Of a DNA stretch of 58,312 bases, positions 1 through 58,312 are shown one piece after another; position 1 is the stretch's first letter; every line of letters starts with the position of its first letter. The notes under the pieces were generated by a model that was not told the DNA's origin, searched no databases, and saw nothing but the letters and a program-made list of their open reading frames with translations. This DNA is from an uncultured Porticoccaceae bacterium. GTDB taxonomy: Bacteria; Pseudomonadota; Gammaproteobacteria; Pseudomonadales; Porticoccaceae. Both the position numbers and the translations under genes were made by a program. The stretch lies in contig CBFHVP010000003.1 in the NCBI GenBank assembly GCA_965659315.1, positions 1-58,312 of the forward strand, given 5' to 3'.

Positions 1-2
1 TG

Positions 3-5790
<5,788 letters not shown>

Positions 5791-5791
<1 letters not shown>

Positions 5792-6846
5792 TGTCTGAAT
5801 TAAATAATGATCGCTTTCTAAAAGCATTGGCGCGTCAACCGGTAGACCGCACGCCGATTTGGATGATGCGCCAGGCTGGCCGATATCTTCCCGAGTATCG
5901 TGCTACTCGCTCACAAGCCGGTGATTTTATGAGTCTGTGTAAAAACACGGAACTGGCCTGTGAAGTCACATTGCAACCTTTAGAGCGCTATGACCTAGAT
6001 GCCGCGATTCTTTTTTCAGATATTCTTACTATTCCTGACGCCATGGGGCTCGGCCTCTATTTTGAAGAGGGAGAAGGTCCCAAGTTTCGCAAGCCAGTGC
6101 GCACCGAAGCAGATATTGAACAACTTAATGTGGTTGATACCGCATCCGACCTTGCCTATGTTACCGATGCCGTCGCTATGATTCGTCGAGAACTGCACGG
6201 GCGTGTGCCATTGATTGGTTTTTCGGGTAGCCCATGGACTTTGGCCACCTATATGATCGAAGGCCAGAGTAGTCGAGATTTTGCTCGTGCTAAAACAATG
6301 CTCTATACACAGCCAGAATTAATGCATCAGCTGCTGGATAAACTGGCTCTTTCTGTTATTGACTACCTCAATGCGCAGATCAGTGCTGGCGCGCAAGTAG
6401 TGCAAATTTTTGATACCTGGGGTGGTGCGCTGAGTCATGCTGCCTATCTGGAGTTTTCACTGGCTTATATGCGAAAAATTGTAAGCGGCCTGATCAAGCA
6501 TGCTGATGGTCGCGATGTACCGGTTATTTTGTTCACCAAAGGTGGCGGCCATTGGTTGGAAGCTATGGCGGAAACGGGTTGCGATGCTCTCGGTTTGGAC
6601 TGGACCGTCGATATTGGCGCAGCCAGAGCTCGTGTTGGCAATCAAGTCGCATTACAGGGGAATATGGACCCCGCCGTATTAAGGTCCGATCCGGCTCGTA
6701 TTGAAGCTGAGGTCGCCACTATTTTGCAATCCTTCGGCACCGGTAGCGGTCATATATTTAATCTGGGTCATGGCATTACCCCCGATATCGATCCGGCGCA
6801 TGCGAAAGTATTTATTGATGCGGTGCATAAATTTTCTGCGAGTTAG
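5791..6846 (+). CDS. hemE: Uroporphyrinogen decarboxylase
   Basis: [26 protein letters not shown] and FNLGHGI motifs; TAATG coupling to gltD. Confidence 0.98.
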
Positions 6847-6966
6847 AGGCAAGTATTTTGATCACCAGGCGGTCTAGCACGCAACGTCATTAGGTCGCCC
6901 TAGACACCAGTAGGATCGCTTTAGGTTCCGCCCAACAGATATTGATACGATGTTGTCTTTGCTAAT

Positions 6967-7839
6967 TTAGCCTTTCTTATCGGCAATGGCTTCGCCCATC
7001 TTTACCGTTGCGTAGGGCGCGATTTTTTTACTCCACTCGATGGCCTGTTGTGGAAACAGTAGGATAACGGTAGAGCCAAACTTAAAACGGCCTATCTCAT
7101 CGCCTTTGGCAAAGTTGATTGAATCTCCAGAATAATCAGTCTCTCTCACTGCACCAGGTCCAGGATTTTCAAAGCCAGACCACACTGTTTCGATACCAGC
7201 CACCAACATGGCGCCGACAAAGATTAGACTAAAGCGGCCGATTTCGGCGCATTCAAATTCACACACCAATCTCTCATTGCGGGCAAACACACCGGGCAAA
7301 GCCTGGGCGGTCTGATCATTAACAGAGAATAATTCGCCGGGAATATAGCGGCTGCTTAACAGTTTGCCGGCAATGGGCATATGCACACGATGATAGTCTT
7401 TGGGAGACAGGTAGATAGTGGCAAAGCTACCATTATCATAAGCCTGTGCCTGCACCGAATTGCCCACTAGGCGGCTCACTGAGTAATCGATACCTTTAGC
7501 TTGCAGGATTCTATTTTTGTTGATCGGCCCCGCCTGGCTGATAGCACCATCGGCCGGTGAAATAATAGTACTGCCACCTGAATCTATGGGTCTGACACCA
7601 GCTTTGAGTTGCCGGGTAAAAAAAGCATTAAAGTTTTCATAATCATCAAGATTTTCTGTTTCAGCCTCTGCCATATTGATATTGAACGCTTTGATGGCTG
7701 CTGTTATCAGCTTATTTTTCAGCCAAGGTCGCTTTGACTCGGCGACACTAGCAATTGCGCGTGAGAGGCTATGTTTTGGCAGTATTCGCTGCAGGGCGAC
7801 AAAGAGGTCAGCGCGGTGGCTCATGGTATCAGTACTCAA
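6967..7839 (-). CDS. psd: Phosphatidylserine decarboxylase proenzyme (alternative ATG start at 7824)
   Basis: FNAFFTRQLK, SPADG, YLSPKDYHRVHMP and GST self-cleavage site (FKFGSTVILLF). Confidence 0.95.
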   Translation of the reverse strand: MSTDTMSHRADLFVALQRILPKHSLSRAIASVAESKRPWLKNKLITAAIKAFNINMAEAETENLDDYENFNAFFTRQLKAGVRPIDSGGSTIISPADGAISQAGPINKNRILQAKGIDYSVSRLVGNSVQAQAYDNGSFATIYLSPKDYHRVHMPIAGKLLSSRYIPGELFSVNDQTAQALPGVFARNERLVCEFECAEIGRFSLIFVGAMLVAGIETVWSGFENPGPGAVRETDYSGDSINFAKGDEIGRFKFGSTVILLFPQQAIEWSKKIAPYATVKMGEAIADKKG

Positions 7840-7864
7840 TCAAAGGTTAGGTTAGTTCAGAGGT

Positions 7865-8677
7865 TTAAAAGCCAAGGTCAATTGGGGTGTGGTGAAGATT
7901 TCCCCATTCTGCCCAGGAGCCATCGTAACCGCGGATATTGTTGTAGCCCAGTATTCGCCCAACCATATAGGTAAAGCTAGAGCGATGATGGCTTTGGCAA
8001 TGCGTGGCAATGTGTTTATCACGCGTGAGGCCGGCATTATCCAGAATCTGTTGGGCATCCTCACGGATGCGCAGGTGCTTTTGCTGATCCATCAGTTGCG
8101 TCCATTCCAGATTGATTGCTCCCGGAATATGTCCACCGCGAGCGGCACGCACCATGTCGCCACTATATTCGGCCGGACTACGGGCATCCCAGATTGCAAA
8201 ATTAGGCTCATCTAAAAGGCCAATAATTTGCTCCTGATCAATGCGAGCTTGAGGGCGAGCAAAGCTGACTACCGACTCAATACTGTTGGGCTGATTGGTT
8301 GCGCTTTCATCAATAAAGCCCTGTTTAATCCAGGGTACAATGCCGCCATTTAAATAACGCCAATTGGTCAGGCCTAATAAATCTAATGTCCACGCCAGAC
8401 GACCTGCCCAGCCACCACCCTCATCATCATAGAGGATGACCTGTTTGCCGCCATCAATACCCAAATAGTTTATAACCTGTTGTAGCTGTTCCAGAGGCGG
8501 GCAAGCACCTGGTGTTGGTGGCGTACCTGTGAGCAAATGATTACCGGATAAGTGAACAGCGCCAGGTACATGCTTTTGCTGATAGAGCGCCTGATTACAC
8601 AGATCGACGATGATGAGATCGCTGTCACCGAGCTTGGCTTCGAGTTCACTGGGTTCGATAAGGTGGTTGTTGGTCAT
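7865..8677 (-). CDS. rhdA: Two-domain rhodanese / thiosulfate sulfurtransferase, RhdA type
   Basis: DARSPAEY, GHIPGA, active loop HCQSHHRS (RhdA-like HCQTHHR) and YDGSWAEW; the rhdA-psd pairing is known from Azotobacter/Pseudomonas. Confidence 0.9.
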   Translation of the reverse strand: MTNNHLIEPSELEAKLGDSDLIIVDLCNQALYQQKHVPGAVHLSGNHLLTGTPPTPGACPPLEQLQQVINYLGIDGGKQVILYDDEGGGWAGRLAWTLDLLGLTNWRYLNGGIVPWIKQGFIDESATNQPNSIESVVSFARPQARIDQEQIIGLLDEPNFAIWDARSPAEYSGDMVRAARGGHIPGAINLEWTQLMDQQKHLRIREDAQQILDNAGLTRDKHIATHCQSHHRSSFTYMVGRILGYNNIRGYDGSWAEWGNLHHTPIDLGF

Positions 8678-8728
8678 GACTAATCCTAAGTAAGCCGCGA
8701 TTTTAGCATTTTTTAACCTAGATGCGCG

Positions 8729-9754
8729 TTACCGTTGCTGCTGACTGAGGATAATTTGGCGATAGTTCATCAGCCGTACTTGCAGTACTTTTTTATCTGC
8801 CACCGCCTGTAATAGTGCGCAGCCAATTTCTTTGTCATGCTGACAGTCGCGAAATTTGCAACGACCTAAATAGGGCCGAAAATCAATAAAACCGTCAATA
8901 ATTTTTTCCTGACTTAAATGCGTCAAGGCAAATTCTCGAATACCCGGAGAGTCAATAAGTACACCACCACCTACCAGATGGAATAGTTTCGACGCCGTAG
9001 TGGTATGAGTGCCTTCCTCTTTGTTGTCGGACAAGGGGCCCACCTGCATATTGGCATCGGGAAGTAGATGATTTAATAGCGACGACTTACCGACGCCAGA
9101 CTGGCCGACAAAAATAGAGGTGTGGTCGGCTAAATAGCGCTGTAATAGGTCAATGCCAAGCCCTGTTTTAGCCGATACCACGATAACCTCATAACCTATG
9201 AAGCGATAGTTATCTAACAGTTGATCGATATCATTCTGATTGTCTTCATCGACTATATCGCATTTATTAAGTACCAGTAGTGGGGTGATTCCCTGAGCCT
9301 CAGCGGCAACAAGGTAGCGGTCAAGTAAATTGCTGTGAGGGATCGGTTTGGGGGCGAATACAATGGCAATTCGGTCTATATTAGCAGCGACGGGGCGCAG
9401 TTTGCCATAGCTGTCTGGTCGGATAAGCTGCGATTGGCGCGGTTCGCAAGCCACCACGACACCGTGGGGCTCAGCGTGTCGCCAGATCACCTTATCACCA
9501 GTGACTAAGGTGTCTAAATTAGTGCGTTTATAACAGCGAAAAATATGTCCTTGGAAAGGTGCCTCAATGCCCTCGATATCGACCTGAGTACCGTAATTTG
9601 TCACCACTATTCCCAGAGTTTCTTGCCCGAGACCCTGTAAGTTTTTAAGGTCCTCGTCATTTAGCGTCTGTTTTAGATTGGCTCGCTGGCGCCGGCGCTC
9701 CTGAATGGCCTGAATACGATCTTTTTGACGTTTACTCAGTCTGCGATTGCTCAA
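8729..9754 (-). CDS. rsgA: Ribosome small subunit biogenesis GTPase RsgA (likely TTG start at 9754; ORF track extends to 9799)
   Basis: Circularly permuted GTPase motifs [17 protein letters not shown] and DSPGIREF, plus the Zn finger CKFRDCQH..C; basic N-terminus SNRRLSKRQ. Confidence 0.96.
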
Positions 9755-9853
9755 TACATTTTCCCGGTTGACCTGCATGTCTGGCGTTATGGACGCCAAG
9801 GATATAGCATAAACGCTCTAAGTAACATTTTGCATACCATTACAGGCGCCACT

Positions 9854-10402
9854 ATGACAGTTCAAGACCCTCTCAACTTAATTTGGATCGACTTGGAAAT
9901 GACAGGTCTGGATCCACAGCATGAGCGCATTATTGAAATAGCCACGGTGGTGACTGACGCAAATCTCAATGTTTTGGCTGAGGGGCCTTCTTTGGTAATC
10001 CACCAATCAGATCACTTACTGGATAATATGGATGAGTGGAATACCAACCAACATGGTAATTCTGGGCTCACTCAGCGTGTGCGCAATAGTCAGATTACTG
10101 AAGCGGAAGCTTGTGCGGCGACGCTTGATTTTTTGCGTCAGTGGGTGCCAGCACAGCAGTCCCCTATGTGCGGTAACTCTATCGGTCAAGATCGTCGATT
10201 CTTAGTACGTTACATGCCCGAGCTAGCCAATTTTTTCCACTATCGAAATCTTGATGTCAGTACCTTAAAAGAATTGGCGAGACGCTGGAAACCTGAGTTA
10301 GCAAACGGGTTTAGTAAAAAAGGTAGTCATCTGGCAATGGATGATGTCTATGATTCAATCGCAGAGTTAGCGTATTATCGCGACGTGTTTATTCAGCCCT
10401 GA
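9854..10402 (+). CDS. orn: Oligoribonuclease (ATG at 9854; the track start at 9725 is too far upstream)
   Basis: [37 protein letters not shown]; 182 aa; divergent from rsgA. Confidence 0.97.
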
Positions 10403-11486
10403 TAGCCGCTAATTTGTCTTGTTGCTGCGATATAGCCCATTGCACATGGTCGCGTACCAGTGATGACGGATGGTCACTCTTTTTTGCTAACGCCTCAATA
10501 ATGGTGGCCGATCCGCTGGCGTTACCAAGGCCTACCGCGAGATTGCGCAGCCAGCGCTCGTGACCAATACGGCGGATGGGCGAGCCCTCAGTATTATTCT
10601 CGAACTCTTCAACCGTCCAGTTAAATAAGGTAACCAAATTAGCATCGTCGAGATTATGTCGCGGTGTAAAGTCATTTTCTTGAGACTGTGAGGCGAAGCG
10701 ATTCCAAGGACAGATAATCTGGCAATCATCGCAACCAAATACGCGGTTGCCCATTTTGGGTCGCAACGCTTCGGGGATTGCGCCTTTATTTTCAATAGTG
10801 AGGTAGGAAATACATTTCCTCGCATCCAGTACATAAGGTTCGGGAAATGCATCAGTAGGGCAAATTTTTAAACAGGCGCGACAGTTGCCGCAGCGATCTT
10901 TTTGCTCGCTGCTATCGGTAGGCAATGGCAATGATGTATATATTTCGCCAAGAAAAAACCACGAGCCAGCTTGATCATTGAGGAGCAGAGTGTTTTTACC
11001 AATCCAGCCTAGCCCAGCTTGTTCGGCGAGAGGTTTTTCCATCACTGGTGCACTGTCAACAAAGGGTCGCTGAGAGAGAGCGAGCTGGGGTAATTCATCT
11101 TGAATCATTGATGCAAGCTTTGCTAGACGCTTGCGAATCAGTTTGTGATAGTCACGACCGAGTGCATACCTTGATATATATGCTTTATTGTCATCCTTCA
11201 AGACGGCGATCATTTTATCGTCTGCAAGGTAGTCCATGCGTACAGAGATGACTCGCACACATTGATCTACCAGCTGACCAACGTTGTAGCGTTTGTCGCC
11301 ATGCTCGCCCATCCACTGCATAGAGCCCTGAAAGCCATCCGCCAGCCATTTTTTAAGGCGTGTCGATGCTTGATCGAGATTGGGTTCGACAATGGCAACT
11401 TGCTGAAAACCCAACGCTTTGCCCCAAGCCTTTATATTTTTGGCGAGGTTATCGAGTTTTTCTGTATCGACGACATCTTGTACCAT
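10389..11486 (-). CDS. queG: Epoxyqueuosine reductase (cobalamin/Fe-S)
   Basis: [39 protein letters not shown] and [13 protein letters not shown]. Confidence 0.97.
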
Positions 11487-11542
11487 GTTTTAGCGCGTTT
11501 TCTGTCTTATAATTGCGCCAATTTTACGGGGATATTTACTTA

Positions 11543-13045
11543 ATGTCGCACAACTTTATACAAGATGCTCTATTCGATGCCAAATCAGTTGCACAACTCG
11601 ATCGCACTGCAATTGATAGCCATGGTGTGCCGGGAATCGTGCTAATGAAGCGTGCTGGCCGCGCAGCATTGCGTGAATTGCTCGATGCCTTTGGCGTACC
11701 GACATCACTGACTATTTTCTGTGGTTCTGGCAATAATGCTGGTGATGGCTATATTGTTGCGGCTTTGGCCGCGGCTAAGAATATCCCGGTAGAGATTGTC
11801 GAGTTGTCTAATAAGCTGAGTGCAGATGCATCCGAGGCAAAGCAATTTGCTCAGCAAGCTGGTGTTGGTTTCGTTGATTTCGATCAAGCCACTGAGGTGA
11901 CCTCTGGTGTAATTGTTGATGGTTTATTAGGTACCGGCTTTGATGGTGACTTACGCGAGCCCTACATTGACGCCATTCAATTGATTAATGCGTCTGGTAT
12001 GCCAGTGCTCGCTCTTGATATTCCCTCCGGTCTGCATGCCGATACTGGACATATTGCTGATGTGGCCGTGAAAGCAGATCTTACGATCACGTTTATAGGT
12101 GCCAAGCAGGGATTGTTCTCCGCTCAGGGGCCTGTCGTTTGTGGTGACATAATCTATGATTCTTTAGACGTCCCAGAACAGGTGTTTGAGCAGGTGCCGG
12201 CAACAGCAACATTGTTGGATCTATTTGAGTTAATGGATTGTTTGCCGCAGTTATCAATTGATGGACATAAAAATTTGCGTGGTCATGCCATGGTAATAGG
12301 GGGCGATCAGGGTTTTGGTGGCGCTGCTATCTTGGCCGCTGAAGCATGCTTGCAGATTGGTGCTGGCGTCACTAGTTTAGCTACACGTCCCGAACATATT
12401 GCCCCGATGTTAATGCGGCAACCCGAAGTAATGGCTTGTCCAGTGGTTTCCGGTCAAGAATTAGAACCCCTGCTGAGTCGACCCAATGTGTTAGTGGTTG
12501 GTCCCGGTTTGGGTCGATCGCCTTGGTCAGAGCAGTTATTGCAAAAAGCTGTGACCTCTGGACTACCCCTAGTGCTAGATGCAGATGGTTTGAATATTCT
12601 TGCTGATGGACGAGTGGTGCCTAATCCCGATGGAAGTCAATGGGTGTTGACGCCTCATGCCGGTGAAGCATCGCGGTTACTGGGGCTATCTATAGCGGAA
12701 GTACAAGCAGACCGATACCGAGCAGTACGCCTACTGCAGGAAAAATACTCTGCCGTAGTCCTATTAAAAGGCCCCGGTACATTGATTGCCGGTCCAGATA
12801 AAATCACTCAGGTCTGCACTTATGGTAATCCAGCGATGGCCACTGCTGGCATGGGCGATATTCTCAGCGGCCTTATTGGAGGCTTAATAGCTCAGGGCTG
12901 TGATGTGCAGACTGCGACAGAATTAGGCTGTTGCCTTCATGGCAGTGCGGCAGATTTAGCCGTGCAGGAGCAGGGTCCCCGAGGTCTCGTGGCGTCTGAC
13001 CTATTACCGCATTTGCGCAGCCTGTTAAATCAGAGTTATCTATGA
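11543..13045 (+). CDS. nnr: Bifunctional NAD(P)HX epimerase/dehydratase (ATG at 11543)
   Basis: CGSGNNAGDG, DGLLGTG, DIPSG, GPGLG, LTPHAGEA and ATAGMGDILSG. Confidence 0.95.
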   Translation: MSHNFIQDALFDAKSVAQLDRTAIDSHGVPGIVLMKRAGRAALRELLDAFGVPTSLTIFCGSGNNAGDGYIVAALAAAKNIPVEIVELSNKLSADASEAKQFAQQAGVGFVDFDQATEVTSGVIVDGLLGTGFDGDLREPYIDAIQLINASGMPVLALDIPSGLHADTGHIADVAVKADLTITFIGAKQGLFSAQGPVVCGDIIYDSLDVPEQVFEQVPATATLLDLFELMDCLPQLSIDGHKNLRGHAMVIGGDQGFGGAAILAAEACLQIGAGVTSLATRPEHIAPMLMRQPEVMACPVVSGQELEPLLSRPNVLVVGPGLGRSPWSEQLLQKAVTSGLPLVLDADGLNILADGRVVPNPDGSQWVLTPHAGEASRLLGLSIAEVQADRYRAVRLLQEKYSAVVLLKGPGTLIAGPDKITQVCTYGNPAMATAGMGDILSGLIGGLIAQGCDVQTATELGCCLHGSAADLAVQEQGPRGLVASDLLPHLRSLLNQSYL

Positions 13046-13575
13046 ATAAAACGTCGACGCTGGCTAAAACCACCGTTGAGTTGGCTGACGAAGACGCCAT
13101 GGTTAGTTTTGGTTGTGCTATTAGTAGTTCGCTGATTCAAAATAGTTCGCTGATTAAAAATAGTGCGCTAATTAAAAAATCCATGATAATCACTTTACAA
13201 GGGCAATTGGGTGCAGGGAAAACCACGCTATCTCGAGGCCTGTTGCAGGGTTTAGGTCATCGCGGTTCGGTTAAAAGTCCCACTTATACATTAGTTGAGC
13301 CCTATCAACTGCCGGTGGGTTCAGTTTTTCATTTTGATCTTTATCGTATTGTCGATGCTGAGGAACTCGAATATATGGGTTTTACTGAGTATCTGGCCGA
13401 GGCTAAGTTATGCTTGATAGAATGGCCAGAGCGAGGGCAGGGGTTTCTACCGCAAGCTGATATTGCTGTAGAGATAAGTCAGCCCGGTGAGGGCCGCTGT
13501 GTTACTCTGGTTGCTTATTCTGCATGTGGTGAGCAGTTGATCGATCTGTTGGACTGGGACCAAGATAAAAAATGA
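13042..13575 (+). CDS. tsaE: tRNA t6A37 biosynthesis ATPase TsaE, with an in-frame repeat insertion
   Basis: GQLGAGKTT, VKSPTYTLVEPY, HFDLYR and IEWPE; conserved position between nnr and amiB. Confidence 0.96.
   Translation: MNKTSTLAKTTVELADEDAMVSFGCAISSSLIQNSSLIKNSALIKKSMIITLQGQLGAGKTTLSRGLLQGLGHRGSVKSPTYTLVEPYQLPVGSVFHFDLYRIVDAEELEYMGFTEYLAEAKLCLIEWPERGQGFLPQADIAVEISQPGEGRCVTLVAYSACGEQLIDLLDWDQDKK
13123..13176 (+). repeat. Three 18-bp degenerate tandem repeats inside tsaE
   Basis: AGTAGTTCGCTGATTCAA / AATAGTTCGCTGATTAAA / AATAGTGCGCTAATTAAA, encoding SSSLIQ-NSSLIK-NSALIK. Confidence 0.9.
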
Positions 13576-14900
13576 TAGTGCGCTATTTCACAACGCTTAT
13601 TAAATGCACAGCGATTGGCCTGCTGTGGTTAGTGCCGATGCAACTGTGGGCCGCAGATATTGAGTCTGTGCGTCTGTGGCGAGCGCCTGACAAAACCAGA
13701 TTGGTATTGGACCTGAGTGGCACTGTTGAGCACAATCTATTTGCGTTACAGAGTCCCAGTCGGTTGGTGATTGACATCAGTGATTCGCGTATCAAAACTA
13801 AATTTACTGATCTGGACTTTAGCAACACGCCCATTGCCGGGATTCGTGTGGCAGTGCGTAACAAGTCCGATGTCAGAGTCGTGCTAGATCTGACTAATAC
13901 CGTTAGCCCAAAAAGTTTCTCCCTGCCGGCGAATGAACAATATAGCAATCGACTGGTGATTGATCTTTTTGATAAAAAGCCAGTGGTTAGTCGGACGCTC
14001 GACGAAGTCGTGCAAAAGAAAGATCGTAAAATTATTATCGCCATTGATGCGGGGCATGGCGGTGAGGACCCAGGTGCTTTGGGGCCAAGAAGAGTGCGTG
14101 AAAAAATCGTAGTGTTGCAGTTAGCGAAAAAAATTAAGGCGCTATTAGACAGCAATCCAAACTTTCAGGGAGAGTTGGTGCGCAGTGGTGATTATTATCT
14201 CGCTCACCGCAGACGTACACAAATTGCCCGTGATAAGCAGGCTGATTTATTTATTTCGATCCATGCAGATGCGTTTACTGACCCATCGGCGCATGGTGCG
14301 TCTGTCTACGCCCTGTCGACCAAAGGCGCGACCAGTGAGGCTGCGCGCTACCTTGCCGATAGTGAAAACCGCGCTGATTTAATTGGTGGTGCTAGCTCAC
14401 TTAGTCTAGATGATAAAGATGAATTACTTGCCGGTGTGCTGCTGGATTTATCGATGACGGCCACGTTGAGTAGTAGTCTTGAGGTAGGGGAGTATGTGCT
14501 TAAGAATATGGGGACCGTTGCTCGATTGCATAAGAAGAAAGTTGAGCAGGCGGGATTCTTGGTACTGAAGTCACCTGATATTCCATCACTATTATTAGAA
14601 ACTGGATTTATATCTAACCCCAATGAGGCGCGAAAACTCAGCAGTAATAGCTATCAAAATAAAATGGCAAGGGCGATTTTTCAGGGCATAGAGCAATATT
14701 TTTCTGATAACCCACCCGATGGTACCTTGTTAGCAAAATATGGTAATCGAGTAGATCGGATTTATGTGGTAGCTCCGGGCGATACCCTCTCTGAAATCGC
14801 TGTGCGATTTAATGTCTCGATGAGGAAACTCAAACGTCACAATAATATGTCCTCAAGCAAGATTCGTGTCGGCAAAAAACTTAAAATTCCACCACGCTAG
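13572..14900 (+). CDS. amiB: N-acetylmuramoyl-L-alanine amidase (AMIN + Amidase_3 + LysM)
   Basis: Signal peptide, TRLVLDL (AMIN), IDAGHGGEDPGA, SIHADA, LLETGFISN and a C-terminal LysM (YVVAPGDTLSEIA). Confidence 0.93.
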   Translation: MIVRYFTTLIKCTAIGLLWLVPMQLWAADIESVRLWRAPDKTRLVLDLSGTVEHNLFALQSPSRLVIDISDSRIKTKFTDLDFSNTPIAGIRVAVRNKSDVRVVLDLTNTVSPKSFSLPANEQYSNRLVIDLFDKKPVVSRTLDEVVQKKDRKIIIAIDAGHGGEDPGALGPRRVREKIVVLQLAKKIKALLDSNPNFQGELVRSGDYYLAHRRRTQIARDKQADLFISIHADAFTDPSAHGASVYALSTKGATSEAARYLADSENRADLIGGASSLSLDDKDELLAGVLLDLSMTATLSSSLEVGEYVLKNMGTVARLHKKKVEQAGFLVLKSPDIPSLLLETGFISNPNEARKLSSNSYQNKMARAIFQGIEQYFSDNPPDGTLLAKYGNRVDRIYVVAPGDTLSEIAVRFNVSMRKLKRHNNMSSSKIRVGKKLKIPPR

Positions 14901-14923
14901 CGTGATCACTCGGGTCTTTATCA

Positions 14924-16732
14924 ATGTCTAGTATCAAAATTCTCAGTCCGCAATTAGCCAACCAAATTGCCGCTGGAGAGGTGGTTGAGCGTCCCGCTTC
15001 TGTGCTCAAGGAATTGGTAGAAAATAGCTTAGACGCGGGTGCCAAACGAATTGATATAGAGATTGAGCAGGGCGGCGTTAAGTTAATCAAGGTGCGCGAT
15101 GATGGCACTGGTATTGCTGAAACGGAATTAGCCTTGGCCCTAAGTCGTCACGCCACGAGCAAGATTGATGATTTGCAAGATCTTGAGGCTGTTGCCACAT
15201 TGGGTTTTCGTGGCGAGGCGCTGGCCAGTATTGCTTCCGTGTCACGTCTCGCCCTGACATCCAATAATGAGGGTAGTGGCAGTGGATGGAAAGCGGTATC
15301 CGAGGGTCGCGATATGGAGGTTGATTTGCAACCTGCTGCCCATCCACAGGGCACCAGTGTTGAGGTAAGAGATCTATTCTTTAATACGCCAGCGCGGCGC
15401 AAATTTCTGCGTACGGAAGGTACAGAATACAATCGCATTGATGAGAGTATTAAAAAGTTGGCACTAAGCCGTATGGATATAGCTTTTAGCTGGCGTCACA
15501 ATCAGCGCGCTCAGATCAATCTTCATCCGGCGCACAGTCAACTTGAGCAAGAGAAGCGCGTAGCCGATATCTGCGGTCCAACCTTTATGCAGCAGGCCCT
15601 TTATGTGAATAATGATCGCTCGGGTATCCGGCTGTGGGGTTGGATGGGGTTGCCGACGTTTTCTCGAAGTCAGGCGGATTTACAACATTTTTTTGTCAAT
15701 GGACGCTGTATTCGGGATAAGGTTGTTTCACATGCGATTCGCCAAGCCTATCAAGATGTTCTTTATCACGGTCGGCATCCCGCCTTCGTTTTGTTCCTTG
15801 AAATTGAACCTGCAGATGTAGACGTCAATGTACACCCCACTAAACATGAAGTCCGTTTTCGTGATAGCCGTGCCATTCATGGTTTCGTCTATGGCACTCT
15901 GAATAAGGCATTGGCGCAGGATCGGCCCCAAGATCATCTGCAAGTCGGGGAAACGTTAGATGGCAACGGTACTGAGCAGCAATGGCAACCCAATCAATCA
16001 ACTCTGTCGCTCTCTACTGCAGGGCAACCGTCTCAGGGTGCAGTAAATTATGCGCAATTCTCTGATGCAGGTCGCGGCTCAATCAATACGCCAATGGAGG
16101 CCTATCAAAGTTTATACAACCCGCAGATGCCGGAGGAACAAGGTGACTTGCCACCTATGGGGTTTGCCATTGCTCAGCTAAAAGGTATTTATATTTTGGC
16201 CGAAAATGCTCAAGGGTTGATTATTGTTGATATGCACGCAGCTCACGAGCGAATTACCTATGAGCGAATGAAAACCGCGTTTGATACTCAGGGGCTTGTT
16301 TCGCAGCCACTGCTAGTGCCGGAAAGCTTATCTGTCAGTGAGCGCGAAGCAGATATTACCGATAAAAGCGCAGAGATCTTCGGTCAATTGGGCTTTGTAG
16401 TTGAGCGCGCTGCAGCGGAAAGTATTATTGTCCGTGAAATACCCGCGATACTGCGAGGTTCAGAGGTAGAAGGACTACTTCGTGACGTTATCTCGGATCT
16501 GCTTGTGCACGGTACATCGGAGCGTATACGTCACCATATCAATGAGATTCTATCGACCATGGCCTGCCATGGTTCTGTGCGTGCCAACCGCAAACTGACT
16601 ATTCCAGAAATGAATGCGTTATTGCGCGATATGGAAGCCACAGAGCGCAGTGGTCAATGTAACCATGGTCGTCCTACTTGGTCACAGCTCAGCCTAGATG
16701 AATTGGATAAGCTATTTTTGCGCGGCCGATGA
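14924..16732 (+). CDS. mutL: DNA mismatch repair protein MutL, endonuclease-containing type
   Basis: [41 protein letters not shown] and CNHGRP. Confidence 0.98.
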
Positions 16733-16750
16733 TGTTGGTTGATAAGTACC

Positions 16751-17692
16751 ATGGATAAACCTCTAGCTATTAATTTGATGGGCCCCACGGCCAGTGGTAA
16801 AACCGCGTTGGCTATGGAGTTGCGCGAGCATTTGCCAGTTGAGTTAATCAATGTAGATTCAGCGCAAGTGTATCGTCAGCTTAATATTGGTAGCGCCAAG
16901 CCTGATGCCGATATGCTAGCACAGGCGCCTCATCGTTTAATTGATATACGTGATCCGGCACAGACCTACAGTGCTGCGGAATTCTTGGCGGATGCCCGCG
17001 GCGAAATGGCAGAGATCTGTGCTTCGGGACGTATTCCGCTATTAGTGGGCGGCAGTATGATGTATTTCAAAGTGCTACTGGAGGGACTGTCTAGGTTACC
17101 CGAAGCTAATCAACAGGTGCGTGATACATTAGAGCAAAGAGCTCAACAGGATGGCTGGCCCAGTCTCTATGCCGAACTTGAGGCTGTTGACCCTGATACA
17201 GCCAGTCGACTGCACCCCAACCACTCTCAGCGTATTCAGCGAGCATTGGAGGTCTATCTAGTGACAGGTAAACCTATGTCAGCTCTCCAAACTGAGTCCG
17301 TTGGCGGCTTGTCACAAGACTATAAATTTCGCCAAATTTCGCTTATTCCTCAGAATCGTAAACTTCTGCACAGACGCATTGAACAGCGATTCCAGACTAT
17401 GATGGATCTTGGTTTCGCGCAGGAAGTGATGGATTTGTATAATCGTGGCGATCTGCATCGTAATTTGTCGGCTATTCGCTCGGTAGGTTATCGCCAGCTG
17501 TGGGACTACTGCGCAGGAAAGTGCAGTTTGGACGATGCGGTCGAAAAAGGTGTTATTGCCACTCGTCAGTTGGCAAAACGGCAAATGACTTGGCTGAGGA
17601 ATTGGCCTGATGCCATTGAAATAATTATCGATAATGAAAAGGAATATTTGAGTACTAAAGAGATCTGTAAGCAGAGTTTGAAAGTACTTTAA
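16751..17692 (+). CDS. miaA: tRNA dimethylallyltransferase (ATG at 16751; track start 16739)
   Basis: GPTASGKT, DSAQVY, RIQRALEV and TRQLAKRQMTW. Confidence 0.97.
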   Translation: MDKPLAINLMGPTASGKTALAMELREHLPVELINVDSAQVYRQLNIGSAKPDADMLAQAPHRLIDIRDPAQTYSAAEFLADARGEMAEICASGRIPLLVGGSMMYFKVLLEGLSRLPEANQQVRDTLEQRAQQDGWPSLYAELEAVDPDTASRLHPNHSQRIQRALEVYLVTGKPMSALQTESVGGLSQDYKFRQISLIPQNRKLLHRRIEQRFQTMMDLGFAQEVMDLYNRGDLHRNLSAIRSVGYRQLWDYCAGKCSLDDAVEKGVIATRQLAKRQMTWLRNWPDAIEIIIDNEKEYLSTKEICKQSLKVL

Positions 17693-17819
17693 TCTGTATC
17701 CATGTACTATAATGGGGAAATGAGCGAGGTAAGTGCTCGGATGATTTGCAATCCCGTTGTTATTTTTTGCCACCTGTATTGTGGCGCCCATTGAATTTTC
17801 AATATGAAGGAGTAGTACT

Positions 17820-18104
17820 ATGTCAAAAGGGCATAACCTACAAGACCCTTTTCTTAATGTTTTAAGGAAAGAACGTATTCCGGTTTCCATTTTTCTCGTT
17901 AATGGTATCAAGTTGCAGGGGCAGATTGAGTCTTTCGACCAGTTTGTTGTGCTTCTCAAAAACACCGTTAGTCAGATGGTATATAAGCACGCTATCTCTA
18001 CCGTTGTGCCATCGCGTACAGTTCGTCTACCCGCTAGCAATGCGTCTGACGGTCTACCAGACGCCGCTGACAATGCCGGCAACTACCGCGACGACAACTT
18101 CTAA
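17820..18104 (+). CDS. hfq: RNA chaperone Hfq
   Basis: [25 protein letters not shown] and [10 protein letters not shown]; AAGGAG RBS upstream. Confidence 0.99.
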
Positions 18105-18109
18105 AGCGA

Positions 18110-19405
18110 GTGTCGTTATTTTTTGAGCGGCCGGACTTTGGTGAGCGCGCGGTTTTGGTTCACCTTAAGCTAAATAGTGAATCTGAACCTGAAGATCCAC
18201 GAGAATTCGAAGAGTTAGTGATTTCTGCCGGTGGCGACCCCGTTGAATTTTTAACGGGGTCGCGTCAGAGCCCCCATGCCAAGTTTTTTGTTGGTACGGG
18301 GAAATTAGAGGAAATTACCAGTGCTGTTCGCAGTAGCGATGCTGAGTTAGTTATCTTCAATCACAACCTCTCTCCTAGCCAAGAGCGTAATCTCGAGGCT
18401 GAGTTGAAATGTCGGGTTCTGGATCGGACTGGGCTGATTCTTGATATTTTTGCCCAGCGCGCACGTACACATGAAGGCAAGCTGCAGGTTGAGCTGGCGC
18501 AGTTACAGCATCTGTCATCTAGGTTGGTGCGTGGTTGGACGCATTTGGACAGAGAAAAAGGCGGTATTGGAATGCGCGGGCCGGGTGAGACACAGCTGGA
18601 ATCTGATCGGCGTATGGTCAGAGAACGTATCCAGACGATCAAAAAACGGCTGGAAAAAGTGAGAAAGCAGCGCGGTCAAAGTCGGCGCTCCAGAGATAGG
18701 GCAGAAATTCCTATCGTGTCATTGGTGGGCTATACCAATGCCGGTAAATCGACGTTATTTAATAATTTAACCGGTTCAGATGTTTTCGCTGCAGACCAGT
18801 TGTTTGCCACACTAGATCCAACGATGAGACGTCTGGATGTGCCCGAACAGGGATCGGTTATTTTTGCTGATACGGTGGGCTTTATCAGTCATCTGCCGCA
18901 TCGCTTAGTGGATGCCTTTAGGGCCACGCTCGAAGAAGCGGCCTCGGCGACGCTCTTACTGCATGTGGTAGATGTCGCTGCAGAGGAGCGAAATATCAAT
19001 ATTGAGCGTGTTCAGGAAGTGCTCAAAGAGATCGGCGCTCATGAGCTACCAACTCTAGTGGTTTACAACAAGATTGATCTGTTGGATGATCCTCATGCAC
19101 GCATTGAGCGAGATGCAAACGGTGTTCCCATGGCTACTTGGCTGTCTGCGCAGACTGGGGAAGGCCTGGATTTATTACTTGAGGCAGTGACCGAACGTTT
19201 GCCTGGGGTGCAGTTGCATAAATATCTGCAGTTACAGCCCAACCAGGGAGCACTGAGGGCTGCCCTGTATAGTCATAAGGCAGTGGTATCTGAGGATATT
19301 GATGCTCAGGGTATGATTAATTTGGAAGTAAAGCTGGCGGAAAGTGATTTTTTGCGCTTATTAAAATCGTCGGGGTTGAAAATGCAAGATTTGATCACAT
19401 TGTAA
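18110..19405 (+). CDS. hflX: Ribosome rescue GTPase HflX
   Basis: LILDIFAQRA, GPGETQLE, GYTNAGKS, LFATLD, DTVGF and NKID. Confidence 0.98.
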   Translation: MSLFFERPDFGERAVLVHLKLNSESEPEDPREFEELVISAGGDPVEFLTGSRQSPHAKFFVGTGKLEEITSAVRSSDAELVIFNHNLSPSQERNLEAELKCRVLDRTGLILDIFAQRARTHEGKLQVELAQLQHLSSRLVRGWTHLDREKGGIGMRGPGETQLESDRRMVRERIQTIKKRLEKVRKQRGQSRRSRDRAEIPIVSLVGYTNAGKSTLFNNLTGSDVFAADQLFATLDPTMRRLDVPEQGSVIFADTVGFISHLPHRLVDAFRATLEEAASATLLLHVVDVAAEERNINIERVQEVLKEIGAHELPTLVVYNKIDLLDDPHARIERDANGVPMATWLSAQTGEGLDLLLEAVTERLPGVQLHKYLQLQPNQGALRAALYSHKAVVSEDIDAQGMINLEVKLAESDFLRLLKSSGLKMQDLITL

Positions 19406-19465
19406 AGACCTACCAACGCACTTTTTTTATCTAATTGCAATATTAACTACAATTTGGAGAATATT

Positions 19466-20593
19466 ATGGCCTGGAATGAACCGGGTGGTGGCAGAGACCC
19501 TTGGGGCGGTAATCGCAATAATGATGGCCCGCCGGATATTGACGAAGCATTGAAAAAGCTTAAAGAAAAATTAGGCTTTCTCGGTGGTGGTTCCGGTTCA
19601 GGGAACGGCGGTGGTAAAGGGCTTGTCCCCATCTCCCTGTTCGTTATCGCTGTGCTCTGGGGATTACTAGGTTTTTACCAGGTCGATCAGAAAGAGCAGG
19701 CACTGGTACTAAGGCTAGGTAAATACCATGACACATTGGGTGCGGGCCTTAAGTGGAATCCACCAATAGTCGATAAAGTGGTGATCGTGCCGGTAACCGA
19801 GGAGCGTCAATATTCGGCCCGCGGTTTAATGCTAACGCAAGACGAGAATATTGTTGAGATCTCATTGACTGTGCAGTACAACATTGCCAATGCCAGAGAC
19901 TTTGTACTTAATATTAAAGAGCCAGAGACCAGTCTAAAGCAGGCCACTGATAGCGCTTTACGCCACGTGGTTGGTAGTACCGGGTTGGATGGAGTGATCT
20001 CTACTGGCCGAGAACAGGTAGCTGAGGGTACGGCGCAAAAACTGCAGGATCTGCTAGATATCTATGGCAGTGGTATCAATGTAGTGAAAATCAATATTGA
20101 AGAAGCGCGACCACCCACCGAGGTCAAGGCCGCCTATGATGATGTGATCAAGGCCCGAGAGGATTTGGAGCGTTTGGTCAATGAAGCTCAAGCTTATTCT
20201 AACGGTATTATCCCGGAAGCACGTGGTCAGGCGCAGCGTTTGCGTGAAGAGGCTAATGGTTACAAGTCTCAGGTGGTGTCTAAATCTGAGGGTGAGGCTA
20301 AGCGCTTTACTAAGTTACTAGCGGAGTACAAAAAGGCACCGGAGGTCACCCGAGAACGACTCTACATTGATGCTATCGAGCAGGTTATGACCAATAGCAG
20401 CAAGGTTCTGATGGATACCGAGGGTGGCAATAATATGCTTTATCTACCGCTAGATAAGATAATGCAGCAGGGCGCATCTACCCAGATTCGTTCTTCCGAG
20501 GGCAATGATCAAATGGTGGATCGGATTGCCAATGATGTGATTGAGAGATTACAAAGAAATGCTGAGCGAGTTCAATCGGAGAGACGACGATGA
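19466..20593 (+). CDS. hflK: FtsH modulator HflK (ATG at 19466)
   Basis: MAWNEPG...DPWG...GPPD N-terminus, one TM helix and an SPFH domain; GGAG RBS. Confidence 0.97.
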   Translation: MAWNEPGGGRDPWGGNRNNDGPPDIDEALKKLKEKLGFLGGGSGSGNGGGKGLVPISLFVIAVLWGLLGFYQVDQKEQALVLRLGKYHDTLGAGLKWNPPIVDKVVIVPVTEERQYSARGLMLTQDENIVEISLTVQYNIANARDFVLNIKEPETSLKQATDSALRHVVGSTGLDGVISTGREQVAEGTAQKLQDLLDIYGSGINVVKINIEEARPPTEVKAAYDDVIKAREDLERLVNEAQAYSNGIIPEARGQAQRLREEANGYKSQVVSKSEGEAKRFTKLLAEYKKAPEVTRERLYIDAIEQVMTNSSKVLMDTEGGNNMLYLPLDKIMQQGASTQIRSSEGNDQMVDRIANDVIERLQRNAERVQSERRR

Positions 20594-21459
20594 ATAGATT
20601 AGTTACAACGTTTGGTCTGCTGATACTTCTATTGGCTGGAGTAAACAGTACCCTTTATGTGGTTAGCGAATTTGAGCGCGGTATTAAGTTGCGTTTTGGT
20701 GAATTAATTGAAGGTGATATTCAACCCGGTCTGCATTTCAAAATGCCCTTTATTGACAATGTACGCATATTTGATGCGCGAGTTTTGACCGTAGATGCTC
20801 AACCTGCTAGCTTTTTTACCGTTGAAAAGAAGCGTTTGATCGTAGATTCCTACGCCAAGTGGCGTATTTCCAATGTCGAGACTTACTACACCAAAACTGG
20901 TGGCCTAGAGTCGGTGGCGCAGAACCGACTGGCTAATCGTGTAAACGACGGACTCAGAAATCAGTTTGGTACGCGTACGCTAAATGAAGTGGTCTCTGGT
21001 GAGCGAGACTTATTAATGAAGAATATTACCGAAGACCTCAACAGCACAGTTCTAGACGAGCTGGGAATTGAAGTGGTAGATGTTCGGGTCAAACGCATTG
21101 ATCTGCCGCAGGAGGTTAGTAGCCAGGTATTCCGCCGTATGACCGCGGAGAGAGAGAAAGAAGCGCGTGAATTGCGTTCTACTGGTAAGGAGAAGGCGGA
21201 AAAGATTCGCGCTTCTGCCGACCGAGAGCGTACTATTGAACTGGCCAATGCCTATCGTGATGCCGAGGAGTTGCGCGGTGAAGGTGATGCGGAAGCAGCG
21301 GCTATTTATGCTGATGCCTATCAAAGAGACCCAGAGTTTTACGCATTTATGCGCAGTCTCAATGCTTACAAAACGTCCTTCGCGAACAAGGGAGATATAC
21401 TGTTGGTCGAGCCAGACAGCGATTTCTTTAAATACCTCAACAAGCAAAATGCTAAATAG
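20590..21459 (+). CDS. hflC: FtsH modulator HflC
   Basis: N-terminal TM, PGLHFKMPF, VDVRVKRIDLP and DPEFYAFMRSL. Confidence 0.97.
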   Translation: MNRLVTTFGLLILLLAGVNSTLYVVSEFERGIKLRFGELIEGDIQPGLHFKMPFIDNVRIFDARVLTVDAQPASFFTVEKKRLIVDSYAKWRISNVETYYTKTGGLESVAQNRLANRVNDGLRNQFGTRTLNEVVSGERDLLMKNITEDLNSTVLDELGIEVVDVRVKRIDLPQEVSSQVFRRMTAEREKEARELRSTGKEKAEKIRASADRERTIELANAYRDAEELRGEGDAEAAAIYADAYQRDPEFYAFMRSLNAYKTSFANKGDILLVEPDSDFFKYLNKQNAK

Positions 21460-21545
21460 ATAGCTTGTGGCAGATGTTGGCTAGTTGATGTAGTCAATTA
21501 GTGTAAAAACCTCTGCCACATTGAGGGCGAGTTTGTTAGAATTCT

Positions 21546-21570
21546 AAAACCGAGGCGACTCGGTTTTTTT
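21546..21570 (+). terminator. Intrinsic terminator after hflC
   Basis: AAAACCGAG-GCGA-CTCGGTTTTTTT: perfect stem, GNRA loop and T tract. Confidence 0.85.
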
Positions 21571-21594
21571 ATGCCGGATCTGAGGGGATTACAG

Positions 21595-21774
21595 ATGCTC
21601 GAAGAATTGGGTAGAGCGTTAGGTTTAATGTTGGTATTCGAAGGCATTATCCCGTTTTTATCGCCTAATCGTTGGCGGGATATGGCCGCGTCCCTGGCTA
21701 GTGTGGATGATAGAGCGATGCGATTTGTTGGTCTGCTTAGCATGCTTATTGGACTCTGCCTGCTGATTTTTTGA
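21595..21774 (+). CDS. DUF2065 / YjeT-family small membrane protein (ATG at 21595)
   Basis: ALGLMLVFEGIIPFLSPNRWR...RFVGLLSM; conserved position between hflC and hisZ/purA; GAGG RBS. Confidence 0.88.
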   Translation: MLEELGRALGLMLVFEGIIPFLSPNRWRDMAASLASVDDRAMRFVGLLSMLIGLCLLIF

Positions 21775-21801
21775 GTTTTTAGCCATGAGTAAGGGGTTAT
21801 T

Positions 21802-22980
21802 GTGAAAAATGTAGATCGTTGGTTGTTGCCAGATGGCGTCGATGAGGTGTTGCCGGAACAGGCCCTAGTCGTCGAGCATCTGCGACGGCAACTTCTCGAT
21901 ATTTATCACAATTGGGGTTACGATCTGGTCATTCCGCCGATGGTCGAATTTACCGAATCACTGCTTAGTGGCTCCGGCTCTGATTTAGACCTCATGACCT
22001 TCCGAGTGACGGACCAAATTAGTGGTCGCATGATGGGTATTCGTGCGGATATTACGCCGCAGACCGCACGCATGGATGCCCATAGCTTGCGTCGAGAAGG
22101 CCCCACTCGTCTTTGTTATGCAGGCACGGTCCTGCATACCCGTCCTCGCGGCCCATTGGAGTCGCGCACACCTATTTCGGTTGGCGTTGAGCTATTTGGT
22201 GAGCCCACCTTGGCGGCTGATATAGAAGTCATAGAGTTATTTTTGCAGACGCTACGGGTGTCAGGTGTTACCAATGTTCACCTAGACCTCGGTCATGTGG
22301 ATATTTTTCGTGGCCTATTGGCTAACGCAGATTTGGATGGCGATCAGGAAACAGAGTTATTTGAATTGTTACAGCGCAAAGCGACCAGCGAGCTCAGCGC
22401 ATGGATTGGCGATAATATTGGTGACAGTCAACTTGCCACTTGGTTAAACGCTTTGCCCGGGTTAGCTGGCGGTGTTGAGGTGTTGGCCCGCGCAAAAGCG
22501 GCCTTAAATTCTGCGCCGGCGGCTGTTTTGCAAGCAATTGAACAATTGGAAAGTATTGTTGCAGCGCTTGCGGATTCTGATGTTACTATTTATCTGGATC
22601 TGGGTGAAATACCGGGATATCACTATCATACAGGTGTGGTTTTTGCTGGCTATGTTCAGGGCTACGGTAAGGCTCTGGGTAATGGTGGTCGCTATGACCA
22701 TGTTGGTGAAGCCTTTGGTCGTGCTCGTCCAGCGACGGGGTTTGCATGCGATCTTAAGTCGTTGGTTACTCAGGGGCGAGCCACTAAAGACACTGTCACA
22801 GGGATTTTCGTCGCCGGTGACAATACTCTAGCATGGCGTGAGCAAGTGGCATTGTTACGCGGTCAAGGTGAGCGAGTAGTGCAGGGGTTTGTCGGTCAGA
22901 AAGTTAATTTTACTGAATTAAATTGTGATCGTGAGTTGGTCGAGCAAGACGGTCAGTTTGTCATTAAAAAGTTGTCCTGA
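21802..22980 (+). CDS. hisZ: ATP phosphoribosyltransferase regulatory subunit
   Basis: RWLLPDG, RADITPQTAR, RLCYAG, YHYHTG, GGRYD and RPATGF; upstream of purA. Confidence 0.96.
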   Translation: MKNVDRWLLPDGVDEVLPEQALVVEHLRRQLLDIYHNWGYDLVIPPMVEFTESLLSGSGSDLDLMTFRVTDQISGRMMGIRADITPQTARMDAHSLRREGPTRLCYAGTVLHTRPRGPLESRTPISVGVELFGEPTLAADIEVIELFLQTLRVSGVTNVHLDLGHVDIFRGLLANADLDGDQETELFELLQRKATSELSAWIGDNIGDSQLATWLNALPGLAGGVEVLARAKAALNSAPAAVLQAIEQLESIVAALADSDVTIYLDLGEIPGYHYHTGVVFAGYVQGYGKALGNGGRYDHVGEAFGRARPATGFACDLKSLVTQGRATKDTVTGIFVAGDNTLAWREQVALLRGQGERVVQGFVGQKVNFTELNCDRELVEQDGQFVIKKLS

Positions 22981-23003
22981 CCGATTGCGGTTGGGTGGTG
23001 TAA

Positions 23004-24317
<1,314 letters not shown>

Positions 24318-24511
24318 ACGTTAAAAATAAAATTCGACTCATTTATTTATCGGATTTTTTATCTTTCGGCAATGTTATAGTTTTGTCACGGCCTTACCTC
24401 ACAAGGGTTTGGCCGTTAATAATAATAAAAATATGTCTATTTTCTCGGTATTTTATAATTCAAAAAAAATACTTTAGAAAAGTCTATTGAAATAAAAGCG
24501 CTTAAATTTTC

Positions 24512-24540
24512 TTGCGAAAACCGAGTAACTTAGGTACCGT
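24512..24540 (+). promoter_or_regulatory. Candidate sigma70 promoter upstream of the nuo operon
   Basis: TTGCGA-N17-TACCGT, preceded by a very A/T-rich, UP-element-like stretch. Confidence 0.4.
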
Positions 24541-24825
24541 CGTTTTGTAGCACTGAATAAAAACAAACGGGTTCCACGCCAGTTACGTTTTTTTTGCAGG
24601 CGAGAGAATCCGATACGTATGGGGTATTTATGCCGCGAAATATGTATATGGACATTATTCGTTTAAGCTGTACGCGCCACTTACCCAGGGTGGTCAGATC
24701 TTTTTTTTATCTAAGCAATAGCCCCCCTCTTATAACAAGCATTAATCTTTGTAGTATTTTTCAACTCTCTACTTCTATTTCGAATATTGCACCACGGCAG
24801 TCTTTATGGCCGCTAAGGACTGGTC

Positions 24826-25266
24826 ATGGCTAACAATTATGCCACTGAGATATGGCCATTGGCGGTGTATTTCGGCATGGTTATATTACTTGTTATCACA
24901 ATGCTGGTTTTCTCTTGGCTACTAGGGCAACGCCGGCGTGAAGCGGCTACTAATGATCCCTTCGAATCAGGTGTTGTATCAGTAGGTAACTCCCAGGTGC
25001 GCATTTCTGTGGAGTTTTATTTGGTCGCAATTTTCTTTGTCATCTTTGATTTAGAAACGGTATTTATATTTGCTTGGGCTATCGCCTTTTTTGAATTGGG
25101 CTGGCAGGGCTATATCTCGATGCTAGTGTTTATTGGCATATTAGCGTTGGCACTAATCTATGAGTGGCGCTCCGGCGCGCTGGATTGGGGCAATAAAACG
25201 CGTGTGGGTTTGCCGCAAGCTCAGGCGAAGGAGAAGGCGCGCAAAAGACTGGAGGGTAAGCTATGA
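24826..25266 (+). CDS. nuoA: NADH-quinone oxidoreductase subunit A
   Basis: [19 protein letters not shown] and GALDW; three TM helices; AAGGA RBS. Confidence 0.96.
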
Positions 25267-25901
25267 AATGGAGTTTGAGTCATCCAGACGCTGGCAATCA
25301 GATCAGTGGTAGTGACGACTTTATTGAGGAGCAAGTTAAGCGCAATGTCGCCTTCGCCAAACTTGAAGATTTAATTGCTTGGGGTCGAGCGCATTCGTTA
25401 TGGCCATTTAATTTTGGTCTTTCCTGTTGCTATGTTGAGATGGCTACCTCGTTTACCAGTCGTCATGATATTGCTCGTTTTGGTTCAGAGGTTATCCGCG
25501 CTACTCCGCGGCAGGCTGATCTGATGGTTATTTCTGGAACCTGCTTTTTAAAAATGGCGCCAGTGGTACAGCGATTGTATGAACAGTTACTTGAGCCGCG
25601 TTGGATTATTTCAATGGGCTCCTGTGCCAACTCAGGAGGTATGTACGATATTTACTCTGTTGTACAGGGGGTCGATAAATTTATCCCAGTGGACGTCTAT
25701 GTTCCTGGTTGTCCCCCTCGGCCTGAGGCGCTGATGCAGGGATTGTTGATGTTGCAAGAGTCGATTGGTAAAGAGAGACGACCTATCACTTGGGCTGCTG
25801 GTGATCAGACGGTGGTAAAGCCGCAAAAAATCAGTAAGCGCGATGAGTTAACCGCCGAGAGAATACAGGCGACAGAATTAAGGGAACCAAAAAATACGTA
25901 G
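25263..25901 (+). CDS. nuoB: NADH-quinone oxidoreductase subunit B
   Basis: [19 protein letters not shown] and PGCPPRPE (N2 cluster ligands). Confidence 0.98.
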
Positions 25902-25932
25902 GGATATTCTTATATTTATCTAAGGGGTTTAA

Positions 25933-27684
25933 ATGCAAGCGGCTGAAAATCTGGCGAATAGCCGGGTAGAGGAGAACCTGTACCGACAGTTCGGCGGGGA
26001 TCTGTTTATTACCCAGCACTGTGCGGATAATATTCCGACAGTGTGGGTTGGCCGCAAACATCTTATTGAGGTGTTGCAATTCCTTAAGCCCAGTTTTTCC
26101 ATGCTCTACGATCTGTTTGCTATCGATGAGCGCACCAGAGTCTATCGTGATGGCCAGCCAGCTGCTGATTATACGGTGGTCTATCAATTACTGTCGATGC
26201 AGCGCAATGAGGATTTGCGTATCAAAGTGGCCCTGTCTGAAAATGACCTGAGCCTGCCTAGCGCCACGTCTATTTGGCCAAATGCTAATTGGTATGAACG
26301 CGAAGCTTGGGATATGTTCGGCGTTGATTTTGTCGGTCATCCCAGTTTATTCCGAATTCTGCTGCCACCTACTTGGGAAGGACATGCCTTGCGCAAGGAT
26401 CATCCCGCTCGTGCGACAGAGATGGCGCCCTTTGAAATGGGTCCCGAGCGAGTGGCTAAAGAGCAGGAGGCATTGCGTTTTCGCCCAGAGGATTGGGGCA
26501 TGAAAGCCGAGAGCGACGATAACGAATTTATGTTTCTTAACCTCGGCCCTAATCACCCCAGTGTACACGGAGTTTTCCGAATTGCCTTGCAGTTGGATGG
26601 TGAGGTCATTATTGATTCAGTACCCGATATTGGCTATCACCATCGCGGTGCGGAAAAGATGGCAGAGCGCCAGACATGGCATAGTTTTATTCCCTATTCT
26701 GACCGTATCGATTATCTCGGTGGCGTGATGAATAACTTAGCTTACGTTCAGTCAGTAGAAAAGCTTGCCGGTATCGAGGTGCCAGAGCGCGCCAAGGTGA
26801 TCCGTATTATGCTTGCTGAACTGTTCCGGATTTCCAGTCACTTAGTTTTTTATGGCACCTTTGTTCAAGATGTTGGCCAAATGTCGCCAGTGTTCTATAT
26901 GTTTGTCGATCGTGAAAAGTTGTTTGGCATTGTTGAGGCCATTACTGGCGGCCGTATGCATCCGGCTTGGTTTCGTATTGGAGGCGTTGCGCAAGATTTG
27001 CCCAATGGTTGGGATCGCATGATTCGCGAGTTTCTTGATTACCTGCCGGCGCGCCTCGATCATTACGATAAAATGGCCATGCAAAATAAAATGCTCAAAG
27101 AGCGTACCGTCGGTATTGGTGTCTATACTCAGCAAGAGGCTCTGGACTGGGGGGTTACTGGCCCCGGTCTGCGCGCAACAGGCAGTGACTGGGATATTCG
27201 CAAGAAACGGCCATACGGTGGTTATGACCAATTCGAGTTTGATGTGCCTACCGCAGAAAATGGCGACTGCTATGACCGCGCGGTGTTGCGCATCGAAGAG
27301 ATGCGCCAGAGTCTAAAAATTATTCGTCAATGCGTCGACAATATGCCTAGCGGTCCCTACAAGAGTGATCATGCGGCGACTACGCCACCACCCAAAGAGC
27401 GCACCATGGAGGATATTGAAACCTTGATTCACCATTTTTTAAATGTGAGTTGGGGGCCGGTGATTCCGGAGGGTGAGGCGTCAGTAATGATAGAGGCGAC
27501 CAAAGGAATTAATAGTTACCATTTAATCAGTGACCGCAGTACTAATTCCTATCGCACTAGGATTCGCACACCTTCATTTCCTCATCTGCAACAAATTCCA
27601 TTGATTAGTAAAGGCCTGATGATTCCGGATTTGATTGCCATTATTGCGAGCATTGATTTTGTTATGGCGGACGTCGACCGATGA
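25933..27684 (+). CDS. nuoC: Fused NADH-quinone oxidoreductase subunit C/D
   Basis: [13 protein letters not shown] (C part); [20 protein letters not shown] and C-terminal DFVMADVDR (D part). Confidence 0.97.
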
Positions 27685-28199
27685 GTAAAAAACAAATAAT
27701 ACACAGCGATATTAGTACGGTATTGACCACAGAGGAACTTGCCGAGATCGATGCCGAGCTGGCTCATGTTCCCTACAAGTCTGGCGCTGCTATCGATGCA
27801 TTAAAGATTGTGCAAGGCAAGCGTGGTTGGGTATCTGATGAGTGCTTGCGAGCGATTGCACGTCACTTAGCTATGTCGGATGAAGAGTTGGAGGGCGTTG
27901 CGACATTTTATAACCTAATTTACCGCAGGCCGGTGGGTGAGAAAGTTATTTTATTCTGCGATAGCGTCAGCTGTTGGATCAGTGGTTGTGATGATATCAA
28001 AGCCAATATTTCACAAAGTCTCGGTATTGACTACGGTGAGACCACCAGTGACAACCGCTACACCTTGCTACCGGTTCCCTGTCTGGGTGCCTGTGATCGT
28101 GCACCAGTGATGATGGTTGGCGATGATTTGGTCACCCATGTAAATGATAAAACAGTTACGGCGATATTTGGCAAAGCCAAGAAGAGGGTTGCAGAGTAA
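27681..28199 (+). CDS. nuoE: NADH-quinone oxidoreductase subunit E
   Basis: VATFY, CDSVSC and CLGACDRAP 2Fe-2S motif. Confidence 0.97.
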
Positions 28200-29479
28200 T
28201 GGAAAAAGTTCTTACTCGTAATATTGGCCTAGACCAGAAGCCGACAAACTTGCAGGGCTATGAGGCCAATGGCGGTTATCGGGGATTGCGCAAAGCTATG
28301 TCTGAGCTGTCACCCAAAGATTGTCAGGATATGATTAGTGATTCCAATCTTCGTGGTCGTGGTGGTGCCGGCTTTCCGACCGGGATGAAGTGGAGCTTTG
28401 TGCCCGCAGATGATAAATGCACGCCTGGCCATAAATACCTAGTTTGTAATGCCGATGAAATGGAGCCTGGGACGTTCAAAGATCGCCTATTAATGGAATG
28501 TGACCCGCATCAATTAATTGAAGGTATGATTCTGGCGGCTTATACCATCGGTGCCGATATCTCTTATATTTTTATTCGTGGCGAATACCTTGTAGCCACC
28601 CAGCGACTGCGTGATGCGCTACAAGAATGTTACGCCGCAGGATTATTGGGCGACAATATTCTCGGTAGTGGTTACAGCCTTAATATGTATGTGCACCCCA
28701 GTGCGGGGCGTTATATTTGTGGTGAAGAGACGGCATTGATTAATGCCCTTGAGGGCAAGCGGGCTAATCCGCGAGCGAAGCCACCATTCCCTCAAGTCAG
28801 CGGTCTGTGGGGCCGACCCACTATTGTCAATAACGTCGAAACCCTGTGCAATATTCCGCATATTATCGATCGTGGTGCAGATTGGTATAAGACTCTGGGT
28901 ATTGGCGAGGATGCGGGCACTAAATTGTTTGGCGTCAGCGGCAAGGTCAATAATCCGGGTTGTTGGGAGTTGCCAATGGGCACACCAATTCGCGAAATTA
29001 TTGAAGAGCATGCGGGGGGTATGCAGGATGGTTATCAGCTAAAGGGCTTTCTACCCGGTGGCGGTTCCACCGATTTTTTGACCGCGGATCATCTCGATTT
29101 AGCGATGGACTACAACGTCATCGGTGCTGCTGGTAGTCGCATGGGCACAGGAACCATGATTATTCTCGATGATCGCACCTGCCCGGTCGGCATGGTACTT
29201 AACTTAATTCGTTTCTTTGCTCATGAGTCCTGTGGTTTTTGTACCCCTTGTCGGGATGGTCTGCCCTGGTCTCGTCAGGTACTCCAAGATATTGAAGAGG
29301 GGCGTGGTCAACCAGAGGATTTAGAGACATTGGCTTATCAGGTCAATTATATCGGCGCGATTGGTAACACCCATTGCGCGCTCGCGCCTGGTGCCATGGA
29401 GCCTCTGCAGAGCGCCTTAAAATATTTTTATGATGACTTTAAGCAGCATATTAGCACTGGGCGCTGCCCCTATCATTAG
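28199..29479 (+). CDS. nuoF: NADH-quinone oxidoreductase subunit F
   Basis: GRGGAGFPTG, NADEMEPG, YICGEETAL and ESCGFCTPCRDG. Confidence 0.98.
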   Translation: MEKVLTRNIGLDQKPTNLQGYEANGGYRGLRKAMSELSPKDCQDMISDSNLRGRGGAGFPTGMKWSFVPADDKCTPGHKYLVCNADEMEPGTFKDRLLMECDPHQLIEGMILAAYTIGADISYIFIRGEYLVATQRLRDALQECYAAGLLGDNILGSGYSLNMYVHPSAGRYICGEETALINALEGKRANPRAKPPFPQVSGLWGRPTIVNNVETLCNIPHIIDRGADWYKTLGIGEDAGTKLFGVSGKVNNPGCWELPMGTPIREIIEEHAGGMQDGYQLKGFLPGGGSTDFLTADHLDLAMDYNVIGAAGSRMGTGTMIILDDRTCPVGMVLNLIRFFAHESCGFCTPCRDGLPWSRQVLQDIEEGRGQPEDLETLAYQVNYIGAIGNTHCALAPGAMEPLQSALKYFYDDFKQHISTGRCPYH

Positions 29480-29492
29480 AAGAGTGTAGATT

Positions 29493-32255
29493 ATGCCAAC
29501 GATATTTATTGATGGTCAGGAACTTCAGGTTAACGAAGGCGAGAATGTTCTCGAGGCATGCCTCAATGCCGGTTTAGATTTACCCTATTTTTGTTGGCAC
29601 CCAGCAATGGGGTCTATTGGTTCTTGTCGTCAATGTGCTCTAGTGCAATATCAAAACGAGGAGGACAGCCGCGGGCGTATTATTATGGGTTGCATGACGC
29701 CGGTTGCTGAGGGCGCGCGTTTTTCACTTAAGGCGCAAAATGCAACAGAATTCCGTGAGGCGATTGTGGAGTCGCTGATGCTAAATCATCCGCATGACTG
29801 CCCGGTATGTGCTGAGGGAGGTGAGTGTCACTTGCAGGATATGACGGTAATGGTAGGGCATAGAGACCGCCGTTATAGTGGCAAAAAAAACACTCATCGC
29901 AATCAATATTTAGGGCCACTGATTCATCATGAAATGAATCGCTGTATTACCTGTTATCGCTGTGAGCGGTACTACAAAGATTATGCAGGTGGCACCGATC
30001 TGGGCGCTCAAGCGTCTCATGACCATCTTTATTTTGGCCGTCATGAAGAGGGTATTTTAGAAAGTGAATTTAGCGGCAACCTTGTCGAGGTTTGCCCCAC
30101 TGGCGTGTTTACAGATAAACCCTTTTTAAAGCAGTACAGTCGCAAATGGGATTTGCAATCTGCACCTTCGATCTGCACGGGGTGCGCTGTGGGTTGCAAT
30201 ATCGCTCCCGGAGAACGCTATGGCAAGCTAAAGCGAGTGCATAATAGATACAACCACCAGATCAATGGCTATTTTCTCTGTGACCGCGGGCGCTTTGGCA
30301 GTGGCTATGTGAACAATGATAGTCGATTGGATTATGCCGGTATTAAAACCGCAGATGGCAGTTTCGTAGCAGTGCCTCAGCAGCAGGCGCTGAATACCGC
30401 TGTTGACTGGATAAAGGGTAAAAATGTTGCCGCCATTGGCTCTCCGAGGGCGTCGGTGGAGGCCAATTATCTGTTGCGTGAACTGGTAGGTGATAGTCAG
30501 TTTAATGCCGGTTTTGCCGATAATGAAGCGCAGTTAATGAAGGCTATCCGGCAGATACTAAAAACCACCAAGGCGGTAACCCCCACAGTAAAAGAGATGG
30601 AAGCGGCCGATGCCATTTTAGTGTTAGGGGAAGATGTTACCAACACTGCGCCACGGGTGGCACTGGCACTGCGCCAAGCGATTAGAAATAAATCCTTCCA
30701 GTTGGCTGAGCAGATGGGCTTGCCGCAATGGCAGGATGCCGCGGTGCGTAACTTGGCTCAGGACCAGCGCTCACCATTGATTATTGTCTCTGCTATGGAC
30801 ACTAGGCTCGATGATGTGGCCAGTCATTGTCTATCGCTGGCACCCGACCAGATGGCTGAGTTTGGTGTTGCAGTGGTTGAGGCGCTGGCGGGTGAAGAAA
30901 CCACAAATAAGCAGGCCAAAGAGGTCGCTGAGGTGTTGCAGTCAGCACAGAATCCATTGATTGTCAGTGGCGCCAGTATGCAACATTGGGACATTATCAA
31001 TTGTGCTGTAGCGATTGCTGAGTCTCTGTGCAGTAAACAATCTAGCGCTATGTTGAGTCTCTGTGTTGCTGAGGCCAATAGTATTGGCTCAGCATTATTG
31101 ATGCCGGAAACGGGCCCGTCACTAGCTGAATTGATTAACAACCCTCCTGAGGTGTTGTTAGTGATGGAAAATGATCTTGAACGTCGTCTTAGTGCACAAC
31201 AGATGCAGCAGTTGATGGCTGGCGGCACTCAGATTATCAGCATGGATATTTTAGAAAATAACACTCTGGACGCATCGGATATGGTGTTGCCGGTGGCATC
31301 TTATGCTGAATCGCAGGGCACATTGGTCAATATGGAAGGCCGTGCGCAACGTTATTTTCCGGTATTCGAACCCGCTGCTGAGCGATTGCCTAGTTGGCAG
31401 TGGTTATTAAAAATTGGTGCAGCAATTGGCCATAAAAAGCTATCGAAGCTAGCGGATTTTGATCAGGTGGTCCTAGCCTGCGCCAAAACCCATGTTGATT
31501 TTGCTGAGTTAACTGAGGTTGCCCCCGACAATAGGTTCCGTGATCGCGGATTAAAAATTCCGCGTCAGACACATAGATACAGTGGTCGCACGGCGATGAA
31601 TGCCGGCGTTAATGTCCATGAGCCTCAGCAGCCTGATGATAGCGAATCTCCGTTATCCTATAGCATGGAGGGACTTAATCGCGATCAGCCGGCCTCACTC
31701 ACGCCTTATGTTTGGTCTCCTGGTTGGAACTCAAATCAGTCATTACAAAAATTCCAAGCTGAGGTGGATGGGCCGCTGAAAGGCGGTACCGCAGGGCATC
31801 GTCTTATCTTGTCGACGCGCAAAGGTGCGACTAAAAAAGCTGTGCTAGCGGCAGTTGAGATGCAACCTAAACACTGGCAGTTAGTGCCAGTGCATCGTGT
31901 CCATGGCTCGGATGAGTTGTCGGTTAACACTGATGAAATAGTGCAACTGGCTGGTATTGCTTTTGTTGCTCTGGGGGCTGCGGTCGCGGAAAAATTGGGA
32001 GTGGCTGAGGGTGATGGTGTGGTTGTCACCGTTGCAGATACTGCCGTCAGGTTGGAGGTGTGTATATTGCGCCGTGTCGCCAAGAATTGCATTGGCTATA
32101 GCTTGGGTTACAGGGAAACTCTCGCATTGCAGGCTGGTAGTCTGGCGACGTTAGCGGTGGCGGAAAATTGGCAGCGTCGTCAGCCGCAGATGATTGCAAC
32201 GGATAAAGCAATGAAAAATGCGGCAATTGCTGAGGGAGGCTCTACTCATGTCTGA
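29493..32255 (+). CDS. nuoG: NADH-quinone oxidoreductase subunit G, long E. coli type with N7 motif
   Basis: PYFCWHP..GSCRQC, HPHDCPVC.EGGECHLQD, RCITCYRC and CTGCAVGC...CDRGRFG; 920 aa. Confidence 0.97.
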   Translation: MPTIFIDGQELQVNEGENVLEACLNAGLDLPYFCWHPAMGSIGSCRQCALVQYQNEEDSRGRIIMGCMTPVAEGARFSLKAQNATEFREAIVESLMLNHPHDCPVCAEGGECHLQDMTVMVGHRDRRYSGKKNTHRNQYLGPLIHHEMNRCITCYRCERYYKDYAGGTDLGAQASHDHLYFGRHEEGILESEFSGNLVEVCPTGVFTDKPFLKQYSRKWDLQSAPSICTGCAVGCNIAPGERYGKLKRVHNRYNHQINGYFLCDRGRFGSGYVNNDSRLDYAGIKTADGSFVAVPQQQALNTAVDWIKGKNVAAIGSPRASVEANYLLRELVGDSQFNAGFADNEAQLMKAIRQILKTTKAVTPTVKEMEAADAILVLGEDVTNTAPRVALALRQAIRNKSFQLAEQMGLPQWQDAAVRNLAQDQRSPLIIVSAMDTRLDDVASHCLSLAPDQMAEFGVAVVEALAGEETTNKQAKEVAEVLQSAQNPLIVSGASMQHWDIINCAVAIAESLCSKQSSAMLSLCVAEANSIGSALLMPETGPSLAELINNPPEVLLVMENDLERRLSAQQMQQLMAGGTQIISMDILENNTLDASDMVLPVASYAESQGTLVNMEGRAQRYFPVFEPAAERLPSWQWLLKIGAAIGHKKLSKLADFDQVVLACAKTHVDFAELTEVAPDNRFRDRGLKIPRQTHRYSGRTAMNAGVNVHEPQQPDDSESPLSYSMEGLNRDQPASLTPYVWSPGWNSNQSLQKFQAEVDGPLKGGTAGHRLILSTRKGATKKAVLAAVEMQPKHWQLVPVHRVHGSDELSVNTDEIVQLAGIAFVALGAAVAEKLGVAEGDGVVVTVADTAVRLEVCILRRVAKNCIGYSLGYRETLALQAGSLATLAVAENWQRRQPQMIATDKAMKNAAIAEGGSTHV

Positions 32256-33225
32256 GTTAATGCTACCGGTCATTTTGGCACTTGCCATTCTGTTGGGCGG
32301 TGTCGCTGGTGCAGCGGTATTAACCTGGTGGGAGCGCCGCTTGTTAGGCTTTTGGCAAGATCGCTATGGCCCAAATCGGCTGGGTCCGTTCGGTATTGGA
32401 CAGGTCTTAGCCGATATGATCAAGCTACTGACCAAAGACGATTGGGTTCCTCCTTTTGCCGATCGGGTTGTTTTTATCTTTGCGCCAACAGCGATTGTTG
32501 TAGCCATGATGATGGGTTTTGCGGTAGTTCCTTTTGCGCCTGATGTGATGATTATTGATGTCAATATCGGACTATTATTTTTTCTCGGTATGACCAGCCT
32601 TGCGGTCTATTCGGTGCTACTAGGTGGCTTAGCATCGAATAATAAATATGCGTTGTTAGGCGGTCTGCGATCGGCAGCGCAGATGGTCAGTTATGAAGTG
32701 TTTATGGGTTTATCATTGATGGGTGTGGTGATGATGACCGGTAGCTTTAGCCTGGTTGATATCGTTGCAGCGCAAACCAATGTTTGGTTTTGTTTTTCTC
32801 AAGTGCTGGGTTTACTGGTTTTTGTTATCGCAGGGATTGCCGAAAGTCATCGTTTACCCTTCGACTTGCCCGAGGCAGAGCATGAGTTAACCGCTGGGTT
32901 TCATACCGAATATGGCGGCATGAAATTCGCCATGTTTATGCTCGGAGAATATCTCGGTCTGATGTTGATCTCATGCATGATTGTGACGCTGTTCTTCGGC
33001 GGTTGGATGGGGCCTGCCTTTATTGGTCATTGGCTACCGCCCCTAGCTTGGTTCGGTCTTAAAGTTCTTTTAGTGATTAATTTCTTTGTGCTATTGCGCG
33101 CGGCAATTCCGCGGCCTAGATATGACCAGCTTATGTCATTGGGCTGGAAAGTGATGTTGCCAATAACACTGATCAACTTAGTGATTACCGGTGCTGTATT
33201 GCTGTGGATGGAGGGCGGAGTCTAA
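32248..33225 (+). CDS. nuoH: NADH-quinone oxidoreductase subunit H (ATG at 32248)
   Basis: [32 protein letters not shown] and PRPRYDQ; GGAGG RBS. Confidence 0.97.
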
Positions 33226-33740
33226 TGTTAAGTGAACTGCGAACCATGTGGGAAATCTTTAAACATAGCTTTACCAGAGCGGATACAGTGCAGTATCCAG
33301 AGGAGATGCCCTATTTAGCGCCACGCTATCGCGGGCGCATTGTTTTGACCCGTGATCCTGACGGTGAAGAGCGTTGCGTCGCCTGTAATCTGTGCGCTGC
33401 GGTCTGCCCTGTGGACTGTATTGCGCTGCAAAAAGATACTCGTGAGGATGGTACTTGGTATCCCGAATTCTTCAGAATAAATTTTTCCCGCTGCATTATG
33501 TGTGGTATGTGTGAGGAAGCCTGCCCTACCTATGCCATTCAATTAACCCCAGACTTTGAAATGTGTGAATACGATCGTCAGAACATGGTTTATGAGAAAG
33601 AAAACCTGCTAATTGATGGTGTTGGTAAGTATCCGGATTACAATTTTTATCGCGTATCTGGAATGCAAACCGCTTTTAAAGATAAGGGTGAAGCTAAGAA
33701 TGAAGCAGCTCCCATTGATACCAAGAGTTTATTGCCATGA
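33225..33740 (+). CDS. nuoI: NADH-quinone oxidoreductase subunit I (ATG at 33225)
   Basis: Two 4Fe-4S motifs: [12 protein letters not shown] and [12 protein letters not shown]. Confidence 0.97.
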
Positions 33741-33842
33741 GAATTTTTGATTGTATAGATTACAGCAATCGAGAGGTTGCCGCGGCTTGGCTAACAGAGT
33801 ATCAAAATATTTTCTTTTCTATGCCATTAAAGGGCCAATATC

Positions 33843-34349
33843 ATGCTTGAGATTACGTTATTTTATATTGCCGCCTCTATTGCATTGATTGCCACAGTAT
33901 TGGCCATGACAAGAGCTAATGCGATTCATGCCCTTATTTACCTTATCGTGTCTCTGCTGGCGGTAGCGGTGATTTTCTTTTTGATTGGTGCGCCCTTCGC
34001 CGCAGCACTTGAAATTGTTATTTATGCGGGGGCCATTATGGTTCTGTTTGTATTTGTGATCATGATGCTTAATTTGGGTGAAGAGGGTGATGCCCGTGAA
34101 AGAGGGCTGTTGCAGCCGAAGATATGGGCTGGGCCGGCACTGCTGTCACTGCTATTGTTTGCTGAGTTACTGTATATGATTTCGACTATTGAAGGACCAG
34201 TATCAATGCAGGCAGTGACTGCAAAAGAAGTCGGTTTGGCGCTTTTTGGTCCCTATGTGTTGGCAGTAGAGATTGCCTCAATGTTACTGCTCGCTGGCTT
34301 GGTAGGCTCCTATCATCTCGGGCGCCGCTACCTAGAGCGAGAGGTGTAG
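33843..34349 (+). CDS. nuoJ: NADH-quinone oxidoreductase subunit J
   Basis: YAGAIMVLFVFVIMMLNL and EIASMLLL; hydrophobic. Confidence 0.96.
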   Translation: MLEITLFYIAASIALIATVLAMTRANAIHALIYLIVSLLAVAVIFFLIGAPFAAALEIVIYAGAIMVLFVFVIMMLNLGEEGDARERGLLQPKIWAGPALLSLLLFAELLYMISTIEGPVSMQAVTAKEVGLALFGPYVLAVEIASMLLLAGLVGSYHLGRRYLEREV

Positions 34350-34352
34350 GCT

Positions 34353-34667
34353 ATGGATGGTTTAAATATTCCGTTAAACCATATTCTGCTGGTTTCTACC
34401 TTGTTGTTTAGTGTTGGACTGCTGGGTCTGATGATTCGGCGCAATATTATTTTTATCTTGATGTCACTTGAGGTAATGCTCAATGCCGCTGCACTCGCAT
34501 TTGTCGCGGCAGGTGCGCATTGGGGGCAGCCCGATGGTCAGATTGTATTTATGTTGATCCTGAGCGTTGCTGCCGCGGAGGTTGCTGTAGGCTTGGGGCT
34601 TGTGTTGCAAGTTCAGCGGCGCTTTAAGACATTGGATATGGACAGTGCCGATAGGATGAGGGGTTAA
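34353..34667 (+). CDS. nuoK: NADH-quinone oxidoreductase subunit K
   Basis: [17 protein letters not shown] and AAAEVAVGL. Confidence 0.96.
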
Positions 34668-34669
34668 TC

Positions 34670-36520
34670 ATGGCTGAATTGATCGGCTTAGTGCCATTGA
34701 TACCAATGCTCAGCTCGATTGTACTGATGTTGGCCTATGCCGTCTTGCCGCGGTTGTTGATAGGCCTTCTTGGTGTCGGTTCGGTGGCTGCCGCGGCAGT
34801 ACTGACTTTATTGATTGGTTTGGAATTTATGGCCAATCCGCAACCTTTCCAGTTAACCCTATGGACTTGGATGCAGATAGGTGATTTTAGCCCGGGTATT
34901 GCATTTTACTTTGATGGACTGACATTGGTGATGATGTCAGTGATTACCGGCGTAGGCTTTTTAATCCATCTTTTTTCAACTGAATTTATGGAGCAAGATG
35001 TCAGCTACGCGCGTTATTTCGCTTACCTAAATATGTTTGTCGCTGCCATGTTGGTGCTAGTGATGGCAGATAATTTATTACTGCTCTATCTGGGCTGGGA
35101 AGGCGTGGGGGTATGCAGTTACCTACTGGTGGGATTTTGGTATCAGCACAGTGCCAATGGTCAAGCCGCTCGCAAAGCTTTTGTGGTTACCCGCATTGGT
35201 GATACAGCCATGGCGCTGGGATTATTTTTATTATTTACTCAGTTAGGCACTTTAGATATTCAATTGATGTTGGCAGTCGCTAATCAACAATGGCAGGTGG
35301 GTGATATGCTGCCGATGATTGCTTGCTTATTATTACTTGGTGGTGCGGTGGGTAAGTCAGCACAGCTACCACTGCATACCTGGTTACCTGACGCCATGGC
35401 GGGTCCAACGCCGGTCAGTGCACTGATCCATGCGGCGACTATGGTCACAGCGGGTGTTTACTTGATTGCTCGTACCCATGATCTATTTTTATTGGCGCCA
35501 ACAGCCATGATGGTCGTGGCGTTGATCGGTCTAGCAACCTCGCTGATGGCCGCTTTTACCGCCTTAATGCAGTCGGATATCAAACGCATTCTCGCTTATT
35601 CAACCATTAGTCAGATCGGCTATATGTTTTTGGCACTGGGTGTTGGCGCATGGACTGCGGGAATCTTTCATCTAATGACCCACGCGTTCTTTAAGGCGCT
35701 GTTGTTTTTGGGATCAGGGGCCATTATTCACTATCTGCATCATGAGCATGATATTTTCAAGATGGGTGGATTACGCAAAAAAATGCCCATTACCTTTTGG
35801 AGCTTTTTGATTGGCTCAGCCGCACTGGCCGCACTGCCAATGACATCAGGGTTCTTTAGCAAGGATCAGATTCTGCTACAGGCCTATCAATTGCCGGAAG
35901 TGGGACCTTGGTTATGGATGGGGGGATTGCTCGGGGCACTATTGACTGCGATCTACAGTTTTCGTTTGGTGTTCGTGGTGTTTTTTGGTCAGGCCAACAC
36001 TGAACCCAGTGGTGATGTAGGCTGGCGCATGGGGTTGCCCTTAATTCTACTCTGTGCCTTGGCGATGCTTGGCGGATACTTTGCTATCCCTGTGGCAGAT
36101 GTCTTTCCAGTCGCTAGTACTGGGCACCCTGCTCACTGGGTGGAATATGTCTCTATCTCGGTGCCGCTACTCGGTTTATTGGTAGCCTACGTTATTTTCT
36201 ATAGTAAACAGCTAAATGTGAATGGATTAATTAATTCTACTATCGGTCAGTTGCTGAGAGCATTTTGGGTAAGTGGTTGGCGAATAGATTGGCTCTATGA
36301 TGCGATCTTTGTGCGGCCCTACGTTATGTTGTCTGGACTGATGAAGAATGAGCCTGTCGATGGGTTTTATGGCCTTATTGTTGCGATTAATCAAACCTTT
36401 AATCACTGGGGTGTGCGTTCGCAAACGGGTCGTATGCGCTGGTATATCGCAAGTATGGTTTTGGGTCTTATAGTGCTGATAACGCTGGCACTGCAGATTC
36501 CGGCGGAGGCACTTAAATGA
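34670..36520 (+). CDS. nuoL: NADH-quinone oxidoreductase subunit L
   Basis: GWEGVG.CSYLL, GKSAQLPLHTWLPDAMAGPTPVSALIHAATMV and HAFFKALLFL. Confidence 0.97.
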   Translation: MAELIGLVPLIPMLSSIVLMLAYAVLPRLLIGLLGVGSVAAAAVLTLLIGLEFMANPQPFQLTLWTWMQIGDFSPGIAFYFDGLTLVMMSVITGVGFLIHLFSTEFMEQDVSYARYFAYLNMFVAAMLVLVMADNLLLLYLGWEGVGVCSYLLVGFWYQHSANGQAARKAFVVTRIGDTAMALGLFLLFTQLGTLDIQLMLAVANQQWQVGDMLPMIACLLLLGGAVGKSAQLPLHTWLPDAMAGPTPVSALIHAATMVTAGVYLIARTHDLFLLAPTAMMVVALIGLATSLMAAFTALMQSDIKRILAYSTISQIGYMFLALGVGAWTAGIFHLMTHAFFKALLFLGSGAIIHYLHHEHDIFKMGGLRKKMPITFWSFLIGSAALAALPMTSGFFSKDQILLQAYQLPEVGPWLWMGGLLGALLTAIYSFRLVFVVFFGQANTEPSGDVGWRMGLPLILLCALAMLGGYFAIPVADVFPVASTGHPAHWVEYVSISVPLLGLLVAYVIFYSKQLNVNGLINSTIGQLLRAFWVSGWRIDWLYDAIFVRPYVMLSGLMKNEPVDGFYGLIVAINQTFNHWGVRSQTGRMRWYIASMVLGLIVLITLALQIPAEALK

Positions 36521-38034
36521 TAATGGTTAACCTGATACTGATATTACTGATCGGTGGGCTGTTGGCCATGCTGTCAGAGCGTCTTGGTGAGAATGTACCC
36601 CGCGGTGTGGCATTAACCGTGATTTTGGTCGATATAGCCTATTTAGTGTCAGAGCTAGCAGGATTGTCAGCCATAACGCAACTTCAGGCGCCTTTGCCCA
36701 GTGACCCTAGCACTTGGTTAATGCATTTCAAGGCGCAGTGGATTCCCAGTTTTGGTATTAGTATCGAGCTTGCATTAGATGGCATCAGTTTGTTGATGGT
36801 TTTACTGACATTAGTATTGGGTGCGATTGCTGTCAGTGCCTCATGGACCGATGTGATGACTCAGCGCGGTTTCTTCGAAGCTAATCTTCTGTGGACATTA
36901 GCTGGTGTGCTCGGTGTGTTTATGGCCTTGGATCTGTTTTTGTTCTTCCTATTTTGGGAGGTCATGCTGATTCCAATGTACTTTATGATCGCCATATGGG
37001 GGCATGAAAATCGGGGCTATGCCGCCATGAAGTTTTTTATTTTTACTCAGGCAAGTGGCTTGTTGATGTTGGTGGCTACGCTGGCATTGGTGAAGGTTAA
37101 TTACAGTGCTACTGGACAATGGAGTTTTAGTTATTTTGATCTACTCGGTACACCGATGCTTGAACAAACTGCTTATTGGTTAATGCTCGGTTTCTTTATT
37201 GCGTTTGTGGTCAAATTGCCGGCCTTCCCATTTCATACCTGGTTACCAGATGCGCACACCCAAGCGCCCACTGCCGGTAGTGTTATTTTGGCAGGCATTC
37301 TGCTTAAGACAGGTGCTTATGGCCTGATTCGATTTGCTGTACCTCTGTTCCCCGAAGCGGCAATGGATTTCTCGTTGACCGCCATGACGCTGGGAGTTGC
37401 GGGTATTATTTACGGCGCTGTTTTGGCTTTCGCGCAGACTGACTTCAAACGATTAGTAGCTTATAGCAGTGTGAGTCATATGGGTTTTGTTATCCTCGGC
37501 GTTTACGCGTGGAATGAACTGGCCTTGCAGGGCGCGGTTATGCAGATGGTGGCCCACGGCTTTAGCACAGCAGCACTGTTTATGATTGCTGGCGCTTTGC
37601 AAGAACGGCTTCACACCCGAGATATGCGTGAGATGGGCGGGTTATGGCAACAGATGCCGCGTATGGGTGCAGTGACCATGTTTTTTGTGGTGGCTTCACT
37701 AGGTCTGCCTGGACTAGGTAATTTTGTTGCTGAGTTTTTAGTGTTGCTCGGGTTGTTTCAGGTCAATCCTTGGATAACGGTGCTGGCGGCTCTCGGTTTG
37801 ATTGTTGGCGCTATTTATTCCCTAATTTTAATGCAGAGATCATTTCAGGGTGAGTTAAATAGCAAGCTTAAGGGCCATAGCCTGACCGATTTTGCTAGTC
37901 GTGAAATGCTGACCATGGCAGTGATGATGGTGGCACTGATTGGCTTAGGCTTATACCCTCAGCCAGTATTGGATATGGCTCAGCCAGTAGTGGACAGCCT
38001 GCTTAATTTTACTTCAGTGGAGATAGTGCCATGA
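36517..38034 (+). CDS. nuoM: NADH-quinone oxidoreductase subunit M
   Basis: FWEVMLIPMY, PFHTWLPDAH, LLKTGAYG and AYSSVSHMG. Confidence 0.97.
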   Translation: MIMVNLILILLIGGLLAMLSERLGENVPRGVALTVILVDIAYLVSELAGLSAITQLQAPLPSDPSTWLMHFKAQWIPSFGISIELALDGISLLMVLLTLVLGAIAVSASWTDVMTQRGFFEANLLWTLAGVLGVFMALDLFLFFLFWEVMLIPMYFMIAIWGHENRGYAAMKFFIFTQASGLLMLVATLALVKVNYSATGQWSFSYFDLLGTPMLEQTAYWLMLGFFIAFVVKLPAFPFHTWLPDAHTQAPTAGSVILAGILLKTGAYGLIRFAVPLFPEAAMDFSLTAMTLGVAGIIYGAVLAFAQTDFKRLVAYSSVSHMGFVILGVYAWNELALQGAVMQMVAHGFSTAALFMIAGALQERLHTRDMREMGGLWQQMPRMGAVTMFFVVASLGLPGLGNFVAEFLVLLGLFQVNPWITVLAALGLIVGAIYSLILMQRSFQGELNSKLKGHSLTDFASREMLTMAVMMVALIGLGLYPQPVLDMAQPVVDSLLNFTSVEIVP

Positions 38035-39476
38035 ATGCGAGCCAGTTGATGGCATTGATGCCAATCCTGACGCTGTCACTCACAGCGGTGGTACTGATGA
38101 TTCAGGCATCTATTAAGCGTGATCAGACAGTAGCTTGGTGGATTACCGCGGCAGGTTTTTTGCTGAGTATTTGGGCTGCCGGTTATGCCCGTGAGTTTAA
38201 CCAGTCTGTGACTGTTTTATTGGAAGTAGATGATTGGGGCCTGTTTTTTAGTACGTTGATCCTATTTGCTTCTTTGGTTAGTTTGATTCTATCGCGAGAG
38301 TCTTTCTTGCGCGAAGGCGAACGCAAAGAAGAATATTATTTGTTACTCGTGCTATCAGTCCTCGGAGCCCTTGTGCTGGTTCAGTCTAGTCACATGGTGT
38401 CGCTATTGTTGGGTATGGAGCTTATGGGCGTCGCTCTTTATGGCATGATTGCATTTCCAGAGAGAGGTGAATTACCGCTAGAGGCGGCGATAAAGTATTT
38501 GGTCTTATCAGCCTGTGCCTCGGCTATGTTGTTATTTGGATTTGCACTGCTCTACGCTGCAACCGGTGATTTAACTTATGCTGGTATAGGAGCCGCTGCC
38601 GGTACTGCCTACGGTCAAGAACCATTGGTTATGATGGTGGGGAGTGCGATGATCCTAGCGGGTCTGGGATTTAAGTTGTCTGTAGTGCCATTTCATATGT
38701 GGACTCCTGATGTCTATCAGGGCGCTCCGACGCCGGTAACGGTTTTTCTTGCGACAGTATCTAAGGGCGCTGTATTTGTCGCCCTGAGCCGATTTTATGT
38801 AGCGGCAGAACTGTATCAGTACAGCACATTGATTTTGGCGTTATCGATAGTGGCCGCGATATCAATGCTCTTCGGTAATTGGCTCGCACTGCAACAGGAT
38901 AATATCAAACGACTGCTCGCCTATTCGTCTATCGCACATTTTGGCTATTTATTACTAGCATTAATTGCCATGTCTTATGCGCAGGCCATGACCGAAGCAC
39001 AATTGATTGGTGAAGCTGTTACCTTCTATTTGACCGCATACATACTGACAACATTAACTGCCTTTGCGGTGGTGACGCATCTCTCCGGTGAAGATGAAAA
39101 GTCTTTGTCGATTGGCGCGTTTGACGGTCTCTTTTGGCGTCAGCCGTTGCAGGCCTGTGGCTTGTCAGTAGCACTGCTATCTTTTGCCGGAATACCATTA
39201 ACCGCTGGATTTATTGGCAAATTTTATTTGATTAATGTCGCCATTCAAAGCCAGTTATGGGTGTTGATGGCCGCTTTGGTGCTCGGAAGTGCCATTGGCA
39301 TTTACTATTATCTGCGTTTTATTTTTGCCATGAGTAAGACATCGGCAATGACCGCTAATGATTCATCACCATCGATCATTGGTGCTCAAGATGTACTCAC
39401 TCTATTGTTGTTAGTGTTGGTGATTTTACTGGGTAGTTGGCCGCAGCCGTTTATTGAGTTTGCTGGCCGCCTGTAA
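38031..39476 (+). CDS. nuoN: NADH-quinone oxidoreductase subunit N
   Basis: EAAIKY, FKLSVVPFHMWTPDVYQGAP, KRLLAYSSIAH and GIPLTAGFIGK. Confidence 0.97.
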   Translation: MNASQLMALMPILTLSLTAVVLMIQASIKRDQTVAWWITAAGFLLSIWAAGYAREFNQSVTVLLEVDDWGLFFSTLILFASLVSLILSRESFLREGERKEEYYLLLVLSVLGALVLVQSSHMVSLLLGMELMGVALYGMIAFPERGELPLEAAIKYLVLSACASAMLLFGFALLYAATGDLTYAGIGAAAGTAYGQEPLVMMVGSAMILAGLGFKLSVVPFHMWTPDVYQGAPTPVTVFLATVSKGAVFVALSRFYVAAELYQYSTLILALSIVAAISMLFGNWLALQQDNIKRLLAYSSIAHFGYLLLALIAMSYAQAMTEAQLIGEAVTFYLTAYILTTLTAFAVVTHLSGEDEKSLSIGAFDGLFWRQPLQACGLSVALLSFAGIPLTAGFIGKFYLINVAIQSQLWVLMAALVLGSAIGIYYYLRFIFAMSKTSAMTANDSSPSIIGAQDVLTLLLLVLVILLGSWPQPFIEFAGRL

Positions 39477-39496
39477 ACCCCATAGTGGAGGAAGCT

Positions 39497-39916
39497 ATGT
39501 TACGTTCTGTTGACCTAAGTGATTATATGCTGCATGACCCAGTGAGAATATCTGCCGAGGCAGACATGTTTACGGCGATTAATTTAATTATTGATCATCG
39601 AGTGTCGGGTATCTGTGTTGTTGATCAGCAGGATATGTTAGTTGGGGTGCTTTCGGAAATGGACTGCCTCAAAGGGATTCTAGCAGCCACCTATAATGAC
39701 AATGGCGGCGTTGGTCGGGTGAAAGAATATATGACAGCCGACGTAGATTTTTGCGATGTCCATGCTGATCTAGTGGATGTGGCGGATGATATGTTGAAAA
39801 AAGGTCATCGACGCCGGCCAGTATTAGATCATGGACGGTTGGTAGGTCAGATTACTTGCCGGCAGTTATTGCGTGTTGTCAGTGAATTTAATCATAATCA
39901 AGTAGCCGCTCATTAG
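39497..39916 (+). CDS. Stand-alone CBS-pair protein (ATG at 39497; alternative GTG at 39485)
   Basis: DYM..., SGICVVD...LVGVLSEMDCL and RRRPVLDHGRLVGQIT: two CBS repeats; GGAGG RBS. Confidence 0.88.
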   Translation: MLRSVDLSDYMLHDPVRISAEADMFTAINLIIDHRVSGICVVDQQDMLVGVLSEMDCLKGILAATYNDNGGVGRVKEYMTADVDFCDVHADLVDVADDMLKKGHRRRPVLDHGRLVGQITCRQLLRVVSEFNHNQVAAH

Positions 39917-39922
39917 CGATTA

Positions 39923-40813
39923 CTAGGCGGCAGACTGTGGCTTATAATTGATAATGTTACGCTGTTGGTCGAGTTGGTAGAGATGATGTGCTCGTCTGGG
40001 CATTTCCTGTAGTGAGTGCTCGGTAATCCTCTGAAAGTACTGAATAAATCGCAGTATCTGCTGTGCCGACATAAGGCCTGATCTGGCCGAATTTCCAGTG
40101 CTTTTTAAGCGTTCTATGAGTTTGGTTTCCTGCTCCAGTCGCCAGTTATATACCGTATCGAACGAGGGCGCTTGCAGCATAATTAACTGATCCGCCATGG
40201 CAAATAGCTGCTGGTAATTGCCGGCCAATGATTGGTTGATATAGTGGCGCCAGTGACCTTCGGGATCCTCAGTTTGTTCCAGAGTATTGATCGGCAATTG
40301 CAGTTCTGATTCAGACTGAGCTATTGCTCCCCAACACCAACCTTCAATCACAATTAGACCCGCCGCGCCACGGTGCATTTCTACTTTATCGCCAGTGACT
40401 CTATCATCAATGCTTTTATCAAATCTGGGTATCTGCGTGTCCACTCCGGCTGTAAGTTGCTCTATAGTCCTTATGGCGAGATCGATATCATGAGTGCCCG
40501 GTACACCGCGAGTCGCTAGTAGGGGGTGAGTAGTATCAGCCAAGAGCGCGCGTTCAGCCTTGGTCAGGTAAAAGTCATCCATGGATAGAGAAACCGCCTT
40601 GATACCATGGCGATCGGCGATCATGGTGCACAGATAATCAGCCAGTGTGGATTTTCCTGATCCCTGACTACCATTGATTCCCAATATTTGTGTGGTTGTG
40701 TCGGCGGCGTATCGATCAGCAAACTGCTGTAATAATGGTTCGAACCATTGTTGAGCACTGTGCAAATAGGCCTGCGGTAATTTGTGCCGTTCGATAAAAT
40801 CTTGTGCTGTCAC
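39923..40813 (-). CDS. P-loop kinase resembling plant/cyanobacterial-type D-glycerate 3-kinase (GLYK family)
   Basis: GINGSQGSGKST, SMDDFYL, RGVPGTHD, PRFDKSIDDR, EGW and WRLEQE motifs, as recalled for the GLYK family. Confidence 0.75.
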   Translation of the reverse strand: MTAQDFIERHKLPQAYLHSAQQWFEPLLQQFADRYAADTTTQILGINGSQGSGKSTLADYLCTMIADRHGIKAVSLSMDDFYLTKAERALLADTTHPLLATRGVPGTHDIDLAIRTIEQLTAGVDTQIPRFDKSIDDRVTGDKVEMHRGAAGLIVIEGWCWGAIAQSESELQLPINTLEQTEDPEGHWRHYINQSLAGNYQQLFAMADQLIMLQAPSFDTVYNWRLEQETKLIERLKSTGNSARSGLMSAQQILRFIQYFQRITEHSLQEMPRRAHHLYQLDQQRNIINYKPQSAA

Positions 40814-40941
40814 TGATGATTGGTCTATTGAGGTTAGAGCGTAAATCCATAGACTAGCACAACCTGCTTTTAAGGCAAAATTCTATGCATCGATCAATGC
40901 TTGGTTGTTTCAGTCGCTACTGCTAATTATCGATGTCACCG

Positions 40942-41826
40942 TCATGGCAAACTATCGACGCAATTTTGGTAGAGGCGAATATTAAAATGAATGTCGGTAG
41001 TTAATCGTTCTAACGTTCGCAGATGCTCTTGTTGCGCCGGCTTGGCATGCCAGTAGTAGGGCGTCATATGCAATAGATCGGCAATAGCAGAGCCTTCAAT
41101 ATCGATAGTTTCTAATATGTCCATTTCATTGAGCAAAGTAAATTCATTACTGTTATCGATGGATTTATGATTGCCCTCATGGGGTACCGGCTGCTCATAG
41201 ATATGAGCGGTGAGTCCGGACAGATGCTGTTTACCGGGCCCCACCAACATCAAGTAACCCTTGGGTTTAATTACTCTTGATGCTTCAGCGGGACTGAATG
41301 GTGAAAAGATCGCCATCGCCATATCGATACTATTATCAAAAAGGGCGAGGTTAAAGCTACTATCCACTGCTAGTTGTGCGTTAAATGGTCGTTTTGCTGC
41401 TAGGCGTACGGCGGTTTTGGAAATATCAACGCCAACCAGTTGTAGATCATCTCTGGCCGCGCTAATAGCTTGCAAATAGAAACCCTCACCACAACCAATA
41501 TCCAAAACCCTGCTGTTGAGGGCCATTATTGAAAGTTGCTGGCTGATGTGGAGAGCGAGATTGTTATAGTGGCCGCGATTGAGAAATCGTTGGCGGCTAC
41601 GAATCATTTCGTCACTATCGCCGGGATTGCGACTGCGTTTATGCTGGGCCAGAAGAAGATTAAGATAGCCTTCACTGGCTCTATCAAAGCTGTGGTTATT
41701 GTAACAGCGATAGGTTTTACCCGCGTTTTCAGGGTTGAGTCGATGGCCACAACTAGGGCACTTGTAGCCATCGGTTGAAGTGATGGGTGTTTTGGCGGTG
41801 AAATCAGGATAAGTAAATGTCGACAT
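40942..41826 (-). CDS. rlmA: 23S rRNA m1G745 methyltransferase RlmA-like
   Basis: Zn finger CPSC...CYNNHSFD, GYLNLL, PGDS.EMI, LDIGCGEG and MTPYYW. Confidence 0.88.
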   Translation of the reverse strand: MSTFTYPDFTAKTPITSTDGYKCPSCGHRLNPENAGKTYRCYNNHSFDRASEGYLNLLLAQHKRSRNPGDSDEMIRSRQRFLNRGHYNNLALHISQQLSIMALNSRVLDIGCGEGFYLQAISAARDDLQLVGVDISKTAVRLAAKRPFNAQLAVDSSFNLALFDNSIDMAMAIFSPFSPAEASRVIKPKGYLMLVGPGKQHLSGLTAHIYEQPVPHEGNHKSIDNSNEFTLLNEMDILETIDIEGSAIADLLHMTPYYWHAKPAQQEHLRTLERLTTDIHFNIRLYQNCVDSLP

Positions 41827-41900
41827 CGGTCACCCAGAAGTTAAGGGTGAATTCTACTCTAAACTAATCTGATTTTGTTACTTCGCAGATTGCCAGTAAT

Positions 41901-43568
41901 TTAAAACAATCCAGTAACCTGCCCACTATCATCGATAGTGATACTATTCGCCGCTGGGACTCTGGGCAATCCTGGCATGGTCATAATGTCACCGCAGACG
42001 ATAACAATAAAACCTGCGCCAGCACTTAGTCTTACTTCGCGTATTGCGACCACGTGCTCAGAGGGAGCCCCTTTAAGATTAGGGTCAGTTGAAAAGCTGT
42101 ATTGCGTTTTGGCAATACAAACCGGTAAATGGCCATAACCATTATCTTGCAGGTCACGAATCTGATCGCGAATTTTCTGATCGGCAATAATATCATCAGC
42201 TCGATAGAGTCTTGTGGCAACGGTTTTAATTTTGTCCCAGATTGGCATATCGTCAGGATATAGGGGTGCAAAGCTTGCCGCGCCGCTGTCGGCAATAGAG
42301 GCGATCTCTTTTGCGAGTTCCTCAGTACCTGCTCCGCCATCTGCCCAATGGGTACATTCGATGGCTTTGACACCGTTGGCATCAGCAACTTGTTTAATCA
42401 GAGCAATCTCAGCATCGGTATCTGAGGTAAATCGATTGATACCTACCACGACAGGAACACCAAAAGATTTAACATTTTCGATATGTCTCACCAGATTGCA
42501 GCATCCATCTTGCAGTGCATCGAGATCTTCTTTATCCAAATTGTCTTTGGTCACGCCACCGTGCATCTTTAGCGCCCTTGTGGTGGCAACAATAACTGAT
42601 GCATCCGGTGCTAGACCTGCGGCACGGCACTTTATGTCAAAGAATTTTTCCGCCCCTAAATCGGCGCCAAAACCTGCTTCTGTGACTACATAATCAGCCA
42701 TTTTTAGGCCGGCTTTGGTGGCGATAACTGAGTTGCAACCATGGGCTATATTAGCAAAGGGGCCGCCGTGGATAATCGCTGGATTATTTTCCAGTGTTTG
42801 GACCAAATTGGGTGCTAGAGCATCCTTAAGTAGTACAGACATAGCACCGGTGCCGAGAATCTCGCTGGCATGAATGGGCTTATGGTCTCTAGTGTAGGCA
42901 ACCACAATTTTATCTAAGCGCGTTTTTAAGTCGTCTAGGTCGGTGGCTAAGCAAAAAATCGCCATAACTTCAGAAGCCACGGTAATATCGTAGCCATCCT
43001 GACGCGGAAATCCATTGCCGGGGCCGCCGAGCCCACAGTTGATACTGCGCAGGGCGCGATCATTCATATCGGCAACGCGCTTCCAGACTATGCGTCGGGC
43101 ATCGATTTCAAGCTTATTGCCCCAATGAATATGATTATCGATCAGTGCAGATAGCAAATTGTGAGCTGCACCTATAGCGTGGAAATCACCAGTAAAGTGG
43201 AGGTTGATATCTTCCATGGGCACTACTTGCGCGTAGCCTCCGCCTGCAGCGCCCCCTTTCATGCCAAAGCAGGGCCCCAGACTGGGTTCGCGCAAGCACA
43301 CGAGCGCTTTTTTGCCAATGCGATTAAGGCCATCGGTCAAGCCCACCGATGTAGTAGTCTTGCCCTCACCGGCAGGGGTGGGTGTGATAGCGGTCACTAG
43401 GATTAGCTTGCCATCGGGTCGGTCATTTAAAGAACTAATATGCTGTGGGTCAATCTTTGCTTTTGTTCGGCCATAGGGAATGATTGCTGAGTCAGGGATA
43501 TTTAGTTTGCCAGCAATTTCACCGATGGGTTGAGTTTGTGCCTTTCGGGCGATATCGATATCACTCAT
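41901..43568 (-). CDS. fhs: Formate--tetrahydrofolate ligase
   Basis: [54 protein letters not shown] and MPGLP; GGAG RBS. Confidence 0.98.
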
Positions 43569-43820
43569 AGATCATACTCCATAGAGACCAACAATAATCA
43601 GACATTATCAGTGGCTTATTTAGATAGTTATTTTTGACGACATCTTCCTAGCCTGATTGTTTTGATGTATTTCTGCAACCGTCTAGTGTTGTCTTAAAAA
43701 CGACTAGAGCGCACGTCTGGCGGGGGTTATAGGGATGGCGCTGTGTGATACATTGCGGTCGTAATCACAGATTGTTCAGCCTTGCTTGGTAGTTACACTG
43801 CACGAATCAGGAAATGAGAT

Positions 43821-46340
43821 ATGAGTATGAAATCAAGTGCAAAGGTTGTGGTAATTGGCGGTGGTGTTGTCGGGGTAAGTACTCTCTACCATCTTGCCAA
43901 AAAAGGCTGGACTGATGTGGTTTTAGTTGAGCGCAAGGAATTGACCTCTGGCTCAACTTGGCACGCGGCAGGTTTATTGCCACTGTTTAATATGAGTTAT
44001 TCAGTGGGCAAGTTGCACCAGTACTCCGTTAACTTTTACCATGAACTGGAAAAGGAAACCGAGCAAAATGTCGGTTTTAGTGTAGTGTCTAATATTCGTC
44101 TTGCCGCAAATCAAGATCGTATGGATGAGTACAAGTATTACGCAGGAGTTGCTCAGACTGTTGGTGTCGAGGTTAATTTCCTCACGCCAGAGCAGGTTAA
44201 AGAGGCTTGGCCAATGGCCAATGTCGACGGCATTATTGGTGCTATTCAGCACCCAGACGATGGTTATATCCAACCCGCAGATCTCACTCAGGCGTTAGCC
44301 AAGGGCGCTCGTGCACGCGGTGCTGAGATTTACCGCAATACTGCGGTTACCGATATTGAACAGCAGCCTGACAACAGTTGGATCGTTAAAACTGATAAAG
44401 GCGATATTCATTGTGAACATGTGGTGTCTTGTACAGGTAATTTTGCGCGTAAAACCGGTGAAATGGTCGGTCTAGATATCCCTGTGATTCCGGTAGAGCA
44501 CCAATATATCGTTACCGACCCGCACCCTGATGTTTTGGAGCGCAAGGCGCAAGGATTACCTGAGCAGGCGGTACTGCGCGAATCTGATGCCGGTTATTAC
44601 CTTCGTGAAGAGGCCGGTGGCTTTATTCTCGGTCCTTATGAAGAGGGTGCGCCCTGCTGTTATGTGGATGGACCCAGTGATCAGTCAGAATACGAGTTAT
44701 TTAATGGCGACCTTGATCGTCTTATGCCACATATTGAGGCCTGTATGGCGCGTGTGCCCGCCTTCGCTGAGGTGGGTGTTAAGACGGTCTATAACGGTGC
44801 TATCGCTTACACACCAGATGGCAACCCTATAGTTGGCCCCGCCTGGGGTTTGAAAAATTTCTGGCTTAATGAGGGCCATAGCTTCGGAATTACCGCCGCT
44901 GGCGGTGCCGGTTGGCAGCTGGCAGAGTGGATTGTCGATGGTGAACCCACTGTCGATATGATGGGTGTCGACCCGCGTCGTTTTGGGCCCTATGCCAGTC
45001 GAGGTTATTTGCGCAGCAAAAATGAAGAAGCCTATGATCATGTGTTTAAAAATCATTATCCCGATGAAGAGCGCGGAGCAGCGCGGCCACTAAAGACTGC
45101 ACCCTGCTACGAGCGTATGCGTGAGTTGGGTGCAGTGTTTGGCTCTGTCTATGGCTGGGAAAGGCCTAATTGGTTCGCGCCTGACGACTATTCATTGTCT
45201 GACCAAGATCTCGATAAGGCTGATACGCTATGGAATAAAAACCACTCCAAAGCATTAGATGATGGCCGTATTGTTGAGAAAAACTCTTTTCGTCGTTCGA
45301 ACTATTTTGACTTTGTCGGTCAAGAGTGTCGCCACGTCAATGAGAAAGTGGGTCTACTGGATATGTCTGCATTTTCCAAAGCGACTGTTACTGGGCCGGG
45401 TGCAGAGGCTTGGTTAAATAGTATTGTGGCCAATACGGTTCCCAAAGGTATTGGTCGTATTGGTCTCTGTCATATGCTGTCACAAAATGGTGGTGTACGG
45501 GCTGAGTTTACGATCTATAAGCGGGCTAAAAACAGCTACTACTTGGTATTTGCTGGTGCTCAAGAACGTCATGACTGGGATTACCTGTGCAAGCTAGCGC
45601 CAGCTGACGGTTCGGTCAATCTACAGAAAATCACCACTCAGCTAGGAGTGTTGGTTTTGGCTGGACCAAAGTCACGCGATGTGCTGCAAAAGCTTACCGA
45701 TACAGACCTGTCTAATGATAACTTCAAATGGTTAACCGGTAAGTCCATTAATGTCGGTTATGCCCAAGCTGAGGCGCTACGGGTCAATTTTGTTGGCGAG
45801 TTGGGTTGGGAATTACATCATCCAATTGAGATGCAGAACTACATCTTCGATGAGTTGATCAAGGCGGGTGCCGAGTTTGACATAAAGCCATTCGGTATTC
45901 GTGCCATGGATAGTATGCGTCTAGAAAAATCTTACCGTCTGATTCCGCGAGAAATGTCGATTGAATATTCTGCTCTGGAGTCGGGCTTACATCGTTTTGT
46001 TAAGCTCGATAAAGACTGCGACTTCGTCGGTAAGCAGGCACTGTTGTTATGGCAGAAAAAAGGTTTTGCCAATTGTTTTGTGACCTTAGAGGTCCATGGC
46101 GTAACTGATGCTGATGCGCGTGGCTCAGAGGGGCTTTATAAAGAGGGTCAGCTAGTAGGGCGAGCGACCTCCGGAGGGTTTGGGTTTCGTACCAATAAGT
46201 CTTTGGCTCTTGGCTTGGTGAAGGCAGAGTTTGGCACGCTGGGGACTGAATTAGAGATTGAAATTCTTGGCGATCGCTATGCCGCGACAGTGATTCAGGA
46301 GTCACCATTTGACCCTGATAACAGGCGTCTGTTGGGGTAA
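43821..46340 (+). CDS. Dimethylglycine dehydrogenase-type FAD oxidoreductase with a GcvT (THF-binding) C-terminus
   Basis: GGGVVG, TSGSTWHAAG (covalent-FAD His), YTPDGNP, GWERPNWF, GELGWELH and RLEKSY; 839 aa. The substrate is inferred from context. Confidence 0.88.
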   Translation: MSMKSSAKVVVIGGGVVGVSTLYHLAKKGWTDVVLVERKELTSGSTWHAAGLLPLFNMSYSVGKLHQYSVNFYHELEKETEQNVGFSVVSNIRLAANQDRMDEYKYYAGVAQTVGVEVNFLTPEQVKEAWPMANVDGIIGAIQHPDDGYIQPADLTQALAKGARARGAEIYRNTAVTDIEQQPDNSWIVKTDKGDIHCEHVVSCTGNFARKTGEMVGLDIPVIPVEHQYIVTDPHPDVLERKAQGLPEQAVLRESDAGYYLREEAGGFILGPYEEGAPCCYVDGPSDQSEYELFNGDLDRLMPHIEACMARVPAFAEVGVKTVYNGAIAYTPDGNPIVGPAWGLKNFWLNEGHSFGITAAGGAGWQLAEWIVDGEPTVDMMGVDPRRFGPYASRGYLRSKNEEAYDHVFKNHYPDEERGAARPLKTAPCYERMRELGAVFGSVYGWERPNWFAPDDYSLSDQDLDKADTLWNKNHSKALDDGRIVEKNSFRRSNYFDFVGQECRHVNEKVGLLDMSAFSKATVTGPGAEAWLNSIVANTVPKGIGRIGLCHMLSQNGGVRAEFTIYKRAKNSYYLVFAGAQERHDWDYLCKLAPADGSVNLQKITTQLGVLVLAGPKSRDVLQKLTDTDLSNDNFKWLTGKSINVGYAQAEALRVNFVGELGWELHHPIEMQNYIFDELIKAGAEFDIKPFGIRAMDSMRLEKSYRLIPREMSIEYSALESGLHRFVKLDKDCDFVGKQALLLWQKKGFANCFVTLEVHGVTDADARGSEGLYKEGQLVGRATSGGFGFRTNKSLALGLVKAEFGTLGTELEIEILGDRYAATVIQESPFDPDNRRLLG

Positions 46341-46349
46341 ATTTAGCGC

Positions 46350-46380
46350 GTCGTGCACGGATATTGTGATGTCGTAGCAC
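46350..46380 (+). promoter_or_regulatory. Candidate AraC/GlxA-type operator: direct repeat with 21-bp period
   Basis: GTCGTGCAC at 46350 and GTCGTAGCAC at 46371, upstream of the methyltransferase gene. Confidence 0.45.
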
Positions 46381-46449
46381 CATATGCGGTGACTAGCGAA
46401 CAAGCACAGACTGCCGGCCAAGGTGGGCTGATAAAACAACGGTTTATCC

Positions 46450-46478
46450 ACTCTGATGTGGACTCTAATGTGGACTAT
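46450..46478 (+). repeat. 12-bp tandem duplication just upstream of the mttB start
   Basis: ACTCTGATGTGG-ACTCTAATGTGG-ACTAT. Confidence 0.8.
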
Positions 46479-46483
46479 TTACT

Positions 46484-48037
46484 ATGACTGAACGTACGGG
46501 GCGAAGAAGAGCAGGAAGAGAGGCCGGTGGCCGCGAAGGGCGCCGTGAGGCTCGTGCTAACGCGACGGTTAAGGCGCCGCCTTTTATCGAACGCAAAATC
46601 CCTTTTGTGGATTATCTTAGCGATGAGAGTTTGCAACTGATCGAGGATAATGCAGATACCATTTTGGAAGAAATCGGTATCGATTTCCTTGATGATCCCG
46701 AAGCGTTGGAGATGTGGAAAGACGCGGGCGCCGATGTGCAGGGCACGCGAGTGCACTTTCCCAAGGGGCTATGTCGCTCTATTATTCAGGCTACCGCGCC
46801 CAAGGAATATACCCAGCATGCACGCAACCCCGATCGCAATGTCATTATTGGTGGCAAGCGCACGGTATTGGTGCCGGCCTACGGTTCGCCGTTTGTGCAT
46901 GATATAGATCAGGGGCGTCGCTACGCCACCATCGAGGATTTTCAAAATTTCGTTAAGCTCGCCTATATGGCCCCTGGTTTGCACCACTCTGGCGGTACCA
47001 TCTGTGAGCCAGTGGATCTACCGGTAAACAAACGCCATTTTGATATGGTCTACAGCCATTTTAAGTACAGTGATAAGCCCTTAATGGGTTCGGTCACTCA
47101 TCATGAGCGCGCTCAAGATACCGTCGATATGGCTAAATTGGTGTTTGGTGATGAGTTTGTTGACCAGAATTGCGTGTTAACCAGCCTTATCAATGTTAAC
47201 TCGCCTATGACTTATGACGCTACTATGTTGGGCTCTCTTAAAGTCTATGCACGCAATAATCAGGCGACAGTGATCTCACCCTTTATCTTAGCCGGTGCCA
47301 TGTCGCCAGTAACTGCCGCCGGCACGGTGACACAAATACTTGCAGAAGCTCTGGCGGGTATTGCCTTTACCCAGCTTTGTCGGCCCGGGGCACCGGTTGT
47401 TTTTGGCACCTTTGCCGCGGCAGTATCGATGGCGACGGGTGCGCCCACCTTTGGTACGCCAGAGCCAAGTCAGGTGATCTACGCGGCAGCGGCATTGGCC
47501 CGACGGTTGGGTGTTCCGTTTAGAAGTGGTGGGGGCCTGACGGGCTCCAAATTACCGGATGCTCAGGCGGCCTATGAAGCGGCCAATACATTGCAAACCA
47601 GTGCCTTGGCCGGCGTTAACTTTATGCTTCATACCGCTGGTTGGCTAGAGGGCGGCCTAGCGATGGGTTATGAAAAATTTATTATGGACTGTGATCAGGC
47701 CAGCATGATTTCTGTGCTGCTATCCGGTATGGATGTGTCTGAGAACGGGCAGGCTCTTGATGCTGTGCGTGAGGTCGGCCCCGGCAAACATTATCTCGGC
47801 TCTGCTCACACCTTGAAGAATTTTGAAACGGCTTTTTATCGCTCCACTGTTGCCGACAATAATAGTTATGAGCAGTGGCAGGCAGATGGTTCTCTGGATA
47901 CCGCGCAGCGCGCTAATCAGCTGTGGAAAAAAATGCTTAATGAGTATCAGGTGCCAGCCATCGATCCGGCTGTTGATGAGGCATTATTAGACTTTATGGC
48001 GCAGCGCAAGGGCTCGTTTGAAGACCGAGATTATTGA
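46484..48037 (+). CDS. Non-pyrrolysine MttB-superfamily corrinoid methyltransferase (MT1), probably glycine betaine-specific (MtgB-like)
   Basis: ILEEIGIDF, ARNP, PAYGSPF, CEPVD, NVNSPM, GAMSPVT, GAPTFGTPE, FRSGG, SKLPDAQA, LHTAGWLE, YEKF and VGPGKHYL; no in-frame amber codon. Confidence 0.9.
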   Translation: MTERTGRRRAGREAGGREGRREARANATVKAPPFIERKIPFVDYLSDESLQLIEDNADTILEEIGIDFLDDPEALEMWKDAGADVQGTRVHFPKGLCRSIIQATAPKEYTQHARNPDRNVIIGGKRTVLVPAYGSPFVHDIDQGRRYATIEDFQNFVKLAYMAPGLHHSGGTICEPVDLPVNKRHFDMVYSHFKYSDKPLMGSVTHHERAQDTVDMAKLVFGDEFVDQNCVLTSLINVNSPMTYDATMLGSLKVYARNNQATVISPFILAGAMSPVTAAGTVTQILAEALAGIAFTQLCRPGAPVVFGTFAAAVSMATGAPTFGTPEPSQVIYAAAALARRLGVPFRSGGGLTGSKLPDAQAAYEAANTLQTSALAGVNFMLHTAGWLEGGLAMGYEKFIMDCDQASMISVLLSGMDVSENGQALDAVREVGPGKHYLGSAHTLKNFETAFYRSTVADNNSYEQWQADGSLDTAQRANQLWKKMLNEYQVPAIDPAVDEALLDFMAQRKGSFEDRDY

Positions 48038-48064
48038 GTAATAGTTTATTGAGGGTGACATCCT

Positions 48065-48763
48065 ATGTCCGATGAAGACGATATCGTATTAGCTGAGTTA
48101 TCTGACCAAGATTTAGTGTTGCAGATGCATGATGATCTCTATGATGGTTTAAAAGAAGAGATCGAAGAGGGGACCAGTATCTTGCTAGAGCGCGGTTGGT
48201 CAGCAGAGAAAGTATTAAGTGAAGCGCTGGTCGATGGTATGACCGTTGTTGGTATTGATTTCCGCGACGGTATTTTATTTGTACCAGAGGTGTTGCTTGC
48301 CGCCAATGCAATGAAAGGCGGTATGGCTATCCTCAAACCATTGTTAGCAGAGACCGGCGCCAAGCCAGTCGGCACTATGGTGATTGGTACGGTTAAAGGT
48401 GATATCCATGATATCGGTAAAAACCTTGTGGCTATGATGATGGAGGGTGCTGGATTTGAGGTGCATGATATGGGCATCAATAATTCCGTTGAAGACTATA
48501 TCGCCACATTGGAGCGTCATAAACCCGATATTTTGGGTATGTCGGCATTGCTGACCACCACCATGCCCTATATGAAAGTGGTGATTGATGCACTGAAAGA
48601 TCAAGGTCTGCGTGATAAATATATCGTTATGGTGGGCGGGGCGCCACTCAATGAGGAATTTGGTACGGCAGTGGGTGCGGATGCATACTGTCGTGATGCA
48701 GCAGATGCGGCAACCACTGCCATTCGTCTGGTAACTGAGCGCAGAGCGTTAGCGTCGGCGTAA
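48065..48763 (+). CDS. Stand-alone corrinoid (B12-binding) protein: cap plus Rossmann domain
   Basis: GM..VG..F....FVPEV (cap), GDIHDIGKNLV (DxHxxG), SALLTTT and VGGAP. Confidence 0.95.
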   Translation: MSDEDDIVLAELSDQDLVLQMHDDLYDGLKEEIEEGTSILLERGWSAEKVLSEALVDGMTVVGIDFRDGILFVPEVLLAANAMKGGMAILKPLLAETGAKPVGTMVIGTVKGDIHDIGKNLVAMMMEGAGFEVHDMGINNSVEDYIATLERHKPDILGMSALLTTTMPYMKVVIDALKDQGLRDKYIVMVGGAPLNEEFGTAVGADAYCRDAADAATTAIRLVTERRALASA

Positions 48764-49383
48764 TGGGAGCAAAAAGTGCTCAGCCAAGGCTGCTAATAAT
48801 TGCCTGCGGTGCACTGGCTCATGAGATTGTTTATCTGCAAAAAATAAATCGCTGGAGTTCTGTTGACCTGCAATGTCTCGATGCTGAGTTACACAACCAA
48901 CCTAAGCTCATTCCACAAAAGCTGCGGGCGGTTATAGATAGAAATTACTCCAAATACGAGCGCATTTTTATTGCGTATGGCGACTGTGGCACAGGCGGTG
49001 AGATTGATCGCCTGATAGAGAGCTATAGTGACAGAATAGAGCGTTTGCCAGGTGCTCATTGTTACTCGTTCTATGCTGGCGAGGAGCGATTTAGACAATT
49101 ATCTGAGCAACAGTTGGGTACGTTTTACCTCACCGATTTTTTGGTTGAACATTTTGATCGACTCGTTATCAAGGGATTGAAATTGGATCAGCATAGAGAG
49201 TTGCGTGATCAGTATTTTGCTGGCTATCAGCTCGTTGTTTATTTGTCGCAGCGCCTAGATGACCAATTGCTGGATAAAGCCAGAGCCGCTGCAGAGTTTC
49301 TGGGGCTGGCCTTTCGTCACCAACACTGTGGCTATGGTGACTTGGAAACAAGCTTACACGAGCAAGTGCTTCGAGTTAGTTAA
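48763..49383 (+). CDS. DUF1638-family protein
   Basis: LIIACGAL, LHNQP, YGDCGTGG, HCY and GTFYLTDF pattern; TAATG coupling to the corrinoid gene. Confidence 0.82.
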   Translation: MGAKSAQPRLLIIACGALAHEIVYLQKINRWSSVDLQCLDAELHNQPKLIPQKLRAVIDRNYSKYERIFIAYGDCGTGGEIDRLIESYSDRIERLPGAHCYSFYAGEERFRQLSEQQLGTFYLTDFLVEHFDRLVIKGLKLDQHRELRDQYFAGYQLVVYLSQRLDDQLLDKARAAAEFLGLAFRHQHCGYGDLETSLHEQVLRVS

Positions 49384-49395
49384 GAGAGAAACAGT

Positions 49396-49704
49396 ATGCA
49401 AAAAATTGAAGTGTTGTGGCGCGACATTCCTGCTCAGGTACTAGTGAAAAGTGGTCGTGTGCGAGGTAAAGCCATGCTGAGTCATCGCTTTCAGGCTGCT
49501 ATTGATCGTGCCGCCATGCGTGCCGGCAAGGGCGGCAGTGATGAGTATTTAGAGGACTGGCGCCGTATCACCACGTCATTTGAGGCTGAGGGTAATGCGC
49601 AAGAATTAGCGCAGCAGTTCGCCGATGCTATCGAAGCCGCTTACTCTAATGCCGATATAGCAGCACTGGTGGCCAGCAAGGGCCTTGCGGTTAAATCAGG
49701 ATGA
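49396..49704 (+). CDS. Small conserved protein resembling the 'Virulence_fact' (CvfC-related) domain family
   Basis: WRDIPAQV...LSHRFQAAIDRAAM...YLEDWRR pattern; in-operon, ATGA overlap with the next gene. Confidence 0.7.
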   Translation: MQKIEVLWRDIPAQVLVKSGRVRGKAMLSHRFQAAIDRAAMRAGKGGSDEYLEDWRRITTSFEAEGNAQELAQQFADAIEAAYSNADIAALVASKGLAVKSG

Positions 49705-50168
49705 AAATGGTCCGCTACTGGTCGGTTAACAATGCTCGCTGGCTGCGCTGGGTTTATCGTAGCCTTGAAGCCTGTCTGGTAATTGCACACCCATTGCTTA
49801 AAAGGGTTGGCTATCAGCGGCTTGACTCAGGTGTCGCTGGCATTGAAAAGCTGGTTAAAGGCTTTTTGTTCGATTCGCAATCCTGTGGCCAGTGCACTCT
49901 CGGTGAAACAGGTATGGCTTGTCCAATGAACTGTCCCAAGACGCTGCGCAATGGCCCCTGTGGTGGTGTGTGCAGTAATGGTCACTGCGAGGTAGACCCA
50001 GATATGGTTTGTGTTTGGGTAACATCTTGGCAGGGTAGTCAACGCATTGGCGCCCCCGAAACCACTATTCAGGTGATACAGCCACCGGTTGATGTGCGTC
50101 TCAAGGGCAGTAGTGCTTGGTTGCGTGCAGTGAAAAAGAAAGTGGGGTGGATCGATGATATTCGATGA
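49701..50168 (+). CDS. MetV-like Cys-rich MTHFR accessory subunit (MTHFR C-terminal domain family)
   Basis: CGQC...CPMNCPKTLRNGPCGG...CEV....CVW motif; overlaps the metF start. Confidence 0.85.
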   Translation: MKMVRYWSVNNARWLRWVYRSLEACLVIAHPLLKRVGYQRLDSGVAGIEKLVKGFLFDSQSCGQCTLGETGMACPMNCPKTLRNGPCGGVCSNGHCEVDPDMVCVWVTSWQGSQRIGAPETTIQVIQPPVDVRLKGSSAWLRAVKKKVGWIDDIR

Positions 50169-51141
50169 CGAGCCACTGGCTGGTGAAAACCTGCCCATAT
50201 TGCCGGGGCATGATTCACCTGGCCGTTTTGAGCGCGTATTGCGCGCGGGTCACTTTGCGGTAACAGCGGAAATAGCACCGCCTGACTCATCTGATCCATA
50301 TGAAGTATATGAGCGAGCGGCTTTATTTGATGGCTATGTAGACGCTATAAATGCCACAGATGGATCCGGTGCCAACTGCCATATGTCCAGTGTTGGTATG
50401 TGTGCGTTGCTCACTCGCCGAGGCTATTCGATGATTATGCAAATATCCTGTCGTGATAAAAATCGTATCGCCATGCAGGGTGATGTGCTAGGTGCCTCTG
50501 CCATGGGCGTGTCTAATATTCTCTGCCTTACTGGTGATGGCGTGCAGTCTGGTGATCATCCAGAAGCCAAGCCGGTGTTTGATATGGACTGTATGACCAG
50601 TCTGCAAATGTTGTGCGGCATGCGCGATAAGGGGCAGTTTCTCAGTGGGCGTAAAATTACCTCGCCGCCGCAAGTGTTCCTGGGTGCGGCGGCCAATCCA
50701 TTTGCCCCGCCATTTGACTATCGTCCATTACGCCTAGCAAAAAAGGTTGCTGCTGGTGCGCAATTTGTGCAGACCCAATACTGCTTTGATATTGCAATGC
50801 TCAAGGATTACATGACCAAGGTGCGCGAGTTGGGATTGCACAAAAAAGTGTTTATTTTGCCTGGCGTTGGACCTTTGGCTTCGGCTAAGTCCGCGGAGTG
50901 GATACGCAGCAATGTGGCCGGAGTGCATATTCCCGACGCCATCATTAAGCGGCTGTCGGGTGCCAAAGATCAAAAGCAAGAGGGCGTTAATATCTGTATT
51001 GATATGATCAATCAAATCCGCGAAATAGAAGGTGTCAGTGGGGTGCATATTATGGCCTACCGACAGGAACAGCGGATTGCAGAAATTGTAGAAAAAACTC
51101 AGGTGTTAGGGGATCGAATGCCCTGGCATCCCAATCGATAA
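50155..51141 (+). CDS. metF: Methylenetetrahydrofolate reductase, MetVF type
   Basis: VTAEIAPP, NATD, QISCRDKNRIA, LCLTGD, KKVAAGAQFVQTQ and GVHIM. Confidence 0.92.
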   Translation: MIFDDEPLAGENLPILPGHDSPGRFERVLRAGHFAVTAEIAPPDSSDPYEVYERAALFDGYVDAINATDGSGANCHMSSVGMCALLTRRGYSMIMQISCRDKNRIAMQGDVLGASAMGVSNILCLTGDGVQSGDHPEAKPVFDMDCMTSLQMLCGMRDKGQFLSGRKITSPPQVFLGAAANPFAPPFDYRPLRLAKKVAAGAQFVQTQYCFDIAMLKDYMTKVRELGLHKKVFILPGVGPLASAKSAEWIRSNVAGVHIPDAIIKRLSGAKDQKQEGVNICIDMINQIREIEGVSGVHIMAYRQEQRIAEIVEKTQVLGDRMPWHPNR

Positions 51142-51156
51142 TGTCTGGAGACTAGC

Positions 51157-52050
51157 ATGACCATCACGACAATTAGTTCCGCCACCAAAGAAGTCAAAAT
51201 AGGCTTTGACCAGCCTTTTGTTATTATTGGCGAGCGTATTAATCCCACCGGTCGCAAAATCTTGGCTGAAGAAATGAAGGTGGGTGATTACAGTCGCGTG
51301 GAGGCCGATGCCTTAGCGCAGGTGGCTGCAGGTGCACAGATGCTAGATGTTAATGCCGGTATCCCGCTAGCTGATGAGCCGCGTATTCTTGCCGAGTCTA
51401 TTCAGTTGGTACAGTCAATTACTGATGTGCCGTTAAGCATTGATTCGTCGATAATTGAGGCGCTTGAAGCGGGTCTCTCGGTTTACCAGGGTAAAGCACT
51501 GGTCAATTCCGTTACTGGAGAAGATGAGGTGCTAGAGCGGGTATTACCTTTAGTGGCGAAGTATGGTGCTTCAGTCGTCGCTATCTCCAATGATGAAACG
51601 GGTATTTCTGAAGATCCAGATGAGCGCTTTGCCGTGGCCAAAAAGATTGTTGAGCGGGCGGCTGATCATGGTATCCACTACAGTGATGTTGTGGTAGATC
51701 CACTAGTGATGCCAATTGGCGCGATTAATACCGCGGGTTTACAGGTGATGCATGTGGTGCGTCGTCTGCGTGAAGAGCTGAAAGTGAATACCACCTGCGG
51801 TGCCTCCAATGTCAGCTTTGGATTACCTAACCGCAATGGTATCAATAGCGCATTTTTGACTATGGCTATGGGCGCGGGTATGACCTCAGCGATCACCAGT
51901 CCGTTGCACCCAGAAGTTATGGCTGCGGTACGTGGTGGTGATGTGATGATGGGGCATGATCCCAATTGTGCGAACTGGATTCAAGCCTACCGGGAACCCG
52001 CCGCCGAAGGCGAGGGTCGTGCGCGGGGCGGTCGTAGACGACGAGGGTAA
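51157..52050 (+). CDS. Pterin-binding methyltetrahydrofolate:corrinoid methyltransferase (MT2; AcsE/MetH folate-domain type)
   Basis: IIGERINPTG, GAQMLDVNAG, PLSIDS, VNSV, VVDP and GASNVSFGLP; GGAG RBS. Confidence 0.92.
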   Translation: MTITTISSATKEVKIGFDQPFVIIGERINPTGRKILAEEMKVGDYSRVEADALAQVAAGAQMLDVNAGIPLADEPRILAESIQLVQSITDVPLSIDSSIIEALEAGLSVYQGKALVNSVTGEDEVLERVLPLVAKYGASVVAISNDETGISEDPDERFAVAKKIVERAADHGIHYSDVVVDPLVMPIGAINTAGLQVMHVVRRLREELKVNTTCGASNVSFGLPNRNGINSAFLTMAMGAGMTSAITSPLHPEVMAAVRGGDVMMGHDPNCANWIQAYREPAAEGEGRARGGRRRRG

Positions 52051-52066
52051 GAGTATTTTGCAACAG

Positions 52067-54073
52067 ATGGTCAAGGTCGTTTTTACCCCCTCTGGTCGAC
52101 GCGGTAGTTTCCCCGTCAACACGCCGCTATTACATGCGGCACGGGTATTGGGGGTCGATATTGATTCAGTCTGTGGCGGCCGCGGCCTCTGTGGTCGATG
52201 TCAGGTTATCTGTGCCGAGGGTTCTTTTGCCAAACATCAGATTGAGTCCGACAGTAGTCATTTATCACCCATTTGTGCGACCGAAATTAAGTACGGCGAA
52301 CGCAAAACGCCATTGGCCACCGGTCGGCGCCTGAGTTGTCATACATTGCTGCTGGATGATGTGGTTATCGATGTGCCACCAGAAAGTCAGGTTCATCGGC
52401 AAGTGGTGCGCAAAGAAGCTGAATATCGTGACATCAGTCTTGATCCCTCTACGCGACTGTATTACGTGGAGGTCGAAGAGGCCGATATGCATGTGCCTAA
52501 AGGCGATCTACAGCGGCTGACCGACGCATTGGATCAGCAATGGGGCCTGACAAATCTCAGTTGCGACAACCTGTTATTAAAATCCTTGCAGCCGGCTCTA
52601 GCGGTTGCTAAGCGTGGTATTACCCTGGCCGTACACAGTAACCAAAAAATCATCGCGCTGTGGCCAGGCTTTAAAGATACTGCTTTTGGCGTGGCGGTAG
52701 ACATAGGTTCGACTACGCTTGCCGCGCATCTCTGTGATTTATCGACTGGCGAGATACTTGGTAGTGCAAGTCAGATGAATCCGCAGATTCGATTCGGCGA
52801 AGATTTAATGAGTCGTGTCTCTTATGTGATGATGAATCCCGAAGGCGCAGAGGAAATGACTTTAGTTATTCGTGAGGCGTTGAATAACTTGTTTACCCAA
52901 GTTGCGATGCAGGCTGAATTAGAGCTGGAGGATATTGTCGAAGTATCTTTGGTGGCCAATCCAATTATGCACCATATTCTACTGGGTATTAGCCCTGTGG
53001 AATTAGGGGGCGCGCCTTTTGCACTGGCTACCGATGCCGCGGTTGAAATGACCGTCAGTGAAATGGCTTTCAATATTAATGCGACAGGGCGTGTCTATAT
53101 ACTGCCTTGTATTGCCGGTCATGTCGGTGCAGATACGGCAGGTATGATTCTCTCTGAGGCGCCTCAAGAGCAGGACCAGATGACGCTGTTGGTGGATGTG
53201 GGAACCAATGCAGAAATTGTTCTTGGCAATCGCTATCGATTGTTAGCCTGCTCTAGCCCCACGGGGCCAGCGTTTGAGGGTGCACAAATTAGCTGTGGAC
53301 AGCGAGCGGCAACGGGGGCCATTGAGCGTGTGCGTATTGATCCGCAAACGCTAGAGCCGCGTTTTAAAGTGATTGGTTCAGAGTTGTGGTCGGATGAGCA
53401 AGGGTTTGATGATGTGTTACAGAGTCAACCTGTAACCGGTATCTGTGGCTCCGGCATTATTGAAGTGGTCGCGGAAATGTATCTATCAGGTATTGTCACT
53501 GAAGATGGTATTATCGATGGTGAACTCGCCCTGCGCAGTCAGCGAATTGTGCAAAATGATCGCACATGGTCTTATCTATTACACCAGTCCGGCAACGATG
53601 CACCTCAGATTATGGTAACTCAAAATGATATTCGCCAAATCCAACTGGCCAAAGCAGCGCTCTATGCAGGTGTTAAATTACTCATGGATCATATTGGTAT
53701 TGATAGGGTTGAGCGTATTCGTTTGGCGGGGGCTTTTGGCAGTCATATTAATGTGCAACATGCCATGGTCTTGGGTTTAATTCCCGATTGTGTATTAGAC
53801 AGTGTTTCGTCAGCTGGAAATGCCGCGGGTACTGGAGCTCGCATCGCTCTGCTCAACCAAAAATCCAGACACCTTATTGAGACAGTCGTAAAAAATATCG
53901 AAAAAATTGAAACTGCCATAGAACCCAAGTTTCAAGATTACTTTGTCGACGCCATGGCTTTTCCCAACAAAAAAGATCCATTCGCAAATTTATTTTCTGT
54001 TGTCAAAAAACCGCCATCGAAGGTTATTAGCGATACTGCTAGCAGCGCACGAAAACGTCGTCGACGACAATAA
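52067..54073 (+). CDS. ATP-dependent reductive activator of corrinoid proteins (RamA/RACo; 2Fe-2S + ASKHA). Start is ATG 52067 or TTG 52058.
   Basis: CGGRGLCGRC...RLSC ferredoxin, DIGSTT, NPQ..FGED..SR, GHVGAD, DVGTNAE, GPAFEG, GICGSG, LAGAFG and GNAAG. Confidence 0.92.
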   Translation: MVKVVFTPSGRRGSFPVNTPLLHAARVLGVDIDSVCGGRGLCGRCQVICAEGSFAKHQIESDSSHLSPICATEIKYGERKTPLATGRRLSCHTLLLDDVVIDVPPESQVHRQVVRKEAEYRDISLDPSTRLYYVEVEEADMHVPKGDLQRLTDALDQQWGLTNLSCDNLLLKSLQPALAVAKRGITLAVHSNQKIIALWPGFKDTAFGVAVDIGSTTLAAHLCDLSTGEILGSASQMNPQIRFGEDLMSRVSYVMMNPEGAEEMTLVIREALNNLFTQVAMQAELELEDIVEVSLVANPIMHHILLGISPVELGGAPFALATDAAVEMTVSEMAFNINATGRVYILPCIAGHVGADTAGMILSEAPQEQDQMTLLVDVGTNAEIVLGNRYRLLACSSPTGPAFEGAQISCGQRAATGAIERVRIDPQTLEPRFKVIGSELWSDEQGFDDVLQSQPVTGICGSGIIEVVAEMYLSGIVTEDGIIDGELALRSQRIVQNDRTWSYLLHQSGNDAPQIMVTQNDIRQIQLAKAALYAGVKLLMDHIGIDRVERIRLAGAFGSHINVQHAMVLGLIPDCVLDSVSSAGNAAGTGARIALLNQKSRHLIETVVKNIEKIETAIEPKFQDYFVDAMAFPNKKDPFANLFSVVKKPPSKVISDTASSARKRRRRQ

Positions 54074-54212
54074 TTTTGGATTAAATAAAATCTCAATTTA
54101 GCTAAAAAAACCTTCTTTAAAATTGATTTATTAGCCTATAATCAAGTGCTTTGATCGATGTTTGTATTGTGTATTGAGGCATATAATAATTACAAAACCA
54201 TAACAAGAGATT

Positions 54213-55211
54213 GTGGATATGGTCGATACCGTAGATACAGTTGCAGTAGAGTCTCAAGACATTTTTGAAACCATGCATATTGGTTTCCTAATGATGCCAG
54301 AGTATACCCTGAGTACCTTTTCAAATGCAGTCTCGGTACTGCGTATGGCCAATCGATTAAGTGAGAAAGAACTGTATCGCTATTCAGTGTTTTCCCTCGA
54401 TGGCGAACCGGTTGTATCCAGTGCTGGACTTGAGTTGACGTTGGATGGCAGCCTAAGCTCCGTCGGAGACATGCAGGTATTGATTGTTTGCGGTGGCTAT
54501 AACGTCAAGGAATATTGTACTAAAGCGACTCTTGAAGCGCTCCGCGCTATGGCTAAGAAAAATATTCCCTTGGGTGGTATATGCACAGGCAGTTATGTGC
54601 TTGCAGCCGCCGGTCTATTGGATGGCTATCGCAGTACTATTCACTGGGAAAATATTGCGAGTATGCGTGAGCAATTTCCCAAATTAAATATCTCCTCGAG
54701 CCTCTTTGTTATTGATCGTGATCGCTACACCTGTTCTGGTGGCATCAGTTCAATTGATTTGATGCTCAACCTGGTCGCCAGTATTCACGGTCATCAGTTG
54801 GTACAACAGATTTCCGAGCAATTCACCTGTGATCGTGTGCGCACGGAGAAGGATCCCCAGCGCGCACCACTACAGTACTTGATGGGGTCTAGTCAGCCGA
54901 GACTCGTCGATGCAGTGACATTGATGGAGGCGAATATTGAAGAGCCGTTGAGTCTTGATGAGGTCGCTGAATATGTCGGAATTTCGAGACGTCAATTAGA
55001 GCGCCTGTTCAATCGCTATCTACACTGTGCGCCTTCACGTTACTACTTAGAGTTGCGTCTCTCACGAGCAAGATTACTTCTTTTGCAGACTTCCATTCCC
55101 GTGATTGATGTGGCGATTAGCTGTGGCTTCTCTACCGCACCCCACTTTAGCAAATGCTACAGCGATCTTTATGGCAAACCCCCGAGCAGTGAGCGACGGG
55201 CGTTGAGTTAG
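54213..55211 (+). CDS. GlxA-family (GATase1 + AraC) regulator, GbdR-like; start codon uncertain
   Basis: LRMANRLS, GGICTG, IHWEN, DRYTCSGG, LMEANIEEPL, SRRQLERLF and CGFSTAPHFSKCY. Confidence 0.85.
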   Translation: MDMVDTVDTVAVESQDIFETMHIGFLMMPEYTLSTFSNAVSVLRMANRLSEKELYRYSVFSLDGEPVVSSAGLELTLDGSLSSVGDMQVLIVCGGYNVKEYCTKATLEALRAMAKKNIPLGGICTGSYVLAAAGLLDGYRSTIHWENIASMREQFPKLNISSSLFVIDRDRYTCSGGISSIDLMLNLVASIHGHQLVQQISEQFTCDRVRTEKDPQRAPLQYLMGSSQPRLVDAVTLMEANIEEPLSLDEVAEYVGISRRQLERLFNRYLHCAPSRYYLELRLSRARLLLLQTSIPVIDVAISCGFSTAPHFSKCYSDLYGKPPSSERRALS

Positions 55212-56194
55212 CCCTGACGGTACTCAGTGGGTCTTTTGCCAAAGACAGTACGAAATGCCCGTGAAAAGTGGGCGGTGTCAGCGAAACCACATTCCTGAGC
55301 AATATCGGTAATTGACCGCGGCGTATTTTGCAGCAACCAGAGGCCATAGCTCAACCGAATTGCCCGGTAAAATTTTTGTAAGCTCTCTCCCGTATCATGC
55401 ACAAACAGGCGTTCGAGTTGTCGCTTTGATATATTCAGGCGGTTAGCAATTTCATCAGTTGATAGGGGGCGGCTAAGATTTTGCTCCATCAATAATAGAG
55501 CACGCACCACCAATTTATTTTTCACCTGATAATCTGAAGTGGGTGGTGGTTGTGGTGCATTTGCTGGTCGGGGACTGTCCATAACCAAAATGCGTAAACT
55601 TTTACGCGCCCAGCTCTGGCCTAAATGCCGCTCAATAATATACGCGGCTAAGTCTGCTGCCACGGCGCCACCAGCACAAGTGATGCGGTCACCATCATCA
55701 ACAAATAGTTGATCCGCTACAGGAATAACATCGGTAAAACGATCGGTCAGATCCTTGTGGTGAAACCAGCTGACGCAGCAGCGGCGATTTTGCATTAAGC
55801 CGGCTCTTATCATGGCAAAAGAACCGGTACACAAACCGATAATAGGGATATGTGTACGATCTGCGCGTTTTAGGTAATCAATGATGTGCTGATTGCCATG
55901 CAATGTCTCGGATAACAAACCACCGACGACGACGATATAGTCAAACTCAGCCGGGTCGCGGTAGGTCTCCCAAGGCTCAATGGCAACGCCGGAGCTGGAG
56001 GTTATCTTTCTCAGATCGGGTCCCATTACTGTCCAGCGACAATGAATTTGTTCACTGTGATCACCCTCGTCAGCGGCGAGGCGCAACGCATCAATAAAGG
56101 CGGAAAAAGGCAGTAGAGTAAAGCTCGGCATCAGCACAAAACCTACCGACAAACTGGGCGATAAGGAATATTTTTCTGCGACAGTAGGAGCCAT
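55208..56194 (-). CDS. Second GlxA-family AraC regulator, possibly SouR-like (ATG at 56194; track start 56248)
   Basis: FTLLPFSAFIDALRLAADEGD, GLCTG, TCAGG, SKRQLERLF and CGFADTAHFSRAF; divergent from soxB. Confidence 0.85.
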   Translation of the reverse strand: MAPTVAEKYSLSPSLSVGFVLMPSFTLLPFSAFIDALRLAADEGDHSEQIHCRWTVMGPDLRKITSSSGVAIEPWETYRDPAEFDYIVVVGGLLSETLHGNQHIIDYLKRADRTHIPIIGLCTGSFAMIRAGLMQNRRCCVSWFHHKDLTDRFTDVIPVADQLFVDDGDRITCAGGAVAADLAAYIIERHLGQSWARKSLRILVMDSPRPANAPQPPPTSDYQVKNKLVVRALLLMEQNLSRPLSTDEIANRLNISKRQLERLFVHDTGESLQKFYRAIRLSYGLWLLQNTPRSITDIAQECGFADTAHFSRAFRTVFGKRPTEYRQG

Positions 56195-56313
56195 GGCTTG
56201 ATTACTCAACAAAGCCAATATTGTAGAGTTGTCGACGCTTATATACAATAAATCGTGTTTAACCGTTGAATGTAAACGCCATTTTGGTTAATTTTTATCC
56301 GAATTAGCCATTA

Positions 56314-56346
56314 TTGTCGTTTTTAGCCCTGCTGTTGTCAGTTTTG
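56314..56346 (+). promoter_or_regulatory. Candidate AraC/GlxA-type operator upstream of soxB: direct repeat with 21-bp period
   Basis: TTGTCGTTTTT at 56314 and TTGTCAGTTTT at 56335; -10-like TACTGT at 56360. Confidence 0.5.
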
Positions 56347-56414
56347 TTCTATCCGCGATTACTGTTCAGTTGATCCAATAGGGCTTCATGTGATAATTGT
56401 TTTGAGTTGTGACA

Positions 56415-57665
56415 ATGAAGAGATACTCTGGCTTCAGTCTATTTAAAAATGCGCTGAGCTACCACGAAAATTGGCAAAAACTATGGCGTAGTCCGAAGCC
56501 CAAAACTGACTACGATGTGGTGGTTGTCGGAGGTGGTGGTCATGGATTGGCCACAGCCTATTATCTTGCTTCGGTACATGGTGTTACCAATGTTGCTGTT
56601 ATTGAAAAGGGTTATTTAGGGGGTGGTAACACAGCGCGAAATACCACCATTATTCGTTCCAACTACCTTTGGGACGAAGCGGCTCAGCTGTATGAGTTAT
56701 CGCTTAAGTTGTGGGAGGGATTAAGCCAAGAGCTCAACTACAATGTAATGTTCAGTCAGCGCGGGGTGTTAAATCTTGGTCACAACTTGCAAGATATGCG
56801 AGATATTGAACGACGGGTCAATGCCAATCGTCTCAATGGTATCGATGGCGAAGTTGTGTCCCCTGAACAAATTAAGCAAATAGCCCCACTGATTAATATT
56901 TCCAGCGACTGTCGTTACCCTATTTTGGGTGCGTCTTGGCAGCCTCGTGGCGGCACTGCTCGGCATGATGCAGTAGCTTGGGGGTACGCGCGGGGAGCTG
57001 ACGCTTTGGGTGTGGACCTTATTCAAGAGACTGAAGTGATCGGTATCCGTCGTAAAAATGGAACGGTGCTGGGTGTTGAAACCACGCAAGGTTTTATCGG
57101 TGCGCGCAAAGTTGCCTGTGTTACCGCCGGTAATTCTGGTGTCGTCGCCGCTATGGCGGGGTTGAGATTACCGGTTGAGTCGCGGCCCCTGCAGGCATTG
57201 GTCTCAGAGCCTGTTAAACCCTGTCTTGACACGGTGGTGATGTCTAATGCGGTGCATGGTTATATCAGTCAGTCTGATAAGGGCGATTTGGTTATCGGTG
57301 CCGGCGTTGATGGTTACAACGGCTACGGCCAGCGTGGCTCATTCCATATTATTGAACACACTCTGCAGGCCATTTGTGAGTTATTCCCAGCCTTTAGCCG
57401 AGTGCGCATGAATCGGCAGTGGGGTGGGGTAGTCGATACCTGCCCAGATGCTTGTCCGATTATCAGTAAAACATCGGTTAAGGGCTTGTATTTTAATTGC
57501 GGCTGGGGAACGGGAGGGTTTAAAGCAACGCCCGGCTCTGGGTATGTGTTTGCCGATACGGTGGCCAATGATCACCCCCATCCCTTGGCGGCCGCTTTTG
57601 ATATCGATCGATTCAATACCGGTGCGCTGATTGATGAACATGGCGCGGCGGGCGTTGCCCATTAA
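56415..57665 (+). CDS. soxB: Heterotetrameric sarcosine oxidase beta subunit (ATG at 56415; alternative GTG at 56409)
   Basis: [53 protein letters not shown] and [10 protein letters not shown]. Confidence 0.96.
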
Positions 57666-57697
57666 TATGCTGACAATTTTATAGAGAACGGTTAATT

Positions 57698-57994
57698 ATG
57701 TTACAGATCTTCTGCCCTCATTGTCGCGAAAATCGTGAAGAGGAAGAGTTTAGCTACAGTGGCGAGGCGCATATTGTTCGGCCGCTGAATCCTGAAGCTC
57801 TCAGCGATAAAGAGTGGGGCGACTATTTATTTTTTCGTAAAAACCCACGTGGACTGCATCATGAAATGTGGTATCACGCTGAGGGCTGTGGGCGTTATTT
57901 TTATGCCACTCGCGATACCTTAAGTTATGAGATTTTAGAGACCTATGTTGTCGGTGAGAAACCACAGGTGACTGCAACGGAGGCAGAAAAATGA
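57698..57994 (+). CDS. soxD: Sarcosine oxidase delta subunit
   Basis: IFCPHC...EEEF..GEAHI.RP...W.DYLF.R.NPRG...WYHAEGC Zn-binding pattern. Confidence 0.95.
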   Translation: MLQIFCPHCRENREEEEFSYSGEAHIVRPLNPEALSDKEWGDYLFFRKNPRGLHHEMWYHAEGCGRYFYATRDTLSYEILETYVVGEKPQVTATEAEK

Positions 57995-58312
57995 AGCAAG
58001 TTAACCGATTGGCTTCTGGCTCTTGCACCGATAGTTCACAACTTATCAATTTTACATTTAATGGCAAAAAACTGCAGGGTGTGGCGGGCGATACACTTGC
58101 GTCTGCACTGTTAGCTAATGGCGTTAATGTGGTTGGTCGCAGCTTTAAGTATTCACGTCCGCGAGGCATTGTTGGTCATGGTGCGGAAGAACCAAACGCG
58201 ATTATGCAGATTGGTTCTGGCGCAGCCACGGTGCCCAATCTCAAGGCAACGCAGGTTGAGCTCTATGAAGGACTTGAGGCAGCTTCAGTTAATGGCTGGC
58301 CGAGTGTAAATT
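57991..58312 (+). CDS. soxA: Sarcosine oxidase alpha subunit (partial; runs off the window and is absent from the ORF track)
   Basis: Hand translation from the ATG at 57991 (ATGA overlap with soxD, GGAGG RBS): MKQVNRL...FTFNGK...GDTLASALLANG..VVGRSFKYSRPRGI...EEPNA...PNLKATQVELYEGL. Confidence 0.94.
   Translation, partial: MKQVNRLASGSCTDSSQLINFTFNGKKLQGVAGDTLASALLANGVNVVGRSFKYSRPRGIVGHGAEEPNAIMQIGSGAATVPNLKATQVELYEGLEAASVNGWPSVN

What the first reader, a model, noticed from the sequence alone, without database searches (positions are those of the whole stretch)
41901..58312. Single-locus B12-dependent betaine demethylation and methyl-oxidation pathway in a complex I-bearing gammaproteobacterium
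Seen: eight tightly packed or overlapping genes (MttB-family MT1, corrinoid protein, DUF1638, small conserved protein, MetV-like, MetF, pterin-binding MT2, RACo). They are flanked by DMG dehydrogenase, fhs, two GlxA regulators and soxBDA. Established: MT1 + corrinoid + MT2 + ATP-dependent activator is the four-component demethylase architecture of anaerobes (acetogens, Desulfitobacterium MtgB system). Pseudomonas instead removes the first betaine methyl with the O2-consuming Rieske oxygenase GbcAB. Inference: betaine -> DMG -> sarcosine -> glycine, with all three methyls captured on THF. Methyl-THF would be oxidised by MetVF and formyl-THF cashed in for ATP by Fhs, i.e. a reversed Wood-Ljungdahl methyl branch used for methylotrophic energy. 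As I recall, related components are known in Roseobacter-group and rhizobial alphaproteobacteria, so the novelty is the compact complete operon, the host, and the unassigned accessory genes. folD and a betaine transporter are not in this window.
Basis: partly seen in the sequence, partly recalled or inferred. Interest (0 to 1): 0.88.

Follow-up and report, generated by a model that had tools for sequence, protein, structure and literature searches.

The report
B12-dependent betaine demethylation locus in SAR92
This is an intact gene cluster in a common marine bacterium that likely uses vitamin B12 to take the first methyl group off the algal osmolyte glycine betaine and then likely oxidises the methyl groups for energy, a system described in aerobic marine bacteria in 2025, so it is a tidy new example with one small unexplained accessory gene.

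Summary
In detail: all eight core genes and the flanks are there and intact. The pathway reading is mostly right but not new. It is the aerobic cobalamin-dependent glycine betaine (GB) demethylase MtgBCD with RamA-like activator and DUF1638 (Mausz 2025, PMC12478193; Price 2018; Hammer 2025). Mausz already reports operon-like clusters in marine Gammaproteobacteria and lists OM60-type genomes with MetH plus MtgBCD. The scan found it before on other DNA. The host is a SAR92-clade Porticoccaceae; 41 of 62 genus genomes carry the MttB gene. It keeps canonical MetH and has no MtgE or GbcA match, so the module is probably catabolic rather than a dual methionine synthase.

Additions here:
- A conserved GbdR/CdhR-type direct repeat precedes mtgB.
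- Acetogen-type MetV-MetF is swapped for the roseobacter MetF2 type in close relatives.
- The 102-aa PF13769 'virulence factor' tracks DUF1638 (47 of 51 alphaproteobacterial carriers), has no fold match, and its probable Ruegeria orthologue appears only on N-osmolytes. It is a likely unrecognised accessory component.

Substrate and flux direction are inferred. New member of a known kind; interest 0.27.

The parts
41901..43568 (-). fhs, formate-THF ligase
   Evidence: PF01268 E 2e-267; NF010030 above cut-off
43680..43761 (.). two one-mismatch copies of the GTCG-N17-GTCG repeat in the divergent fhs/dmgdh spacer (43680-43704 on -, 43737-43761 on +)
   Evidence: one half-site of each is conserved in relatives; function inferred
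43821..46340 (+). dimethylglycine-dehydrogenase-like flavoprotein with folate-binding GcvT domain
46350..46374 (+). GTCG-N17-GTCG direct repeat, probable GbdR/CdhR-family operator upstream of mtgB
   Evidence: 17 of 17 aligned spacers; 28 of 74 MttB loci, including all 19 at 85% identity or more; same 21-bp period as the footprinted CdhR site GGTCGC-N15-GGTCGC
46484..48037 (+). MtgB: non-pyrrolysine MttB-family methyltransferase (MT1)
   Evidence: PF06253 E 1e-228; Y133/N237/R347/H383 align to the predicted GB-site residues of D. hafniense MtgB
48065..48763 (+). MtgC corrinoid protein
   Evidence: PF02310 + PF02607; DxHxxG motif at residue 113
48763..49383 (+). DUF1638, B12-reactivation accessory protein
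   Evidence: PF07796; invariant C15, H44, D74, C75, H99, C100 in 35 sequences
49396..49704 (+). PF13769 'virulence factor' protein, 102 aa; probable unrecognised accessory of the module
49701..50168 (+). MetV-like Cys-rich subunit
   Evidence: PF12225; 7 Cys invariant in 25 sequences
50155..51141 (+). MetF partner of MetV; a second MTHFR, about 25% identical over 129 aa to the housekeeping MetF on contig C74
51157..52050 (+). MtgD, methyl-corrinoid:THF methyltransferase (MT2)
   Evidence: PF00809; NF005719 above cut-off
52067..54073 (+). RamA/RACo-type ATP-dependent corrinoid activator (probable start 52067)
   Evidence: PF00111, PF17650, PF17651, PF14574; start
54213..55211 (+). GbdR-like GlxA-family regulator
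   Evidence: NF052371 437 bits, cut-off 480
55208..56248 (-). second GlxA-family regulator
   Evidence: NF052371 189 bits
56316..56340 (+). one-mismatch copy of the direct repeat upstream of soxB
56409..58312 (+). soxB, soxD and 5' part of soxA (sarcosine oxidase); remainder and soxG on contig C15

Best explanation
The window encodes an intact MtgB-MtgC-MtgD cobalamin methyl-transfer module with its two reactivation proteins, which likely moves the first methyl group of glycine betaine onto tetrahydrofolate so that a SAR92-clade bacterium can oxidise it for energy. MtgB would methylate cob(I)alamin on MtgC from GB, MtgD would pass the methyl to THF, and RACo with DUF1638 (and probably the PF13769 protein) would re-reduce oxidised cobalamin at the cost of ATP. 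MetV-MetF would oxidise methyl-THF to methylene-THF. The DMG dehydrogenase and sarcosine oxidase would add two more methylene-THF. FolD, Fhs (ATP) and formate dehydrogenase (NADH) would finish the oxidation. A GbdR-like activator probably switches on fhs, dmgdh, mtgB and sox through the GTCG-N17-GTCG repeats. The genome keeps canonical MetH and shows no MtgE, so the module is probably catabolic only, although part of the methyl-THF would feed MetH. B12 is probably taken up, not made. Shown: genes, families, order, conservation, motif. Inferred: substrate, direction of MetVF, regulation, role of PF13769.
For: All components are present. Homologous mtgC and mtgD mutants of R. pomeroyi cannot use GB. 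The P. inhibens mtgB1 gbcAB double mutant cannot grow on GB. [quoted passage not shown] Indirect orthology to MtgB1: HTCC2080 has two MttBs, 82% and 26% identical to the window protein; Dataset S2 gives its MtgB1 hit as 57%; the 82% copy is 56.6% identical to the closest of seven paralogues in a genome with roseobacter-like gene order. Y/N/R/H site residues are kept in 76-77 of 77 sequences. The locus encodes the next two demethylation steps and a GbdR-like regulator, and fhs-dmgdh-mtgB order is conserved in SAR92 relatives. The operator-like repeat is conserved while its flanks vary. No GbcA over cut-off in 62 of 62 genus genomes; best G000 score 125.6 bits against 670. folD, purU, fds-type formate dehydrogenase and BCCT carriers are in the genome. 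Related loci put purU-folD (L068) or a TmpA/TmpB-like pair (L085) inside the cluster (that TmpAB yields GB is recalled).
Against: None of the passages I read shows an in vitro assay of an aerobic MtgB. The four site residues come from docking and need not be specific; D. hafniense F353 is Gly here in 77 of 77 sequences. I had no R. pomeroyi or P. inhibens sequence, so orthology is indirect, and the tree node joining these clades is weak (84/92). MetVF enzymes are known from anaerobes, lack an NADH site, and methyl-THF oxidation to NAD+ is uphill; no electron acceptor is identified. Eight Halieaceae loci have no MTHFR in that slot. In G000 (90% complete) I found no BtuB-like receptor at E 1e-40, no cobalamin riboswitch and no serine dehydratase, although 60 of 62 genus genomes have a below-cut-off BtuB-like candidate and 40 of 62 have the dehydratase. 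G000 has two Rieske oxygenases of unknown substrate, and 19 of 62 genus genomes have full-length GbcA-like paralogues at 228-338 bits. The repeat alone is not above chance in the window (2 found, 0.89 expected), and related genomes are not independent.
Confidence: 0.8

Rival explanations
1. Same machinery, different first substrate: MtgB demethylates another methylated osmolyte (proline betaine, carnitine, choline or a sulfonium compound), and the DMG/sarcosine genes serve a neighbouring step.
For: MttB paralogues in Eubacterium prefer different quaternary amines. The F353 position differs. A perfect copy of the repeat precedes a DmdA-like gene on contig C147, so the regulon may be wider than GB.
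Against: Only one MttB in G000 and in most genus members; it sits directly behind the DMG dehydrogenase; it falls with the MtgC-linked clade, not with the paralogues; no other GB demethylase was found.
Confidence: 0.11
2. The module mainly supplies methyl-THF to MetH for methionine and SAM, and the bulk of the methyl is not oxidised for energy.
For: MetH is present; no MetE found; methyl-THF oxidation is uphill; eight Halieaceae loci lack an MTHFR in the cluster.
Against: A second MTHFR is kept inside the operon beside a housekeeping MetF elsewhere, and two unrelated MTHFR types fill the same slot. MetF2 was the most induced protein on N-osmolytes in R. pomeroyi. fhs is divergently linked.
Confidence: 0.06
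3. MtgC and MtgD also serve as a split methionine synthase here, as in Ruegeria and Phaeobacter.
For: That dual role is shown for the homologues. Some genus members have stand-alone PF02574 proteins of about 290-370 aa. G000 is only 90% complete.
Against: The only PF02574 match in G000 is the MetH N-terminus (TIGR02082 E 3e-189, cut by the contig end), and the MetH reactivation domain is on C33. The closest relative G008 has one match, a 1237-aa MetH.
Confidence: 0.03

Closest known systems
Aerobic MtgBCD(E) GB demethylase / split methionine synthase with RamA, DUF1638 and MetF2 of Ruegeria pomeroyi and Phaeobacter inhibens (Mausz 2025 PMC12478193; Price 2018 PMC5764234; Hammer 2025 bioRxiv 10.64898/2025.12.19.695462)
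   Same: Same five components; same downstream DMG, sarcosine and THF oxidation genes; clustering in marine Gammaproteobacteria already reported.
   Different: One locus rather than scattered genes; canonical MetH kept and no MtgE found; MetV-MetF instead of MetF2; no GbcAB backup; no CobS in G000 and in 55 of 62 genus genomes; SAR92 not named in Dataset S2.
Desulfitobacterium hafniense MtgB/MtgC/MtgA and Methanolobus GB methyltransferase systems (passages of PMC6855144)
   Same: MT1 + corrinoid + MT2 + activator architecture; Y94/N199/R309/H345 equivalents kept.
   Different: Anaerobes. Window MtgC scores far below the NCBIfam MtgC cut-offs (199 against 370, 166 against 310); F353 is Gly; the closest solved structure is 4YYC (755 bits), not 2QNE (436 bits).
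Type II MetVF methylene-THF reductases of acetogens (passages of PMC8760232)
   Same: Adjacent metV and metF; Cys-rich MetV.
   Different: Aerobic host; predicted oxidative direction; no rnfC2 or hdr genes beside it; replaceable by MetF2 in close relatives.
Pseudomonas aeruginosa GbdR/CdhR-regulated GB catabolism (passages of PMC5806209)
   Same: GlxA-family regulators, 21-bp-period GTCG direct repeat, sox genes.
   Different: Pseudomonas removes the first methyl with the Rieske oxygenase GbcAB, which is not found here.

Membership tests
Aerobic MtgBCD GB demethylase | Non-pyrrolysine PF06253 methyltransferase | tested here: met
   PF06253 E 1e-228, 517-aa open frame without internal stop
Aerobic MtgBCD GB demethylase | MT1 is the orthologue of the GB-specific MtgB1 | tested here: inconclusive
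   Indirect only: Dataset S2 identity for HTCC2080 and paralogue comparison; no R. pomeroyi sequence in hand
Aerobic MtgBCD GB demethylase | Stand-alone corrinoid protein MtgC with DxHxxG | tested here: met
   86% to the HTCC2080 MtgC, which Dataset S2 gives as 75% to R. pomeroyi MtgC
Aerobic MtgBCD GB demethylase | Stand-alone pterin-binding MtgD | tested here: met
   PF00809; NF005719 above cut-off
Aerobic MtgBCD GB demethylase | RamA-like activator and DUF1638 | tested here: met
Aerobic MtgBCD GB demethylase | Needed for, and induced by, growth on GB | not testable with these tools
   RNA-library contigs cover the cluster but show neither induction nor need
Dual-function split methionine synthase MtgCDE | Stand-alone homocysteine module MtgE, with MetH usually absent | tested here: not met
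   Only PF02574 match is the MetH N-terminus; MetH C-terminal domain also present; genome 90% complete
Roseobacter MetF2 step | MetF2-type MTHFR beside mtgD | tested here: not met
   Window has MetV-MetF, with no significant match to the MetF2-like protein (E 0.04); MetF2-like genes fill the slot in L029, L031, L052, L088, L110
Type II MetVF MTHFR | metV next to metF; Cys-rich MetV | tested here: met
Type II MetVF MTHFR | Fe-S/Zn content and ferredoxin or viologen dependence | not testable with these tools
   no solved MetV homologue found by sequence
Wood-Ljungdahl pathway | CODH/ACS carbonyl branch | not tested
   not searched; only methyl-branch-like genes are in the locus
GbcAB GB monooxygenase | GbcA over the NF058607 cut-off | tested here: not met
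   G000 best 125.6 bits against 670; 0 of 62 genus genomes over cut-off
GbdR/CdhR-type operator | GTCG half-sites in direct repeat with a 21-bp period | tested here: met
   binding itself untested

The most novel reading that the evidence does not exclude
The PF13769 'virulence factor' protein is a sixth, unrecognised component of aerobic cobalamin methyl-transfer systems. It has a small fold without a match among solved structures and works with the Cys/His-rich DUF1638 protein to load or reactivate cobalamin on MtgC in the presence of oxygen. In SAR92 an acetogen-type MetV-MetF also runs backwards in an aerobe, which would give a simple system for finding the long-sought physiological electron partner of MetVF.
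Probability: 0.4. Interest if true: 0.55.

Novelty: new member of a known kind. Interest (0 to 1): 0.27.

Why it matters
It extends a 2025 pathway to the SAR92 clade, where about two thirds of the genus genomes searched carry it (41 of 62) and most lack CobS (55 of 62). These bacteria would then be both a GB sink and a B12 sink. Because MetH is kept, SAR92 mutants could separate GB demethylation from methionine synthesis, which roseobacter mtgC and mtgD mutants cannot do cleanly. It also gives a probable real role to a family that databases call 'virulence factor'. None of this changes the known mechanism.

Tried and rejected
- Fold of PF13769: confident model (pLDDT 92.7), no Foldseek match at E 0.001, best VIA Z 3.5. 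Uninformative, and not proof of a new fold.
- Fold of DUF1638: pLDDT 90.9, only generic alpha/beta matches, best Z 8.4. My idea of an MvhD-like Fe-S protein got no support.
- Fusions of PF13769 to DUF1638 or MtgD: 4 of 9 long hits, each a single sequence and possibly read-through or frameshift errors. Given little weight.
- A recalled GbdR pattern with a short spacer was at chance level. Sigma-70 and terminator scans were at or near chance.
- RNA runs: a 5,915-bp contig spans 45743-51656 in X2, but X2 also covers the flanking genes, so DNA carry-over is not excluded. The uncovered parts in X6, X10 and X16 are no evidence (4 of 22 listed runs laid).
- A genome-wide listing of intergenic copies of the repeat was not completed.
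- The link to complex I was rejected.
- Paper searches: PF13769 gave 0 papers; DUF1638 gave 4; SAR92 + glycine betaine + methyltransferase gave 2, listings only; SPO1861 has 0 occurrences in main texts. The library lacks most subscription journals.
Full report
Observation. The eight core genes run from 46484 to 54073 on the + strand with junctions between a 14-nt overlap and a 27-nt gap. RACo probably starts at 52067, not 51956. The window is a whole contig of a 2.05-Mb, 90% complete assembly. The rest of soxA and soxG are on contig C15, and the close relative G008 shows soxBDAG uninterrupted. The nuo operon is a neighbour here and in G008 but not in G033, so complex I is not part of the story.

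Host and spread. The best MttB relatives are Porticoccaceae and similar marine genomes at 84-94% identity, including the named isolate HTCC2207 (93%). Sources name the PF13769 relatives 'Porticoccaceae' and 'SAR92 clade'. I take the host to be a SAR92-clade member. In the genus, 41 of 62 genomes carry PF06253 and 40 of 62 carry PF13769; the one difference is a genome whose MttB is at a contig end. Among 24 genomes of other families in the order, 2 have a close MtgC (74-77%). The order fhs, dmgdh, mtgB, mtgC, DUF1638, PF13769, MTHFR, mtgD, RACo, gbdR, sox is conserved in the SAR92 loci long enough to show it.

What is known. Mausz et al. 2025 (PMC12478193; read parts 1-4 of 6 of the text, Dataset S2 parts 1, 3 and 4 of 5, Dataset S3, and rows of Dataset S1; figures and the SI appendix PDF not seen) show that R. 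pomeroyi mtgC and mtgD mutants cannot use GB and are methionine auxotrophs. They also show that MtgB1/B2, RamA, DUF1638 and MetF2 rise on N-osmolytes. They state that in other marine Alpha-, Gamma- and Deltaproteobacteria these genes are often co-located, even in operons, with the later demethylation genes. Dataset S2 lists HTCC2080, HTCC2143, HTCC2148 and HIMB55 with MetH, MtgC, MtgB1 and MtgD. HTCC2207, SAR92 and Porticoccaceae do not occur by name in that file; the unseen Fig. 4 or appendix might still show them. Price et al. [quoted passage not shown] Hammer et al. 2025 (abstract, three results sections and passages; supplements closed) deleted mtgB1 in P. inhibens. Lidbury et al. 2015 (PMC4744692, passages) showed that Fhs is needed for growth on GB. 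The pathway, its occurrence in aerobes, its clustering and its presence in Gammaproteobacteria are therefore published. Earlier notes of this scan reached the same verdict on other genomes; I had formed that reading before opening them.

Substrate. The window MttB keeps Y133, N237, R347 and H383, which align with the residues predicted by docking to bind GB in D. hafniense MtgB (alignment, mapped by eye; PMC6855144 passages). They are kept in 76-77 of 77 sequences, while the F353 position is Gly in all 77. Orthology to MtgB1 is indirect. HTCC2080 has two MttBs, 82% and 26% identical to ours, so the 57% MtgB1 hit in Dataset S2 is very probably the first. That copy is 56.6% identical to the nearest of seven paralogues in G316, a genome with roseobacter-like gene order. 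The tree of 44 rows (the window protein, 19 picked loci, 21 paralogues from five genomes and 3 others) puts the window with MtgC-linked copies, but the deeper node is weakly supported. Context supports GB: DMG dehydrogenase directly upstream, sarcosine oxidase downstream, a GbdR-like regulator, and no GbcA over cut-off in 62 of 62 genus genomes. Against this, 19 of those genomes have full-length GbcA-like paralogues at 228-338 bits whose substrates are unknown.

Regulation. The dmgdh-mtgB spacer holds GTCG-N17-GTCG at 46350-46374. Both half-sites keep their 21-bp spacing in 17 of 17 aligned spacers while the flanks vary. The exact repeat lies upstream of mtgB in 28 of 74 loci, including all 19 at 85% identity or more. 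One-mismatch copies precede dmgdh, fhs and soxB. The footprinted CdhR site of P. aeruginosa is GGTCGC-N15-GGTCGC, described as very similar to the GbdR and SouR sites (PMC5806209 passages). In the window alone the count is not above shuffles, and relatives are not independent, so the case rests on position and conservation.

Rest of the pathway. G000 has folD (C88), purU (C141), an NAD-type formate dehydrogenase operon cut by a contig end beside frmAB (C99), a glycine cleavage T protein (C139), BCCT carriers below the betaine-specific cut-off, a housekeeping metF (C74) and a DmdA-like gene (C147). MetH is present in two pieces at contig ends. No stand-alone PF02574, no MetE and no serine dehydratase were found; the dehydratase is in 40 of 62 genus genomes, G008 among them. 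CobS is found in 7 of 62 genus genomes and not in G000. A BtuB-like candidate below cut-off is in 60 of 62 but not in this assembly, and no cobalamin riboswitch was found. The simplest reading is a B12-importing organism with a catabolic module beside an ordinary MetH.

The MTHFR slot. Reading, among loci that show both PF13769 and mtgD in the cluster, 24 have metV-metF, 5 have a different MetF-like gene (L029, L031, L052, L088, L091; also L110), 8 Halieaceae loci have nothing between the two, and L099 has a housekeeping-type metF upstream instead. The alternative protein has no significant match to the window MetF (E 0.04) but is 37% identical to a 309-aa protein lying between PF13769 and mtgD in L140. 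R. pomeroyi MetF2 is also 309 aa and adjacent to mtgD, so I infer it is the MetF2 type. Two unrelated enzymes in one slot suggest one job, most likely oxidising methyl-THF. How MetVF would do so is open: type II enzymes lack an NADH site, their electron partner is unresolved, and the reaction with NAD+ is uphill unless pulled by the next enzyme (PMC8760232 passages).

The PF13769 gene. In 251 alphaproteobacterial genomes PF13769 is in 51 and DUF1638 in 52; 47 have both, 195 neither, and in 32 of the 47 they are adjacent on one strand (one weak DUF1638 hit below cut-off left out; related genomes inflate any P value). In three loci where the two are apart, PF13769 heads a PF13769-MetF2-mtgD unit (L139, L140, L145). 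In L140 it is 98 aa from the internal Met (counted by hand). R. pomeroyi SPO1861, the gene before metF2, is an uncharacterised 98-aa protein. It had 1-7 peptides in all 12 N-osmolyte samples and none in the 3 controls; the rise was significant on carnitine and on succinate + GB, but not on choline or GB alone. That SPO1861 is PF13769 is inferred from length and position, not from its sequence. The paper's text does not mention it, and PF13769 gave no paper. The gene was not detected in several clusters (Arenicella loci, L066, L101, L108), so it may be dispensable or divergent. Its model is confident but matches no solved fold. DUF1638 has invariant Cys and His residues, which suggests a metal site, but its fold matches are generic. 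No complex prediction was available, so any binding is a hypothesis.

Expression. Contigs from four RNA libraries of four studies cover parts of the cluster at mostly 90-99% identity. This shows presence in those libraries, not induction or a single transcript.

Verdict. A real and complete locus, best read as the known aerobic MtgBCD GB demethylase in a SAR92 host (confidence 0.8). It is a member of that family on every component I could test and not a member of the dual methionine-synthase form. Novelty is limited to the host, the operator motif, the MetVF/MetF2 swap and the PF13769 lead. Interest 0.27.

Noticed in passing
L125:104-128 (G000 contig C147): A perfect GTCG-N17-GTCG repeat lies about 75 bp upstream of a DmdA-like aminomethyltransferase (371 bits, cut-off 410). 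DMSP demethylation would also give methyl-THF, so it may share the regulator and the MetVF step.
   Followed up: partly
window 46484-46560, 52000-52050, 54040-54073, 48065-48110: Arginine-rich N-terminus of MtgB and C-termini of MtgD and RACo, against an acidic N-terminus of MtgC (visible). Earlier scan notes propose these as docking tags.
   Followed up: partly
L085:2672-4470: In an Arenicella locus a TmpA-like dioxygenase (313 bits, cut-off 400) and an HD-domain protein sit between mtgC and DUF1638; possibly a phosphonate-to-betaine route feeding the module.
   Followed up: partly
L122 (C141) and L123 (C110): A second sarcosine-oxidase-like set: purU followed by a soxB paralogue (48%), and soxD/soxA/soxG-like genes with a LysR-like regulator on another contig. 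Substrate unknown.
   Followed up: partly
L129:6023-9427 (C39): A Rieske oxygenase in an operon with an amino-acid transporter and a dimethylarginase-like protein; not GbcA.
   Followed up: partly
L047, L048, L050: Gammaproteobacterial loci where mtgB-mtgC is followed by a distant MetF2-like gene (27%), with no DUF1638, PF13769, mtgD or RACo hit nearby.
   Followed up: no
L074: A record titled Candidatus Planktophila carries a cluster that groups with a betaproteobacterial MttB and has the same layout as L079; possible binning error or transfer.
   Followed up: no
L106:12172-15431; L108:6469-8016: G060 and G049 carry extra, divergent MttB paralogues next to the cluster, suggesting additional substrates.
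   Followed up: partly
window 39485-41826: A 143-aa gene without an NCBIfam match at E 1e-10, a kinase-like gene and an rlmA-like gene separate nuoN from fhs.
   Followed up: no
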